Shown: piece after piece, positions 1 to 57,737 of the stretch
Numbering within the stretch: position 1 is the first letter of the stretch
Layout: the number at the start of each line of letters is the position of its first letter
Origin: an uncultured Flavobacteriales bacterium
Lineage (GTDB): Bacteria > Bacteroidota > Bacteroidia > Flavobacteriales > UBA7312
Reading direction: 5' to 3'
DNA length: 57,737 nt
Assembly: GCA_964004705.1 (NCBI GenBank)
Contig: CAXFOQ010000003.1
Span: 1 to 57,737, forward strand
The notes under the pieces: generated by a model
What the model saw: the letters and a program-made list of their open reading frames with translations, nothing else
Database searches by the model: none
Told to the model about the DNA's origin: nothing
Position numbers and translations under genes: made by a program

Positions 1-715
1 TACAAGATACACTCATGTAATAATCATTCTGATTAATTTTAAATAAATTTGTTGTTTGACCAGCAGAAACATTTACAGACTTCCATGCTTCTCTATAGTA
101 AAAAATATTTGCTGGATTTGGTCTTCTTACTTGAACACCACCATGAGCATTTTGGCTCATATATTCTCTATTAATTTCAGCTAAAGCATTTCCATTTGGC
201 GCTCTTAATTCATGAGCAAAATAAGCAGAATTTTCACTTGTGTCATATTGTTTACAAAACAATCTTCCATTAATTGTATTTGAAGAACCACTTGTAAAAT
301 TAATGCCACCAATAAGACCATCATCTGCAACACTTGTTGATGATGTTCCTATACTTAAAGCTGGACCTGTACTTGATGAATTTCTTATTGTTGCACCAGT
401 AGCTGTTACTGTACCACTTGTGTTTACATCAACATCATTAGCTAATTCAGTTGTGCCTACTGCATCTGCTCCTATCTTGGCTTGTGTGACAGCATCATCG
501 GCAACTTTTGCAGTTGTAATGTTTCCATCAGTTACTTTGGCTGTGGTAACAGCATTATCTGCTAGTTTAGCAGTTGTTATATTTGCATCAGTTGTTTTTG
601 CAGTAGTAACAGCATTATCTGCTAATTTTGCTGTTGTAATTAACCCATCAGCAATATCGGCTGTGGCTACTGCTCCATCTACTATTTGATTTGTGTTAAT
701 TCTTGATAATGCCAT
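1..715 (-). CDS. Tail-fibre-like protein with N-terminal TTAK-type repeats; first 238 codons only, 3' end runs off the window start
   Basis: My own minus-strand translation from the ATG at 713-715 is open to position 2: MALSRINTNQIVDGAVATADIADGLITTAKLADNAVTTAKTTDANITTAKLADNAVTTAKVTDGNITTAKVADDAVTQAKIG... It is not in the ORF track because it has no stop. TAATG overlap with the upstream gene. Confidence 0.8.
   Translation of the reverse strand, partial: MALSRINTNQIVDGAVATADIADGLITTAKLADNAVTTAKTTDANITTAKLADNAVTTAKVTDGNITTAKVADDAVTQAKIGADAVGTTELANDVDVNTSGTVTATGATIRNSSSTGPALSIGTSSTSVADDGLIGGINFTSGSSNTINGRLFCKQYDTSENSAYFAHELRAPNGNALAEINREYMSQNAHGGVQVRRPNPANIFYYREAWKSVNVSAGQTTNLFKINQNDYYMSVSC
445..673 (-). 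repeat. In-frame coding repeats (about 11-aa unit, A-D-x-A-V/I-T-T-A-K-x-x-D) of the fibre N-terminus
   Basis: Repeated ITTAKLADNAVTTAK units visible in DNA and protein. Also explains the low-complexity plus-strand shadow ORF 240..689. Confidence 0.8.
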
Positions 716-1002
716 TATTCAATCTTTCCAGTATCTGGGTTAAATGTTTTACCTATGTTTTTCTTTGAATTTTGCCAAACTGTAATATCATCTTTAATGG
801 CATCATAGGCTTCTTTAACGTAGTCATCATCAGTTTTGCTATTAGATATTGTTAACCATTTAGTAGCTGTATAACTTTCATTAGTATCACTTTCTATTGC
901 TTCTAAAGTTACATTCTTTTTTAATGTTCCACTATCTGAAAGTGTATTGTTGTCATCTATTTTTTCATCTTGAAAGGTAACTACTTTAATACTTATTGTC
1001 AT
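715..1002 (-). CDS. Small acidic protein paired with the downstream TTAK-repeat fibre gene
   Basis: 95-aa ORF. Its stop overlaps the fibre ATG. C-terminal DDYVKEAYDAIKDD resembles DDVKEAYKKAIEEN of 52674..52985, which holds the same position before another TTAK fibre. Confidence 0.6.
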   Translation of the reverse strand: MTISIKVVTFQDEKIDDNNTLSDSGTLKKNVTLEAIESDTNESYTATKWLTISNSKTDDDYVKEAYDAIKDDITVWQNSKKNIGKTFNPDTGKIE

Positions 1003-1013
1003 AATTTATTCTC

Positions 1014-2510
1014 CTACTGGTATGTTCCAACAAAAAGTGCTTTAAAACTCAAAGCTGAACCATATCTATTTTTTAAGTTTATTGAATAATCATTAGTTCC
1101 AGAGATAAGACAAATTTTACCGTCAGTATCTGTATTAGACCAAAGGCTATTTGCTGATATAATTTGAACTATGTTTTGATATTCATGCCTTGCTATACAA
1201 GTTAAACCTAGATTGTAGGAAGTAACAATAATTATACCTTGTCCATTTGCTACGATTGACCTTTGAGCATCATCAGCAAGTTGTGTTAAAAATGTAGAAT
1301 TCTTTATACTAAATGCTTTATTAGTTGAATTTAATAAAAGTTGACTATCTAATGCTACTTGTCCAAATCCACCACTAGAACCTATGTATAGATTTCCAGA
1401 TTGGTCACCTAGTATTTGATTGGTAATAACAGTATTTTGGAAAAAATCAATTTGACCACCTCTATTTTGACCCTCTAGCTTCATTGTTGCATAGGTGTTT
1501 GAACCACTGCTTTCTATGTGCAGTTGATGAGATGGGTCTGTTATTCCTATTCCAACATTACCACCAGCAAGAATAGTTGCTTTTGTTGAACCATCTACTA
1601 CAAAATTTATTTTTCCTGTTGCACCAGTTGCATCATGGTCAGATGCAAGATTTATTGCTCCATTATTATAAAACAATCCACCATAATTATTGTCATCTGT
1701 ATCCATTAATTTTAAATCTGGGTGACTGCCTTTTATCTCAACTACATCTGGCTTTACAACAAGTGTATCTATGCCACCTACTTTTAAATCTATCTGGTCA
1801 TCTGTATCGGCAGTAATAGATGTATCGTCATCAGCATCTAATTTAATTTCATTACCATTTACAAGTAAATCTACACCACTATTTAATTTTAAATCTTGGT
1901 TGCTAAAAGAAGAAACTCCATTTCCTTTTATTGTTAATCTATTACTTAAAGAACCATTTTGATTAACAAGTAATTCAAAATTGGCATCTTCAGAACCATC
2001 ACTTACATCTGTAACTTTAGTTCTTATTTCAGCAAATTCTACATCTTGATTGTTGTCATTTCTTCCTCTAAAAAATATTTGACCAGTTAAATCTTGGTCG
2101 GCTGGACTTGCAGAATTTCTGAATAGAATTAACGATGGGTCAGAACTTGCACCAGCATCTGTAGAAGTTACAGTTAAATCACCAGTAATAGATTGATTTC
2201 CAGTAAAAGTATTATCGCCAATTAGCCTAGAAGCTCCTGTGTCCGTACCAGCTTGTTGTGCTACTGTTCTGTATATGACATAGAAAGTTCCACTAGGTGG
2301 TGCTTCTGAAAACGTCATTGTTACCCCATCAGAACCTATTGTATAGCTTTCTGTGGGTTGCTGTTGAACATTAGATACAAAAACTTCTAAATCTTCTGGT
2401 GATGCAACTCTTGTCTGCAATGTAAAAGCAGTTGTGCTACCATTGCCAGTAAATGTTTGGCTTGTTGATTTAGTAAATGTGTTCGGTGGGGAAAGACCAA
2501 TATATGTCAA
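1014..2510 (-). CDS. Tail-fibre-like structural protein
   Basis: 498 aa, Gly/Ser/Thr/Asn-rich. The first ~80 aa (FTGNGSTTAFTL...VFVSNVQQQPTESYTI...MTFSEAPPSGT) are paralogous to the N-terminus of 54161..56194. Confidence 0.7.
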   Translation of the reverse strand: MTYIGLSPPNTFTKSTSQTFTGNGSTTAFTLQTRVASPEDLEVFVSNVQQQPTESYTIGSDGVTMTFSEAPPSGTFYVIYRTVAQQAGTDTGASRLIGDNTFTGNQSITGDLTVTSTDAGASSDPSLILFRNSASPADQDLTGQIFFRGRNDNNQDVEFAEIRTKVTDVSDGSEDANFELLVNQNGSLSNRLTIKGNGVSSFSNQDLKLNSGVDLLVNGNEIKLDADDDTSITADTDDQIDLKVGGIDTLVVKPDVVEIKGSHPDLKLMDTDDNNYGGLFYNNGAINLASDHDATGATGKINFVVDGSTKATILAGGNVGIGITDPSHQLHIESSGSNTYATMKLEGQNRGGQIDFFQNTVITNQILGDQSGNLYIGSSGGFGQVALDSQLLLNSTNKAFSIKNSTFLTQLADDAQRSIVANGQGIIIVTSYNLGLTCIARHEYQNIVQIISANSLWSNTDTDGKICLISGTNDYSINLKNRYGSALSFKALFVGTYQ

Positions 2511-2842
2511 GGCGTAATCTCCAATATAGAAAGGCTTACATCAACAGCACCACTTGCTGAAACTTTTACAATATCTGTTGTTTGTAAAACTTGTTTCCCA
2601 GAACCAAAAGGCTGTATTGTGCCACCTACTGGTATTGGTGCATTTGTTATTATTTCAACATCTGCATTTGTTTCTGTGTCGGAAGTATCAGATGAAACTG
2701 TTACCGTAGCATTTATTCCAGATGTTGTAGTGTTTCCTACATAACCACCGATTATTAAGGCTGTTGTATTTGATGGAACAGTGTAAACGTCTGCAAGTGA
2801 AGTTACCCCAGCTTTTGTCTTGAGTTTAAAAGTATTAGCCAT
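2507..2842 (-). CDS. Hypothetical structural protein in the fibre cluster
   Basis: 111-aa Thr/Val/Ser-rich ORF starting MANT. 4-nt overlap with the downstream fibre gene. Confidence 0.55.
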   Translation of the reverse strand: MANTFKLKTKAGVTSLADVYTVPSNTTALIIGGYVGNTTTSGINATVTVSSDTSDTETNADVEIITNAPIPVGGTIQPFGSGKQVLQTTDIVKVSASGAVDVSLSILEITP

Positions 2843-2854
2843 GTTAACTCCCTA

Positions 2855-3055
2855 TTAGCCAAGAGCGATTGCAAGCGCTAGTGCGTTTGCTTCATTATCT
2901 GCCCCATTTAAAATTTCTACAACATTGTTGCTTGTATCTTTTATAAACAATTTTGCATCTGCTGTATTTATTGCAATTTCACCAGCAGATAAATCACTTG
3001 CGCTTGGTTCTTGCCCAGCACTTGTGTTACGCTTGTGTTGTACTGTGTTAGCCAT
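2855..3055 (-). CDS. Short fibre-N-terminus-like protein
   Basis: 66 aa. MANTVQHKRNTSAGQEPSASDLSAGEIAINTADAKLFIK parallels the N-terminus of 3055..4233 (MANTLQIKRSNSTNTPTSLAYGELAYSQASDKLYIG). Confidence 0.55.
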   Translation of the reverse strand: MANTVQHKRNTSAGQEPSASDLSAGEIAINTADAKLFIKDTSNNVVEILNGADNEANALALAIALG

Positions 3056-4233
3056 TAAAATGTACCCCCATCAATAACAAACTTATCTAATGTGCTTGAA
3101 CCACTTGCAAAACCACTTAATGTAACGCCACTCGCCATAATTGCTATTGAACTATCAGCTAATTGTAATCTTTCTGCTGAACAATTATCATCAATACCCA
3201 AAGATGTAAATGCGCCACCAACAGTTAATGTACCAGAAACATCGCAAGTTCCATTTATATCTATTGCAGTAGCAGTTAAATCTATTTCATCAGTTGCACC
3301 TAACCCTAAAACTGTTGCGCTTATACCTTGTATAAACTGGGTTGCATCATTAAACATTATTTTGTTTGTACTGTTTAATGTTAAACCAGCGCCATCAGTA
3401 TGTGTTAATATTGTATCTTGGTCATTACCAAATTTTACTGTTGCACCGTCTGCTAAAAATAAATCAGAAAATTCTCTATCAGCGCTACCTAAACTTGCAC
3501 CATCTGCTGAATTTGGTTTAATATCACCGTTTGCAACTAAATCACCAGTTACATTTAAATTATCATTTATAAACGTTTCTGAAGTAGTATGCCCAATGGA
3601 AACTGGTACACCAGAACTATTTGTTCCTATGGTAATGCCATTTGATGCATTTGAATTATCTATTGTGCAAGTTGAAGTAGCGTTTATATCAACTGCACTT
3701 CCATCAACTGTAAGCGTACCATCTATATCTGTATTATCTAAATTAGATACACCGTCTACAGAAAGATTACCTACAACATCTATGTTGCCAGTTAAATTTG
3801 CATTGCTTGCTTTTATTGGCGCTATTGCAGAACCAATTTTAAACTCAAACCTATCATCACTTTCGTTAAACTGAAAGATAGCGTTATCACTTGAACCCCT
3901 TTCAACTTCTAGCCCAGCGTTTTGAGATGGCGAACCGGTTGCATCGCTGTTTAACACCAGTATATTATCGCCTATAGAAACAGTATTTGAGTCAACTGTA
4001 GTAGTTGTTCCACTTACCGTTAAGTTTCCGGTGATTGTTAAATTACCACCAAAAGTATCGTTTGTGTCAGACCTTAAAAAAGCACCAGCACCACCTATAA
4101 CCTCAACACTAGAGCCGTCAGCTTTACCAATGTAAAGTTTATCGGAAGCTTGTGAATAAGCTAACTCACCATATGCCAAACTTGTAGGGGTATTTGTGCT
4201 ATTAGACCTTTTTATTTGTAATGTATTAGCCAT
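3055..4233 (-). CDS. Tail-fibre-like protein
   Basis: 392 aa. Conserved fibre-type N-terminus (MANTLQIKR...GELAY...KLYIG), then a long Gly/Asn/Thr/Ser/Asp-rich beta-type sequence. Confidence 0.7.
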   Translation of the reverse strand: MANTLQIKRSNSTNTPTSLAYGELAYSQASDKLYIGKADGSSVEVIGGAGAFLRSDTNDTFGGNLTITGNLTVSGTTTTVDSNTVSIGDNILVLNSDATGSPSQNAGLEVERGSSDNAIFQFNESDDRFEFKIGSAIAPIKASNANLTGNIDVVGNLSVDGVSNLDNTDIDGTLTVDGSAVDINATSTCTIDNSNASNGITIGTNSSGVPVSIGHTTSETFINDNLNVTGDLVANGDIKPNSADGASLGSADREFSDLFLADGATVKFGNDQDTILTHTDGAGLTLNSTNKIMFNDATQFIQGISATVLGLGATDEIDLTATAIDINGTCDVSGTLTVGGAFTSLGIDDNCSAERLQLADSSIAIMASGVTLSGFASGSSTLDKFVIDGGTF

Positions 4234-4235
4234 TT

Positions 4236-4562
4236 TTACCTCACTATGGTTGCTTTACTACTTTTAATTTCGTAGTTTAGTTTTTGGACACTTTGCAGTT
4301 CACTTAACTGCTCTTCCGTTAACACTGCGCCCACTCTTGGTGTTAACGTATTCACTAAATATACCACTTCATATTCATAAACTTCTTTTTTATTATTGTT
4401 ATGTTCTTTTGCATTAAATTGATAGTTTTTAATAATTTGATTGCAAATAACCTTTCTATCCATAGAAGAATTTATTTTTAAATTTTTTTCATTTTTTTCA
4501 GCAATGCTCAAAAACTGCCCCCACTTATTGTAAGCCCTACTGGCACTACAGTGCTTGTCCAT
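4236..4562 (-). CDS. Hypothetical protein; start uncertain
   Basis: 108-aa ORF overlapping the upstream ORF by 55 nt. An internal Met (MDRKV) is an alternative start. Confidence 0.4.
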   Translation of the reverse strand: MDKHCSASRAYNKWGQFLSIAEKNEKNLKINSSMDRKVICNQIIKNYQFNAKEHNNNKKEVYEYEVVYLVNTLTPRVGAVLTEEQLSELQSVQKLNYEIKSSKATIVR

Positions 4563-4723
4563 TTATCACTACTACTATTGTAAACTAACAAAGAATTATT
4601 AACACTTACCGTTCCATCTACTACGCTTTTGTTAAGTATTGTATTTGGTCCAGCTACCCCTTGCTCTCCAACATTTGTTACATTTACTTGTGTTTCTGTA
4701 ATTACTACTGTATTTGTTGTCAT
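4508..4723 (-). CDS. Small fibre-associated protein
   Basis: 71 aa. C-terminal LTISGGSF resembles the C-terminal VIDGGTF of the 392-aa fibre. Confidence 0.5.
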   Translation of the reverse strand: MTTNTVVITETQVNVTNVGEQGVAGPNTILNKSVVDGTVSVNNSLLVYNSSSDKWTSTVVPVGLTISGGSF

Positions 4724-4725
4724 TT

Positions 4726-5100
4726 TTAACTCGCACTACTTGTTACTTGTGGCGTAACTTCAAATGTACCCATTATTACTCTATCAACAAAAGTTGGTGA
4801 AACATTTGTATTATATATTTCTAAATCATAATAATATGTTTGTGGGTTAAAATTATCAGTTACGTTTGCCGGTATATTTATTGTAATTTGACCATTACTA
4901 GCATTACTTATTGCTACATAGTTATTAGATGCGCCTAAAGCCAGTAAAATATCTGAGTCGGTTATTTGCCCATATCTTATATCCATTCTAGCCCCATACC
5001 CAGTTAAATTTATAGCAGAGCCACTAGAATTTTTATATGTAACTACCACATTAAATGTAGCGCCTTGATCACAAACTAAATCTGCTTCACCAGCCGTCAT
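4726..5100 (-). CDS. Hypothetical virion protein
   Basis: 124-aa ORF whose ATG overlaps the upstream stop by 1 nt. Beta-rich composition. Confidence 0.5.
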   Translation of the reverse strand: MTAGEADLVCDQGATFNVVVTYKNSSGSAINLTGYGARMDIRYGQITDSDILLALGASNNYVAISNASNGQITINIPANVTDNFNPQTYYYDLEIYNTNVSPTFVDRVIMGTFEVTPQVTSSAS

Positions 5101-5648
5101 TAACTTCTCCTTACCATGCCAACATTTGAACCACGAACTGTTCCATATGGTCTTACAATGTTTAAAACACTTCTTGGTAAAATTGGGGGTTGATCAAACT
5201 TATCTATATTAACAGTTAATGAACCTAAACGTACTTGGTCAAAACCTTGTGTATCTGGTTCTGCTGTTCTATCATTTTCTGCTAAATATCTTGCAAATTC
5301 TGAAGTTGCATTTTTAAGCCATGTAGGAATGCTTTTATTATCAAAAACATAACCATCTTGGTCATAAACACCACTTCTTGGAAAACGTAAAAATTGCCTT
5401 GTTACATTGCCGGCATTAGAACTGCTTATACTTTCTGCCATATTAAAAGTTGGTTCACCGTACCAATCAATTTGTTCATCTAACGTGCGTGATGCCATTA
5501 TTATTGCACGGTTTTTGTCATTAGATGAAACAGATAACCATGATGTACCATGTGGGTGTTCATCATTATAAGAATTTGCTTCTGCCAGTGTGCAATAAGC
5601 GTTTGCATTCGTTATTGCTGAACCAGTTTCAACTATTAATGTTGGCAT
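5100..5648 (-). CDS. Head-tail connector/adaptor (gp6-like)
   Basis: N-terminus ...ITNANAYCTLAEANSY... is typical of gp6-type head-tail connectors. Lies downstream of the coat gene. Confidence 0.55.
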   Translation of the reverse strand: MPTLIVETGSAITNANAYCTLAEANSYNDEHPHGTSWLSVSSNDKNRAIIMASRTLDEQIDWYGEPTFNMAESISSSNAGNVTRQFLRFPRSGVYDQDGYVFDNKSIPTWLKNATSEFARYLAENDRTAEPDTQGFDQVRLGSLTVNIDKFDQPPILPRSVLNIVRPYGTVRGSNVGMVRRS

Positions 5649-5664
5649 AATAAACTCCTAAAAC

Positions 5665-5871
5665 TTATTTTTTTGTTTTAGGTGCTTTGCCACCTTCCCA
5701 AGCCTCATTTACATCTTTAGTGCTTTTATCATCAGCTTTTAAAGTGCCATCTGAGTTTCTTGCTCGTTTAGGTTCTTTTTGGTCTGTCCAACCCTTTTTT
5801 TTCCATTCATCTAATTCATCAATATTTATGACGGCTTCAGCGCCACCTTTGCTTACAGCAATAGTTTCCAT
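5665..5871 (-). CDS. Small Lys/Glu-rich protein (possible head-associated)
   Basis: 68-aa ORF directly after the coat-gene terminator. No motif recognised. Confidence 0.45.
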   Translation of the reverse strand: METIAVSKGGAEAVINIDELDEWKKKGWTDQKEPKRARNSDGTLKADDKSTKDVNEAWEGGKAPKTKK

Positions 5872-5883
5872 AACAATTCCCTT

Positions 5884-5910
5884 TTAAAAAAGGGGGGCGT
5901 GAACCCCCCT
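5884..5910 (-). terminator. Intrinsic terminator/attenuator after the coat gene
   Basis: On the minus strand: GGGGGG-ttcacg-CCCCCC followed by TTTTT. Sits 12 nt after the coat stop. Confidence 0.7.
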
Positions 5911-5921
5911 AATAATTAAAA

Positions 5922-7061
5922 TTAACCAGCTATCCTTACAGCATATTCCGGTCTAATCAACTTAACGCCCCAAAGAGCATCAAGTTCATAAACAACTTGC
6001 TTATACTGTCTGTAAACTTCCAATCTCATTGAAAGTCCAGTTACTGGGTCTGTCATAGAAACAATATTGTTGCCATATGCATCACCGGCTGTCTCTGATG
6101 TTAATGGGCGCATAGCTAATGCAAACGCATCTCTATGGAAAGCCAAGTTAACAGTGTGAGAAGCCTTTTTAGTTACACTAGCGTTATCTGCAACTATTGC
6201 TTTAATTGCTGGGCTAACTGTAACTGTTTGAGCGCCACTACTTGCTGTAGGAGCAACGGTAATTGCATAAGTTTGTGCATGACCAGCGAATGTAACAACA
6301 TCGCCAACTACAAAACCACTTGTGCCACTCATGCCATCGATAGCAACGCTTGTATCACCAACAGCTAACGCTCCGTTAACTAATGGTGTGCCACTGCCAC
6401 CGGCTGTGTGTGTAACAACTTGGTCATCAGTAAAAATGTCAAAACCAAACTTTCTGCCAATTTCACCTTCACGCTTAACGCCAATGTCTCCACTTTCGTT
6501 TACACGTTGAAATTCTGCTAATGCCAGTGCGTTTGCTTCTGCATCAAAGTCAAGAACCATACGCCTGTTATCTCTTGGGCATAACTGCTGATTTAAAACT
6601 TTTCTTGCATTAGTTGCATCTGTAACATTACTGCCAAAAGGTGTTGTACCGGAAGTACCTACAAAGCCGTAAACGCCTTTGAACTCTTGCAATACAGTTA
6701 AGTTAATTTGGTTTGATAATGCTCTAACAGCTTCAGACATTTGCATTGGAATGAAGTGTTCGTTTTTATCAATATCAACTAACTGCTTATCTGTTAAATG
6801 AAAATTAACCTTTTTCCAATTATTTAATGATATTTGGACTTTGGTTGGTGCGCTATCTGCTGGTGCTTCTAATACGTTTGAAGGTACAGTATCACTTACA
6901 GTAAGCGAACTTGGAATTGGCACATCGATTGTATCGCCTTTTTGGGCGCTTTCATTGCTGTAATCCAAATTTACTAGGCGAGGCATTACTGCTTGTTCTC
7001 GTAGCGCCAATAAACCACGAGCTAGTATTTTTGGAAGTATATTAGTAATGGTATTAGCCAT
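5922..7061 (-). CDS. Major capsid protein (P22-type coat family)
   Basis: 379 aa. N-terminus MANTITNILPKILARGLLALREQAVMPRLVNLDYSNESAQKGDTIDVPIP matches the P22-coat-like pattern. Preceded by the scaffold gene. Confidence 0.8.
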   Translation of the reverse strand: MANTITNILPKILARGLLALREQAVMPRLVNLDYSNESAQKGDTIDVPIPSSLTVSDTVPSNVLEAPADSAPTKVQISLNNWKKVNFHLTDKQLVDIDKNEHFIPMQMSEAVRALSNQINLTVLQEFKGVYGFVGTSGTTPFGSNVTDATNARKVLNQQLCPRDNRRMVLDFDAEANALALAEFQRVNESGDIGVKREGEIGRKFGFDIFTDDQVVTHTAGGSGTPLVNGALAVGDTSVAIDGMSGTSGFVVGDVVTFAGHAQTYAITVAPTASSGAQTVTVSPAIKAIVADNASVTKKASHTVNLAFHRDAFALAMRPLTSETAGDAYGNNIVSMTDPVTGLSMRLEVYRQYKQVVYELDALWGVKLIRPEYAVRIAG

Positions 7062-7143
7062 GACTAAAGTCTCCTTATAGTTATAGATTAAGATTTAGTA
7101 ATAAAGCAGATTTACACCGTAAGTCTGTCGCATACACCGTATG

Positions 7144-7896
7144 CTATTCGGTCACAACGACCTTTCCACTAGCGATTGCTTCTAGGTTGGTATTTAATGC
7201 GCCTTGATCTAATCTAGAAACTTTTCTAGCACCAAGACTACCACCCCCAGTAGCACCACCACCAGAACTGGATTTATAAAGGTGAGGAGCTTCTTCTGAT
7301 AAGTCCTCTAACCACTCTTGCATCGTAAGTTTGGCTGAACCATTCTTACTATACAAAGGCGTATCGTTTTGCATAGCTACAATCGTATTATCTTGCACTT
7401 GCCAAATTTGTGAACCTCTGCTTAAAACATCTTGCAACGCTGTTGGCGCTACACCAGCTTTTATAGCTTCATCTTTTAAACGGTTATTAATAGTCATTGC
7501 ATTTTGTTGCGAAATTAAATCATTTACTTTTCGCTCATTTAATTCTGCAATTTCACGGTATTTGTTTGCTTCTGCTTCTAAAGTATTACGCAACTTTTCT
7601 GTTCTGCTCAAAACAACTTCTTCTACTTTACCGGCATCAATTAACTTTTGGTCATCAATTAATTGTTTTTCTTCTTTTAATTGTTTGTACTCTTCTACAT
7701 TTACACCGTTTAAAGTGTTTTGAACTTTTTCTAATTCTTTTGTGAGTTTTATATTGTTGTTTCTAAATTCATCAACTGTTGTTTTTGGCACTAACCCATC
7801 TGCTTGTAGGTGAAAACCACCATCTTTTTCAATATAATATTCTTGTAAATTTTCTGGGATATCTTCTTTTTTAGTATAAATGCTTTTTAATGCCAC
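7144..7896 (-). CDS. Capsid scaffolding protein (GTG start proposed)
   Basis: Charged coiled-coil sequence directly upstream of the coat gene. The tracked ORF (to 7998) has a Phe-rich 5' extension that covers a promoter. GAGG lies 5 nt before the GTG at 7894-7896. Confidence 0.65.
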   Translation of the reverse strand: MALKSIYTKKEDIPENLQEYYIEKDGGFHLQADGLVPKTTVDEFRNNNIKLTKELEKVQNTLNGVNVEEYKQLKEEKQLIDDQKLIDAGKVEEVVLSRTEKLRNTLEAEANKYREIAELNERKVNDLISQQNAMTINNRLKDEAIKAGVAPTALQDVLSRGSQIWQVQDNTIVAMQNDTPLYSKNGSAKLTMQEWLEDLSEEAPHLYKSSSGGGATGGGSLGARKVSRLDQGALNTNLEAIASGKVVVTE

Positions 7897-7918
7897 TATA
7901 ACCTCACTTTTGCAAAAA

Positions 7919-7947
7919 TATATAATACCAATGGCACTAGCTGACAA
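7919..7947 (-). promoter_or_regulatory. Leftward promoter with palindromic operator in its spacer (scaffold/coat operon)
   Basis: Minus strand: TTGTCA-gcTAGTGCCATTGGTAT-TATATA with a 17-nt spacer. Same register as the other copies. Confidence 0.55.
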
Positions 7948-7975
7948 GAAAAAAATAACAAAAAATAAAAAAAAC

Positions 7976-8004
7976 TTGACAAATAGTGCAAATGGCACTA
8001 TAAT
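7976..8004 (+). promoter_or_regulatory. Rightward promoter with palindromic operator
   Basis: TTGACA-aaTAGTGCAAATGGCAC-TATAAT, 17-nt spacer. Confidence 0.65.
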
Positions 8005-8098
8005 AACAAGGTTAGCTCACAAATTTTTTTTTAAACATAGTTAATTGATAAAGTTTTACTAATGTGGGCTAACGCCTAACTTAGATGAAAGGAAATTT

Positions 8099-8527
8099 AT
8101 GTGGTTATTTACACCCAACGCCTTTTTTAGCGTTGTAGAAGATTATAATAATAAAAAAAATTTAATGGTAAGGGCTAGATTTAAAGGGGATATTGAAAAA
8201 GTATTTAAAACAGTAAAAAATACAACCCATACCCCTCAAAATGATTATCCTTACCGTGCAAGCATACCAAAGGAAACTGTCGCTCAAGTTGTGGCAAGTA
8301 ATATTTTGCGTATTAATTATTCAAATTTTAAAGATGAAGCCCAAAATGTTTTGGGTTTGCATAAGAACAAACGTCTAGACGCTTTGCATGAAGTTTGGAG
8401 CGTTATGGTTAATGCCGGTGATGCCAGTGCTTTTAATTTTAAAGATTTTAAAATTAATAAAAAATTTAAACGTAAAACATTTGACTTTACCGATATGGGT
8501 GGGTACTTTAAATTTAGAAAACGATAA
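8099..8527 (+). CDS. Hypothetical protein
   Basis: 142-aa ORF with GGAAA upstream of the ATG. Followed by a terminator. Confidence 0.6.
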   Translation: MWLFTPNAFFSVVEDYNNKKNLMVRARFKGDIEKVFKTVKNTTHTPQNDYPYRASIPKETVAQVVASNILRINYSNFKDEAQNVLGLHKNKRLDALHEVWSVMVNAGDASAFNFKDFKINKKFKRKTFDFTDMGGYFKFRKR

Positions 8528-8574
8528 TAGTTTTTAATTACATTTAATTTCCTCCCAAGAATTAAATATTATAA

Positions 8575-8601
8575 CCCCCTATTTATTTAGGGGGTTTTTT
8601 T
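8575..8601 (+). terminator. Intrinsic terminator
   Basis: CCCCCT-atttattt-AGGGGG followed by TTTTTTT. Confidence 0.7.
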
Positions 8602-8892
8602 ATAATGGTTAAATAGTTTTTCAGCTATACGCCTACCATAATCTTCATCATAACCATACATTGTCCAAAACTTATTTTCATTGCCAACTTTATCATGCAG
8701 TTCTTGGTGGTGGTAAAAACATAAAGGCACAACATTTTTATCACTTGCCTTTAAACCCATGCCCCTATTACCATCATAAGGTTTTAATAAATGATGCGCA
8801 TTGGTTGCCCCATTACAACTTTTATGCAGTATTATGCAACGCATTCTGCTTACAAATTCTAAATAATTTCTATTTTTGTAATTTTTTTTCAT
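8587..8892 (-). CDS. HNH/DUF968-like nuclease-fold protein
   Basis: CNG..NAHHL...GMGLKASDKNVVPLCFYHHQELH (His/Cys HNH-like pattern). Start moved to MKKNYK. Confidence 0.55.
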   Translation of the reverse strand: MKKNYKNRNYLEFVSRMRCIILHKSCNGATNAHHLLKPYDGNRGMGLKASDKNVVPLCFYHHQELHDKVGNENKFWTMYGYDEDYGRRIAEKLFNHYKKTP

Positions 8893-8942
8893 AATAAAAA
8901 CAATAATATACAATTTTTTTTTAAAAAAATGTAAAAAAAGAC

Positions 8943-8971
8943 TTTACAAATAGTGCCAATGGCGCTATATT
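8943..8971 (+). promoter_or_regulatory. Promoter with palindromic operator
   Basis: TTTACA-aaTAGTGCCAATGGCGC-TATATT, 17-nt spacer. Confidence 0.65.
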
Positions 8972-9011
8972 ATATGTATAACTTAAATACAAAAACAAAA
9001 CGGAGTAACAA

Positions 9012-9386
9012 ATGAACATAGATTATACAAAAATGGTTAAATACCCAACAGAGTTCAAAAGCGTATTACCATCACATGAGCAAGCTAACGTAGCTTGGGG
9101 CGATTATGTAAACAACAAACAATCAGAACTTAAAGCAAATTTTCAGTTTGAAAGAGATTATGAAAGAAATGAAACATTAGGTACTAACGGTTATTATGCA
9201 ACTGAAAGACCAATTTGGAATGTTAAATATTTTGATGGTTATACATATGAAACTATTGGTTGTGTAACAGCTTTTGATGGTGATGAAGTAAGATGCACAT
9301 TTAAATATTTAGATGTTGAATATACAGCAAGTGGATCGCACCCATTTGAAGCATTTGAAAACGCAGTATCAAAATCATTAAGTTAA
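9012..9386 (+). CDS. Hypothetical protein
   Basis: 124-aa ORF with GGAG upstream of the ATG. Confidence 0.6.
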   Translation: MNIDYTKMVKYPTEFKSVLPSHEQANVAWGDYVNNKQSELKANFQFERDYERNETLGTNGYYATERPIWNVKYFDGYTYETIGCVTAFDGDEVRCTFKYLDVEYTASGSHPFEAFENAVSKSLS

Positions 9387-9399
9387 CTTAAACACAAAA

Positions 9400-9415
9400 G
9401 GGGGCGCAAGCCCCC
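9400..9415 (+). other. Intercistronic GNRA-tetraloop hairpin
   Basis: GGGGGC-GCAA-GCCCCC with no U-tract, immediately before the AAAGGAG RBS of the next gene. Confidence 0.5.
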
Positions 9416-9428
9416 AAAGGAGAATAAA

Positions 9429-9767
9429 ATGGAAAACCTTTATGATAATTTTTTAATTAAATATTGTGAAGATGATATTAAAAAACATACAGAAATATTA
9501 AATGACAGAAAATGGAAATTAAGACATTTAAAATTTCAAGCAATAATGGGTAAAAGAAACGACCCAGCATACCGTATGTTTTTTATAGATTTGTATAATT
9601 ACAGTGGCGTAGATGAAACAGAAACTACTTTTGATGCTTGGTTACTACAGCCAAAATGGTGGAACTCATATGCTGAAGAAGAAAGTATAAATGATGCAAT
9701 GACTAACATAATTGATTTTTATGAAGCAGAACTTTATAGGGAAGGGGGTAATCAATATGGCTGGTAA
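9429..9767 (+). CDS. Hypothetical protein
   Basis: 112-aa ORF with an AAAGGAG RBS. Confidence 0.6.
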   Translation: MENLYDNFLIKYCEDDIKKHTEILNDRKWKLRHLKFQAIMGKRNDPAYRMFFIDLYNYSGVDETETTFDAWLLQPKWWNSYAEEESINDAMTNIIDFYEAELYREGGNQYGW

Positions 9768-10026
9768 AAAGATACACAAAGGCAACCACCATGATAATGA
9801 TTGTGAGCATTATGAAGATGAATATTTACTATCTTGCACCACAAAAACTAAAAGTGGTTTAAACATAAAGTGGGATTGTTATATGTTTGATAATTCTTGT
9901 GATGGTAAACCGGCTGAACATTCATTATGTTTAAGAATGGGCGATAGTGGTGGTGATTATATAAGCATAGATTTAAAAGACATGATTAAAATGTATCTGC
10001 GTGATAGAACCAATAGATGGGAATAG
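9757..10026 (+). CDS. Hypothetical Cys/His-containing small protein
   Basis: Start placed at MAGKK (GGGGG RBS) rather than the upstream in-frame Met. 11-nt overlap with the previous gene. Confidence 0.5.
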   Translation: MAGKKIHKGNHHDNDCEHYEDEYLLSCTTKTKSGLNIKWDCYMFDNSCDGKPAEHSLCLRMGDSGGDYISIDLKDMIKMYLRDRTNRWE

Positions 10027-10042
10027 TTTACTCCAAACTTAA

Positions 10043-10068
10043 AGGGGCGTTAAGCCCCTTCTTTTTTT
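10043..10068 (+). terminator. Intrinsic terminator
   Basis: AGGGGC-gttaa-GCCCCT followed by TCTTTTTTT. Overlaps the stop of the convergent gene. Confidence 0.7.
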
Positions 10069-10478
10069 ATTAAATCATAATCACTTACAATAACTTTAAG
10101 TAATGTTGTTTGTAATTCTTTAAAAAACTCATTACTTATATTTTTTTTGCACTCTGCATTCCATCTATTTGTTTCAAAATCTTCACCATACTCTGGTAAA
10201 GTTCTTCTTATTTCAATATTGCCAATATCCCATATAAAATCATCACTGCCACTTTCTAATTCACCTTGTAAAAATCTAACGGCTCTTACACCATAATTTG
10301 TAGGCATATACCATCTATCCAACCCAATGCCTATTCCTTCGGCTTTTAAGCCACCTGTAAAGGTATAATTTTTAATTAACACTAAATTACATATGTAATT
10401 AATTCTACCCCCACTAACGTGCAGTATCGGCTTTCTATCAGCTATATAGTTTTCTAGTTTTTGTTCGGCTTCATTCAT
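10050..10478 (-). CDS. Hypothetical protein
   Basis: 142-aa ORF starting 2 nt after the giant gene's stop. Confidence 0.55.
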   Translation of the reverse strand: MNEAEQKLENYIADRKPILHVSGGRINYICNLVLIKNYTFTGGLKAEGIGIGLDRWYMPTNYGVRAVRFLQGELESGSDDFIWDIGNIEIRRTLPEYGEDFETNRWNAECKKNISNEFFKELQTTLLKVIVSDYDLIKKEGA

Positions 10479-10479
10479 T

Positions 10480-13400
10480 TTAATATTTTAAGCTACCTTC
10501 ATCAAATTTTCTTCTATATGTATTAAAAGTCATAATAACTTCATCTAATGCACGACCATCAACCCAGTTTGTGTAACCCCTTTCTTTTAAATAATTAATT
10601 ATTTCTTCAACTTCTGTTGGGCTGTCCAATCTTATAAAGTTTAAATTATCAAACAAAGAAAGTCCATTTTTAAAATTTGTTTCATTATCATTTCTTCTTG
10701 CCCATAATTTTAGTGTTTTAATACCATATGCTCTTTCACCAAAACTTTCTCCAGCCTTTACTGTATTTCCAAATCTATCCCTACTGTAAGAATGTGTATC
10801 AAGTCTTTTTAAATGATCAGCTTTCCATAATACATTGCTACTGCTATCTCTTGCTTTTTCTTTTATTCTTGTAAAAAAATAATCAGCACCACCAGTAGCT
10901 AAATCTTCCTCTGGTGACATACCATGTAAATCTATACCTTTTCTAAGTTTATCAACTGTTGGTGTCATTGTGCCACCATTATCAAAAATTTGTTTTAAAA
11001 CATCAACTTTATCTCGAGCCGTAATAACGTGTGCAATTTCATATTCTTCTTTGAATTTGCTAAATTCTTCAGTATCTAAATCAACTCTTTTTGTTAAAAT
11101 TCTTCCTTGTGTGTTTGCTTGCCAGCTACCAAAGGGATTATAACCTACCTTTTGTGTAATATCTTCACCGGTTAATTGTTTTATTTCATCAATATATGCT
11201 TGCTTTTGTTTTTCTATTGGCAATTTTGAAATGTTTTTTATTGTTTTATTATAAGCATCAAACTCATTTTTCTTTTTTATTACTCTGTATAAATCTGGAC
11301 TTTCAAAAACGTCATCTTTTAAAAACATAAATTCTTCAAGACTTTTGTGCAGTTCTACTTGATGTAATTTTCTTAAATATACAACTTCTCTATCTATATC
11401 TGAAGCCCTTTCAGCGTTAATGCCTAATTTACGCATAGTATCTAATATTTTATTATGCCCATCTACAGCATCTTCTACTTCAAATGTTAATTTGTTTTGT
11501 AATGCAAAATTATTAATATCTTTAAAATCTGTACCATCAAAATATTGTGGGAAATATGTTACTTTAACACCATCTACATTAGCTGTATAATGGTCAACAA
11601 AAATATAATCATCATCAGTTCTAACAATTCTACCTTGTGTATCAGTAACCCCAGTTATTTCACCTTTATCAAAGGTTCTTTTTTTCCATTGAAATTTTGA
11701 ATTTTTAGTCCATTTGATTGCCGACTCTTCACCTAAAACTGTAAATTCTATTTTATTTCTATTTATAAAAAAACCTCTTTCATCAAGTAGTTTTTTAAAA
11801 TTAGCTGGTGGGTTATAAAAAGCTGGTGTTGAAGTTGTTACTTTATCACTAAGTCTATACTGTTCTAAAAACTCAATAATGTTTTCATTTGCGCTTCTAG
11901 CATTCATGAGATTTGCACTGTCAGCTACAGATAATTTGCCTTTTAATTCAAGATTTATTGATTTGTTTACGTTTGTATATTTTAAAATAAGTTCATCAGC
12001 ATTTGAAAATGTATATGGAGCTAATTTATCACCTTTTGCTGTTCTAGCTTGTATGCTTTTCAGTGTATTTATTAACATACTGTCATCTGAACTTACATCA
12101 AAACCACTTTTTATTGTTCCAGATTTTCTAACCGTTTTGGTTAGTTCCTCACTAACATTTCCCCTTATTTTTGTATATGCTCTTACTGTACGCTTTGATG
12201 TTTCTTCTGCAAAATCATTATGAAAATGTATCAACTGGTCTTCTATTTGGTCTTTATCTATAGCTAAACTATAACCATTTGCACCAGACTTTTTTATGGC
12301 ATCTTTTTCTGTTTGTACTATCTCTTTAGCAAGTGGTGTTGGGGTTTTTCTGTTTAATTGATCTAATTGTGGTTTAAATCTTTTTGCTAAATCATTTTTT
12401 CTGCCAATAAGTTTTTCAGTTATTTCATCAACCATATTAGCTGGTAATATTTCTGCTACAACATTTCGTATTTCATCATCAGTAATTTTTACTATTTTTG
12501 CTACGCCTACTGCTATTTTATCATTATTTAAATTTTTAAAAACTTCTGTTGCATTTGGGTTTATTGAACTTGTGCGCAAACTTCTTATTTCAAGAACAGA
12601 GTTTTTAGAAAAATCTTTTAATTCACCCTTTGCCCTATATATTAAAGAACCACCAGTGTCTAACCTTAAAGCCCCACTGCCATCTTTTAGCCGTTTTAAA
12701 TTTAATGATTTTGCACCACCTTCACCAATAACGTCCCAATTAGCAAGCCAAGCATCTACAGCAAAGTTTTCATCTACACCATTTAAACCAATCATGTCTT
12801 GCACTTCAATATCATCAACATCTTCTATTTTGCTTGCAATTCCAATTCGGTTTATTTTTGTACCACCAATTTCACCATCAATATTTATTATTTTTAAGCG
12901 TGGTACACGAACACCAGCCATTTCATATAATCTTGCAGATAACATTTCAATATATGTTCTTTGTATTTCTTCTGGTGATTTTATATAATATTTTATACCA
13001 GTGGTTTTATCTTTAAATGTACCACCTAAATTACTACCACCTTGCCCACCAACTTGTTCCATGTTTGAAAACAACAACTGCTGGTCATTAGCTTCATCTA
13101 CTGCAACAATACCATCTTGTTTTTTGCCAGCTTTTGCTATTTTAGCTTGTATAGCTGTATCTACTTCAGAAAATTGTTCATCATTTAAACTATCTAACCA
13201 CTTTTGTTCGCCTTTTGTTAATGCTTTACCTTGCGCACTTTTTGTTGAAACAACGCTTTTTAAACTATTAAAATCAGCTAATTTTTTTACTGCTACAGCT
13301 TCTTGTTCAATAAATTCAAGTAAATCAACAAAATCAGCTTGAAGTATTGGGTTTTTTTCTTTTATTAATTTTTGATAAACTTTTTTCTGCGTTAATTTGC

Positions 13401-15549
13401 CACTACCTTTGCCAGCAGTTAATATAAATTCTAATTTTTCTTCAGCCTTTTCATTTAATAAATTAAATTTTTTATTTACTTTTAACTGCGCTTCTTTTGC
13501 ATAATTTATATATAAATCTTGCGTTTTTAAATCTGCTAAAGCTGTACCTTGTGCTTTTAATACTTTGCCTTCTTCACCTAAATTTTTTAATACTTTTACA
13601 TTTAGACTTGGCGCAATCTTTTCGCCCTTTAGAAAATTACTTATTGCTGTACTTGGGCTAGAAAAATAACCATCTGGATAAATTTCATCAGCCAAAATTT
13701 TTAATTTAGCTGGGCTGTAACTTAATATTTCTTGGTTAAAAGACAAAACATCTATATATGCTTGTTTTTGCATTATTTTTATTTCATTTATTCTAGCAAT
13801 AGCTTTTTCCATTGCAGAAATATCTTTTAAGTCTGTACTGAAAACAATATATGAAACTTGATTTACAATATTATCGCCAAATACTTTATTTTTAAAAATT
13901 TCTTTTGTATATTGTATTTCTTTTTGTAATGATTTTTGTAACGCACTTACTTTTAAATTAGTTGATTTTAAATCTTGTATTTCATCTTTTAAATCTTGCG
14001 TTAGCCCAGCCAAAGTTTTTTCTTCACTTGGGCTTAATTTTTTACCCTCTTTTATTTTCTTTTTAATTGTAGAAACTTTTGCTGTAAAATTTAAATTATC
14101 TACATCAGCTTGAATTGCCGATACTTTTTCTTGTTTGCTTAAATCTTGCCAACCAGACTTCTTACTTAACTTATTATATGCTTTCTGGTGGTTTTTAAAG
14201 CCGGTAACGCCCCCAATAAACTTATTTAGTAGTTCATTAGCCTTATCTTCTTTTACAGCCAAATTTGCTTGTTCTATGGCTTTATTTTTAGCCTCTTGCC
14301 TTGCTAAATCTTTTGCAACTTTGCTGGCTTGTGCAATACTTGTTTTACCTTCATCTATTAATGCAATAAGTTCTTCTAAACTTAATGGGTTGTTACGCTG
14401 GTCAACCAAATCAACAAATCCAATTTTACCATCATTCCATAACTGCCAGCGCCCATCACCAAGAACTTCTTTTTGTATGCTTACGCTTTTTGTTTTTAAC
14501 CAAGTCTCGTATGTAAGTTCGCCAGCAACTTGTCCGGTCATGCTTGCTTGCATACCACGCTTTATTTTTTTTGCTTCACCCAATGGTATGCCACTTGCCA
14601 CTAAAGCATCTTCAAAACCTTTTCTAAACTTTCTATTATTAAAAGTTAAATCTTTACCGGCAAGTTCACTGAAAGATTTTAACATTGGAACAATTACTGA
14701 ACGACAATTATAATGGGCTGGTGGTGTTCTATAGTTTTTTTTATGCCCAATAGGGTTTTTATTACTATCCCAAGTTAAACCACTGTATGATTTGCATATA
14801 TCACTGGTTCTTGTGTCAAGCGTTGAAAGCCATTGATAACCTTTAATGATATCAATATTTCTATCTATGGTTGTTTGCCTTGCTTTATTGCTTACTGCAT
14901 GAACACTTGTGCGCACTAATGCTTCAGCTTGGTAACGCTTGACATTCATTATGCCATCTTTAAAATTATTGGCTTTTGTACCCCTTACCCTACGCACCAA
15001 ATCACCAATACTTTCATTTGCTAATATGCCTTCACGCATTGCATCAGTAAATCTTTCAACTAAATCACCAGCTTGCCTTTGCCAGTGTGTTTTAACTGGT
15101 GCAGACATAACTAAAGTGTCATCAACTAACGCTTGCAATGTTGTGGGAGGTGGTAAAAATTGAACTAATGCAACACCAATTTTAGGATTATTGGCTACGG
15201 CTTTACCAACACCGTTTGCTAAAACTTTAGGTTCAAGTTTAGCAACATCTTTTAAACTATCTTTAAATTTAGAATTTATATCACCGTACTGTGCTTTTAT
15301 TGTAGCCCTTACATTTGCAAGTAATTTGGTAAACCTTTTTTGTCTTGCTTTGCCACCAACAGCAGTAACATCTATTTTTTTTATTTTTTCTTCTAAATCT
15401 ATTTCAAGTTTATCTAATAATTGAAATACCTTTTGGTACTCACTTGATTTTAACCTTTCAAGATTTACAGCATGAGTAATAATATTATCGGCAACTTTAT
15501 CATTAGCGCCAGTTATATTACCAACTGGGTTAGGTCTGCCAACTGCCAT
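10480..15549 (-). CDS. Giant head-morphogenesis (MuF/SPP1 gp7 family) fusion protein with about 1,300 aa of C-terminal extension
   Basis: 1,689 aa. ATG overlaps the portal stop. MuF hallmarks ...ALVRTSVHAVSNKAR...YQWLSTLDTRTSDIC...PPAHYNCRSVIVP. Then Lys-rich coiled-coil repeats, a kinase-like segment and an unassigned C-terminal region. Confidence 0.8.
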   Translation of the reverse strand: MAVGRPNPVGNITGANDKVADNIITHAVNLERLKSSEYQKVFQLLDKLEIDLEEKIKKIDVTAVGGKARQKRFTKLLANVRATIKAQYGDINSKFKDSLKDVAKLEPKVLANGVGKAVANNPKIGVALVQFLPPPTTLQALVDDTLVMSAPVKTHWQRQAGDLVERFTDAMREGILANESIGDLVRRVRGTKANNFKDGIMNVKRYQAEALVRTSVHAVSNKARQTTIDRNIDIIKGYQWLSTLDTRTSDICKSYSGLTWDSNKNPIGHKKNYRTPPAHYNCRSVIVPMLKSFSELAGKDLTFNNRKFRKGFEDALVASGIPLGEAKKIKRGMQASMTGQVAGELTYETWLKTKSVSIQKEVLGDGRWQLWNDGKIGFVDLVDQRNNPLSLEELIALIDEGKTSIAQASKVAKDLARQEAKNKAIEQANLAVKEDKANELLNKFIGGVTGFKNHQKAYNKLSKKSGWQDLSKQEKVSAIQADVDNLNFTAKVSTIKKKIKEGKKLSPSEEKTLAGLTQDLKDEIQDLKSTNLKVSALQKSLQKEIQYTKEIFKNKVFGDNIVNQVSYIVFSTDLKDISAMEKAIARINEIKIMQKQAYIDVLSFNQEILSYSPAKLKILADEIYPDGYFSSPSTAISNFLKGEKIAPSLNVKVLKNLGEEGKVLKAQGTALADLKTQDLYINYAKEAQLKVNKKFNLLNEKAEEKLEFILTAGKGSGKLTQKKVYQKLIKEKNPILQADFVDLLEFIEQEAVAVKKLADFNSLKSVVSTKSAQGKALTKGEQKWLDSLNDEQFSEVDTAIQAKIAKAGKKQDGIVAVDEANDQQLLFSNMEQVGGQGGSNLGGTFKDKTTGIKYYIKSPEEIQRTYIEMLSARLYEMAGVRVPRLKIINIDGEIGGTKINRIGIASKIEDVDDIEVQDMIGLNGVDENFAVDAWLANWDVIGEGGAKSLNLKRLKDGSGALRLDTGGSLIYRAKGELKDFSKNSVLEIRSLRTSSINPNATEVFKNLNNDKIAVGVAKIVKITDDEIRNVVAEILPANMVDEITEKLIGRKNDLAKRFKPQLDQLNRKTPTPLAKEIVQTEKDAIKKSGANGYSLAIDKDQIEDQLIHFHNDFAEETSKRTVRAYTKIRGNVSEELTKTVRKSGTIKSGFDVSSDDSMLINTLKSIQARTAKGDKLAPYTFSNADELILKYTNVNKSINLELKGKLSVADSANLMNARSANENIIEFLEQYRLSDKVTTSTPAFYNPPANFKKLLDERGFFINRNKIEFTVLGEESAIKWTKNSKFQWKKRTFDKGEITGVTDTQGRIVRTDDDYIFVDHYTANVDGVKVTYFPQYFDGTDFKDINNFALQNKLTFEVEDAVDGHNKILDTMRKLGINAERASDIDREVVYLRKLHQVELHKSLEEFMFLKDDVFESPDLYRVIKKKNEFDAYNKTIKNISKLPIEKQKQAYIDEIKQLTGEDITQKVGYNPFGSWQANTQGRILTKRVDLDTEEFSKFKEEYEIAHVITARDKVDVLKQIFDNGGTMTPTVDKLRKGIDLHGMSPEEDLATGGADYFFTRIKEKARDSSSNVLWKADHLKRLDTHSYSRDRFGNTVKAGESFGERAYGIKTLKLWARRNDNETNFKNGLSLFDNLNFIRLDSPTEVEEIINYLKERGYTNWVDGRALDEVIMTFNTYRRKFDEGSLKY

Positions 15550-16946
15550 TACTCTTCACTTTCGTCTTCACTCTCGTCTAACTCTAACTCATTACCAACT
15601 GTTGTTGTTGGCGTTTGTTCTAGTAAACCTTTTACATCATCAATGCTGTAATCTGGTCGCAATATTTCGCCACGCTGTAAATTGTAAATTAAATCATCTA
15701 ATGGTATTGCACCACTCTGCCAAGCACTTACCAATTCTCTTAACTCAGTTGGATCTAATCGCTTATCTAAAAAGTCTGTATTTAACGTAACTTCTACAAT
15801 ATCTGGGTTTAACCCTTCCCAATCTACATACCATTCTAAGCATTGCTCTAAACCCATACTACAATTATTTGCTAAATTAGCTAAAACACTACTTTCGCCA
15901 CTGCTTCTTACACGCAATGTTTCAGCACTTTCAACAGAACGCCTACTATCTTCTAAAAGCCTTGCGCCCAGTTGTGCCATCATTTGTTGTTTTCTTGTTA
16001 ACGCATTTTCTAAAAAAGTAAGACCAGCACCTTGATATTCTAACATACCAACATTACTGCTTTCCGGTAAAAACCACATACTGCCACTACCAATAGGAAA
16101 ATCACCCATTTGATCTGCTTTTAAACCAGTAATGTAAGGGGTCGGTTGGCTTGTTAAAAAGTTACCTTGTTCTAAATCTGCACTTGTTCTGTAATGACTT
16201 ATATTTACGTTTGCCAAATCTATTAATGGTGGTTTTTGCACTTTTGGATTTAACTCAACAGAACCAAAGAATTGCAACGGTATATAATCAAAATTTTCAC
16301 CTCTTTTTTGTGGTGTTATTTCATCAACCAAAGTAAATACTTCAGCATCTTCACTCTCCTCATATATTTGCACCGTGTAAATGCCATCAGTTAAATTTAA
16401 TACCCTATAACGTAACTTACGCTCTGTACCAAAACCATCAGCCATAGGTGTTTCAGCAACCTCTTTTAATATGCACTGTACCAGCTTTTCTTCACCGTTA
16501 ATTGTTTCTGTACGCCAGTTTGTTATTTCCTCTGCCCTGTAACCTCTAAAATATGGTAAACCTTCTGCTTCTGCCGGTCTATCAACCAATACTGCAAAAC
16601 GACCCATTGCAAGTGTTTCTTCAACAGTATGCTGTGCAAAGTTATCAAATGGTACACCAGTTCCAGTAACATTAAATAAATTTTCCCTTAACCTATCTGG
16701 CACTTGTACTATTGGTCTTTTTCTGAAAACAGCGCCTACCAACCCAGATAATGTTCTGCCGGTTGCACCGTAAAACAATGCTCTTGTTATATAATTAACA
16801 TATTGGTCTGGTAACATATTATCCGGTTTAGGTAAGTGAACTTGCCCACTGTCCTTAACAGCATCTTCACCAGCAATACAATCTCTTATTCTTTTCCATT
16901 GTATGCTGTAATCTTCATATTCATTATGTAAATCAGTAATTGGCAT
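15549..16946 (-). CDS. Portal protein
   Basis: 465 aa between terL and the MuF gene. Acidic C-terminal tail (ELELDESEDESEE). Confidence 0.75.
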   Translation of the reverse strand: MPITDLHNEYEDYSIQWKRIRDCIAGEDAVKDSGQVHLPKPDNMLPDQYVNYITRALFYGATGRTLSGLVGAVFRKRPIVQVPDRLRENLFNVTGTGVPFDNFAQHTVEETLAMGRFAVLVDRPAEAEGLPYFRGYRAEEITNWRTETINGEEKLVQCILKEVAETPMADGFGTERKLRYRVLNLTDGIYTVQIYEESEDAEVFTLVDEITPQKRGENFDYIPLQFFGSVELNPKVQKPPLIDLANVNISHYRTSADLEQGNFLTSQPTPYITGLKADQMGDFPIGSGSMWFLPESSNVGMLEYQGAGLTFLENALTRKQQMMAQLGARLLEDSRRSVESAETLRVRSSGESSVLANLANNCSMGLEQCLEWYVDWEGLNPDIVEVTLNTDFLDKRLDPTELRELVSAWQSGAIPLDDLIYNLQRGEILRPDYSIDDVKGLLEQTPTTTVGNELELDESEDESEE

Positions 16947-16957
16947 ATTTTACCCCC

Positions 16958-18259
16958 TTAATAATAACCCTTTACTCTGCCGACACCCACAACATCTGGG
17001 TTAAGTGGAAATTCACTATGAACCATATAACCCAAAGCATCAGCCATATGGTCTAAACCTAAATTTTTATCCGGCATATTTGTACCCTCTTTAAATGTAA
17101 GTCCTTCTAAACTTTTTATTAATTGTGTGCATCGTGGGTTTATAAATAATCTTGTTGTACCCTCTGCATTTTCTAACATAGCATTTACTTCATTTATTCT
17201 ATCAATTACTGGTGGCGCACTACTAGGTGCAACAACTTGAAAACCATAGTTTTCTAATATTGTAAAATCTGTTTGACCAACTGGCGCACTTGTACGCCTA
17301 CTTTTGCCACTAGGGTCTGGATAGATTGTAATAGTACGATTTTTATATTTTTGGTCTATTTGCCTTGCCATTATTTCAGTATTAGCATTTGGTATTACTT
17401 CTTCATCAAATATATGTAACTGTTCGCCAACCCTTTGCGCATAACAACAACACATTGGGTTAACATTGAAGTCCATGCCAACTAAAATTTCACCACCATT
17501 ATCTTGTATGTAATCGTCTGAATGTATTTCTCTTGTAAAGTTTTGATAAACTCTACCAGCCAGTGTTTCAAAACTTGCTTCAAACTCTTGACGAAATAAT
17601 CTTTCGTCCATTATTTTTTTTTGCCGGTTTATTTCTTCTTGACTTACAATACCACTTTCAAGTGTTGTGCTTCTAAAACACTGCCATTGTTCATCTTCGT
17701 GTGCATTTACCCATAAATCATAAAACCAATTATAACCTTTTGGTGTACCACATAGTAACGCTTTACCATTTTTATCTGCTAATGCTGGCGCTAAAACAGC
17801 TTCCCATGTTTGCTGGCTTATGTCTTGCACCTCGTCCATAACCAAAAAATCAAGACCGACACCACGCAAACTATCTGGATTATCTGCGCCACGCAATGCG
17901 ATCAAACTGCCATTTTTAAGCGTAATACTCATATCAGTTTCATTTGGTAAACTGCCACTACGCCCACTGTTTAAGATTAAATCTTTAATTTCACCCCACA
18001 TAATTTGTTTTGCCATTCTATAAGTTGGCGCAACATACCAGCATTTAGTATATTTGTTATTATTGGCATATTGAAAAATTAAAAACTTACTTAAATAGCT
18101 TTTACCACTTCTACGCCCAGCAACATTAATACGAAATCTTTTTTGAGATAATGCCACATTACGTTGAGGTATTGTTAATTTTATTTCAATAGGTTTTGGA
18201 GCGCCTTCTAATGGTTTGCCATTATTTTGGGCTTCATATTCTTCATATGCAGAGTACAT
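16958..18259 (-). CDS. terL: Terminase large subunit
   Basis: Walker A-like NVAGRRSGKSY, Walker B-like DFLVMDEV, and a C-terminal nuclease-type region. Overlaps the terS stop. Confidence 0.85.
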   Translation of the reverse strand: MYSAYEEYEAQNNGKPLEGAPKPIEIKLTIPQRNVALSQKRFRINVAGRRSGKSYLSKFLIFQYANNNKYTKCWYVAPTYRMAKQIMWGEIKDLILNSGRSGSLPNETDMSITLKNGSLIALRGADNPDSLRGVGLDFLVMDEVQDISQQTWEAVLAPALADKNGKALLCGTPKGYNWFYDLWVNAHEDEQWQCFRSTTLESGIVSQEEINRQKKIMDERLFRQEFEASFETLAGRVYQNFTREIHSDDYIQDNGGEILVGMDFNVNPMCCCYAQRVGEQLHIFDEEVIPNANTEIMARQIDQKYKNRTITIYPDPSGKSRRTSAPVGQTDFTILENYGFQVVAPSSAPPVIDRINEVNAMLENAEGTTRLFINPRCTQLIKSLEGLTFKEGTNMPDKNLGLDHMADALGYMVHSEFPLNPDVVGVGRVKGYY

Positions 18260-18606
18260 TAATCACTTGAAACAACTATTGGTGGTAAATCTTCGCTTGC
18301 AACTGCTATTCTTTCTGTCCATTTACCCCTACATTTTAAATAAAACATAGTCATGGCTGGCTGGTTTCCACTTACAGCCATCTCAAACGCTTTTTGCGAA
18401 ACCCTACCTAATGCTTTTGCTTCACCCTCTTTAAGTTCTTTTTGAAAATATTTAAATAATGTACCCCTTGAAACATCAATAATTGCACAAATTTGATCGG
18501 CAGTTAAACCATAACCGGACATACTGGTTACTTGTGATTTTTGCTCTTTTGTTGGTTTAAAAGAGGGTCTGCCTTTTGTAATTTTTTTTGTTTTTTTTGC
18601 TGTCAT
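18259..18606 (-). CDS. terS: Terminase small subunit (HTH type)
   Basis: 115 aa. Basic N-terminus, HTH-like LTADQICAIIDVSRGTLFKYF. Directly upstream of terL. Confidence 0.6.
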   Translation of the reverse strand: MTAKKTKKITKGRPSFKPTKEQKSQVTSMSGYGLTADQICAIIDVSRGTLFKYFQKELKEGEAKALGRVSQKAFEMAVSGNQPAMTMFYLKCRGKWTERIAVASEDLPPIVVSSD

Positions 18607-18640
18607 TTCTTTTATAGCGTATAAAAAATAGTTAAAAACC

Positions 18641-18653
18641 TAGCCAATGGCTA
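18641..18653. promoter_or_regulatory. Degenerate operator-like palindrome upstream of terS
   Basis: TAGCCA-A-TGGCTA followed by TATATAT. Resembles the TAGTGCCA-A-TGGCACTA operator but lacks 2 nt in each arm. Confidence 0.25.
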
Positions 18654-18692
18654 TATATATGAGTTAATTAATATACTTTTACAAGATATTTT

Positions 18693-19007
18693 TTATTTAA
18701 AACTCTCTTTAATACTTTTAATTACATTTTTTAATGTAAATGGTTTTTCATTTGGGCGATATTTACATTGTATTTCTCTTGGACATTCACCAGCGCCTAT
18801 TGGTACATATTCATTCCACTGCGTGTAGTTTGCACCAACGTAAACACATACTCTTGTTTTATCTTCAAGTAACTGTTTTGCAAGCCGGCAAGTAGTATGT
18901 TCAATATCTCTTGCAAAAACAACTATGCCTAAAATAGAAAAAACACATATAAATAAAAGCAAGTAATAAATAAAATTATAAAACATTATCATTACCCCAT
19001 CACCCAA
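18693..19007 (-). CDS. Small membrane-anchored Cys-containing protein
   Basis: 104 aa with an N-terminal hydrophobic helix (FIYYLLLFICVFSILGIVVFA). Confidence 0.5.
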   Translation of the reverse strand: MGDGVMIMFYNFIYYLLLFICVFSILGIVVFARDIEHTTCRLAKQLLEDKTRVCVYVGANYTQWNEYVPIGAGECPREIQCKYRPNEKPFTLKNVIKSIKESFK

Positions 19008-19049
19008 ATAAAAAACAAATTAAACAAAACCCAGCTATGGCAAGAATAA

Positions 19050-19535
19050 TTACTGTATAACAGAAAACGATATGATCCAGACCATCCACCCTACAGCCCC
19101 TAAACCAATTAAAAGTGCTAAACCAATTATCGTATAATCTCTAATCATTTTTTTTTGTTCTTCACGAGCATAAATAGCTTCTTGCCTAGCTTTTCTTATG
19201 CGCCCTTCTTCTTTTAATAAGTTATCCCACGCTTGCAATCCATAATGACCAACTAACCAGTTTTTAAGTTCTTCTCTTTGTTTTTGAACTTTTATTTTTG
19301 CGCTGTAACTGTTCATGGCTACTTCTTCAACAGAGCCATTAAATAATTTATCAAATGTAGACGGATTGTTTGAACTTTTATTTATATTATCAATATCTGA
19401 AACTGCGCCCATCCACTTGCCCAGCGTATCGGACATTTCTTCTATATCCTTGCCGGTTTGTATAAGTTTTTTTATTTGCCCATAGGTTTGTGTTGCCACC
19501 GTAACAGCAGTTCCCAATGTAATAGGGTCTATCAT
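19050..19535 (-). CDS. Hypothetical protein with C-terminal transmembrane helix
   Basis: 161 aa. C-terminal IIGLALLIGLGAVGWMVWIISF. Confidence 0.55.
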   Translation of the reverse strand: MIDPITLGTAVTVATQTYGQIKKLIQTGKDIEEMSDTLGKWMGAVSDIDNINKSSNNPSTFDKLFNGSVEEVAMNSYSAKIKVQKQREELKNWLVGHYGLQAWDNLLKEEGRIRKARQEAIYAREEQKKMIRDYTIIGLALLIGLGAVGWMVWIISFSVIQ

Positions 19536-19556
19536 TTTATTTTTTACCTTTTTTAC

Positions 19557-19585
19557 TTTACAAGTAGTGCCATATGCACTATATT
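19557..19585 (+). promoter_or_regulatory. Promoter with palindromic operator (variant centre)
   Basis: TTTACA-agTAGTGCCATATGCAC-TATATT, 17-nt spacer. Confidence 0.6.
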
Positions 19586-19619
19586 AAAATTATAACAACT
19601 TAAACTTAAAGAGGAACAA

Positions 19620-19844
19620 ATGAGAAAATTTAACCAACATGACTTAAACGAGTATGAAATGAACATACTTGCAAACGCTGATTACTTTACACTTGTTAGG
19701 TTTGCCGGAAGAGGTAAATTTATTACAGAAAAATTTACAAGTTTAAATGTACTAAAAAGTTTTGCAGACCAATATACACATAATTATATGGTTTATGCTT
19801 GCACAAATGAGGGGCGTGATGCACCTATTGGTGATTATAGTTAG
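19620..19844 (+). CDS. Hypothetical protein
   Basis: 74-aa ORF with an AAGAGG RBS. Its stop overlaps the stop of the convergent speD by 4 nt. Confidence 0.55.
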   Translation: MRKFNQHDLNEYEMNILANADYFTLVRFAGRGKFITEKFTSLNVLKSFADQYTHNYMVYACTNEGRDAPIGDYS

Positions 19845-20185
19845 TTTCTTTTTACACCTCTAATAGAGGTGGTTATATGTTTATCACTTATTAAAAGCCG
19901 TTGCTCAATGTAGTTTACGGCTTTTTTTGCATTGCCCTCTTTACCACAAGTGAACACATCTATAGCAAAAAATTTTTCTTCCGGATAAGTATGAATTGCA
20001 AGATGACTTTCTGCAAGTACCCATACGCAAGTTTCGCCTTGAGGCATAAATTGATGATAAGTTTTTTTTACAATATTCATACCACCAGCCTTCAACCCAC
20101 TTTCTATAATTTCTGAAAGTTTGCTCCAAACCACCCACTCTTCTAGCCAAATATCTCCTTGAACTAAAGTTCCTCTGGTGTTCAT
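19841..20185 (-). CDS. speD: S-adenosylmethionine decarboxylase proenzyme (small pyruvoyl class)
   Basis: VLAESHLAIHTYPEEKFFAIDVFTCG matches the AdoMetDC self-cleavage site (E-S) and the downstream conserved block. 114 aa. Confidence 0.85.
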   Translation of the reverse strand: MNTRGTLVQGDIWLEEWVVWSKLSEIIESGLKAGGMNIVKKTYHQFMPQGETCVWVLAESHLAIHTYPEEKFFAIDVFTCGKEGNAKKAVNYIEQRLLISDKHITTSIRGVKRN

Positions 20186-21498
20186 TCGTCATTTCCCTCA
20201 CTATTGTGAATAATATCCCCAAACTCATTTTTTATTTCCTTTTGATTGCCCTTATAAAAAACTAACACGTTTTGGTGCATACGACCAACTTTTCTATTTG
20301 ATTGCATTGCTTTTTTAGCTCTTAAGGGCAATGTACCCTCTTGATTAATTAATATTATTTCATTCCAGAATTTATACCCAGCATTAACCATAATATCTAC
20401 GGTTTTGGGTACTAAACTTATATAATTTCCCTTTTTGCTTCTTACTTCGCTTGTAGTAATTACAGCAAATCTATTTTCTTTTAATTTAGCATAACTTTTT
20501 GTTAAACATTCTTTATAAACAAGAAAAAAATCATCATGCGACATATTGCTTAAATCATCTGGCAAATCACTATAAACTTCTAAATCTGCATATGGTGGAC
20601 AACTAAAAAATAAATCAACACTTTCATCTTTTACATATTTATCCATGTTTTTGCCATCATCGCATATATATTTTGCGCTTAAATTGGCATCTTTTACTCT
20701 TTTATTATTTATTTGTACTTGTTCATGCCTTAATTCTATGCCGGTAAATGTTAAACCATTACTACCAGCTACAAAACCAAAGACACTATCGCCAGCAAAA
20801 CAATCAAAAGCATGAAAATCTTTTTTACCAAACCATAAACAAATTAGTTCAGCCAAAACAGCATCTAATATAGAAACACTGCCTATATTTTCCATTATAC
20901 TTTTTTCTTTATCTAACGTATTTTCACGGCTTTGACCAATATCACCAATTAAACTATTCCAATATTCTTTTCTATCTTGCCAATAACCTTGCCTTGTATC
21001 TAATATGCTAAAAGGTGGTACAATAAAATTTTTATGTAAACTTCCCTTTTCCCATTCATCATATTTTTTAAAAGGATCACGGCTTTCAAAATTTAATAAT
21101 TCATCTATTTCTTTTTGATCAAAACCAGTAAATTTTAAATCAAAATCAGTTTCTTGTAATTTTTTAAATTCTTCAGTTAGTAATGGAAAATCCCATTGGC
21201 TTTCTAAACCAGTTCTATTATCAGCTATTCTATAACCCTGTTTTTCTTCTTCTGAAAGTCCTGTTGCCACATGAACTGGCACTTTTTCTTGTTTTAAGTA
21301 TTGCCCAGCCATTAGCCTAGTATGCCCAGCAATTATAATATCATTTTCATCTACAACTATTGGTTGTCTCCAACCATATTTTTTTATTGATAAAGCCGTT
21401 TTAACAACGCTGTCCACACCTATTTGACGTGGGTTGGTATCATAAGCCTTCGGCTTATTAATATCCCACATATCTACTTTAAAACTTGTTTCTTCCAT
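20182..21498 (-). CDS. ParB-like nuclease domain fused to a DNA methyltransferase
   Basis: N-terminal ParB-like NPRQI...GWRQPIVVDENDIIIAGHTRL. C-terminal MTase motif I-like FDCFAGDSVFG and motif IV SCPPY. ATGA overlap with speD. Confidence 0.8.
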   Translation of the reverse strand: MEETSFKVDMWDINKPKAYDTNPRQIGVDSVVKTALSIKKYGWRQPIVVDENDIIIAGHTRLMAGQYLKQEKVPVHVATGLSEEEKQGYRIADNRTGLESQWDFPLLTEEFKKLQETDFDLKFTGFDQKEIDELLNFESRDPFKKYDEWEKGSLHKNFIVPPFSILDTRQGYWQDRKEYWNSLIGDIGQSRENTLDKEKSIMENIGSVSILDAVLAELICLWFGKKDFHAFDCFAGDSVFGFVAGSNGLTFTGIELRHEQVQINNKRVKDANLSAKYICDDGKNMDKYVKDESVDLFFSCPPYADLEVYSDLPDDLSNMSHDDFFLVYKECLTKSYAKLKENRFAVITTSEVRSKKGNYISLVPKTVDIMVNAGYKFWNEIILINQEGTLPLRAKKAMQSNRKVGRMHQNVLVFYKGNQKEIKNEFGDIIHNSEGNDE

Positions 21499-21938
21499 AT
21501 AAACTTATTAAAATTTATTTTAGGTATAAAAACGCAAGGCTCTTGATCTTCTTCCCAATCCCTATCGCTCCTACCACCCATCCTAACTTTAACCCCACTT
21601 AATTTATCAAGTTTGGTTATATTACACCAGTAATCGCCATCGTCAACAGCAACAGCAAGAATAAGAGGAAACGTAAATAAATGAGTTTTACAATGTGAAA
21701 TGCATTTTTCCCATTTTTTGTAAGCAATCATATAGGTGCTAAACTTATTCCAGTTTTGACCATATCTGCATTTTAATTCTAAAAAAGCTACAATTTCATT
21801 ATTACGGCTTATTGCAAAATCTGGACTATACGATTTACCTAATTTGGTTAATGTACAATGCCAGATTTTGCTTATTCTTTGTGAAAAGTTTTTTTCATTG
21901 CGCAAAGAAATGAAAGTTTCTTTAGGTATATAACCCAT
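21474..21938 (-). CDS. PD-(D/E)xK nuclease-fold candidate
   Basis: SPDFAISRNNEIVAFLELKCR fits the PD...ExK pattern. 25-nt overlap with the MTase gene. Confidence 0.45.
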   Translation of the reverse strand: MGYIPKETFISLRNEKNFSQRISKIWHCTLTKLGKSYSPDFAISRNNEIVAFLELKCRYGQNWNKFSTYMIAYKKWEKCISHCKTHLFTFPLILAVAVDDGDYWCNITKLDKLSGVKVRMGGRSDRDWEEDQEPCVFIPKINFNKFIWKKQVLK

Positions 21939-21974
21939 TACTTTCTTTTCTTTTTGCCTTTTCTGCCTTTTTTC

Positions 21975-22556
21975 TTACCCATTACCATTTTCTAAACACC
22001 TCCTTTGATGCAATTCTGTTAAATCTTCTTTATCCCATTCATCGTAGTAACCCTTCTTTTCAAGGAAGTAACTAGCTTCATTCAGTTGGGATAAACGCTG
22101 AATGAAAACCATTGTAAAATCATAATCTAATAATGGTTCATAATTTGTATCATCAAACCCTTTTATTGGGCTTGCATCTTTATCAGCATTTGGGTGAAAT
22201 GGAATTAACCAAATATCATTTACAATGTTTCCACTTGGGCTGTTTAACATTTCACAAAATGTGAACAAATCATCAGCTTCATATTTTTCGTGGTCTTTAT
22301 CACATAAAATAAAAATTTCTTTTTCGTTTTGTGCTAAAAAAGTATTTGTTAATTCAATAATTTGCCTAAATATTTTTCCGTCACATTCAAATACTTCAAC
22401 CTTTTTATCACGCCATGCTTTCATAGCGTATGGACAAACTGTCATTCCATTAATACTTTTATAAGGTTTATTTACGACCTTTTTTACCCAATGAAGTAAA
22501 TCTTCTTGGTATGTTATAGGGTTCTTGTGTTTCAAATTTTTTGGGTTTTTTACCAT
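21975..22556 (-). CDS. Hypothetical protein
   Basis: 193-aa ORF. No motif recognised and no obvious RBS at its ATG. Confidence 0.55.
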   Translation of the reverse strand: MVKNPKNLKHKNPITYQEDLLHWVKKVVNKPYKSINGMTVCPYAMKAWRDKKVEVFECDGKIFRQIIELTNTFLAQNEKEIFILCDKDHEKYEADDLFTFCEMLNSPSGNIVNDIWLIPFHPNADKDASPIKGFDDTNYEPLLDYDFTMVFIQRLSQLNEASYFLEKKGYYDEWDKEDLTELHQRRCLENGNG

Positions 22557-22623
22557 TTGCAGTTTGGGTTCTACGTCTTGAATTACTGATAACAGTATTA
22601 AGTATTAAAAGTTTTCCTTTCAT
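22468..22623 (-). CDS. Possible 51-aa basic leader/overlapping ORF
   Basis: Strong GAGGG RBS 7 nt before the ATG (MKGKLLILNTV...). Overlaps the first ~90 nt of the 193-aa gene in another frame. Confidence 0.25.
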   Translation of the reverse strand: MKGKLLILNTVISNSRRRTQTANGKKPKKFETQEPYNIPRRFTSLGKKGRK

Positions 22624-22673
22624 TAATACCCTCACTTTAACAAAGTTATATCTCAGCAGTGACTTTCGCACAA

Positions 22674-22710
22674 GAAAAAAAAGACCCCCCAATTAAAAAA
22701 AAAGGGGGGT
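22674..22710 (-). terminator. Intrinsic terminator
   Basis: Minus strand: ACCCCCC-loop-GGGGGGT followed by CTTTTTTTT. Confidence 0.7.
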
Positions 22711-22832
22711 AAGTTGAGAAAACATAAATTGCTTAAAAATAAGTATATACGGTTTTTTTTAAAATATTGCAAATTTTAAACCAAAATACTTAAATTTTTG
22801 GCGTTTTAAAAGCCGAGAACTGGGTGAAAACA

Positions 22833-23075
22833 CTAGCGCTGGTATGTTTGTACCTCCGAAATATGCTCTTTTGGCTTGTTGGGCTTCATGTAAAGAATAC
22901 GCCTTGCTTGGCTTTCTGTAATACCAAAATGTTCAGCTACATCGTCTAAGGTATATTTTTTTGATGTTTTACGTCTTAAATGTACACCGGTTTCAGCAAC
23001 ATATTTCACTTTGCCTTTATTTTCTTGCCAATGTGTTTTTACCTTATCAATAAATTCATCGGAAAATTTAGTCAT
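22833..23075 (-). CDS. HTH DNA-binding protein
   Basis: YTLDDVAEHFGITESQARRILY is HTH-like. Start set at the MTKFS ATG, which overlaps the upstream stop (TAATG). Confidence 0.5.
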   Translation of the reverse strand: MTKFSDEFIDKVKTHWQENKGKVKYVAETGVHLRRKTSKKYTLDDVAEHFGITESQARRILYMKPNKPKEHISEVQTYQR

Positions 23076-23497
23076 TATTCTATCTCCCATCTATAAAAAA
23101 TATGGTCATTTATTCTGACCGTTTGTGTAAAACTTTTACGCCAGCTTGGCTGAACATAATAAGCGTGATAATGTGTTGCCCCTTGTGTCGTATCATACAA
23201 ATATCCATTAAGCGTTGCTTCGGCAATATCCAAAGCAAAACCCCATGCTAATTTATCATTTATTGTTTCCGGCAAACCATCGCACCAAAAACTGAATTGG
23301 CATTTATCTTTTATTGGTTTTGTACTATCCCAAGTATAATAATAGCCCTGTTTTACAACCTCGCAAACATCATTTGGGTATCGCCAATCTGCAACACGAT
23401 TAATGACCACTTGGGCTACTGCCACTTGCCCAACCATAGGCTCTCCTCTAGCCTCGAAATAGATCGCAGTGGCTAGGCAGATTAATGAGTTAAACAT
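23075..23497 (-). CDS. SleB/CwlJ-type cell-wall hydrolase
   Basis: AIYFEARGEPMVGQVAVAQVVINRV...QFSFWCDG...GATHYHA matches the Hydrolase_2 (SleB) pattern. Confidence 0.75.
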   Translation of the reverse strand: MFNSLICLATAIYFEARGEPMVGQVAVAQVVINRVADWRYPNDVCEVVKQGYYYTWDSTKPIKDKCQFSFWCDGLPETINDKLAWGFALDIAEATLNGYLYDTTQGATHYHAYYVQPSWRKSFTQTVRINDHIFYRWEIE

Positions 23498-24651
23498 TTT
23501 TCTTTCCCCCTTAAAATATAATCATGTTCAATTACGCCAATATTTTTATCACCAACTTTCATTGGTTCTATCCATATACGCTTTTTACCATTTTTATAAT
23601 TTTGTACTCGCCAATGTCCTCTGCGCCAATGTTCAGCTTTTGGAGAACCACTGCCGGTAATAATGCCTTTGTAAACTTTTCTTACTTTTGGCTTCGGTAA
23701 ATCTATTGTAACCAACCTATAAGAATATTTTGGTAAAGACCTACCGTTTCTTGTATGTAATATTTTTGGGTTTGGCTTTGCATCATTATAAACAATATGG
23801 TCATAATTTAATGTTGCTAAAATTGCAGTTATTAATCTTAAATCACCACCAATAGCTTTCATATCAGATGCAACCCACCTTGACATTTCTTCTTTATTAA
23901 AACCTTTTGTTAAAGTTTTATCCGGAAACATCATATTAGTTGCAATAGTTTGTGCAGTTTCTAATCTGCCATCTAACCAATTTATCAATCGTGATGTTTT
24001 TTCATTTTCACAATAATGTTCACCAATTAAATGTTTACAATGAAATTCGTGTGATTCTCTTATCTGTTTTTTTGTAGCACCAAAAGTATTTTGTTTAAAA
24101 TCTATGGTGTTTTGAAAATCATTGTTAGATAGTTTTTCATCATTGGATAAATAAAAACCGGTTAATGGTATATGAATTTTATTACTAATAGATTTGTTTA
24201 AATAATTATTACCATATTTGACTTCAAAATTAGGATCGGACTTTAACCTATCAACCATGTTATATGATGTATAAAAAAACATACCATTAAGGCGTTGTAT
24301 ATGATAGCCAACTTGAAAAAATGATTGTGATGCATCAGCACCAAGATTTTCAAGCCGTCTTTTTTCATTCCATTCAACAAACATATTATCGAAAGGTGGT
24401 ATCGCCCTTTTAATTAATTCAATTATTTTGTTTTGGTTTTGTGATGCTAATTCACCAACAGTTTGCATTAATTTTTCGTCAATAAAAAACTTTTGGCTGT
24501 CGGCAAGCATTTTTAATGCTTGCCTTGAACTTTGTATTGCCAATTTATTTGTGTCGTTTGTTAGGTTTTTTTTGTTTACAAATCCTAGTATAGACTTTTC
24601 CGGATTTGCTAAACCACCTATGGCTTGATTGATAAGTAATGGAGCGCTCAT
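23482..24651 (-). CDS. Hypothetical protein
   Basis: 389-aa ORF with a basic C-terminus (HWRRGHWRVQNYKNGKKRIW). No family recognised. Confidence 0.55.
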   Translation of the reverse strand: MSAPLLINQAIGGLANPEKSILGFVNKKNLTNDTNKLAIQSSRQALKMLADSQKFFIDEKLMQTVGELASQNQNKIIELIKRAIPPFDNMFVEWNEKRRLENLGADASQSFFQVGYHIQRLNGMFFYTSYNMVDRLKSDPNFEVKYGNNYLNKSISNKIHIPLTGFYLSNDEKLSNNDFQNTIDFKQNTFGATKKQIRESHEFHCKHLIGEHYCENEKTSRLINWLDGRLETAQTIATNMMFPDKTLTKGFNKEEMSRWVASDMKAIGGDLRLITAILATLNYDHIVYNDAKPNPKILHTRNGRSLPKYSYRLVTIDLPKPKVRKVYKGIITGSGSPKAEHWRRGHWRVQNYKNGKKRIWIEPMKVGDKNIGVIEHDYILRGKEKCLTH

Positions 24652-25187
24652 TATGCGCCCCCTACTTTATGGAAATAACCTAATACACTGCGCCATAAGG
24701 TTTCACCCTCATATTCAGAAACGCTGGCATTCCAAGTATCATGCACAACGCCATCAACTAGGCTACTTAAATGCCTTCGGCACGAAACTATTATTCTACC
24801 CTGTTTGGGTAAATCATAAAACTTCTTATGACCATCACTTGGGTCAAAGTTTTGTAATGCTCGCCATTGCCAATTATTTTTAAATAACCAGCCTTTATAA
24901 ATTTCTTTGTGAACGCCATTACGAGGTGTTTTGCTTTTATCGTACCAATTACCTCTGTATTTTTTACGATAGCTTTTTGCCACTTTGTCATTATGAACAG
25001 AGCAGTACCATTTAATCTCGTCTGCAAGTGAGTTGTAAACCCACTCATAATCATATTCACCAGCTATGGCAATGGAACGTGTTACACAATCACCGGCATT
25101 TTTGCCCTTAAAATATTTTGAGCGCCCACCGTCATTATAAACAAATTCCAACCCTACATTTGGGTTATTTACTAAAGGATTTTCCAT
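24651..25187 (-). CDS. Hypothetical protein with a possible Cys-His-Asp (papain-like) arrangement
   Basis: NAGDCVTRSIAIA ... HLSSLVDGVVHDTWN. Start moved to MENP, which follows AAGGAAAGGA. Confidence 0.4.
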   Translation of the reverse strand: MENPLVNNPNVGLEFVYNDGGRSKYFKGKNAGDCVTRSIAIAGEYDYEWVYNSLADEIKWYCSVHNDKVAKSYRKKYRGNWYDKSKTPRNGVHKEIYKGWLFKNNWQWRALQNFDPSDGHKKFYDLPKQGRIIVSCRRHLSSLVDGVVHDTWNASVSEYEGETLWRSVLGYFHKVGGA

Positions 25188-25262
25188 GTCCTTTCCTTTC
25201 ATTAAGGTTTAAGTTAAAAACAGTTTACCACAATTTGCAACGCATTGCAAGTTTTATTTTTT

Positions 25263-25436
25263 TTATTCAAAACCCAAAATCATAGGAACTGTTATGCAAC
25301 TACTATTTTTTGTCCATAAATCTTGATCCCATGTTTGGCAATTTAATAAAAAATTTATTGCAACAAACCAAAATAATATAGCTACACCAAAAGTAACTAA
25401 AGTTAAACTTGAATATCTTACAATTTTATTTAACAT
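25263..25436 (-). CDS. Small membrane protein (57 aa, untracked)
   Basis: My own translation: MLNKIVRYSSLTLVTFGVAILFWFVAINFLLNCQTWDQDLWTKNSSCITVPMILGFE. Confidence 0.4.
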   Translation of the reverse strand: MLNKIVRYSSLTLVTFGVAILFWFVAINFLLNCQTWDQDLWTKNSSCITVPMILGFE

Positions 25437-25447
25437 ATTTTTGCTCC

Positions 25448-25804
25448 TTAAATTACTGGGTTAAAAACATTTAATCTTGCATTTTCTTTTTCGTGCTTCA
25501 ATAGCCCTTTATCAAATAATGCTATCGCATCTTGATCGTTTTTAAAACCATATTCTGATGCAAAATTAATTGATGAACTATATTTAATGCCTTTTGGGTG
25601 TAAACCTTTTTTCCTAAAAAGGTATGCAACCATATCCGGTGTTTTTGCCCAAGCAATTAATTTTTCTTTACTAAAAAAAGAAATGCCACCATGTTCTGCA
25701 ACCATATAATCTATTGGCGCTTTTTTACCATTATGTTCAAACATAATAAAAGTTGATTGTTGTGTTCTTTTTTCTAACAATCTTTTTATTTTATTTTTAT
25801 TCAT
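25448..25804 (-). CDS. Hypothetical protein, first gene of the leftward early operon
   Basis: Start set at MNKNKIKRLL (GGAGA RBS). The upstream extension in the track covers promoter sequence. Confidence 0.55.
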   Translation of the reverse strand: MNKNKIKRLLEKRTQQSTFIMFEHNGKKAPIDYMVAEHGGISFFSKEKLIAWAKTPDMVAYLFRKKGLHPKGIKYSSSINFASEYGFKNDQDAIALFDKGLLKHEKENARLNVFNPVI

Positions 25805-25840
25805 TTTTTTTCTCCATAAAAAAAAGTTTAAGTTTTGCCT

Positions 25841-25868
25841 ATTATAAACTAATAAAAAAATAATGCAA
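25841..25868 (-). promoter_or_regulatory. Leftward sigma70-type promoter without the TAGTGCCA operator
   Basis: Minus strand: TTGCAT, 16-nt spacer, TATAAT. Confidence 0.4.
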
Positions 25869-25879
25869 GTATTTTTTTT

Positions 25880-25893
25880 TGCAAATTTTTGCA
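25880..25893. promoter_or_regulatory. Palindrome between divergent promoters
   Basis: TGCAAA-TT-TTTGCA with perfect 6-bp arms. Confidence 0.35.
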
Positions 25894-25911
25894 TTTAGTT
25901 GAAAATAACTG

Positions 25912-25940
25912 TTGACAAGTAGTGCCAATGGTGCTATACT
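25912..25940 (+). promoter_or_regulatory. Promoter with palindromic operator
   Basis: TTGACA-agTAGTGCCAATGGTGC-TATACT, 17-nt spacer. Confidence 0.7.
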
Positions 25941-25973
25941 ATAATCATAATAAATTTAAAGAAAGGAAAAAAT

Positions 25974-26135
25974 ATGTATAGAATTTATTATTATGAAAAT
26001 ATTAGTGGTTTAGGATTTTGGAACCAATATGGAAGTAAAAATTTCAAAACTGAACAATCTGCTTTAAATGAAGTTAAAAAATTAAGGGAGAAAGGTAAAC
26101 TTCAAAATTATAATATTAAAATAATAAAAGATTAA
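25974..26135 (+). CDS. Small protein (53 aa, untracked)
   Basis: AAGGAAAAAATATG start. MYRIYYYENISGLGFWNQYGSKNFKTEQSALNEVKKLREKGKLQNYNIKIIKD. Flanked by a promoter and a hairpin. Confidence 0.45.
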   Translation: MYRIYYYENISGLGFWNQYGSKNFKTEQSALNEVKKLREKGKLQNYNIKIIKD

Positions 26136-26143
26136 TAATATAA

Positions 26144-26179
26144 ACCCATTGCAAATTTATGAATATTTTTGCAATGGGT
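26144..26179 (+). terminator. Strong 12-bp hairpin (possible terminator, no U-tract)
   Basis: ACCCATTGCAAA-12 nt-TTTGCAATGGGT, immediately before the next promoter. Confidence 0.45.
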
Positions 26180-26181
26180 AC

Positions 26182-26210
26182 TTGACAAGTAGTGCCAATG
26201 GTGCTATATT
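26182..26210 (+). promoter_or_regulatory. Promoter with palindromic operator (near-identical to 25912..25940)
   Basis: TTGACA-agTAGTGCCAATGGTGC-TATATT. Confidence 0.7.
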
Positions 26211-26250
26211 AAAATTATAAATTAAAACAAACTAACGAAAGGTAAAACAT

Positions 26251-26499
26251 ATGTTAGGAACTAAAATAAAAGACGATGCAATAGAAGCAATACAGCAAGA
26301 CTTTGTTGTTAAATTTTCAGCTTTAATTAAAGAAGAATTTAAAAAGTTGGAAAAAGCACCATCAGTTAAAGGACTTTTAAAATTTGAAAAAGGTAATGAT
26401 GGACTAGACCAAATGTTAGCTGGAAGTTTAGAACTAATGTTTGAAGGTGCAATGACCCAAAAAACTATGGATAAATGGGTTAAGGCGCTTAACCAATAA
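26251..26499 (+). CDS. Hypothetical protein
   Basis: 82-aa ORF with an AAAGG RBS. Confidence 0.55.
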   Translation: MLGTKIKDDAIEAIQQDFVVKFSALIKEEFKKLEKAPSVKGLLKFEKGNDGLDQMLAGSLELMFEGAMTQKTMDKWVKALNQ

Positions 26500-26512
26500 T
26501 AACTTAAACCAA

Positions 26513-26532
26513 GCCCCAGCGAAAGCTGGGGC
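26513..26532 (+). other. Intercistronic GNRA-tetraloop hairpin
   Basis: GCCCCAGC-GAAA-GCTGGGGC, immediately before the AGAAAGGA RBS of the DUF932 gene. No U-tract. Confidence 0.5.
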
Positions 26533-26545
26533 AGAAAGGAAAATT

Positions 26546-27643
26546 ATGAAACAAGATATTAATTTAATTGAACTAGCTAAAAAGCTAGAGGTAAATAAAG
26601 CAAAGAAAAAAGATATTGTTTTATCTACAGATAGATTAACTTTAGAAAAATCTATTACAAATAATGATTTGGCATTTGGCATTAATTCAGATGAAATGCC
26701 AAGTTCGCAATTAGCTATTAGCGATGTAGCGCATACGCAGATTGCTTCGCATTTAGATATACCTAAAAGGTATTATGATAAAATGCGTTTTGAAGATAAC
26801 CAATCTTTATTAAAAGAAAACATAAAGCATTGGTTTGAAAAAAACCCAAAACCAAGAATGTTACGTTTATTTGATGAAGGTAAAAATGAACTAACCGGTA
26901 TTGAAAAATATACTTGTAGGGCTTTTTTAAGCGATAAATATAAGCGCATTGATAATGAGTTAATTGCAGAGGGTGCATTACCAGCGCTACAAGAAATGCC
27001 AAATGTACAAATTAAAAGTTGCAGTTTAACTGATAAAAATATGTACATTAAAGCAGTTTTGCCACAACTTTCAGCCATTGTAAAAGAGGGCGATGTTGTA
27101 CAATCTGGATTACTTATTAGAAATTCAGAAGTTGGCTTTGGCGCAGTAGAAGTAAGTATGCTGATATATAGGCTAGTTTGTGATAACGGTTTAGTTGTAC
27201 AAGATGGCTCAACTCGTAAAACTCATATTGGTACAAAATTAAGTGAAAGTTATGATTTATTAAGTACCGAAACATTAATTGCAGATGCACATACGCTTAA
27301 ATTGGCAATTAGGGATATTGTAAAAAACACTGCAAACGAAGTATTGTTTCTTTCAAATGTTAAAAAAATGAAAGAACTTTCAGAAAGCAGTGAAATGAAT
27401 AAGCCTAATGAAAGCATTAAAATTTTAGCTAAACAATATGGTTTAGCTGAAAATGAACAAGAGGGTGTATTGGCTTCCTTAATTAAAGGTGGTGATTTAA
27501 CTGCATGGGGAATGCTAAATGCAGTTACCGATTATAGCAAAAAAGCTGATAGCTATGAAAGGGCTACTGAGTTAGAGCGAATTGGTGGCAAAATACTTGA
27601 TTTAAACCCCAACCAATGGAAGGTTCTGCAAGAAGTAGCCTAA
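26546..27643 (+). CDS. DUF932-family protein
   Basis: RAFLSDKYKRIDN... and GLLIRNSEVGFGAVEVSMLIYRLVCDNGLV match the DUF932 signature (SEVG...RLVCxNG). Confidence 0.7.
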   Translation: MKQDINLIELAKKLEVNKAKKKDIVLSTDRLTLEKSITNNDLAFGINSDEMPSSQLAISDVAHTQIASHLDIPKRYYDKMRFEDNQSLLKENIKHWFEKNPKPRMLRLFDEGKNELTGIEKYTCRAFLSDKYKRIDNELIAEGALPALQEMPNVQIKSCSLTDKNMYIKAVLPQLSAIVKEGDVVQSGLLIRNSEVGFGAVEVSMLIYRLVCDNGLVVQDGSTRKTHIGTKLSESYDLLSTETLIADAHTLKLAIRDIVKNTANEVLFLSNVKKMKELSESSEMNKPNESIKILAKQYGLAENEQEGVLASLIKGGDLTAWGMLNAVTDYSKKADSYERATELERIGGKILDLNPNQWKVLQEVA

Positions 27644-27660
27644 CATACCTAAAAATAAAA

Positions 27661-27683
27661 AAGGGGGCTTTATGCCCCTTTTT
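27661..27683 (+). terminator. Intrinsic terminator
   Basis: AAGGGGGC-tttat-GCCCCTT followed by a T-run. Confidence 0.65.
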
Positions 27684-27685
27684 AC

Positions 27686-27714
27686 TTGCTTTTTAGTGCA
27701 TTTGGCACTACATT
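27686..27714 (+). promoter_or_regulatory. Weaker promoter copy with palindromic operator
   Basis: TTGCTT-ttTAGTGCATTTGGCAC-TACATT. The -10 ends only 6 nt before the tracked ATG, so the transcript is leaderless or uses the internal Met. Confidence 0.5.
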
Positions 27715-27720
27715 GCATTT

Positions 27721-27984
27721 ATGAAAAGAATAGGTGATGAAATGGATTTAAACCCAAAAGAATTTAAGAAAAGTATTGAAAATGTTTTTGGCTGGGGTTC
27801 ACAACGTAAATTTAGCAAGTTGTTAGGAAGAAACGAATCTACAGTTAGAAGATGGATAGCCGGTAGCCGTGCTATACCACCGGAAATGCCTTTGATACTA
27901 GCGCTATTAAATGAAAGAAGACAATTAGGTTTAAATGGCAGTATTGATATTAAAAGACATTTAGAGTTGATTTTAGAAAAATAA
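27721..27984 (+). CDS. Cro/CI-type HTH regulator candidate
   Basis: QRKFSKLLGRNESTVRRWIAGSRAIP is HTH-like. Has its own operator-bearing promoter and a terminator. Confidence 0.5.
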   Translation: MKRIGDEMDLNPKEFKKSIENVFGWGSQRKFSKLLGRNESTVRRWIAGSRAIPPEMPLILALLNERRQLGLNGSIDIKRHLELILEK

Positions 27985-28049
27985 TATGATATAAATAATT
28001 ATACCAAAGTAATTTTTTTTAAAAAATTTTACTTCTTTTTCATGAGGAA

Positions 28050-28077
28050 AGGGGCTATGTCAGTAGCCCCTTTTTTT
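28050..28077 (+). terminator. Intrinsic terminator
   Basis: AGGGGCTA-tgtcag-TAGCCCCT followed by TTTTTT. Confidence 0.7.
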
Positions 28078-28573
28078 ATTTAATACCCATAAAAATAGCA
28101 TAATCATCAAGCGCTTCTCTTAAACGCTCCATAACATATTTTTCATTTTTAGATATTTTTATGCTTACATCTTTAACGGTATGTTCATAACAACAAACAT
28201 CTAAAGCAATTTTAGAACCTATTCTGCCAAGTGTTTGAATTACTTCCTTTAATTTTTTTCTAGCGTGTATTTGTGAACTTGTAAGATCATCTTTTGTTGA
28301 GCCATAATTTTTATTTCTTGAATAATCTACAGCTTTAAGTTTTTGTATATTTGCTATTTGAAAAAATTTATATATTTCGTTACCAGCTTGATATTGGCTA
28401 TCATCAATACTTTTTCTTTTATATAAATAATCAAGTGGTGTTTGGTTTGTAACCCTGTATAATCTTCGTTTGCTTCTTGCATTAGATATTTCATATTCAT
28501 GGTGTTGGCTTTGCCATTTATTAGGTGTAATAATTGGTTCTTGGGTTGTTTTCTGTTTCTTCTTCTTTGACAT
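28076..28573 (-). CDS. Hypothetical protein
   Basis: 165-aa ORF overlapping the primase-helicase 3' end by 53 nt. Basic N-terminus. Confidence 0.5.
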   Translation of the reverse strand: MSKKKKQKTTQEPIITPNKWQSQHHEYEISNARSKRRLYRVTNQTPLDYLYKRKSIDDSQYQAGNEIYKFFQIANIQKLKAVDYSRNKNYGSTKDDLTSSQIHARKKLKEVIQTLGRIGSKIALDVCCYEHTVKDVSIKISKNEKYVMERLREALDDYAIFMGIK

Positions 28574-30347
28574 TGGCTAACCCTTTATATCTGCCACTCC
28601 ATCTATCCCAAGTAAAATAAGCAACATTTCCAGCCATTCCACACTCTTTCCATCTAACCTTTAGTACATGAAGTTCAACTGGCTGGCTAGGATTATTTCT
28701 ATCTCTACTTAAACACCAACCCAAATCTGCTTTATTAGCCCAATGTGCAGATGATGCAATATCGTATAATGCTGGTATTGGAACTTTACCATCTATACTG
28801 TTCATTTTTCGTGGGTGCGCAACAATCCAAACATGACATTCATAAGTTTGTGCAAATCTTTTAATTTTACTTAAAACCATGCTTATAAATTCTGTTTCCA
28901 TCATATTAGTTGGTCTTGTACTTTCTATTTCGTTGTAAGGGTCTATAACAAAACCTTTAATGCCAAACCTTCTTACCAAAACTTTTGCTTTATCAATTAT
29001 CCAATCAATGTTTGGTGGTCTTTCATCTGGATTATCAGCCCTAACAAAATGTATTTTATCATTTAAATATTCTAAACCTTTATTTAATTCTATTTTGCTA
29101 ATTTTATTTAAATTAACACTTCCACCAAAAAAAGGTGCGCCAATATGTTTTTCAAGCAGTTTAGCAATGTGATATTTAGGTGGGTTTTCAAAACTACACA
29201 TTCCAAATTTCCAACCATGTAACCTTGCCATATTGAGAATTATTGCATCAACCATTTCAGATTTACCACTATTTGGAATACCAGTAACAACACTAATATC
29301 GCCTAGCTTTACTTTCATATACTCGTCTAAATTTGCAAAACCGGTACTAAACGGTGGTTCAACTTCACCATTATATAATTTAAAAACTTCATCTGCATAA
29401 TCATTAACAGAATGAACATCAAAAATTGGAAATGGTTCTGCGCTTTCAACAGAATTAAATAGAACTTCTTTGCCTAAATTAATTAATACTTCGTTTGCAT
29501 CTTTATAAAAACTGCCATTTTCTTTTGCTGGAAATGTAACCCTAAAACATTTTTCACGTCCTAAACGTCTGCTTAATTCTTGCATGGTTGCTTTACCCAC
29601 TTCGTCATAATCACAAGCCAAAACAAATTTTTCACATTTACTTAACAAATCATCACTGTGTAAAAGAAAATTAAATTTATCTGCATCTTTTTCTAAATTA
29701 CCAACACTTTTTAAACTTATGCCACCACTAGGTATTGAAAGCACATTTCTAAACCCAGCTTCCCACATAGAAAGAGCATCAACTTCCCCCTCAACAATAT
29801 ATAAAACATCTTGTTTCTCTGTTTTTTCAAGCATATGCAAACCATAAAATATTTGTTCGCAGTTCGCTTCTTGGTAAAATAATTTTTTATCTGTGTTTCT
29901 ATATTTTACATTTATTAAATTATTATTTGTATCTTTATATCTAAATGCAATGTTTACTGAATTATTTTTACCTATTTTATAACCAACATTCCATTCCTGT
30001 AATGTTGTTTCACTTATTTTTCTATCATTGAAAAATTTTTTTAATAATGCATTACCATCAATATTTTTAATATTATCTTTTGGTTTGCTATATATTTTTT
30101 TAACTTTATTTAAACTTCTATAATCACGCCAACTTTCATCAGTGTTGTAACGACCAGTAAACCCACATTTATTTTGCCGGTTACAATACCATATAACGCC
30201 ATTGTTTTCTACGGTGACAGATAATGTTTTACCCTCATAACCTTGTTCACCCTTGCCTTTACATTTGGGGCAAATTACTTTTTGGCTTCCTACAGAATAA
30301 CCATTTAATTTTATACCAGTTTCATTTTCAAACTTTACATTATCCAT
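28521..30347 (-). CDS. Bifunctional DNA primase/helicase (T7 gp4-like)
   Basis: N-terminal Zn-finger CPKCKGKG...C, Toprim LYIVEGEVDALSMWEAG, and P-loop VTGIPNSGKSE with a RecA-like C-terminal domain. Confidence 0.85.
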   Translation of the reverse strand: MDNVKFENETGIKLNGYSVGSQKVICPKCKGKGEQGYEGKTLSVTVENNGVIWYCNRQNKCGFTGRYNTDESWRDYRSLNKVKKIYSKPKDNIKNIDGNALLKKFFNDRKISETTLQEWNVGYKIGKNNSVNIAFRYKDTNNNLINVKYRNTDKKLFYQEANCEQIFYGLHMLEKTEKQDVLYIVEGEVDALSMWEAGFRNVLSIPSGGISLKSVGNLEKDADKFNFLLHSDDLLSKCEKFVLACDYDEVGKATMQELSRRLGREKCFRVTFPAKENGSFYKDANEVLINLGKEVLFNSVESAEPFPIFDVHSVNDYADEVFKLYNGEVEPPFSTGFANLDEYMKVKLGDISVVTGIPNSGKSEMVDAIILNMARLHGWKFGMCSFENPPKYHIAKLLEKHIGAPFFGGSVNLNKISKIELNKGLEYLNDKIHFVRADNPDERPPNIDWIIDKAKVLVRRFGIKGFVIDPYNEIESTRPTNMMETEFISMVLSKIKRFAQTYECHVWIVAHPRKMNSIDGKVPIPALYDIASSAHWANKADLGWCLSRDRNNPSQPVELHVLKVRWKECGMAGNVAYFTWDRWSGRYKGLANVKEEETENNPRTNYYT

Positions 30348-31039
30348 TATATAGCGCTCCTTATGTTTTGTGTTTTTACATTTGACGCTTTATTTGATTT
30401 TTTTATCCATTCTTTAAGTTTGAAAAACGCTTCTTGCCCATAAGGATAATCTTCTTTTAAATTACCATCTAATAATTTTGCAGTATAAAATTCATCACAA
30501 GTTTTTATTTCACTAATTAAAGTTTGACTTGTATGATTTTTATTTTCTTTTAAAAACTGTTTTAATGTAGCTTCATTTATTCTTACTGTATTTCCGTAAA
30601 ATATATATTTTTCTTTCTGGTTATGAGTATGATTATGAGTGGCATTTGTTTCGGTATCCGTTACGCTTGCGTTTTGCATAACCTTTTGCCTTTCTTTATC
30701 CCATCTTGCTTTACTTGCAATTTTGGCTGAATTTATACGTTTTTCTTTATGAACTTGTATTCTTAAAATTTCTTTTTCTAGTCTAGAATTCCACCATTTT
30801 CCGTCTTTAAAGTGAAAGAACTCATGCAAAATATTATGTATTATTTTGTATCTAGAAACCCTAGTTATACGCATTAATTTGCTTTTATCATCTGTTAATG
30901 CGCCATTACGCCAATAGTGCATTAATAGTAGTAAATAAACGCCATGTTCTAAAGTTGAAAGGTGCTGGGTATCAGAAATATAATCGCCTACCCATAGTGG
31001 CATATATGCTTTAAAGTTATTTTCCATTTTATTCTCCAT
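30347..31039 (-). CDS. DUF1376-domain replication-associated protein
   Basis: YMPLWVGDYISDTQHLSTLEHGVYLLLLMHYW matches the DUF1376 N-terminal pattern. Confidence 0.65.
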   Translation of the reverse strand: MENKMENNFKAYMPLWVGDYISDTQHLSTLEHGVYLLLLMHYWRNGALTDDKSKLMRITRVSRYKIIHNILHEFFHFKDGKWWNSRLEKEILRIQVHKEKRINSAKIASKARWDKERQKVMQNASVTDTETNATHNHTHNQKEKYIFYGNTVRINEATLKQFLKENKNHTSQTLISEIKTCDEFYTAKLLDGNLKEDYPYGQEAFFKLKEWIKKSNKASNVKTQNIRSAI

Positions 31040-31067
31040 TGGGTTTAAAGTGTAATAATATATATTT

Positions 31068-31397
31068 TTACGTTTGTAAACTCTCCTCCTTTTGAATTTT
31101 ATTTGCTTTTTCTAATCCAAGCCCTATAGGTGACGCATAAGTGCCATCTTCGTTTTTGCATAAACTATTTAATAAATGATCTATTTCAATATTATTTTGC
31201 AATGCTAAACTAATTAAAACACCAATATCATAGAGCAGTGTGTCCATATCACTTCCACCTTTTCCCCTACCGGTGTAAAAAACTTCTTTTATTTTATTTT
31301 CTGCATCACGACTTATGCTACAATATAGTTTAGAATAATTATTTTTTACTAAAAAAGTTTCTGTTTGTCTTCTATTGTTAAGTTTTTTCCTTTGCAT
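31068..31397 (-). CDS. Stand-alone TSCPD-like domain protein (ribonucleotide-reductase C-terminal-like)
   Basis: EVFYTGRGKGGSDMDTLLYDIGVLISLALQNNIEIDHLLNSL resembles the GKxGG...ISLALxxG block of class II RNR and TSCPD proteins. The TSCPD Cys motif is degenerate (YASPIG). Confidence 0.4.
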   Translation of the reverse strand: MQRKKLNNRRQTETFLVKNNYSKLYCSISRDAENKIKEVFYTGRGKGGSDMDTLLYDIGVLISLALQNNIEIDHLLNSLCKNEDGTYASPIGLGLEKANKIQKEESLQT

Positions 31398-31836
31398 TTA
31401 ATACCTCTATTTTTACAAATGTTTTTGGTTGATTTGAATATTTTTTACACGTTTCTAATTCTACAACTTGTGCATCATCTTTAAAAATTATTCCATTACA
31501 AATATCAAGTAACGCTTTTACATAATTATCTAAATCTGGTCTAGTTTTTGGTAAATATTTTTCATTTTCTATATCAATTTTTTTATATTTTTTTGGTGGT
31601 TTAATATAAAAATGAGCAGTTACTTTTAATGCACCTTCAAATTGTGTAAAGCCAACAGCCTTAACTAACCATAACTTAGCCCTAAATTCATATTGTCTTG
31701 TTTTAGTGTCTGTAAATACATTTATTTTATTATTTCTAATAGCGCTTCTTGGTCTGCCTTTTGGTACTGGATTTTCCCAAATACTAAAAACAATACTATC
31801 TTTTGACTTGTTGATGTCGGATATAATTTGCTTCAT
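31378..31836 (-). CDS. rusA: RusA-family Holliday-junction resolvase
   Basis: PVPKGRPR...DLDNYVKALLDICNGIIFKDDAQVV is the RusA signature. Confidence 0.8.
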   Translation of the reverse strand: MKQIISDINKSKDSIVFSIWENPVPKGRPRSAIRNNKINVFTDTKTRQYEFRAKLWLVKAVGFTQFEGALKVTAHFYIKPPKKYKKIDIENEKYLPKTRPDLDNYVKALLDICNGIIFKDDAQVVELETCKKYSNQPKTFVKIEVLNAKEKT

Positions 31837-31858
31837 TTTGCATAAACTTTCATACCGT

Positions 31859-31870
31859 TGGCACTAAAAT
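31859..31870 (+). promoter_or_regulatory. Operator half-site (TGGCACTA) fused to TAAAAT
   Basis: Only the right arm is conserved and there is no good -35. Confidence 0.25.
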
Positions 31871-31873
31871 AAC

Positions 31874-31902
31874 TTGCATTACTAACATAAAGGTGTTATA
31901 TA
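31874..31902 (+). promoter_or_regulatory. Sigma70-type promoter for the recombination operon
   Basis: TTGCAT, 17-nt spacer, TATATA. Lies 36 nt before the exonuclease ATG. Confidence 0.45.
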
Positions 31903-31937
31903 AGCAATAACTTAAACTAAATAAAAAAGGAAAAAAA

Positions 31938-32948
31938 ATGAAACAAGTTGATAAATACCCAACTATTCAAGCAAAAGTACACAAAAATGTACAGCATGGT
32001 AGCGCAGAGTGGTTGGAGTTAAGAAAAAAATATACAAGTGGCACTGATAGCCCTGTGTTAATGGAAAAAAGCAATTTTAAAAGCCCATTTACTCTTTGGC
32101 ATGAAAAATCTGGTTTGTTAGAAGATGGTTTTAAAGATAACAACCGTATGCTTTGGGGGCGCAGATTAGAAAGCGCTATAAGAGATGGTGTTGCTGAAGA
32201 TATGGGTTATAATTTACTTGAAGATGTTTGGGTAAGTAATAACACATATTACACTTTGGAAGAAAGCAAACTTGGCGCTACACCGGACGCAGTATTGGCT
32301 TACCCATCGAAGTTTGTAAATGACAAACTTGGGAAAGAACAAGAGGGGCATGGTGTTTTTGAAATAAAAAATGTTGATGGATTAATACATAAGCAACAAT
32401 GGACAGAAAATGAACCACCAGTTCAATATATAATACAACTACAACATTATATGTATGTTTTGGGTTATAGCTGGGGCGTTTTAACTGCATTGGTTAATGG
32501 CAATACTACTTACACTTATTGTTATGAATTACATCAGCCAACAGTAAACCTTATAAGAAATAATAGTTTTTTATTTTGGGATTACTTAAACAGTGGTAGG
32601 CAATGCCCATATAGCGCTGACAGCACCACCAGCACCACTAACACACTTAAATCGTTGTATCCTTCTCAAAACGGTGAAACGCTGGACAAAACGCAAGACA
32701 ACAAGTTTACAACATTAGTTACTAATTTTGTTCATGCAAAACAAAATCATAAAGATGCAACTAAAAATTTGGCAGAATGCAAAAATTTATTGCAAGCAGA
32801 AATAGCCGATAATTCTTTAATAGAATGTAATGTATTTGATAACGGTTTAAACAAAAAACACTTAATAAAACAAACAACTTCGGAAGTATCTGAATATACA
32901 GTTAAAGCAAGAACGCAAACCAGTTTTACAGTTAAGGAGATAAAATAA
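31938..32948 (+). CDS. YqaJ-type (lambda Exo-like) recombination exonuclease
   Basis: GSAEWLELRKKYTSGTDSPVLM..., ATPDAV..., GVFEIKNV are YqaJ / PD-(D/E)xK hallmarks. Confidence 0.75.
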   Translation: MKQVDKYPTIQAKVHKNVQHGSAEWLELRKKYTSGTDSPVLMEKSNFKSPFTLWHEKSGLLEDGFKDNNRMLWGRRLESAIRDGVAEDMGYNLLEDVWVSNNTYYTLEESKLGATPDAVLAYPSKFVNDKLGKEQEGHGVFEIKNVDGLIHKQQWTENEPPVQYIIQLQHYMYVLGYSWGVLTALVNGNTTYTYCYELHQPTVNLIRNNSFLFWDYLNSGRQCPYSADSTTSTTNTLKSLYPSQNGETLDKTQDNKFTTLVTNFVHAKQNHKDATKNLAECKNLLQAEIADNSLIECNVFDNGLNKKHLIKQTTSEVSEYTVKARTQTSFTVKEIK

Positions 32949-33715
32949 TGGCAAAACTTAATGCACCAAAAATAGTAAAAGAACTTTTAAACGAATTAAA
33001 TATTTATGACCAAACCCATATTTGGCAACATAAGCAATCTAAACAATATATTATTAAACACATGGCTTTAGAAAAAATTGCTACACATAAAAAAATTGTT
33101 TTTGATATGCCACAAATAATAGAGGCAGATAGTAAAAACGAAATAGCAGTTGTTTGTGTAAAAGGCAAAATGGGTAATGTTGAAGAATGGTCAATAGGTG
33201 AAGCCAGCCCAAAAAATAATTTTAACCCTTATTGTTTTGCTATGGCAGAAAAAAGAGCAAAGGATAGGGTGATACTTAAACTTATTGGGTTACATGGTGA
33301 AGTTTATTCCAGCGCTGAAATGATGGAAGAAGAACCTAAAGAGCAACCTAAAGAAGAACCTAAAGATACTAGCAAAAGTAGCAAATTAGATGACCTTGCA
33401 AAAGAAGATAATAAAGTAATTGAATTAATAAAAAGTAAATTACCAAAAGCTATACTTAAAATAGATGGCAAGTTAAGCAAAGATGATGCAAGCAAGTGGA
33501 GCGCATTAGTTAAACAACATATAGCTGATGCCAATAATTTTGTAACGCTTACTGAAATTACTAATGAAGTAAATGAAGTTTGGAATGATAATGATGATGT
33601 GCAAGTTATACAAAACTTGTGTCAAAAGATATTTAGCGATGGCATATTACCAAGAGCGCATGAGTTGCAAGTAAGGCTTGAGTTAGATAAATACAAAAAC
33701 TTACTAAAAAAATAA
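32948..33715 (+). CDS. Putative single-strand annealing protein
   Basis: Sits between the exonuclease and SSB (ATG overlaps the exo stop). CFAMAEKRAKDRVILKLIGL block. Acidic/Lys-rich middle. Confidence 0.5.
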   Translation: MAKLNAPKIVKELLNELNIYDQTHIWQHKQSKQYIIKHMALEKIATHKKIVFDMPQIIEADSKNEIAVVCVKGKMGNVEEWSIGEASPKNNFNPYCFAMAEKRAKDRVILKLIGLHGEVYSSAEMMEEEPKEQPKEEPKDTSKSSKLDDLAKEDNKVIELIKSKLPKAILKIDGKLSKDDASKWSALVKQHIADANNFVTLTEITNEVNEVWNDNDDVQVIQNLCQKIFSDGILPRAHELQVRLELDKYKNLLKK

Positions 33716-33726
33716 GGAGAAAAAAT

Positions 33727-34134
33727 ATGAGTATTTGTACAATAACACTGTTGGGCAATTTAACAAAAGATGCTGAATTGCGTGAAAACGACTATGGTAA
33801 ATTTTTAAATTTTAGCATAGCTAACAATATGGGTTTTGGTGATAATAAAACCACCACCTTTTTTAACTGCACCTACTATTCTAAAGGCGCAGAAAATTTT
33901 AAACAATATTTAACTAAAGGCACTACATTAATGATTACCGGTGAATTTACTACCAATGAATATCGTGCAAAAGATAGTGGTGAATTAAGGATTGGTTTAA
34001 ATATAAAAGTGCAAGGAATTGGCTTTGGCAGTAAAAAAGAAGATAATGATAATTTTGATGAAGTGCCGGCTAAAGACATAAGCGATGAACAACCAGCACA
34101 AGAAGAGGATTTAGACGATGAAATACCATTCTAG
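33727..34134 (+). CDS. ssb: Single-stranded DNA-binding protein
   Basis: OB-fold N-terminus ITLLGNLTKDAELRE...FSIANN and the canonical acidic tip DDEIPF. Confidence 0.85.
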   Translation: MSICTITLLGNLTKDAELRENDYGKFLNFSIANNMGFGDNKTTTFFNCTYYSKGAENFKQYLTKGTTLMITGEFTTNEYRAKDSGELRIGLNIKVQGIGFGSKKEDNDNFDEVPAKDISDEQPAQEEDLDDEIPF

Positions 34135-34333
34135 TGAGGAAGATTTTATTGATGCGCACTATAATGATACATGGCTTACTGTTGAGCAAGTTGCTCAACA
34201 GTTAAGTTGTAGCCAGCGTAAAGTTTATAATATGATAGAAAACAAAGATATTTTAAGCAAAAAGTTTGGTGGCGCTAGGCGCATAAGCAAAATAAGTTTA
34301 AACAAATATATTTATGAAAGCCCAAGTAATTAG
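34118..34333 (+). CDS. Excisionase/MerR-type HTH protein
   Basis: WLTVEQVAQQLSCSQRKVYNMIENKDI...GGARRI. Confidence 0.55.
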   Translation: MKYHSSEEDFIDAHYNDTWLTVEQVAQQLSCSQRKVYNMIENKDILSKKFGGARRISKISLNKYIYESPSN

Positions 34334-34341
34334 AGGAAAAA

Positions 34342-34632
34342 ATGAAACTAAACCCAATAATATTTATTGCATTACTTTTAATAAGTTGTGCAAAACCTAA
34401 TAATGAGATTGTGCAATGGTCACCTATTGTAGACCCACGCACAAGTAAGAACCCAGCAGAAATAGTTCGTGATACTGTTGAGTGTGAAAAGTTAATAGAA
34501 AGCGAAAAAGTTAAAATAAAAGACTACAACGATTTTTGGCACGATTACTATAATCTTATGCCCAAAAGCTATAACCCACTTGTGGCGTGTTTAAGGGGGC
34601 GTGGACATAGCGTTATAAACTGGACTAGCTAA
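34342..34632 (+). CDS. Lipoprotein
   Basis: Signal peptide with lipobox: MKLNPIIFIALLLISC. Confidence 0.65.
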   Translation: MKLNPIIFIALLLISCAKPNNEIVQWSPIVDPRTSKNPAEIVRDTVECEKLIESEKVKIKDYNDFWHDYYNLMPKSYNPLVACLRGRGHSVINWTS

Positions 34633-34731
34633 CTTTTTTTTATTTATCACTAACCTTTGAACAACACTGCTACCTTCTCGACAGAGGGTAGTGGCAGACC
34701 TTAAAGGAATAAACAAAAAAAAGAGAGTTAA

Positions 34732-35211
34732 ATGGACAATTCAATAAGTAAAAAATATTATAAATACCATACCAAAGAAATTGATAATTTTATTGCAAGA
34801 TGCACGAAAAAAACAGATGGCGATTATGATTACAAATGCTCTAAAAAATATATTAATACTGCTGAATGGAGCGACTCAAGCAAATTTACACCGGTTGTAA
34901 GCACAATAGTAAAAAACAACCCCTATAATTATAATAAACTAATAAACGAAAAGCTACTACCAGCAGAACTAGAAAAATTAAAAATAAATGCAGAATATGT
35001 AATTTTAGCTAAAAGAAGAGGTTATTTTAAAAACAGCTATTATAGTTATGCAAGAATACAGTGCATTTTATGGGTTAGTTTGGAATATCATCAATTTATG
35101 ATTAATGAATATAATAAAAAATGGAATATTTTTAATGATTTAAATAAGTTTAAAACCGTTGATATGCCTACAAAATTAAAAGAATTGCAAAAAAAATTTA
35201 AAAAAAATTAA
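34732..35211 (+). CDS. Hypothetical protein
   Basis: 159-aa Lys/Tyr/Asn-rich ORF with a GAGAG RBS. Confidence 0.5.
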   Translation: MDNSISKKYYKYHTKEIDNFIARCTKKTDGDYDYKCSKKYINTAEWSDSSKFTPVVSTIVKNNPYNYNKLINEKLLPAELEKLKINAEYVILAKRRGYFKNSYYSYARIQCILWVSLEYHQFMINEYNKKWNIFNDLNKFKTVDMPTKLKELQKKFKKN

Positions 35212-35219
35212 AAAAACAC

Positions 35220-35248
35220 TTGTAATGTAGTGCCAATGGCACTATATT
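35220..35248 (+). promoter_or_regulatory. Promoter with a perfect palindromic operator
   Basis: TTGTAA-tgTAGTGCCAATGGCAC-TATATT. Confidence 0.65.
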
Positions 35249-35290
35249 CTAATTATAAGTTATTAAAAATTAAACCCAACGGAGAAGAAA

Positions 35291-35515
35291 TTGAAAACAT
35301 ATAAATTACCAATATTAGAAATAATACAGCATGAATTAAATGAAATACACAAAGATAAAAAATCTTTTTTGACAATTTGGGCTGATACAAGAGATGACCT
35401 TGAGGGTGTTGGTACAAACTCACAACATATTGAGGAAAACCTTCAAAAGTATGATGACAAAATTAATACTCTTTTAAAGTTAAAATGGAAAATAGAAAAC
35501 ATGGGGGCGCAATAA
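35291..35515 (+). CDS. Hypothetical protein (TTG start)
   Basis: 74-aa ORF with a GGAGA RBS. Confidence 0.5.
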   Translation: MKTYKLPILEIIQHELNEIHKDKKSFLTIWADTRDDLEGVGTNSQHIEENLQKYDDKINTLLKLKWKIENMGAQ

Positions 35516-35817
35516 TGGAAAACTTTACACAAAATTTAAAAAAATACTTAAAGCCAAGAGCAGTTATTAAATTTGAAAAAATTGATGAATTGCAAAAAAA
35601 ACAACAAACTTTAGAAGACCACATTTTTAAAGTTTTAGATTTAAAAGATTTAATTAAAGATAAATCTTGGGCTAAAGAATGTGATAATAAAATTGCAAAA
35701 TTATCAAAAGAAATTGTTGATATTGAATTTATATTAACAATGATTGATAACGGTAAATTGCTAGTAAGACAATATATTGGTAATTCAAAAGAAGTAGAAT
35801 ACACGGAGACTAAATAA
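35515..35817 (+). CDS. Hypothetical coiled-coil protein
   Basis: Start set at MENFTQ, overlapping the upstream stop (TAATG). Confidence 0.5.
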   Translation: MENFTQNLKKYLKPRAVIKFEKIDELQKKQQTLEDHIFKVLDLKDLIKDKSWAKECDNKIAKLSKEIVDIEFILTMIDNGKLLVRQYIGNSKEVEYTETK

Positions 35818-36224
35818 TGTTTAAAGCATTTAGAGTAAAATGGCATCCAGAAAAAGCTAAAGAGGGGGGCGCAAAAGCCTCCCTACATTGGTATTATTTA
35901 ACACCGGAATATTGCTACGATGATTATGACAAAAGAAGCCCTTTAGACAGTATTTGTGTAAGGGTAAGTGATAATGCTTTTGAACTTGGCGCACTTGCTA
36001 GGGTGTTAAATGGCTATGCTGAAGATGTTGATATTTATAAATATCATAATTCTGTAGCTAGGCAAATTAAAGCCGGTGTACCAAACATTATGTTAAAACA
36101 TAATGGCGTGAGCGCTCCACCATCTGTAATTTACAAATATACAAATCAAGTATTTGGAAGACCAGCATTAGAAAATGAATGTTTTGCCGGTGGATTACAT
36201 TATTACAGTGGTTGGGTAATATAA
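35817..36224 (+). CDS. Hypothetical protein
   Basis: 135-aa ORF with a TAATG junction to the previous gene. Confidence 0.55.
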   Translation: MFKAFRVKWHPEKAKEGGAKASLHWYYLTPEYCYDDYDKRSPLDSICVRVSDNAFELGALARVLNGYAEDVDIYKYHNSVARQIKAGVPNIMLKHNGVSAPPSVIYKYTNQVFGRPALENECFAGGLHYYSGWVI

Positions 36225-36265
36225 AAAAAAGCGTGGCTCAAGAAAGGAAATAACAGAGCCACGCT
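36222..36265 (-). terminator. Terminator at the convergence of the late (minus) and early (plus) units
   Basis: AGCGTGGCTC-16 nt-GAGCCACGCT. On the minus strand the stem is followed by TTTTTTTT. Confidence 0.7.
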
Positions 36266-36345
36266 ACAACTTAAACCCAACGAAGTTGGAAAATACTCCG
36301 TTAATTTGCAAAGTAAATTGTTTTTGTTTGTTATACAAGTTTTTT

Positions 36346-36747
36346 TTATTTCTTTCTTTTGTTTATCATTTGTAAACCTTGTTTGCCAAACCTATAACCA
36401 AAGCTACTTCCAATAATAATATATAACATATTTGAAAACCAATGAGGGGTCGATTCTTCTAAAAATATAAACCCTTCTTTTACATACGGTTGTGAAAATG
36501 GCAAAAACGAAGCTATTAATATTGCCCCAAAAATTATTGACCAAAATTCATCTTTCCAGCTTTCGCCCATTTGATTTGTAAGCGCTTGCTCATTAAGAAA
36601 ACTAGATGTAGCTTCTGTCTCGTAAACTTTCGCTTCGGCTCTAGCTTTAGCCACTTTAACTTCTGTTTCAGCTTTCGCTTTATCAACTCGACCTTGTAAC
36701 CATGTTCCAGCGAGGCTACTTATAGGTCCTATTATGCTCCCTAACAT
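36346..36747 (-). CDS. Holin-like membrane protein (GTA 3-TM holin-like)
   Basis: N-terminal Ala/Lys/Glu repeat (AKAETEVKVAKARAEAKV), then hydrophobic helices (FWSIIFGAILIASFLPF; MLYIIIGSSFGY). Confidence 0.4.
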   Translation of the reverse strand: MLGSIIGPISSLAGTWLQGRVDKAKAETEVKVAKARAEAKVYETEATSSFLNEQALTNQMGESWKDEFWSIIFGAILIASFLPFSQPYVKEGFIFLEESTPHWFSNMLYIIIGSSFGYRFGKQGLQMINKRKK

Positions 36748-36901
36748 ATTATTCTCCTATTTTGGTGGGGGGATTTATCTGCAAAAAAAATTTTATTACA
36801 TTGTAAATAACAATAATCAAAGATTAAGTGTTAAATAAAACAGACACCCCCCAAAATGGTGAGGGATATAAAATGACACCCATCAAACATACCCCTCATA
36901 G

Positions 36902-37099
36902 TTAACCCTTTATTTTTTTTGTTATCCATAAAAATAAAGCATATACTGCCAAACCATAAACGGTTGCTATTCCAATATCAACTAAATGTTCACGCATATG
37001 ATATATAAACTGTATTCCAGCTTCAACATCACTTCCACCTTCACCAAAATTAATTGTTTTGGTTAGGTTTTCTACATCACTTATTGTTTGTTCCATCAT
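36902..37099 (-). CDS. Small membrane protein
   Basis: 65 aa. C-terminal helix IGIATVYGLAVYALFLWI. Confidence 0.45.
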   Translation of the reverse strand: MMEQTISDVENLTKTINFGEGGSDVEAGIQFIYHMREHLVDIGIATVYGLAVYALFLWITKKIKG

Positions 37100-37211
37100 T
37101 TACTTTTCCCTTTTAAGTATTTAGGGTCTTCATTGTCCTTCTTTTTGAGGTACGCAATAAGTCGTAACATAAACTTTGGAAAACGCAGTTTGCTGGTGCG
37201 TGTTTTGTGCT

Positions 37212-37484
37212 TTACCATTTTACCTTATGTGACCAGTATCTTGCAGACATTTTGCTTGGGTTGGGGTCTTGAGCATTATGGCGAGCATAATAAGAACGCT
37301 TTCTTGCTTTATCCCTTTTGCTAGTTGGATTTTTACCAGCACCTTTTACGCCTTGTTGACCAAAACGTATCAATTTTACTTTACTTCCCACTTTTGCCAA
37401 AACAGCATGGCTTTTAGTTTTGTGTCGTGGTGTTCTTTTAGGCTTGTTATAACCCCTAAATGTTTCCCCATATGCTGTAATCAT
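37212..37484 (-). CDS. Small highly basic protein 3 of 3
   Basis: 90 aa, very Lys/Arg-rich. ATGA overlap with the upstream gene. Confidence 0.55.
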   Translation of the reverse strand: MITAYGETFRGYNKPKRTPRHKTKSHAVLAKVGSKVKLIRFGQQGVKGAGKNPTSKRDKARKRSYYARHNAQDPNPSKMSARYWSHKVKW

Positions 37485-37735
37485 TTCTTTCTCTTCTTTC
37501 TAGCAAAGGTTTTTACATTTGTAGGCTTACCACCAACGCCCTGTGCTTTTGCCCTTTTTCTTCTTACTGCGCTTTTAATTTGCGCTGGTGTCATTCTATT
37601 TGCAGTAGCCAGTGGCACACATTTAGGATATTTTCTTTTACTGCCGGTTGCTCTGCCACATGGCTGAAACTTGCCATTTTTTTTAGGTGCGCCAATATCA
37701 ACCCAGCCTTGTTTAAACCATGTTTTTAAACTCAT
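37481..37735 (-). CDS. Small highly basic protein 2 of 3
   Basis: 84 aa, Lys/Arg-rich (ends ...FARKKRKK). TAATG overlap with the upstream gene. Confidence 0.55.
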   Translation of the reverse strand: MSLKTWFKQGWVDIGAPKKNGKFQPCGRATGSKRKYPKCVPLATANRMTPAQIKSAVRRKRAKAQGVGGKPTNVKTFARKKRKK

Positions 37736-37893
37736 TAGCCCATCCTATATTTGCCACCACGCTTTTTATATGTACGCACTAAATATGCGTTTGCATAAGC
37801 GCTTGGATAAACTTTAAATTTGCGTTTTGTTTCTGCCTTTACCCTTGCATATAATGCTTTGTTTGTTGGTATTGGTTTTTTCTTTGTAGCCAT
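37735..37893 (-). CDS. Small highly basic protein 1 of 3 (52 aa, untracked)
   Basis: My own translation: MATKKKPIPTNKALYARVKAETKRKFKVYPSAYANAYLVRTYKKRGGKYRMG. Confidence 0.5.
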   Translation of the reverse strand: MATKKKPIPTNKALYARVKAETKRKFKVYPSAYANAYLVRTYKKRGGKYRMG

Positions 37894-37900
37894 AAAACAC

Positions 37901-38113
37901 CTATTTAAGTTTTTCTAAAATTCTATCTATTTTTTCTTCTAACCTATTAATTGCTTGTGTTACGTCATCTCTTTTTGCGTAATCTTCTCTTGTTTTATTC
38001 AAAAGTATATCGATTCTCTTCACCTCAGATTGTAACGATCTAAATACAAAAATTGCTGGCGCTATTACTAAAGTTAATAAAACATTCCAAAATAAAAAAG
38101 GGTCAACTGTCAC
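37901..38113 (-). CDS. Small membrane protein with coiled-coil tail
   Basis: 70 aa. N-terminal helix FLFWNVLLTLVIAPAIFVF. Confidence 0.5.
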   Translation of the reverse strand: MTVDPFLFWNVLLTLVIAPAIFVFRSLQSEVKRIDILLNKTREDYAKRDDVTQAINRLEEKIDRILEKLK

Positions 38114-38502
38114 AAAATGCCCCTTCTTTGTTTAAGTATTGTTAAATTTTTTTCTTTTGTACCACCATCATATTTCCAAGCATAACCTCTTTCTACCATT
38201 TCTTTATTTAAATTTATTTCGCCAATAATAAACCAACCAAGCATTCTTCCGTATTTACCATCTTTTTCAGTTTTAACTTTTAAATTATAACCAATACTAT
38301 CGTTTAAACGCCTTTCTAAAAAATCTTTTGCATCTAAACCTAATTCTTTTTCTTCTAAGTTTTTTGTTCGGCTTTCTGGTGTATCTATACCAGCAAGCCT
38401 TACTCTTTCTTTTTTAGTTAAAGAAAAACCTAGATCAATAACAATATCTACTGTATCGCCATCAACAACTTTTTTAATTTCTTTTACAGCATACTCATAC
38501 AT
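38110..38502 (-). CDS. Staphylococcal-nuclease-like (thermonuclease) protein
   Basis: VVDGDTVDIV...RVRLAGIDTPE...KYGRMLG...ERGYA are SNase motifs. Confidence 0.75.
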   Translation of the reverse strand: MYEYAVKEIKKVVDGDTVDIVIDLGFSLTKKERVRLAGIDTPESRTKNLEEKELGLDAKDFLERRLNDSIGYNLKVKTEKDGKYGRMLGWFIIGEINLNKEMVERGYAWKYDGGTKEKNLTILKQRRGIL

Positions 38503-38711
38503 TATAAAATATTGTTCTCCCCACTACAGCAATCGTGTACAACACTTTTACATTTTTCACATTGCAGATGTCCATGAACTGAAACAAAAATAGTTTTTGT
38601 TAAACAGCGTTTGCAAAATTCTTTATAATTTTCTTCATTAATAATGCCGGCATAAAGCAATTTGCCAAACTGTTCATTTTCATCTTCGTAATTCATTTGC
38701 CCATTAGCCAT
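38502..38711 (-). CDS. Zinc-ribbon-like small protein
   Basis: CKRC...HGHLQCEKCKSVVHDCC. Confidence 0.5.
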   Translation of the reverse strand: MANGQMNYEDENEQFGKLLYAGIINEENYKEFCKRCLTKTIFVSVHGHLQCEKCKSVVHDCCSGENNIL

Positions 38712-38827
38712 TCAAAAAATGGTTTTCTTTTAACTTTATCTCTAAATGATAAAATAAAATCAAATATATTTAATTTTTTTTTGGCTGTTGTTTCTTTTTT
38801 TGGTCTTCCTCTTTTTTGTTTTTGCAT
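38693..38827 (-). CDS. Possible 44-aa AT-hook protein (untracked)
   Basis: GGAG RBS. MQKQKRGRPKKETTAKKKLNIFDFILSFRDKVKRKPFFEWLMGK. Overlaps neighbouring ORFs at both ends. Confidence 0.3.
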   Translation of the reverse strand: MQKQKRGRPKKETTAKKKLNIFDFILSFRDKVKRKPFFEWLMGK

Positions 38828-38910
38828 ATTTCAACTCCATTTCTAGGTCTGTTAATCCAACTTACTTCTTTTTTATTCCAAAATGAATATGTTTTATAAA
38901 TTTTTTGCAT
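38770..38910 (-). CDS. Possible 46-aa ORF (untracked), alternative to 38693..38827
   Basis: ATG directly abuts the upstream TGA. MQKIYKTYSFWNKKEVSWINRPRNGVEICKNKKEEDQKKKQQPKKN. Confidence 0.25.
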   Translation of the reverse strand: MQKIYKTYSFWNKKEVSWINRPRNGVEICKNKKEEDQKKKQQPKKN

Positions 38911-39105
38911 TCATTGCCCTTTCTTTTTAGGTAATGTTTTTGGTACACAATATGCTTTTACCCAAATTCTGCTATCCCCAGCCAGTGATGGGTCAAGGTT
39001 TTGCGCCCTAATTTTCTGTGCGATTTTAAGGCACGAGTCTAAATCGCTAAAATAAACGGATTCTTGCACCGTACCAGATAAAAATACAACTAATAGCCAT
39101 GTCAT
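38911..39105 (-). CDS. Small secreted/membrane protein in the lysis cassette
   Basis: 64 aa. N-terminal hydrophobic MTWLLVVFLSG, two Cys. TAATG junction with the upstream gene. Confidence 0.5.
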   Translation of the reverse strand: MTWLLVVFLSGTVQESVYFSDLDSCLKIAQKIRAQNLDPSLAGDSRIWVKAYCVPKTLPKKKGQ

Positions 39106-39428
39106 TAATTACCATTTTTCCTTTGCCATGCACTTGTTGCCATAAATGTTGCTAAAATGCCCATATTAGCCACGACAAACGTGCTAATTAGTGAAGTGGT
39201 TAGTGTTACCCTCTCGTTTGGTATTAGGGGCGTTAAAACTAATATAACAAGGAATATAACACTAATCATGCTTACCCACGCCATTTTGCGTATTTGGTCA
39301 TCTTTTGCATCATTGTTTTCCAGCCTTGTTAGTTTTTCAGCCATTTGGAACTCTGCATCTGAAACTACACCGTCTCCATCAACATCTAAATCGTTATATT
39401 TTGATTTTGGTTCTAATTTTTTACTCAT
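39105..39428 (-). CDS. Two-TM membrane protein with N-terminal EF-hand loop (holin candidate)
   Basis: DVDGDGVVSDAE is a canonical 12-residue EF-hand loop. Helices WVSMISVIFLVILVLTPLI and LISTFVVANMGILATFMA. ATGA overlap with the endolysin. Confidence 0.5.
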   Translation of the reverse strand: MSKKLEPKSKYNDLDVDGDGVVSDAEFQMAEKLTRLENNDAKDDQIRKMAWVSMISVIFLVILVLTPLIPNERVTLTTSLISTFVVANMGILATFMATSAWQRKNGN

Positions 39429-39964
39429 TGTTCAGCCCTTTTTAACCAACCTTTTAAAAACTTTTTAAGTTTTGGGTTTTTTTCTGCAATTTGTTCATAA
39501 AAACCAGCGTGTCTTTTTCTTAATTTAGTTAAATATTTTTCAGTATCTATGCCATTTATTGCGCCACGACTTTTTGTGCCAAGTATGCCATCTGCTTGTA
39601 AATAAATATTACCACAATCATGACAAGCCCTTTGTGCAAGTTTATGCGCTTGCCTTGCGCCCATATTTACAGCCATATCAAATAGTTTGCCGGCAACATC
39701 AATATTATCTATTTGATCGTAATTGCCTCTTTTCCAGAAATATTTATGGTAAATTTCTTTTGCTTTTACTTCTTTAAGCGCTTTCATATCTTCTTTATCA
39801 ATATCGCCATCACCATCTAAATCAAGTTCAATTCCTTCAGCTTTAACAAAACGCAGTGAAATTCCCCAATTTGTTGCGCCACCACTGTCATCTTTGTCGT
39901 TTACATAGCCACCTTCGTGTTTTTTTGTTTTTTTCCAAGCTAACTCAAAACTTTCACTAAACAT
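39425..39964 (-). CDS. Endolysin, GH108-type muramidase with PG-binding C-terminus and an EF-hand-like insertion
   Basis: HEGGYVNDKDDSGGATNWGI (GH108 motif), FDMAVNMG...ADGILGTKS, and inserted DLDGDGDIDKED. Confidence 0.8.
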   Translation of the reverse strand: MFSESFELAWKKTKKHEGGYVNDKDDSGGATNWGISLRFVKAEGIELDLDGDGDIDKEDMKALKEVKAKEIYHKYFWKRGNYDQIDNIDVAGKLFDMAVNMGARQAHKLAQRACHDCGNIYLQADGILGTKSRGAINGIDTEKYLTKLRKRHAGFYEQIAEKNPKLKKFLKGWLKRAEQ

Positions 39965-39972
39965 AAACCCTC

Positions 39973-40614
39973 CTATAAACCACTTTGGTATAATTTTTTT
40001 AAAAATTCTTTTTTACCAGCTTTTCTTGCATATAATAAATATAAAGATTGCCAGTTTTCTAATATTTCGTCACCAACACCATCAGTTGGAACTAATTTTC
40101 TTGTAGCTACAATCTTATTATTTTCCACAAGAACACAAATAAACTCATCGCTGTCATCTTTTAATTCTAAACCAAATTCATTTTTTGATACAGTAGAACT
40201 TGCTCTAATTATATAATGTTTATAATCTTTTGCTTTTGTTAAAAATTCTTTGCCATCTTCTTCATAATGTATTGATTGCGCTACTATAAGCGCATCATTA
40301 TGACACCAACTTGGGTTATCTTCCCAAAACCCATTTAATACAAATAAATATGATTTTTTGCTTTCTAAAGCTAATAATCTGTTAACTGTAACAGTATGTT
40401 CATTTACAAAATTCTTGTAGTCAATTCTATTTAAACAACCATAAATTACTTCTTCTTTTAAATATTCATCAGTAAATTTATCAGATATCAAAGTATATTC
40501 TGGGAAACCCCAACCAAAAACCGTTTTTAAATAATCTATTTGATCGTTATATTCATCATCAGCTACATAACTATTTACAGTTGTGCCATTTGCTAAATAA
40601 GTAATATAAGCCAT
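39973..40614 (-). CDS. Hypothetical protein (tail-distal module)
   Basis: 213-aa ORF with a TAATG junction to the upstream gene. Confidence 0.5.
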   Translation of the reverse strand: MAYITYLANGTTVNSYVADDEYNDQIDYLKTVFGWGFPEYTLISDKFTDEYLKEEVIYGCLNRIDYKNFVNEHTVTVNRLLALESKKSYLFVLNGFWEDNPSWCHNDALIVAQSIHYEEDGKEFLTKAKDYKHYIIRASSTVSKNEFGLELKDDSDEFICVLVENNKIVATRKLVPTDGVGDEILENWQSLYLLYARKAGKKEFLKKLYQSGL

Positions 40615-42089
40615 TAGTTATACAATCCACTGTCTGCAATAATACAAGTATTTTGTGCATTATTAATGTTAGCATCATTCCAAGGGTGTTTTCCATCGCC
40701 TTGTGCCGAACTATCTGGTGATAAACCATCTATGCCAAAAAAACTACTATTTAATGACCTTGAGTGATAACAAGCGTGTTCTCTAGTAATCCAACCAGCC
40801 CTTAAATTAGTTGCACTATCTCTTTTTAATGCGCACCTATAAAATGCCCAATATGTTGACCTCCAATTATATTGCCTTTTAACACCAACGCAATTACCTT
40901 TTACCTCAACTCCATCACATTCTTCTTCAATTTCTGTAATTGATTGTTCATGGTGTCTTTGTGATAAACTACTAAAAAAGAACATTGGTTCTGTTGGTTG
41001 TGTTGATGTTACATGGTCAGAAGTTACATTTGGTAAAAAATTGCTTGAATGATTTGAACTACAATTTCTTGCAGATAAACCACTAGCAAGGGCATTGCTT
41101 GCATTAAGTGGGTGCGTTATATTTACTGTTGAATGTATTTGCAATGGTCGCATACGGCTGTCAAAACTTACATCGCCATTGCTATTTTTAACTTGAAAAC
41201 CATAACTGCCACTTGCACTTATTGCAGTTGGGTCAGCAAAAACATATAAATTTGGTGATTGTGCATCAGTATAACTTCCAGTTGGATTATTACCACTTGA
41301 ACCAGTTGTTGTCGTTACTTGGTTTTGCACTCTAAATATTCTGTATTGTCGTACTAATAATGCTGAGTTTGTTGGGTTAGTTCCGGGAACAAAGCGACCA
41401 TAATCTGGTGTTGAAGTTCCACTAGCGCCAACAAGTCCATTGTTTGAAGTATCTAACATGGTATATGTATAACCATTTGCTGAAAGATTAGGTGATGAAG
41501 TAAAATTAAAATTACTTGTATTGTATGTAAAAGTTTGATTGCTTATTACAGAAGTTCCATTCCATATAATACTATATATACCATCATTTCCAGTAAAGCT
41601 CATAGGAATAACCCCATTACCAATAGATATCATACCATAATATGCTGTACTAGCATAACCACTGGTAGCAAAAATATTTGGCATTTGATTACCACTAAAT
41701 CTTATTGTATTATTTTCATTATTAAAATAAGTACCACTAGATGGTTCTCTTACATTTGTTGTAGTTGTTGATGAACCTTGTGTGCTTCCAGTAGCGCCAG
41801 CATTAGGGAAACCACCACTAGATAAAATTTCAACTTGCCAAGTATTACCACTGACATTTTTTGCCCCTGTCATGCAATAAAATCTATCAGTAAATGGCAT
41901 TGTAAAAAAAGGAACTGGTGTTGATGAACAAGTAAATTGATAAGTAAACTTACTTAAACCACCAAATGTTGTATAAGGTACTGAAATAGATGTTGGTGTT
42001 GTAATTTTTTGTTTTAAATGTAAGTTTTTCATTACATCAGAAATTAAAACTTCACCACTGTTATTTCTTGCTAAAAAACCGTAACTCAT
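40614..42089 (-). CDS. Tail-tip/receptor-binding candidate
   Basis: 491 aa, Ser/Thr/Asn/Gly-rich. Lies downstream of the J-like gene. Confidence 0.5.
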   Translation of the reverse strand: MSYGFLARNNSGEVLISDVMKNLHLKQKITTPTSISVPYTTFGGLSKFTYQFTCSSTPVPFFTMPFTDRFYCMTGAKNVSGNTWQVEILSSGGFPNAGATGSTQGSSTTTTNVREPSSGTYFNNENNTIRFSGNQMPNIFATSGYASTAYYGMISIGNGVIPMSFTGNDGIYSIIWNGTSVISNQTFTYNTSNFNFTSSPNLSANGYTYTMLDTSNNGLVGASGTSTPDYGRFVPGTNPTNSALLVRQYRIFRVQNQVTTTTGSSGNNPTGSYTDAQSPNLYVFADPTAISASGSYGFQVKNSNGDVSFDSRMRPLQIHSTVNITHPLNASNALASGLSARNCSSNHSSNFLPNVTSDHVTSTQPTEPMFFFSSLSQRHHEQSITEIEEECDGVEVKGNCVGVKRQYNWRSTYWAFYRCALKRDSATNLRAGWITREHACYHSRSLNSSFFGIDGLSPDSSAQGDGKHPWNDANINNAQNTCIIADSGLYN

Positions 42090-42424
42090 TTAGCCAGCAC
42101 CAAAATTAAACACGCTTGCGATTTTTGCGTAATTGTACCACTTACAGAATTAGTTGTTGATGTATCTGTGCCAGTAACGGTTACTGTTGTGCCACTTATA
42201 TTTATTGTAGGTATTAATGGCTGTTCATCATCTGGCAATGTTGTATCTGTAAATAAAATTGCCACCCTTAAAGTTACACCACTTGGCAAATAACTATAAT
42301 TTTTGGTTGTTGTAGAAGTATCGCCTTCTGCTTTTGTAAAATACTCAACTTGCGACCAAGTTTGTGAAGTAACAGAATAAATACTTTGCCCAAGAGCGCT
42401 TTTAATATCTAATCCATAAGCCAT
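42086..42424 (-). CDS. Small Thr-rich tail-associated protein
   Basis: 112 aa, with overlapping junctions on both sides. Confidence 0.5.
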   Translation of the reverse strand: MAYGLDIKSALGQSIYSVTSQTWSQVEYFTKAEGDTSTTTKNYSYLPSGVTLRVAILFTDTTLPDDEQPLIPTINISGTTVTVTGTDTSTTNSVSGTITQKSQACLILVLAK

Positions 42425-44922
42425 TAGCTTAAATTACCAATTCTAACCCTTTCATTTCCACTACTGTCAAATACTTTTATTTTATCAGTTTCTACAACTA
42501 GCCTTGCGCCAGATGTTGCGCTTTGTAATGTTCCAATAGTTGCAGAAATAGAAGATAAATCACCAACGAATATTTCATCAGCAGTAACACAATCTGCTGA
42601 TAAATGGGCTGTTACTATTGCATCATTTCCAATTAAACTACTACTGTTACTACTTGTTATTTGGTTTACAGTACCAAATGCACCTAACTGCGCCACGCCA
42701 CCAGAAACAATACTTGTGCCACTTGAATTAGTTACATCTATGCCACCGGTTGCTGGGGTTGCTGTAATGCCATCAGCATTATTTGGAAAGAATGCACTGT
42801 TATTTCCAGAAAAATCAGTTGACCTTATCCAAAATCTTTGTTGTGTGCCGGCTGTTAAATTATTTCTTGTTATTTTCATAACTTTACCGGCAGAACCAGC
42901 TACACTAAAATTAATTGTGGCATTGCCACCAGAATTTGGATTGCCAGTGCCAGTTCTCATTACAAATTCTGCACCTCTAAAATCGCTTTCTGTGGGGTTT
43001 GTAAAGGTTAATTCAACTGCTTCTCCTATTCCACTAGCCGTAAGTGCAGAATAGGCGCTAGGCGCTGTTACATCGCCAGCAAGCGTTACATTTGAACTGG
43101 TTGCATATGCACTTCTTCTACCTAACACGCTTACAGAACGCACCCTTGCCCTGTAAGTTCTGCCCACTATTAGCCCACTATAATCAACCCTTGTAACATT
43201 ACTGCCCACTACGGCTGTATATGCAGTTAAAAATGAACCACTTAATAAAACTTGTAATTCAACTTCATAATTACCAACAAAAGCATCTGTTGCGCTTGTA
43301 AATGTAGTTTTGGCACTTACCAGCAAAGTTCCGTCATCATTTATATCCGGTGTTTCTGTAACTGTTACACTTGTGGGTGGTTGTACCGTTGCTGGGTCTG
43401 GTAAACTTGTATTTGGCGCAATATCAATACCAAAACTATTCCCAAAATTCCAGCTATAAATGGCATCTGCATACTCAACTAATTCTAAATCAACACCACC
43501 ATTTGGTGTCATTTTCCAGCCAGTAACCATAAATTCTTTACCATTAAATATGGTTTCGTTACTAAAAGCACCATCTCGGTCTAAACTTAACGTAACTTTA
43601 TCATTAACAGAAACTGGAAAAGCATTAAGGTTACATGGCAATGTTAGGCTTAAACTTTGCCTATTTCTTTCAACCATGATTTTTGCAAGCCTTTGCGCTC
43701 TAATATTATTTTTTACAAATTGAAAATTTACATCCCCATAAAGCGCTTCGCCATCTTCACTTTCATATGTGCTATCTCTGTATGGTGAAAAATCTGTTGA
43801 AAGATAAAAATTATCTTCATCTAAAAATGTACCCCTTACAGCGTTTATACGGTTATTTTTACCACCATCAGTTTGTATTGTAACATTATCCCTTAAATGT
43901 GTTTCATTTAATGTATGAGATCGTGAATTAGCAATAGCAACACCAACTTGTAACTCATATTTACCTTGCGTATAAGCAATGCTACCAGCACAACAAACAA
44001 GCATAGACTCCATTATACTTACCGGTGATTGATCTAACGGTATCATACCATCCATAGTATATCGTTTTTGTGTATCACCATTGCTGTTTATAGTTACATT
44101 TGCATCACAACTGTTTGCCATTTCAGCAAACCTAGTGTCATTCATTTCACTGTTTAATGCACCTAAACCATAAGTATTTATTAAAAAATCTCTTATGCAC
44201 AAAGATGGGTTTCTTGAGTAAGCCCAAGTAGAACTTGTTGCATATCTATGCGAGCCACTTCCACCATTTGTGCTATCTAATCTTGGGTCGTAAACCTTTC
44301 TGCCCTCTACAATGCAACTTATGTTTGGTATTTGTGGCAATTTATCTTGGTCATATTCTAACCTAATATAAATATAACCTACGCCCCTTAATCTGTGGCT
44401 TGTTGTCCATTCAGATACTTCACTTACCAAATCGGCATCTGCACTTTGGCTATCACTGCCTAAATGTTTTTTTACCCTTACTAAATTTTCATATTTATTA
44501 CCACTGCCGGCAACAAATCTTGCATGGCTACTGCTATCAGAACCATCTTGTGTTAAACTTAAATCAGTTTCATCAATAAAAACATTTGTAATTGAATTTA
44601 GTTCACCTTGTCCTAACGCAACCACAAGATGTAAATATTTGTTTCCAGTACCACTAACACCGGCAAAAGCAACAACGCCACTTACTTTTGTTTTTCCATA
44701 AATTAACCTTCGTGGCATATCTGAACGAAACTGCATTTTAGTTTCTAAACCTTGTTCAGAAATTAAATCATTTATTCCTTTCATTTGCCTTTTTGCCATC
44801 TGCCTTGCAGAATGAACACTTATGGCTGTACCAACAACGTAAACACCGGCTTGTACCATTGCTATACCGGTGGCGCTTGTAATGTTTAATGCTGATGCTA
44901 CTGCTAATCCAATTTGTTCCAT
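42424..44922 (-). CDS. Host-specificity (lambda J-like) central tail fibre protein
   Basis: GRKVYDPR...WAYSRNPSLCIRDFLINTYGLGA is the J-family block. FN3-like C-terminal segments. Confidence 0.85.
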   Translation of the reverse strand: MEQIGLAVASALNITSATGIAMVQAGVYVVGTAISVHSARQMAKRQMKGINDLISEQGLETKMQFRSDMPRRLIYGKTKVSGVVAFAGVSGTGNKYLHLVVALGQGELNSITNVFIDETDLSLTQDGSDSSSHARFVAGSGNKYENLVRVKKHLGSDSQSADADLVSEVSEWTTSHRLRGVGYIYIRLEYDQDKLPQIPNISCIVEGRKVYDPRLDSTNGGSGSHRYATSSTWAYSRNPSLCIRDFLINTYGLGALNSEMNDTRFAEMANSCDANVTINSNGDTQKRYTMDGMIPLDQSPVSIMESMLVCCAGSIAYTQGKYELQVGVAIANSRSHTLNETHLRDNVTIQTDGGKNNRINAVRGTFLDEDNFYLSTDFSPYRDSTYESEDGEALYGDVNFQFVKNNIRAQRLAKIMVERNRQSLSLTLPCNLNAFPVSVNDKVTLSLDRDGAFSNETIFNGKEFMVTGWKMTPNGGVDLELVEYADAIYSWNFGNSFGIDIAPNTSLPDPATVQPPTSVTVTETPDINDDGTLLVSAKTTFTSATDAFVGNYEVELQVLLSGSFLTAYTAVVGSNVTRVDYSGLIVGRTYRARVRSVSVLGRRSAYATSSNVTLAGDVTAPSAYSALTASGIGEAVELTFTNPTESDFRGAEFVMRTGTGNPNSGGNATINFSVAGSAGKVMKITRNNLTAGTQQRFWIRSTDFSGNNSAFFPNNADGITATPATGGIDVTNSSGTSIVSGGVAQLGAFGTVNQITSSNSSSLIGNDAIVTAHLSADCVTADEIFVGDLSSISATIGTLQSATSGARLVVETDKIKVFDSSGNERVRIGNLS

Positions 44923-45387
44923 TTATACTTCCCAAGCCACCTTTATTTCGGTTCTATCTAAATGCACTATACCATCTTTGTGCAAATAAGTAGCAGTTCC
45001 GTCATCTGACATTACACCTAACATTTCTTCTTTTTTGTTATTGTATTTACCAACAATATCACCGTGCTTTGCGAAAGCGCTATGTATTTTTTTAATTTTC
45101 ATTTTTTTTGCTAATTTATTAGCACTACCAAAAACAGTACCATCAGCATATTCTGTTACTTTTTTGTAAGCGCCTTTTTTATCTTTATGGTCTAATAAAA
45201 AGTTTTCTTCTTTTAATTTTTTTTGTAAATCAATACCAGTTATTACTAAATAAGCACCAATAACAAAAGCAACGCAATCATTTGCGCCAAATTTAAAATT
45301 TCTATTTTCATGCTGTTCAATATATTTTTTTAGATTATCTTCCCAGCCATCTAACCTTTGCATTACTCTGGTGGTGTCCTTCCCCAA
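44923..45387 (-). CDS. Tail-tip protein, positional lambda K analogue (NlpC/P60-like Cys-His candidate)
   Basis: FGANDCVAFVIGA ... KHGDIV. Lies directly upstream of the J-like gene. Confidence 0.4.
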   Translation of the reverse strand: MGKDTTRVMQRLDGWEDNLKKYIEQHENRNFKFGANDCVAFVIGAYLVITGIDLQKKLKEENFLLDHKDKKGAYKKVTEYADGTVFGSANKLAKKMKIKKIHSAFAKHGDIVGKYNNKKEEMLGVMSDDGTATYLHKDGIVHLDRTEIKVAWEV

Positions 45388-45929
45388 TAAATAGTTTTTT
45401 CTATTGTTTGGTTTAAAAATTCAAACCCTTTATCCCCAGCAAATAATTCTTGTTGTTCTTCATTTGTATAACGCCCAAAGCGTGTTCTTTCCCAATCTTG
45501 TAAACGGCTTATTACTTTTAAGCTAATTGTGCAAGTTTCCCCAACCGTTACTTGTACACTATCCATAATACCACTGAATATTGTTACTGGCTCGCCAACA
45601 ATAGCATCATTACTATCTAAAAAAGCAACCAAAATAATAGCACTTCTATTTCTATAGTTTTGGTTTAAACTTTCACTCATTAATGTTGTATCTAAACCGG
45701 TAAGAGTTAAATTAATTTGATGTGCGCTTACATCTGTATTTTCTTCAACTTCTGATATTGCGCCAATTTTACCAACGCCTAAATAAGTATTGCTATCATA
45801 AACAATGCTTTGTGCTGTAGAATTTGCATAAAAAGTTCCACTCGCAAAATTACATTGAACCATATTTATCATGGTTACTTGTTCGTCATCTACCTTTGCT
45901 AAAGTATTAGTATTAATAGTTCTTGTCAT
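45363..45929 (-). CDS. Minor tail protein (positional lambda L analogue)
   Basis: 188-aa ORF between the M-like and K-like genes. Confidence 0.5.
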   Translation of the reverse strand: MTRTINTNTLAKVDDEQVTMINMVQCNFASGTFYANSTAQSIVYDSNTYLGVGKIGAISEVEENTDVSAHQINLTLTGLDTTLMSESLNQNYRNRSAIILVAFLDSNDAIVGEPVTIFSGIMDSVQVTVGETCTISLKVISRLQDWERTRFGRYTNEEQQELFAGDKGFEFLNQTIEKTIYWGRTPPE

Positions 45930-46579
45930 GCAAAAGCCTCAATAAATGTAAATGAAATTGTACCTATTAACGGTGGCGCAACATTCCATGCACTTTGGTC
46001 TTCTTCTAGCCTTACAATGCAAGTTAAATCAGTATTGCCTAAACCATTAGCGCTTGTTGTTCTGTAAGATACAACAGCATTATCTGCTGGGCTTGTTCTA
46101 ATGTTGGGCGAAATATTTAATGTTGATTTTCCAACACTATCGCTATTTGCGTCAGCCGTTATCATTTTTAATTCACGCCCAGCCGTTGTGTCGTAAGCAA
46201 TATAATCACCAGCCCTAAAAATATTACTTGTGCTTGTTGGGAAACCATCTACTATTATTGTTGCTCCAGTTTGTGATGCACCTCTAATGCGCAACGTATT
46301 GGAACTTGCTGACATTGCACCTCTAGGCTCAACACCACCAAAATCACCAAAATAAAATCTTCCGTGCATACCTTCTAGGCTTGTAATAAAACTTGCAAGT
46401 GTTCGCCAATCACTTTCAATTAAATCTGTAAAACTAGCTTTGCCATACCACGATGCAGACGGCATTCTTAAAGTTTGTGTACTGGAAGATAATGGGCTTT
46501 TAAAAACTTGTGTATTACTTTGTAAACCAAATTGTATGCTACTTGGAACTAAATTTGCTGGAAAATCTTTTGTTGTCAT
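45926..46579 (-). CDS. Minor/distal tail protein (positional lambda M analogue)
   Basis: 217-aa ORF directly after the tape measure gene (ATGA overlap). Confidence 0.5.
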   Translation of the reverse strand: MTTKDFPANLVPSSIQFGLQSNTQVFKSPLSSSTQTLRMPSASWYGKASFTDLIESDWRTLASFITSLEGMHGRFYFGDFGGVEPRGAMSASSNTLRIRGASQTGATIIVDGFPTSTSNIFRAGDYIAYDTTAGRELKMITADANSDSVGKSTLNISPNIRTSPADNAVVSYRTTSANGLGNTDLTCIVRLEEDQSAWNVAPPLIGTISFTFIEAFA

Positions 46580-48624
46580 GCCCTTCTCCCAGTAGCTTTT
46601 GCAAACCTACCACCTTGTTCAATACTACCAAAAACCATTTTAAATGTTTCTTGTTTAATATTTTCTGCCATCATTTCTAACTGGGCTACAGCACTTCTAT
46701 CTGCACCTCTAAAATCATAATTATTTACAATAGTTGAACCACCGGCATTTGGTACAATTCTTCCAGATTGATTTGGCACGAATATTTCTGCACCTCTTTC
46801 ACCTACTAAATATGGGCTACCTCTACTTACTGCACCACCATACGCCATAGGTGGTAAGCCAACACCTCCAGCACCGGCAACAGAAGATGCACCACCACCA
46901 CCAACACTACCACCACCACCAAAGCCTCCTAAGAAACTCATTAAATTGGGGCTAAATGATTTGTAAGCAGAAATAACAGCCATTCTAGCGCTTATTTGTG
47001 CAAAATATATTAGTATATCTTGAGCAAAGGCTTTCATATTTATTTTGCCATTTTTAACAAGTTGTTCTATTGCATTATCCATAGCGCCAAAAGAACGCTT
47101 AACTGCATCTTCACCAATTTTTGCAAAATCAACAACATTTTTACTTAAATTTTCAAATCCTTTTTCTACACCACTAAAAAATTTTTCAAATGGTGTTTGT
47201 TCTTTTCCTTCGCTTTCTATTTTACCAGTAGTAAAAAAACTACCAGAAATCTTTTCAAGTTCTTTTCTTTGTTTTTCTAAACCATTAATAAATCTTCTCA
47301 TTCTAAATTCAAAACTGTCTCCACCACCTATAATAGCTCGATTTCTTGGTGTAATATTTTCCATCATACCCAATCTACTACCTATTTCTTCTGGTTTTAA
47401 ACCGGCTTCTCTTAATACTTGATCTGAAAATTCATTAATCATATCTTGTGTAAATTGACCAACTTTTATATTTCTTATACCTTTTGCTACGGCTGGAAAT
47501 CTACTTTCAATTTGTACTGCCAATTTTTCCAAAAGAGCATCTACTATACCAGTTGCTAAAGCTAAATAAATGCCACCTCTTAAACCTCTTTTACCAAATA
47601 ATATAAAACCTATAAGACCTAATTCACCTATTGTACCACCAGCAAAATCATTTAACTTATTTACACCAGAAACAACCATATTAAAGAAAAATTTAAATTC
47701 GTCAGATAATTTAACTAACCTATCTAATGCCATTGCTCCACCGATAAGAAAATCACCAAAAAAATTCATAAAACCACCAGATTTTATAAATTTTGTAATT
47801 CCATCAGTTAAGTTTACTAAAACACCAATTAACCCAGCTTCACCTATCGCAATTTTTACTTTATCTATAGCATTAAAAAATCTGTTAAATTCAGCAGTTG
47901 CACTTTTTGACGCTACTTCTGCTGGTTCTTTAAATTTTTCCATTAACAAATTACCAAGTTTTGGCAATAAATCACTTGCTAAAACTTCGCCATTATCAAG
48001 CATTTTATTTAATTGTTTTGTTGTAACGCCCAACGCTTCTGCTGACATTGCAAAAGCGCCCGGAAGTCTCTCACCTAATTGCCCTCTTAATTCTTCAGCT
48101 TGAACATTGCCTTTTGAAATCATTTGTTGCAATGCCCTTAAAGAACCACTCATATCATCGGTGCTTAACTTCATTGCGCCACCGGCAGTTACAACAGCTT
48201 CAAATATTTTATTTGTTGTATCTGCATCCATACCGGCAGTTCTAGATGCAATAGAAAAGTTTTTAAAACCTTCGGCAGTTGCCAAAAAGTTTACGCCAAG
48301 CCTATCAGACATAGCTTCTAATGTTTGTAATGTTTTATTTGTTTGTACACTACTACCAGAAACAGCCGTTAAAGCCGTTCTTAAACGGTCTAGGCGCAAA
48401 CTTGTTTGCACTACTGCACCAGCACCCAAAGCCAAGCCAACACCGGCTAGAGCGCCTTGTAAGCCGAATATAGCGCTAGTTACACTTCTAAATGATCCTT
48501 GTATTCTGTTTACTTGGTTTGTAACGGCTCTGCTTGTGGTAGCCATTGCAGTACGAAAAGCGCCAAGTTGTTGCCTAGCACCTCTTGTATTTACTGCTAT
48601 ATTTAATCTTGCTAGGTCTGCCAT
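46576..48624 (-). CDS. Tape measure protein
   Basis: 682 aa, helical with Ala/Gly/Leu-rich stretches and a hydrophobic middle. Gly-run GGFGGGGSVGGGG. Follows the chaperone pair. Confidence 0.85.
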   Translation of the reverse strand: MADLARLNIAVNTRGARQQLGAFRTAMATTSRAVTNQVNRIQGSFRSVTSAIFGLQGALAGVGLALGAGAVVQTSLRLDRLRTALTAVSGSSVQTNKTLQTLEAMSDRLGVNFLATAEGFKNFSIASRTAGMDADTTNKIFEAVVTAGGAMKLSTDDMSGSLRALQQMISKGNVQAEELRGQLGERLPGAFAMSAEALGVTTKQLNKMLDNGEVLASDLLPKLGNLLMEKFKEPAEVASKSATAEFNRFFNAIDKVKIAIGEAGLIGVLVNLTDGITKFIKSGGFMNFFGDFLIGGAMALDRLVKLSDEFKFFFNMVVSGVNKLNDFAGGTIGELGLIGFILFGKRGLRGGIYLALATGIVDALLEKLAVQIESRFPAVAKGIRNIKVGQFTQDMINEFSDQVLREAGLKPEEIGSRLGMMENITPRNRAIIGGGDSFEFRMRRFINGLEKQRKELEKISGSFFTTGKIESEGKEQTPFEKFFSGVEKGFENLSKNVVDFAKIGEDAVKRSFGAMDNAIEQLVKNGKINMKAFAQDILIYFAQISARMAVISAYKSFSPNLMSFLGGFGGGGSVGGGGASSVAGAGGVGLPPMAYGGAVSRGSPYLVGERGAEIFVPNQSGRIVPNAGGSTIVNNYDFRGADRSAVAQLEMMAENIKQETFKMVFGSIEQGGRFAKATGRRA

Positions 48625-48932
48625 TACTTGCCCTTGTTTGATGCATTTGAAATTTTTATGTATTCAATATCTAGTTGTGATATTATAAATATAAAATCCT
48701 CTACATCTGTTACTTTATGCAATTCTACATATGCTTTTATATCACTAAACGGTATAGGCGAAACAGCCATTCCTACTTGCCTATGATTGTTTAAATCAAC
48801 AAATGCTTCTGCATAAATTTGTTGAAAATATGTAAGCGTGATTGCGTCTTTTACAAATGGCTTCTCATGCACATCTTTTACGGTTGCCACAAGTTTTTCA
48901 TATTTATCTCCCCAAGATAATTGCCAACGCAA
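48624..48932 (-). CDS. Tail assembly chaperone T-segment, probably made only as a -1 frameshift fusion with 48941..49339
   Basis: No ATG (TTG in the track). Its frame is the -1 frame of the upstream gene and is open back to the slippery site. Confidence 0.6.
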   Translation of the reverse strand: MRWQLSWGDKYEKLVATVKDVHEKPFVKDAITLTYFQQIYAEAFVDLNNHRQVGMAVSPIPFSDIKAYVELHKVTDVEDFIFIISQLDIEYIKISNASNKGK

Positions 48933-48940
48933 CCACGCTA

Positions 48941-49339
48941 TTAGTTTTTTAAATCAAGTTCGTTTTGCTCCGTTTTGTAATTTGCAACATCTGTTGAATA
49001 ATTTGTAATTAAATCTCTAAACTCTTCAGCACCTTCCATGCTTAATATTTCAACACATTTTTCACGACTATATTGAATTTCTTTTCCATTCAAAAGTAAT
49101 CCTTTCCAGCCAAGCAAAATGTGGTCAGCCATACATTCAACCATAATTTCAACTTCTTTTTTTGCTGAAAGAGTTCCATTTTCATATGCTCTTCTGTATG
49201 GTTGTAATCTTTTTTTAAAAGCTGTTTGAAAACCTTTATTGCCTAATTTTGCAATTAAAAATGATGTTGTTTCATCATGTTCAACCCAAACCCCATTATT
49301 AGCGAGGTCTGGGTTATATTTTAAATCATTTATATCCAT
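48941..49339 (-). CDS. Tail assembly chaperone (G-like)
   Basis: 132 aa between the tail tube and tape measure genes. Ends in the slippery heptamer. Confidence 0.7.
   Translation of the reverse strand: MDINDLKYNPDLANNGVWVEHDETTSFLIAKLGNKGFQTAFKKRLQPYRRAYENGTLSAKKEVEIMVECMADHILLGWKGLLLNGKEIQYSREKCVEILSMEGAEEFRDLITNYSTDVANYKTEQNELDLKN
48944..48950 (-). other. -1 programmed frameshift slippery heptamer A_AAA_AAC
   Basis: Minus strand: GAT TTA AAA AAC TAA. After a -1 slip it reads AAA AAA CTA ATA GCG TGG TTG CGT TGG CAA with no stop. Confidence 0.6.
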
Positions 49340-49344
49340 ATTAC

Positions 49345-50253
49345 CTATGCTCTAGTTATTTTCAAAGTACACGCTTCTGATGTATCATACTTTGCAATAA
49401 ACTCCAAATCAGACATTACATCTGAATTAGTTGAGCCGGCTGTTACAGTGCCAGTTGTATATTCAATTTTAGGTAATAAGAAAGTGTAACTGTTAGAACC
49501 ATCGTTTAACGTAATTGACAAAGCGCTGTCAGTACCATTAACAAATTTTTCATATAAAGTACCACTAGAAAAATAAGCCGACATAGAACCGGTTACACTA
49601 AATTGTCCAAGCCCTATACCAGTTGCGCCTAAATTACCAATTTCGTTTTGCGCTCTTAAATTGTTATCTATTGTAAGGCTTAAACTCATAACGCTTTCAG
49701 AAATGCCACTGCCACCTTCTAAAATTTGTGTAACATTATTAACTGCGTTAAATGGTTGCGCTGTTGTGGTTGCATCTATTGAACTGTCAACAGCCGAAGT
49801 TGATACTGTCATATTTTTACCTAAAACAGTAAAGCTACCGGTTACTATTTCGCCAGCACTTATATTAAGCCCCATAGAACCTATTCTACAGCCCTTAAAT
49901 ACATGAAATTTATCTGTACTGCCAAGTTCAAACTTTTTTTCCAAGCTAAAACTTTTTAATGTACTGCCATTTTTTAGTACGTTTGTGCTGTAAGTTGACA
50001 TCATTAGACCCTCTAATAATGTATCATAAGTTCCATAACTTAATTCAAAATTTAAATCACCAGATACACTTGCGTTTGTTCTTATAATATCTTGAACATT
50101 ACGGTCAGCCCTTATTTCTTCGCTTTGCGTATTTTCAATATTAAAAGCTAAACTTTCGCCAGTAAATCTTGTAAATGTCATGCCGTTTGTTGGTGTTACA
50201 CCGAATGTGGACTCTGCCACAACAGCAATCGAGGTTTGGTTTGTATCGCCCAT
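49345..50253 (-). CDS. Major tail (tube) protein
   Basis: 302 aa, Thr/Ser/Gly-rich beta-type protein immediately upstream of the chaperone pair. Confidence 0.7.
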   Translation of the reverse strand: MGDTNQTSIAVVAESTFGVTPTNGMTFTRFTGESLAFNIENTQSEEIRADRNVQDIIRTNASVSGDLNFELSYGTYDTLLEGLMMSTYSTNVLKNGSTLKSFSLEKKFELGSTDKFHVFKGCRIGSMGLNISAGEIVTGSFTVLGKNMTVSTSAVDSSIDATTTAQPFNAVNNVTQILEGGSGISESVMSLSLTIDNNLRAQNEIGNLGATGIGLGQFSVTGSMSAYFSSGTLYEKFVNGTDSALSITLNDGSNSYTFLLPKIEYTTGTVTAGSTNSDVMSDLEFIAKYDTSEACTLKITRA

Positions 50254-50264
50254 ATTCGCTCCTA

Positions 50265-50684
50265 TTAGCTATAAGTGACATCTCTTTGAAAAGGGATATC
50301 TAGGTTAGTTTGTAATATGCCTTCACTTACCCCAACTCTTGTTATTGTAGGTGTTCGACATAAGATTGTTCCACTGCTCCCAGCAGAGAATTGCACGGCT
50401 CTGAAAATAGTAGCTAAACTATCGGCATAACTTCGTGCTGTATTAGTGCCAGTATCAGCCGGCACGAATATCTGTATAATTATATTACCAATATGCCTGT
50501 GTTTATCAGTTGTAGCGCTTCCACTCATATCTATTTGTTCAGCACTACCATTTAAAATAAACATGGCAATATAAGTATTATTATCCGGTTTTTTAAAAGG
50601 TACGTTTTCAAACTGTATTGTTGTTGTTGTCCAGTTGCTACTTAACCGGCTTTCTATTGCTTTTCTTTCATCTGCAAAAGTCAT
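50265..50684 (-). CDS. Tail terminator-like protein
   Basis: 139 aa. RKAIESRLSSNWTTTTIQFENVPFKKP is typical of siphovirus tail terminators. Its position also fits. Confidence 0.55.
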   Translation of the reverse strand: MTFADERKAIESRLSSNWTTTTIQFENVPFKKPDNNTYIAMFILNGSAEQIDMSGSATTDKHRHIGNIIIQIFVPADTGTNTARSYADSLATIFRAVQFSAGSSGTILCRTPTITRVGVSEGILQTNLDIPFQRDVTYS

Positions 50685-50685
50685 T

Positions 50686-51072
50686 TTAAATTGTCAACGC
50701 TTTTAACTGCGCTTGTACCTCATTTATTGTTAAACTTACCATGCCATTTGGCGCTTGTTGACTTGAACCTTTATCAAGTTCATTAATATAATCAACATTA
50801 TTTGTTATATAAATAACATCACCTTTACCGGTAATTCTGCCAACACTGCCTTTTGCATTTGCGCCATGCACTACATTTTCACTTGCTGTGCTTAAATTAA
50901 CAACTTCTTCAGTTAAATTCCAACTTGCTCTTGCTCTACCAGTATCAACTGGTGTTTTTTTTGTTACACCGTTCCATATTTCAAACCCAACTTTTCTAGC
51001 AACTATATCTAAATTTAATTGCGTTTTTTTGCTAAACTTTGCCAAATCTAAATTGAATTGTCTTACCGACAT
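50686..51072 (-). CDS. HK97 gp10-family neck/tail-completion protein
   Basis: TKKTPVDTGRARASW and YINELDKGSSQQAP blocks. Confidence 0.65.
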   Translation of the reverse strand: MSVRQFNLDLAKFSKKTQLNLDIVARKVGFEIWNGVTKKTPVDTGRARASWNLTEEVVNLSTASENVVHGANAKGSVGRITGKGDVIYITNNVDYINELDKGSSQQAPNGMVSLTINEVQAQLKALTI

Positions 51073-51446
51073 TACTTTGTAAGCCCTAAAGTATAAGTGG
51101 CAACACTTTGACCACTAAAGTTTTCTATAACTGAACCAACCACATAAACAACATTTAAAATTTTTACTATATCACCCTCTTCTGGTGCTTGATCAAAAGT
51201 TCTTGACGCTACCGTTATAGTTTTTGCAAGATTAACCAGCCCAGTATCATTTTGTGTTCTGTTACTTGTTTCAATAATGCATTTTATATTTAAATTTTTA
51301 TCACTTGCAGTAACTGCACCAGTGGTTGCATTATAAGTAGAAAATTTTTTGTGCGTAAATTTTGCTGTTGTGCCAAAAGTTTTTATAAACTTATCAGCTA
51401 CCGGCAATAACGCTTTATCTAATGCTGTTCCACCTATTGCTGGCAT
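51072..51446 (-). CDS. Head-closure/head-tail joining protein
   Basis: 124-aa ORF in the neck module with TAATG junctions. Confidence 0.45.
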   Translation of the reverse strand: MPAIGGTALDKALLPVADKFIKTFGTTAKFTHKKFSTYNATTGAVTASDKNLNIKCIIETSNRTQNDTGLVNLAKTITVASRTFDQAPEEGDIVKILNVVYVVGSVIENFSGQSVATYTLGLTK

Positions 51447-51640
51447 TACTTGCTTGCCTTGTCTTTTATAGCTTTTGGTTGCAACGCATCTAACCTTTCT
51501 TCCAATTCTTTATTTTTTGCCATAGCCAATCTATAATCTGCACCTTTTTGTATTGCATCATTCATTGCTCTATCTCTTTGTTCTACTATTTCTTGTACAA
51601 TCGCTTGATGTACTTTTTGGTCTATCTTTTGATTTTCCAT
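51446..51640 (-). CDS. Small coiled-coil protein
   Basis: 64-aa ORF. Confidence 0.45.
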   Translation of the reverse strand: MENQKIDQKVHQAIVQEIVEQRDRAMNDAIQKGADYRLAMAKNKELEERLDALQPKAIKDKASK

Positions 51641-51649
51641 TTTTACTCC

Positions 51650-51943
51650 TTAACTTGGTTTACTTGGAAAAGTTACTTTATCTAAATCAGATGATTTAGT
51701 AATATCTCTTAATTCTTGTCTGTATTTTCGCCATGCAGTTGCATCGCCACCATTATCAACTAAAGTATTTATTTTATGGTCAGCTTCTAATAACAGTGGT
51801 TCTCTTTCATTTCGTATTTCCATAAGTTTTAATTTTGAAGCATCGTCTATTGCTTGTTGCTCATCTTTTTTTCTTTGTTCAATTTCTGCATCAGTTAATT
51901 TTGTTCTAATGCCATCTACATTTTTATATAAAACTTCGCTCAT
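51650..51943 (-). CDS. Tail-fibre assembly chaperone-like protein
   Basis: REPLLLEADHKIN...ATAWRKYRQELRDI matches the tail-fibre assembly pattern (W..YRQ.LRDI). Confidence 0.55.
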   Translation of the reverse strand: MSEVLYKNVDGIRTKLTDAEIEQRKKDEQQAIDDASKLKLMEIRNEREPLLLEADHKINTLVDNGGDATAWRKYRQELRDITKSSDLDKVTFPSKPS

Positions 51944-52674
51944 TATAATTTAATTCCATAAACTGATATTGTTCCAGATGTTATATTGCCACTACTCATA
52001 AAGAATTGTATTTCATCAACTTTGGCTGAAGAATTTTCAAAACCAGCTTGAAACATCTCTAAACCATAAGTAACATAAGCATTTGTAGCACTTCTCATAA
52101 ATTGGTCTATATTTGTTATAGCTTTTACTGAGGTTGTACTTCTTAAATTGTGAAAACGATAATGACCATTAAAGTAATCAGTGGAAGCATTGCCTAATCT
52201 AGTATTTGAATTATTGCCACTATTTAAATGAATACTGTCATCTACAACATCATAAAATAACGCACCAGAAAGAGAAGCACCATGTGTCATATATTTTTGT
52301 TTTAAAAAGTAATTATAATTCATTCCAGTATCTACACCAGTTGTACCTTCAACTCCCATTCTAACTTCCAACATTGTGCTATCAGTTGCTGGTTTTAATT
52401 GATTAATTACTACATCATAAATATCAAAATCATCAGTTATTGAACTACTACCAATAGAAACAGTTGCATCATTACTTGCTGTAATTTTAGTAATAAATTT
52501 ACCAACAGCTATATCATCTCCAACTTTTGCATTTGTAACTGCGTCATCAGCAACCTTTGCTGTGGTAATATTAGCATCTGTTATTTTAGCAGTAGTTATA
52601 GCTGTATCGGCAATCTTTGCTGTAGTAATGTTAGCATCTGTAATACTTGCAGTTGTTATTTTAGATAGTGCCAT
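51943..52674 (-). CDS. Tail-fibre-like protein with TTAK repeats
   Basis: MALSKITTASITDANITTAKIADTAITTAKITDANITTAKVADDAVTNAKVGDD... Confidence 0.7.
   Translation of the reverse strand: MALSKITTASITDANITTAKIADTAITTAKITDANITTAKVADDAVTNAKVGDDIAVGKFITKITASNDATVSIGSSSITDDFDIYDVVINQLKPATDSTMLEVRMGVEGTTGVDTGMNYNYFLKQKYMTHGASLSGALFYDVVDDSIHLNSGNNSNTRLGNASTDYFNGHYRFHNLRSTTSVKAITNIDQFMRSATNAYVTYGLEMFQAGFENSSAKVDEIQFFMSSGNITSGTISVYGIKL
52515..52653 (-). repeat. TTAK-type in-frame coding repeats
   Basis: Same repeat unit as at 445..673 and 53861..54113. Confidence 0.75.
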
Positions 52675-52985
52675 TATCTATTCTCTTCTATTGCTTTCTT
52701 ATATGCTTCTTTAACATCATCAGTCCATAGCGCTTCAGCCATTGCTTTTACTTTAGCTTCTTCATTAGACAAATCAGTTGGTGTATGTTCCCAACTTCCA
52801 TCAGCTAATTTATTGCTTTCAAAAGGTTCTAAAGATGCCCTATGAAATGAATTACTAACAACTTTTTTTGAACCATCTGCTTGTTCTTCGCTAACCCTTA
52901 TAGAAGTTCTAATTGATATACTCCAACTTCCATAAACTTCCATTCTGTCTATTATATTCTCTTTTGTTAAATCACCTTCTGCCAT
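52674..52985 (-). CDS. Small acidic protein paired with a TTAK-repeat fibre (paralog of 715..1002)
   Basis: 103 aa. The stop overlaps the fibre ATG. Shares a VKEAY..AI C-terminal block with its paralog. Confidence 0.55.
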   Translation of the reverse strand: MAEGDLTKENIIDRMEVYGSWSISIRTSIRVSEEQADGSKKVVSNSFHRASLEPFESNKLADGSWEHTPTDLSNEEAKVKAMAEALWTDDVKEAYKKAIEENR

Positions 52986-52994
52986 TTTTTTCTC

Positions 52995-54161
52995 CTAAAT
53001 TGAACCTATATGATAACACCCAGCTATTTTCCATCTGTGGTCTACAAAACTCACTTGACTTGCTGGTAAATCTCTCCAAACACCTTGAGCCGGCATTTGT
53101 AAAAAACTAATTGCCGTTCCATATTGTTGACAACCAATAAATGGTCGTGTACTATCTGATACTCTTCTATAAAAATATTGACCACCATTCAAAGTACAAC
53201 CAGTATTTCCACTAAACGGAAGGTTTTGAATTGTTACTGCATTTCCAGTTGAACCAGATACACTATTACCACTATCTAAGTTTATATCAATAAAGACCAT
53301 ATCTCCAATTCGTGTATAATGACCAGAACCATAAGCATTACCAGCACCTTGATAAGAGAATGTACAACCACTAGCAGTTGGTTTTGGAGAAAACGTACCA
53401 TGCTCATAATATTGTAAAACTTCATTTTCAGATGTTGGGTTTGCAGTTCCGTCACCAGTAGGAACATTGTTAGTGCCACTTTGTGCAGAAAAATCTATTC
53501 CCTTACCACTTGTTCCTATAACAAGGTTGCCAGTTTTAACATTTACATCACCATCTGCTTCTATTTCTAGTCTTGTTGCAGTACCAGAACCACCATTAAA
53601 CATATGTTTACCAGCAGTTTCATAATTCGTATATTGTATGTCATCTTCAAATACAGATATTCTACAACCATCTGTGCTGTTTGTTACTCCAGTAGCATTA
53701 TTTTGAAATTGAATACCAGCTTCAGCAGAACTATAAATTGTAAGTTTTTGATGTAATTCATTAGCAGTATTAGTGCCAATACCAACTTTGTCAGCAGACG
53801 TATCTACAAAAAAGTCTGTACCACCAACAGTTAAATCATTACTTGTAGCTATTGTACCAGTTGTACTAATTGCTACATCATCTGCGACCTTTGCAGTAGT
53901 TACTGCATCATCAGCTAATTTAGCAGTTGTTATAATATTATCGGTTAATTTTACTGTACCAATACTGCCATTAGTATAATGCTCAGTATTTATAGCATTG
54001 TCAGCAATTTTAGTACCATCAACAGCATCAGCACCTATTTTAGCCGTTGTAACGGCTGTGTCGGCTAATTTAGCAGTAGTTATACCACCATCTGCAACAT
54101 CTGCTGTGGCTATTGTGCTATCTGTGTTTAATAAATCGCCTAAATTTCTTGTATTACCCAT
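52995..54161 (-). CDS. Tail-fibre-like protein with TTAK repeats
   Basis: ...IATADVADGGITTAKLADTAVTTAKIGADAVDGTKIADNAINTEHY...ITTAKLADDAVTTAKVADD... Confidence 0.7.
   Translation of the reverse strand: MGNTRNLGDLLNTDSTIATADVADGGITTAKLADTAVTTAKIGADAVDGTKIADNAINTEHYTNGSIGTVKLTDNIITTAKLADDAVTTAKVADDVAISTTGTIATSNDLTVGGTDFFVDTSADKVGIGTNTANELHQKLTIYSSAEAGIQFQNNATGVTNSTDGCRISVFEDDIQYTNYETAGKHMFNGGSGTATRLEIEADGDVNVKTGNLVIGTSGKGIDFSAQSGTNNVPTGDGTANPTSENEVLQYYEHGTFSPKPTASGCTFSYQGAGNAYGSGHYTRIGDMVFIDINLDSGNSVSGSTGNAVTIQNLPFSGNTGCTLNGGQYFYRRVSDSTRPFIGCQQYGTAISFLQMPAQGVWRDLPASQVSFVDHRWKIAGCYHIGSI
53861..54113 (-). repeat. TTAK-type in-frame coding repeats
   Basis: Same repeat unit. Explains the plus-strand shadow ORFs 53773..53979 and 53998..54183. 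Confidence 0.75.
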
Positions 54162-56194
54162 TATGCTTCCTCCAATGCTTTAACTTTAGCTTCTAATGTT
54201 TCTATTTTGGATATTGCTTCCTGTAATGCTTTTGTAAGATGAGCAACTATACTTGTAGTATTAATTGAAAGACCATCTGTACCTTCAATATCTTTTTCTT
54301 TATCTGGTGCAACATACTCTTCGCCCATTACATCATTAGGTAAAATCTTTTGAACCTCTTGAGCTATAAAACCACCAAGACCATTTCCTTTAGCTTCATC
54401 TTTCCAATCAAAGATAACTGGTCTTAATTGTTTTATAATTGATATACCTTCAGATACATCTTTAATATTTTCTTTTAATTTTTCATCAGAAGTATCATTA
54501 AAATCACCAGAAGCTACTCCATCAAGCAGTGTAAATTGATTAAAGAAACCATTATTAGAAGCATTTGGTGTATAAAATCTCATACCTCTACGAAATATTA
54601 TTTCTCTACCATCGCCAGTAAAACCAGCATTTGCATTTACTCTTGGATTATAACCAAAACTAAAAGTTCCTTCAGATGCAGTATCATCTCTACCCATCAT
54701 AAATGCTTCATAGCCAGTTGAGTAACCCCAATTTGTTCCAGTAATACATTGATGCAAACTTCCAGAACCACCTTTTATTCTAAATTCTGCTGGGTTATTT
54801 GTATCCCCAGTTCTTGTTATTTGCATTGCTGGTACACCAACACATTTAAATTCTATATTTCCACCAGATTGTGGCGCATCAATAAAAGGTGTTCCATCTG
54901 TTTCAACACCCAAAACAAGCATTTTTGAACCACCACTAGATGTTTCTTCAAGTTTTATTCTAGGTGTTGTATCATTAATATGAACTGTATCATTTGCAGT
55001 TGGCGCTCTATTAACACCTACATGACCAGTGCTACTATCCACCCTAAATCTTACAGTATTAGCTTGACCGTCTGTTATTGCTAACAATGGATAACCAGCA
55101 CTTGCATTTAATGGTTCTTTTATTAAAACACCATACCCTGTAGCAGAAGTTGTGTTTTGAAATGTAGCTATGTAGTCTGTACCACTACCACTTACATCTA
55201 ATGCAGTTGCTGGACTTGCAGTACCAATTCCTACCCTATTGTTACTGCTATCAACTTTTAATGTTGATGTATCTACAGTTAAATCACCACTTACTGTAGC
55301 AGAGCTTAATGTACCAACTGCTGTAATATTTGTTTGTGATGCTGTTTGGATTGTACCTTCTAAATTTGCAACTAATGTTCCAGTTGTCATATTTAAATTA
55401 CCAGTGCTACTGGCATTTGATGTTGTTGTGCCTAATGCCCATTTATCTTCGGACTCGTCCCATATAAGTAATGCATCGTTGCCAGTAGAACCTCTTTCAA
55501 CAATTATTCCAGCATCATTAGAGTTTGATGTTGCGCCATGATTTAACCCTAATAAATTATCTTTGACTACTGTGTTTGTTGTATCAACTAATGTGGTTGT
55601 TCCAGACGCAGTTAAATTGCCATTGACAGTTGCATTACCACTAAAAACAACATTGCCTGTAAAAGTGCCTCCGGTGCTTGCTGGTACGGTGTCTGCAAGT
55701 TGAACTACCTTATATGCTAAAATGACTAATTCAGCGCTTGTCGTTGCCCCAGTGCCTAATATGACACTTGTTCCATTACTTGCAGTAAATTCGCTTTCGT
55801 CTAGCCTCACACCGTTGTAAAATACGTCGATATCTTGCACTGTATATGCAAGGGTATTTGAATTAGCATCACTGCCGGAAAATGTTTGCTGACCATTTGT
55901 AGCTACAAATTTAAATCGTTGTACTCTTTTATAGCCGGTATATACATCAACAGATCGCCCTAAATATCTAATAACAATGGTATCACCATTTGGTACATTC
56001 TCTGTAAAGGTTATTGAGTTGCCACTTGCTGTATAGGCTTCTGTAGGTTCTTGCACCACATTTCCAACAGTAACAATAATGCTATCGCTGTCTGGAACAT
56101 ATTGATTAAGTGTAAATGTTGCTGTTGAACCATTTGCACTTGTAATTGTTTGGCTATCTAACGCACCAAAATTTGGGCTTGAACCTATATACAT
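54161..56194 (-). CDS. Tail fibre/spike with C-terminal intramolecular-chaperone (peptidase S74-type) domain
   Basis: The C-terminus SDEKLKENIKDV...LRPVIFDWK...GFIAQEVQKILP...LEAKVKALEEA is the S74 autoproteolytic chaperone signature. The N-terminus is paralogous to 1014..2510. Confidence 0.8.
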   Translation of the reverse strand: MYIGSSPNFGALDSQTITSANGSTATFTLNQYVPDSDSIIVTVGNVVQEPTEAYTASGNSITFTENVPNGDTIVIRYLGRSVDVYTGYKRVQRFKFVATNGQQTFSGSDANSNTLAYTVQDIDVFYNGVRLDESEFTASNGTSVILGTGATTSAELVILAYKVVQLADTVPASTGGTFTGNVVFSGNATVNGNLTASGTTTLVDTTNTVVKDNLLGLNHGATSNSNDAGIIVERGSTGNDALLIWDESEDKWALGTTTSNASSTGNLNMTTGTLVANLEGTIQTASQTNITAVGTLSSATVSGDLTVDTSTLKVDSSNNRVGIGTASPATALDVSGSGTDYIATFQNTTSATGYGVLIKEPLNASAGYPLLAITDGQANTVRFRVDSSTGHVGVNRAPTANDTVHINDTTPRIKLEETSSGGSKMLVLGVETDGTPFIDAPQSGGNIEFKCVGVPAMQITRTGDTNNPAEFRIKGGSGSLHQCITGTNWGYSTGYEAFMMGRDDTASEGTFSFGYNPRVNANAGFTGDGREIIFRRGMRFYTPNASNNGFFNQFTLLDGVASGDFNDTSDEKLKENIKDVSEGISIIKQLRPVIFDWKDEAKGNGLGGFIAQEVQKILPNDVMGEEYVAPDKEKDIEGTDGLSINTTSIVAHLTKALQEAISKIETLEAKVKALEEA

Positions 56195-56730
56195 TAACTA
56201 CTCCATAATTTAAAATCATCTGCATAAAAAGTTTCTATTTTATCTTTGTATGTAGACTTTAATATACCAAGTGCTTCTTCATCTTTATCATGTGTACTTT
56301 CATTCCAATCTTTTTCAATTAATTTATAAATATCATCTTGGTATTGATGGTCTTTAAATATTGCTTTTAATGATTTTTGAATGTCAGCATCAAATTTGAT
56401 TGTCGTTCCAATAGTCTTATATTTATCTAACCAAGACTTTTGAGTTGTAAAATACTCATTAGGTGTACCATCTATTTGTGCAATGCCTTCTTTGATTTGG
56501 TCTGCTACATTAGTTTTGGTAAATATACCTTCACGATTATCCTCTGGTAATTTGTTTTTCTTATAAGCATAAGTACATTCTTTTATTGCTGACCAAAATC
56601 TTTCGTATGGTTCTCTGACTATAGCTATGTAATGTAAATCTGTATCTTCTTGTAAATAGTGATTTATCATTTGGCATAAAGTCACACCATTTTTTGGTAT
56701 GCCAATTAACTTGTAATTTATTTTATCCAT
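56194..56730 (-). CDS. Sulfotransferase-like protein
   Basis: IGIPKNGVT (5'-PSB-like PKxGxT) and IVREPYERFWSAI (3'-PB-like RxPxxRxxS). 178 aa. ATG overlaps the fibre... its stop overlaps the fibre ATG (TAATG). Confidence 0.5.
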   Translation of the reverse strand: MDKINYKLIGIPKNGVTLCQMINHYLQEDTDLHYIAIVREPYERFWSAIKECTYAYKKNKLPEDNREGIFTKTNVADQIKEGIAQIDGTPNEYFTTQKSWLDKYKTIGTTIKFDADIQKSLKAIFKDHQYQDDIYKLIEKDWNESTHDKDEEALGILKSTYKDKIETFYADDFKLWSS

Positions 56731-56738
56731 ACTTTTCC

Positions 56739-56920
56739 TTACAAATTTGCTGTAATTGGTTGGTCTTCAAATCTAGCATTTAAAAACATTCCATGAAGTC
56801 GAATAGTGCAAGATGCTTGTAGCAACATTCCAGTTGTAACTCTGATTTGCACAATACCATTATTTGAACCAGCAGATTTTGATGTTGTAATATCTGTATT
56901 AAAATAAAAATTATCTGGTT
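56739..56920 (-). CDS. 3' fragment of a fibre-like gene, truncated at the compositional junction; probable continuation of 1..715
   Basis: My own translation is open from 56918 to the TAA at 56739-56741: PDNFYFNTDITTSKSAGSNNGIVQIRVTTGMLLQASCTIRLHGMFLNARFEDQPITANL. Joining 56920 to position 1 keeps the frame. Confidence 0.5.
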
Positions 56921-56921
56921 A

Positions 56922-57230
56922 TACACATGGTATGATCCAGGCAAGGAAGCAGACGCGGCTCAAATATTAATTGATCAAGGAGCAGACATCATTGTACAAC
57001 ACACTGACACTTATGCACCTTGTCAGGTTGCACAAAAGAATGGTGTAAAAGCATTTGGTCAAGCATCAAACCAATATGATTTTTGTCCTGAAGCACACCT
57101 CACAGCAATCATTGATGAATGGGGACCATACTATGTTGCAAGAGCCAAAGCATTGGCAGAAGGCAAGCTCGATCCAATGCCCACAAGCTTCCCTGAAGCT
57201 CCTTACAGCATTTCAGCTGTAGCTGGCTGA
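56922..57230 (+). pseudogene. Internal fragment of a BMP-family ABC-transporter substrate-binding protein, 5'-truncated and with a non-homologous tail
   Basis: YTWYDPGKEADAAQILIDQGADIIVQHTDTYAPCQVAQKNGVKAFGQASN...LTAIIDEWGPYYVARAKALAEGK matches the conserved BMP/PnrA-type block. The last ~20 aa look unrelated. Confidence 0.6.
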
Positions 57231-57283
57231 TCACAGCAGATCAAAGCCTCACATCTGTGAGGCTCACCAACTCAATCGGAAAC

Positions 57284-57442
57284 ATGACAACTTCAACTCA
57301 AGCCCGATTCGGCTTCAGCAATCGTTGCGAAGAGCTGAACAAACAGCTGGCCATGTATCGCGCCTTTGGTGACATGGATGGGATGGCAGCCGTGACCCGC
57401 GAGCTGCAGATGGACGCCTACGCCTGCCCGGTAAAGATCTGA
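57284..57442 (+). CDS. Small hypothetical ORF in GC-rich foreign segment
   Basis: 52 aa from the ATG (MTTSTQARFGFSNRCEELNKQLAMYRAFGDMDGMAAVTRELQMDAYACPVKI). GC-rich codon usage unlike the phage. Confidence 0.35.
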   Translation: MTTSTQARFGFSNRCEELNKQLAMYRAFGDMDGMAAVTRELQMDAYACPVKI

Positions 57443-57737
57443 CCAGGGTCGATCTGGGTAGATGGCACAAGAAAGTTTGAGACGGTCCTGTCACGGTGTC
57501 ACCGGTTGTCACCGCTGGTGACAGGGCATATCGGCTGTGTTGCAGTCGTAAGCCCAATTGCGTTGTGCCTGAGCATCCGGCGCCGAGTAATCGGCTCAGG
57601 CGGGCGCGGCGGAACGTAGTGATAAGTCCTGATGGCGACCCACTGCGCATGCACCGTCGCCGTGTCGGGCTTGAAGTGACAGAGCTTCTGCTACTGCTGC
57701 TCGGAGTACAGCCACCCTTCAACGGATTTAGTCCAGG

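Follow-up and report, generated by a model that had tools for sequence, protein, structure and literature searches.

The window analysed here, i.e., the whole 57,737-nucleotide stretch of DNA, which represents an uncultured marine siphophage with 33% GC, contains repeated copies of a 29-bp promoter-like element with a palindrome in its spacer, raising the question of which protein reads this palindrome and what this protein does to transcription. No close cultured relative of the phage was found. Three short assembled contigs from two marine metatranscriptomes, available as public RNA data, span 26296-26886 of the window. Here, we computed the sites, their conservation, the fold of a candidate binding protein, and the co-occurrence and co-variation of this protein with the operator. 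The reading that we favor, with somewhat better than even confidence, is that the helix-turn-helix (HTH) protein encoded at 27721-27984 is a phage repressor that binds the operator and shuts eight promoters by blocking RNA polymerase.

Eight elements combine a promoter with a palindrome

The eight 29-bp elements reported in an initial annotation of this DNA were all recovered at their coordinates (Table 1); they follow the pattern TTGACA-N2-TAGTGCCA-A-TGGCACTA(TA)TAAT, in which the -10 begins with the final two bases of the operator. Searches for the palindrome TAGTGCCANTGGCACTA with up to 3 mismatches identified 8 matches in the window against a chance expectation of ~0.24 (mean of dinucleotide-preserving shuffles), with 8 reached in no shuffle, and 5 full 29-mers were found within 3 mismatches of the consensus versus 0 expected. 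A weight matrix derived from these sites, run on the window with a shuffled control as the initial annotation had proposed, also set the sites apart from shuffled sequence; the sites themselves scored 29-46 bits (9-44 bits when left out in turn), the top match over 50 shuffled genomes scored 16.9 bits, and the next-best real match in the window, which is intragenic, scored 8.0 bits.

Table 1. Promoter-operators, candidate repressor gene, and associated features of the window
Feature	Coordinates	Strand	Palindrome	Description
Promoter and operator	7919..7947	-	7923-7939	TTGTCA-gc-TAGTGCCATTGGTATTA-TATA (minus-strand reading)
Promoter and operator	7976..8004	+	7984-8000	TTGACA-aa-TAGTGCAAATGGCACTA-TAAT; heads 142-aa gene 8099-8527
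Promoter and operator	8943..8971	+	8951-8967	TTTACA-aa-TAGTGCCAATGGCGCTA-TATT; heads 9012-9386, 9429-9767, 9712-10026
Promoter and operator	19557..19585	+	19565-19581	TTTACA-ag-TAGTGCCATATGCACTA-TATT; heads 74-aa gene 19620-19844
Promoter and operator	25912..25940	+	25920-25936	TTGACA-ag-TAGTGCCAATGGTGCTA-TACT; heads 53-aa gene 25974-26135
Promoter and operator	26182..26210	+	26190-26206	TTGACA-ag-TAGTGCCAATGGTGCTA-TATT, extended -10; heads 26251-26499 and DUF932 gene 26546-27643
Promoter and operator of HTH gene	27686..27714	+	27694-27710	TTGCTT-tt-TAGTGCATTTGGCACTA-CATT; weak hexamers
Promoter and operator	35220..35248	+	35228-35244	TTGTAA-tg-TAGTGCCAATGGCACTA-TATT; heads 35291-35515, 35485-35817, 35817-36224
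Proposed repressor gene	27721..27984	+		87-aa XRE/Cro-like HTH protein
Terminator-like hairpin with T-run	27659..27683	+		10-bp stem, 5 G-C pairs; directly upstream of HTH promoter
GC-rich hairpin GGGGCTATGTCAGTAGCCCC with T-run	28051..28077	+		Downstream of HTH gene; read from sequence
13-bp palindrome TAGCCAATGGCTA	18641..18653	-		T-run behind it on minus strand; flagged terminator-like
Lone operator arm TGGCACTA	31859..31866	+		8 nt upstream of palindrome-free promoter 31874-31902 (recE/ssb operon)

Each of the eight sites lies between genes, contains a 17-nt spacer, and is separated by 6-95 nt from a start codon further downstream; the initial annotation had placed each at the head of a transcription unit. 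The description of the palindrome as a perfect 8-1-8 repeat applies to 35228-35244 only; the other seven show 1-2 mismatches each, and one perfect 8-bp arm is retained in each. These departures from symmetry concentrate at -15/-14 and produce TGn or G(-14), as would fit one sequence that has to function as a promoter and an operator at once; at 25912-25940, two departures give an extended -10 (TGn). The best σ70 consensus matches in the region are among the elements (12/12 positions for 7976-8004, with its 17-nt spacer, followed by 11/12 and 11/12), and if the promoter of the HTH gene is set aside, the hexamers of the remaining seven match 9-12 of 12 consensus positions. Use of σ70-type promoters by the phage is assumed here from the consensus alone.

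Conservation of the element among related phages

A scan of related phages found 3-8 copies of the element at equivalent intergenic positions in relatives of 45-70% protein identity and 46-51% GC, with conservation reaching down to 45-50% identity and over a GC range of 32-51%; ~0.8 Mb of unrelated phage loci yielded two chance-like matches only. Judged from this conservation, the element is a family trait. The minus copy at 7919-7947, which takes the elements beyond early-looking units as it heads the scaffold and major-capsid operon (scaffold GTG start, 7896), has a minus-oriented counterpart, also with a TTGTCA -35 box, ahead of the scaffold gene in two relatives (L008, L010), where 7976-8004 likewise has a plus-oriented counterpart at the equivalent position. 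The gap that holds 19557-19585, a divergent gap adjoining 19050-19535(-), contains an exact palindrome in L002, L006, L008, L010, L015, L024, and L029; 26182-26210 is kept ahead of the DUF932 gene in L026, L027, L131, and L132; and 35220-35248 is kept in L016/L128 as a homology island amid swapped genes.

Across 35 family sites, both arms carry 1.0-2.0 bits per position, except for position 22 (0.27 bits), and positions 4-6 of the -35 box carry about 0.5-0.65 bits. The information content of the palindrome thus exceeds that of the -35 box, and the arms hold more information in the spacer than contacts with RNA polymerase would explain. Conservation and information content, both computed, therefore favor the initial interpretation as σ70-type promoters with the operator of a dimeric repressor in the spacer. 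These data also bear on the suggestion that no trans-acting factor is involved, with the element being a mobile promoter cassette that duplication and recombination have spread, or the palindrome forming an RNA hairpin or a weak terminator in read-through transcripts. We find this hardly probable at all, even though homology with a 95%-identical relative breaks at or beside elements, gene 25974-26135 lies between two copies that are identical at 28 of 29 positions (25912-25940 and 26182-26210, where the closest relative has a single promoter), and two element copies were flagged as terminator-like. Duplication leaves unexplained that the palindrome persists across divergence that has shifted base composition from 33% to 51% GC, with drift of the -35 box and of the flanks, and recombination at the elements may well be a by-product of their conservation; with regard to a hairpin, the palindrome lies upstream of the start site of its own promoter, a T-run is missing from most copies, and several sites are already preceded by proper terminators.

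Partial motifs and promoters that lack the palindrome

The regulon had been called phage-wide; eight promoters do carry the palindrome, but at least three good σ70-like promoters do not, i.e., those of the recE/ssb operon and of the minus-strand units starting at 25804 (to which the start of ORF 25448-25894 was corrected) and 25202. Similarly, the interior of the late operon was described as free of the element, and no full site was found there, but six isolated TAGTGCCA arms are located within late operons, as compared to a chance expectation of ~1 over the window. Two degenerate relatives of the operator had also been listed. The palindrome at 18641-18653, upstream of terS, is missing from L008, L010/L027, L028, and L029, a comparison that covered diverged relatives only; with its minus-strand T-run and lack of conservation, it resembles a terminator more than an operator, and it is probably the terminator of the upstream gene and outside the regulon. 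At 31859-31870, a single arm is present (31859-31866) next to a promoter with no palindrome, and a function for this arm is doubtful.

A small HTH protein as candidate binder

Three HTH genes had been put forward as possible sources of the binding factor. Homologues of two of them, 22833-23090 and 34118-34333, are missing from relatives that retain the sites, which narrows the binder to 27721-27984, the sole HTH gene common to all relatives; the protein encoded by this gene likely binds the palindrome. Its AlphaFold2 model (mean pLDDT, 83.6) shows five helices, with E39-A47 (ESTVRRWIA) as the recognition helix. At the fold level, Foldseek identified HigA2, C-controller proteins, Aca2/10/11, lambda cI, and phage HTH_XRE or Cro/C1 proteins as neighbours, with the weak E-values (0.006-0.1) that are usual for so small a domain; HigA2, the C-proteins, Aca2/10/11, and lambda cI are dimeric operator-binding repressors. 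Matches to Pfam YdaS/Cro and to a PHROG repressor were sub-threshold, and a comparison with solved Cro, cI, or Aca structures gave no significant sequence match.

MerR-family activators also bind between the hexamers, sitting in the spacer, and the centre of the site described here, near -19, is at this very position, such that the HTH protein could bind and yet activate or remodel the promoter by twisting the spacer DNA. This appears very unlikely; all eight spacers have the optimal 17 nt rather than the 19-20 nt needed by MerR-type promoters, the hexamers of the seven promoters outside the HTH unit are close enough to consensus to make an activator unneeded, the predicted fold is XRE/Cro and not MerR, and the only MerR-like HTH_17 gene (34118-34333) is the one missing from relatives.

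The genomic setting of the HTH gene is consistent with a repressor that controls its own production. In six of six lineages (palindrome and ATG are seen at the HTH gene in L026, L027/L131, L028, L029, L121-L123, L129, and L132), its promoter carries the palindrome, an in-frame ATG stands 5-7 nt past the -10 (6 nt in the window, with the ATG at 27721), and no ribosome-binding site lies between; this arrangement would imply a leaderless, self-repressed transcript. The hairpin at 27659-27683, as predicted from its stem and T-run, insulates this unit from the DUF932 operon, and Paracoccus phage Pkon1 has a similar hairpin ahead of its homologous cassette. A second hairpin behind the gene (28051-28077), which has a loop of >8 nt and hence falls outside the hairpin-scan list, would make this a single-gene unit.

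Distant homologues and co-variation with the operator

Distant homologues of the HTH protein in unrelated phages stand behind the same promoter-with-palindrome layout. IMG/VR contig 3300010206_000012 (65-67% GC), which has no other protein in common with the window, carries the exact palindrome in a TTGCAA...TAATTT promoter at the head of an operon that includes an HTH homologue (hhalign probability 92%, E 5e-7). In the 'RTVRRW' branch of this HTH family, TTGACA/TTGCAA-N2-TAGGGCCAWTGGCCCTA-TATT is located 0.27-1.27 kb upstream on the same strand in 13 of 24 loci, and the site was not found within the DNA retrieved for the other 11; the cultured Paracoccus phage vB_PkoS_Pkon1 has TTGACA-ac-TAGCGCCATTGGCGCTA-AATC ahead of its p72-p71(HTH) cassette.

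Base 4 of the operator (base 14 by symmetry) co-varies with position 2 of the recognition helix. S or T at this position goes with T at 27 of 35 window-family sites and at the single site of 3300010206_000012, R goes with G (13/13 sites), and Q goes with C (1/1 site); exceptions among the 35 family sites have G (5 sites) or C (3 sites) at operator position 4. As the HTH protein of 3300010206_000012 shows 55-64% identity to the R branch versus ~32% to the window protein, its pairing of T with T represents a second, independent instance. This co-variation, which involves few independent lineages and is not absolute, suggests a link between recognition helix and operator.

These homologues help to evaluate whether another phage protein, either 19620-19844 (74 aa) or 8099-8527 (142 aa), both small and of unknown fold, binds the palindrome, with the HTH gene merely being regulated. 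Both genes are kept in diverged relatives, always immediately behind a site, and neither has a family annotation; we nevertheless consider this unlikely, as neither protein shows a DNA-binding signature, the DNA retrieved for 3300010206_000012, which has both operator and HTH homologue, yielded no match to either, the Pkon1 cassette consists of p72 and the HTH protein p71 only, and it is the HTH protein whose residue co-varies with the operator base.

A host protein had been considered as well. Use of host regulators by phages is known, e.g., through LexA boxes, and a host transcription factor could tie these promoters to a host signal, with the phage HTH protein being unrelated. However, a search for exact TAGTGCCANTGGCACTATA in the genomes of 185,579 bacterial and archaeal species found only 12 matches, approximately the number estimated for chance, with at most one per genome, none with a -35 box, and none in promoter context; this exact-match scan thus identified neither a host regulon with the palindrome nor a prophage relative of the phage. 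In addition, the same operator occurs in phages of 32% to 67% GC, which very probably have different hosts, and operator variants follow a residue of a phage protein, leaving a host factor quite improbable.

Proposed mechanism and comparison with known systems

Under the repressor reading, each element would be a strong promoter for housekeeping RNA polymerase (-35 TTGnnn, 17-nt spacer, -10 TAtAaT), with a 17-bp two-fold symmetric operator as its spacer that shares two bases with the -10. A dimer of the 27721-27984 protein would place one recognition helix on each 8-bp arm and occupy -27 to -11, preventing formation of the open complex. The repressor would be supplied from its insulated single-gene unit by a weak promoter with the same operator, probably as a leaderless transcript, such that its level would be self-steadied; on accumulation, it would turn off seven stronger promoters, which serve clusters of small genes of unknown function along with the DUF932 gene and the scaffold/capsid operon. 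The three operator-free promoters (recE/ssb and the units from 25804 and 25202) would escape this switch. From the computed features, we infer that the protein dimerises, binds the operator, and acts as a repressor and not as an activator, along with the leaderless start and the timing; with the scaffold/capsid operon and early-looking genes under one repressor, a simple early-gene shut-off would be awkward.

Phage regulons with dispersed operators include the C1 operators of P1, the gp71 'stoperators' of mycobacteriophage L5, and the conserved inverted repeats of phiC31, whose site is a 17-bp inverted repeat. As in the window, one repressor acts there through many copies of a short site across the genome, often at promoters; the 17-bp inverted repeat recalls phiC31, and the six isolated arms in late genes loosely recall the L5 stoperators. 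Unlike these systems, which maintain lysogeny in temperate phages, the window has no recognisable integrase or partition system, and its site stands in a fixed spacer register, fused to the -10; sites of P1 and L5 are also asymmetric rather than symmetric. Lambda has 17-bp operators (8 + 1 + 8) that overlap the core promoter, and its cI is leaderless from PRM. The window resembles lambda Cro/cI in its small HTH protein with a predicted XRE/Cro fold and in its 17-bp, two-fold symmetric 8 + 1 + 8 operator overlapping the core promoter, and resembles cI in that the promoter of the repressor gene itself contains an operator and the mRNA is probably leaderless. It differs in having one operator per promoter rather than three tandem cooperative sites, in operators dispersed over at least eight promoters and 27 kb, and in the absence of a recognisable divergent cI/cro pair and integrase; the initial annotation had recognised neither a CI-like repressor nor an integrase.

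Aca proteins are short HTH proteins that repress a strong, near-consensus promoter via an inverted repeat in the core promoter, usually one per promoter, with an RNA polymerase block thought to be the mechanism (PMC9410906). The structural neighbours of the 27721-27984 protein include Aca2, Aca10, and Aca11, and in both Pkon1 and 3300010206_000012 the homologue ends a small operon that follows a promoter of this type; by contrast, the HTH gene of the window stands alone, with seven further promoters under its proposed control, and no known anti-CRISPR gene is found in the window units. The arrangement proposed here would thus be an ordinary kind of gene switch, of which this phage would represent a new example.

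Results

Eight promoter elements in the window

Eight copies of a 29-bp promoter element, in which a palindrome fills the spacer between the -35 and -10 hexamers, had been reported in the initial annotation, and all eight palindromes (TAGTGCCANTGGCACTA, with up to 3 mismatches) were recovered where that annotation had placed them (Table), as compared to a mean of 0.24 in shuffled sequence, with no shuffle reaching 8. Five full 29-mers in the window lie within 3 mismatches of the consensus, where none are expected. Scored with a weight matrix derived from them, the eight sites reached 29-46 bits, as compared to a top score of 16.9 bits in 50 shuffled genomes; the next-best real match scored 8 bits and is intragenic. 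The 17-nt spacer was found in all eight copies, each of which is intergenic and correctly oriented with a start codon 6-95 nt downstream, in agreement with placement at the head of a transcription unit. By contrast, the 8-1-8 palindrome is perfect at 35228-35244 only; the other seven carry 1-2 mismatches and keep one perfect arm each. Sigma-70-type promoters have TTGACA-like -35 and TATAAT-like -10 hexamers separated by 17 ± 1 nt, and six of the eight elements pass a sigma-70 consensus scan with 9-12 of 12 hexamer positions matched. A sigma-54 promoter (TGGCAC-N5-TTGC, with GG and GC 10 nt apart at -24/-12) was considered and rejected; read on the opposite strand, some relatives show TGGCAC-N4-TTGC, which is one base short, and the window elements lack the -12 GC (TGTC or TGTA instead).

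The description of the elements as a phage-wide regulon was too broad, as three good sigma-70-like promoters in the window lack the palindrome (Table). The set is also not purely early, because the minus-strand copy heads the scaffold and major-capsid genes. Two proposed degenerate relatives were dropped; the one at 18641-18653, a probable terminator, has a shorter palindrome (13 bp) with a T-run behind it and does not occur in relatives, and the one at 31859-31866 is a single arm upstream of a palindrome-free promoter. The statement that the element is absent from the interior of the late operon needs qualification, since six single 8-bp arms (TAGTGCCA or its complement) lie there within structural genes, with a chance expectation of approximately 1 in the whole window. 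TTGCAAA, tried as a second motif, is over-represented, but mainly intragenic and on both strands, and was set aside as compositional. Public RNA data, available as contigs only, proved too sparse for locating transcription starts; the coverage consists of three short contigs assembled from metatranscriptomes, which span 26296-26886 and are uninformative as to 5' ends. Separately, ORF 25448-25894 probably begins at the ATG at 25804.

Features of the window discussed in the text
Feature	Coordinates	Strand	Remarks
Promoter element	7919-7947	-	heads scaffold and major-capsid genes
Promoter elements	7976-8004, 8943-8971, 19557-19585, 25912-25940, 26182-26210, 27686-27714, 35220-35248	+	
Promoter TTGCAT-17-TATATA	31874-31902	+	no palindrome; heads recE/ssb operon
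Promoter TTGCAT-16-TATAAT	25841-25868	-	no palindrome; heads minus-strand unit
Promoter TTGCAA-17-TAAACT	25222-25250	-	no palindrome; heads minus-strand unit
Single arms	4541, 7786, 50444, 52666, 53471, 53771		within late structural genes
HTH gene	27721-27984	+	87-aa XRE/Cro-like product
terS, terL, portal, 1689-aa MuF/gp7-like head protein	18606 down to 10480	-	packaging/head
Scaffold and major capsid genes	7896 down to 5922		PHROG/Pfam
Tail/lysis module, long	56730 down to 36346		PHROG/Pfam
Primase-helicase and RusA	31836 down to 28521		replication/recombination
RecE and SSB	31938-34134		replication/recombination
MuF/SPP1 gp7-like head-morphogenesis protein	10480-15549	-	1689 aa
speD-like S-adenosylmethionine (AdoMet) decarboxylase	19841-20185	-	
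ParB-like nuclease/DNA methyltransferase fusion	20182-21498	-	
12-mer ACGCTATAAAAG	18609-18620	-	2-5 nt ahead of terS ATG
AACTTAAA(C), intergenic	8980, 9385, 10036, 19597, 19603, 26501, 31909, 36268	+	
AACTTAAA(C), intergenic	25208, 28334	-	

Phage genome and other sequence signals

PHROG and Pfam scans identified the window as a siphophage genome with 33% GC. Megablast found no near-identical cultured phage; the best portal match has 38% identity (Pseudanabaena and Dinoroseobacter phages), and the sequence is present in marine metagenomes. As initially noted, no integrase was found among the scanned proteins, which included every ORF of at least 243 aa, and the same scan found no partition gene. 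No phage RNA polymerase or sigma factor was found either, including in the 1080-aa tail of the 1689-aa head protein, nor were any tRNA genes or Rfam families found in the window. This head protein carries a C-terminal extension of approximately 1080 aa with no recognisable domain, which is conserved over its full length in relatives. The AdoMet decarboxylase gene adjoins the ParB-like nuclease/methyltransferase fusion, and both are kept in the family. At approximately 56920, the phage sequence stops abruptly and joins a C-terminal fragment of a Bmp/PnrA-like ABC-transporter substrate-binding protein (PF02608, E 8e-10), beyond which lies GC-rich DNA unlike the remaining window; 56920-57737 is either a chimeric contig end or host flank.

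Two further signals were observed. The 12-mer ACGCTATAAAAG ahead of terS, which occurs once in the window, shows strict conservation among five diverged relatives (L008, L010, L027, L028, and L029). Possible roles are that of a late-promoter -10 giving a leaderless terS and that of a signal for translation or packaging. Of the 19 copies of the motif AACTTAAA(C), 10 lie in intergenic DNA, which makes up approximately 6% of the genome. At several promoters, some with the palindrome and some lacking it, the motif starts 6-11 nt past the -10 and hence would lie at or near the transcript 5' end; there is a loose resemblance to the 'epsilon' leader of T7 gene 10.

Conservation of the element in related phages

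An exact-match scan of IMG/VR for the palindrome returned 25 loci, a number judged near chance for so short a pattern; eight of these carry the same promoter register, and seven of the eight are relatives of the window. An exact match within an 809-aa ORF (locus L019) was rejected, and an ambiguous exact site with no HTH gene nearby (locus L003) was also ruled out. Searches with the methyltransferase, RecE, and HTH proteins added further loci. The resulting family has a 95%-identical relative (32% GC) at one end and, at the other, phages of 46-51% GC whose proteins are 45-70% identical, and each member carries 3-8 copies at matching intergenic positions: in both directions between the scaffold gene and the homologue of 8099, between the homologues of 19050 and 19620, upstream of both the DUF932 and the HTH gene, and downstream of the ssb region. 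The same scan of approximately 0.8 Mb of unrelated phage loci found only two chance-like matches.

Across 35 family sites, the palindrome arms hold 1.0-2.0 bits per position, except for position 22 (0.27 bits), as compared to only approximately 0.5-0.65 bits at -35 positions 4-6. The -35 TTG is kept at 34, 35, and 27 of the 35 sites, by position, and T1, A2, and A4 of the -10 at 35, 35, and 33. RNA polymerase does not read a spacer in such a manner, and another factor would thus read the palindrome. Departures from symmetry are concentrated at -15/-14, where they yield either an extended -10 (TGn) or G at -14, the kind of compromise to be expected where one sequence has to serve as promoter and operator at once.

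Homology to the 95%-identical relative breaks at or beside elements (19538; 25771-26149; 34686-35297; comparisons with loci L128, L031, and L016), and the 53-aa gene at 25974-26135 is an extra cassette between two promoters that are identical at 28 of 29 positions. Conserved elements may be recombination points for gene-cassette exchange. Recombination at the elements does seem to occur, but an origin of the elements purely through duplication and recombination, or a role as RNA hairpins, would leave their conservation across deep divergence unexplained, and we give such readings very little credence.

A candidate palindrome-binding protein

Among the three phage HTH genes initially proposed as encoding the binder, only 27721-27984 has homologues in every relative (44-53% identity). 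The other two have none in the site-bearing relatives and were rejected; 22833-23090 shows a weak match to sigma-70 region 4, and 34118-34333 encodes a genuine HTH_17 protein. The promoter of the HTH gene itself carries the palindrome in every lineage, and in every lineage an in-frame ATG lies 5-7 nt past the -10, with no space for a ribosome-binding site, which suggests that the HTH transcript is probably leaderless and self-repressed. In the window, the gene is monocistronic with a hairpin on either side and hence represents a stand-alone unit.

At the sequence level, searches with the HTH protein gave no match to a solved structure, and its scores against curated HTH families stayed below threshold, with 16.9 bits for YdaS_toxin (PF15943) as compared to a cut-off of 30. 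An exhaustive profile search identified approximately 1000 distant relatives, some of which match YdaS/Cro, HTH_3, and CI-repressor models; the distant members P0011 and P0024 match PF15943, HTH_3, and Phage_CI_repr. The most distant homologue, P0011 (locus L127), is uninformative as to the operator because no related palindrome was found nearby. An AlphaFold2 model (pLDDT 83.6) predicts a five-helix domain of the XRE/Cro superfamily. Its structural neighbours are dimeric operator-binding repressors, including HigA2, C-controller proteins, Aca2/10/11, and lambda cI (Foldseek probability 0.98-1.0 for HigA2, SO3848, and Aca10, and 0.91 for C.Kpn2I and Aca2), and its BFVD matches are HTH_XRE and Cro/C1 proteins. 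A two-fold symmetric operator over the core promoter, with a copy at the putative repressor's own promoter, was also found.

We consider it improbable that the palindrome is instead bound by another phage protein, such as the conserved small proteins encoded at 19620-19844 and 8099-8527, as these show no DNA-binding signature and no homologues of them were detected in the DNA fetched from an unrelated operator-bearing contig. Those of the other family-wide proteins that carry an annotation (AdoMet decarboxylase, PDDEXK nuclease, TSCPD-domain protein, and the ParB-nuclease/methyltransferase fusion) were also considered, and none looks transcription-factor-like.

Distant homologues and residue-to-base co-variation

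The unrelated IMG/VR contig 3300010206_000012 (65-67% GC), which was among the exact-match loci, has no other protein in common with the window. It carries the exact palindrome inside a TTGCAA...TAATTT promoter, and in the operon behind this promoter the third gene encodes a 68-aa HTH homologue (hhalign probability 92%, E 5e-7). Adding this protein to the query alignment retrieved 29 loci that belong to a wider HTH branch, marked by the signature MTPxEFK...RTVRRWE. Among 24 loci with the 'RT' signature, 13 show TTGACA/TTGCAA-N2-T(A/C)GGGCCAWTGGCCCTA-TATT 0.27-1.27 kb upstream on the same strand, and no site was found in the DNA fetched for the other 11. In the cultured temperate Paracoccus phage vB_PkoS_Pkon1 (MK291442.1, L165), TTGACA-ac-TAGCGCCATTGGCGCTA-AATC, the single palindrome copy in that genome, lies behind a terminator and heads a two-gene cassette in the holin/amidase interval, which encodes p72 (62 aa, hydrophobic towards the C-terminus) and the HTH homologue p71. 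A terminator, a promoter, and a perfect palindrome all belong to this reverse-oriented cassette (44143-44620), which has the look of an accessory (moron-like) unit under autoregulation; as Pkon1 has a separate CI/Cro pair, p71 would be a local autoregulator rather than the immunity repressor. Both in Pkon1 and on contig 3300010206_000012, the HTH homologue closes a small operon.

Operator base 4 and the symmetric base 14 co-vary with residue 2 of the recognition helix, which is S40 in the window's protein. S or T occurs with T at base 4 (27 of 35 window-family sites and the single site on contig 3300010206_000012), R with G (13 of 13 sites), and Q with C (the one site in Pkon1); exceptions are the 8 of 35 family sites with G or C at base 4, and the sample comprises few independent lineages. 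The HTH protein of contig 3300010206_000012 has 55-64% identity to the R branch as compared to approximately 32% to the window's protein, and its pairing of T with T thus represents an independent event. Arginine-guanine pairing is a classic direct-readout contact. The co-occurrence of protein and palindrome and this residue-to-base co-variation lend indirect support to a model in which the HTH protein binds the operator and represses transcription.

Binding by a host factor, which the initial annotation had also allowed, is disfavoured by the same co-variation with a phage-protein residue as well as by the constancy of the operator across phages of widely differing GC content. In addition, palindrome matches in 185,579 genomes are at chance level and lie outside promoters, and neither a host regulon nor a prophage copy or prophage relative was found in these genomes.

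Discussion

Near-consensus hexamers and an optimal 17-nt spacer indicate that the promoters need no activator. Activation by a MerR-type spacer-binding protein fails as an explanation, since all eight spacers are 17 nt rather than over-long (19-20 nt), and since the protein has the wrong fold; the sole HTH_17 gene (34118-34333) is missing from relatives that keep the sites. An HTH dimer would occupy -27 to -11 and shut out RNA polymerase, and we thus read the 27721-27984 protein as a putative repressor. It would curb its own weak, leaderless promoter and, as it accumulates, would close the seven stronger promoters. Such a switch may time the lytic programme, limit the dose of early accessory genes, or silence the phage; a simple shut-off of early genes is disfavoured because the capsid operon belongs to the set.

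Occlusion of a promoter by a repressor is a textbook mechanism, and the geometry matches that of lambda Cro/cI, with a 17-bp, 8 + 1 + 8 operator. However, the window does not have the layout of a lambda-type lysogeny switch; it has one operator per promoter and an HTH gene that stands alone, as compared to the divergent repressor/cro genes and tandem operators of lambda, and no integrase was found in it. An inverted repeat within a strong core promoter is a defining feature of Aca regulators, which limit the dose of anti-CRISPR operons (PMC9410906), and the window's elements have this layout. By contrast, Aca genes lie downstream of an anti-CRISPR or other anti-defence gene in the same operon and the window's HTH gene is monocistronic; for want of a known anti-defence partner gene, the protein is not classed as an Aca here. 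The spread of many sites over one genome is shared with P1 C1, the L5 stoperators, and the phiC31 repeats. A literature search for palindrome strings found no occurrence of the 13-mers or of TGGCACTATAAT, and the HTH protein family and its operator appear to be undescribed.

A more far-reaching scenario, which we offer as speculation and consider unlikely, is that the HTH-operator pair is a portable self-regulating module that governs one small accessory cassette in most phages (Pkon1, for instance) and was copied into most strong promoters in the window's family, that of the capsid operon among them. One protein of 87 aa could then shut down the phage almost entirely and keep it, although it has no integrase, in a dormant or carrier state that is reversible and non-integrated, inside a marine host that is abundant and of low GC.

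The compact promoters, with the operator in the 17-nt spacer, and the putative 87-aa repressor would be handy orthogonal parts for engineered gene circuits. The co-variation amounts to an apparent specificity rule of one residue for one base (S or T for T, R for G, and Q for C). The element also marks promoters of this marine phage family in metagenomic sequence. The HTH-operator pairing reaches into a wider, undescribed branch of XRE-like phage regulators that extends from 32% to 67% GC and includes a cultured Paracoccus phage, and the putative repressor and its palindrome represent a concrete candidate regulator-operator pair for a family of uncultured marine phages.
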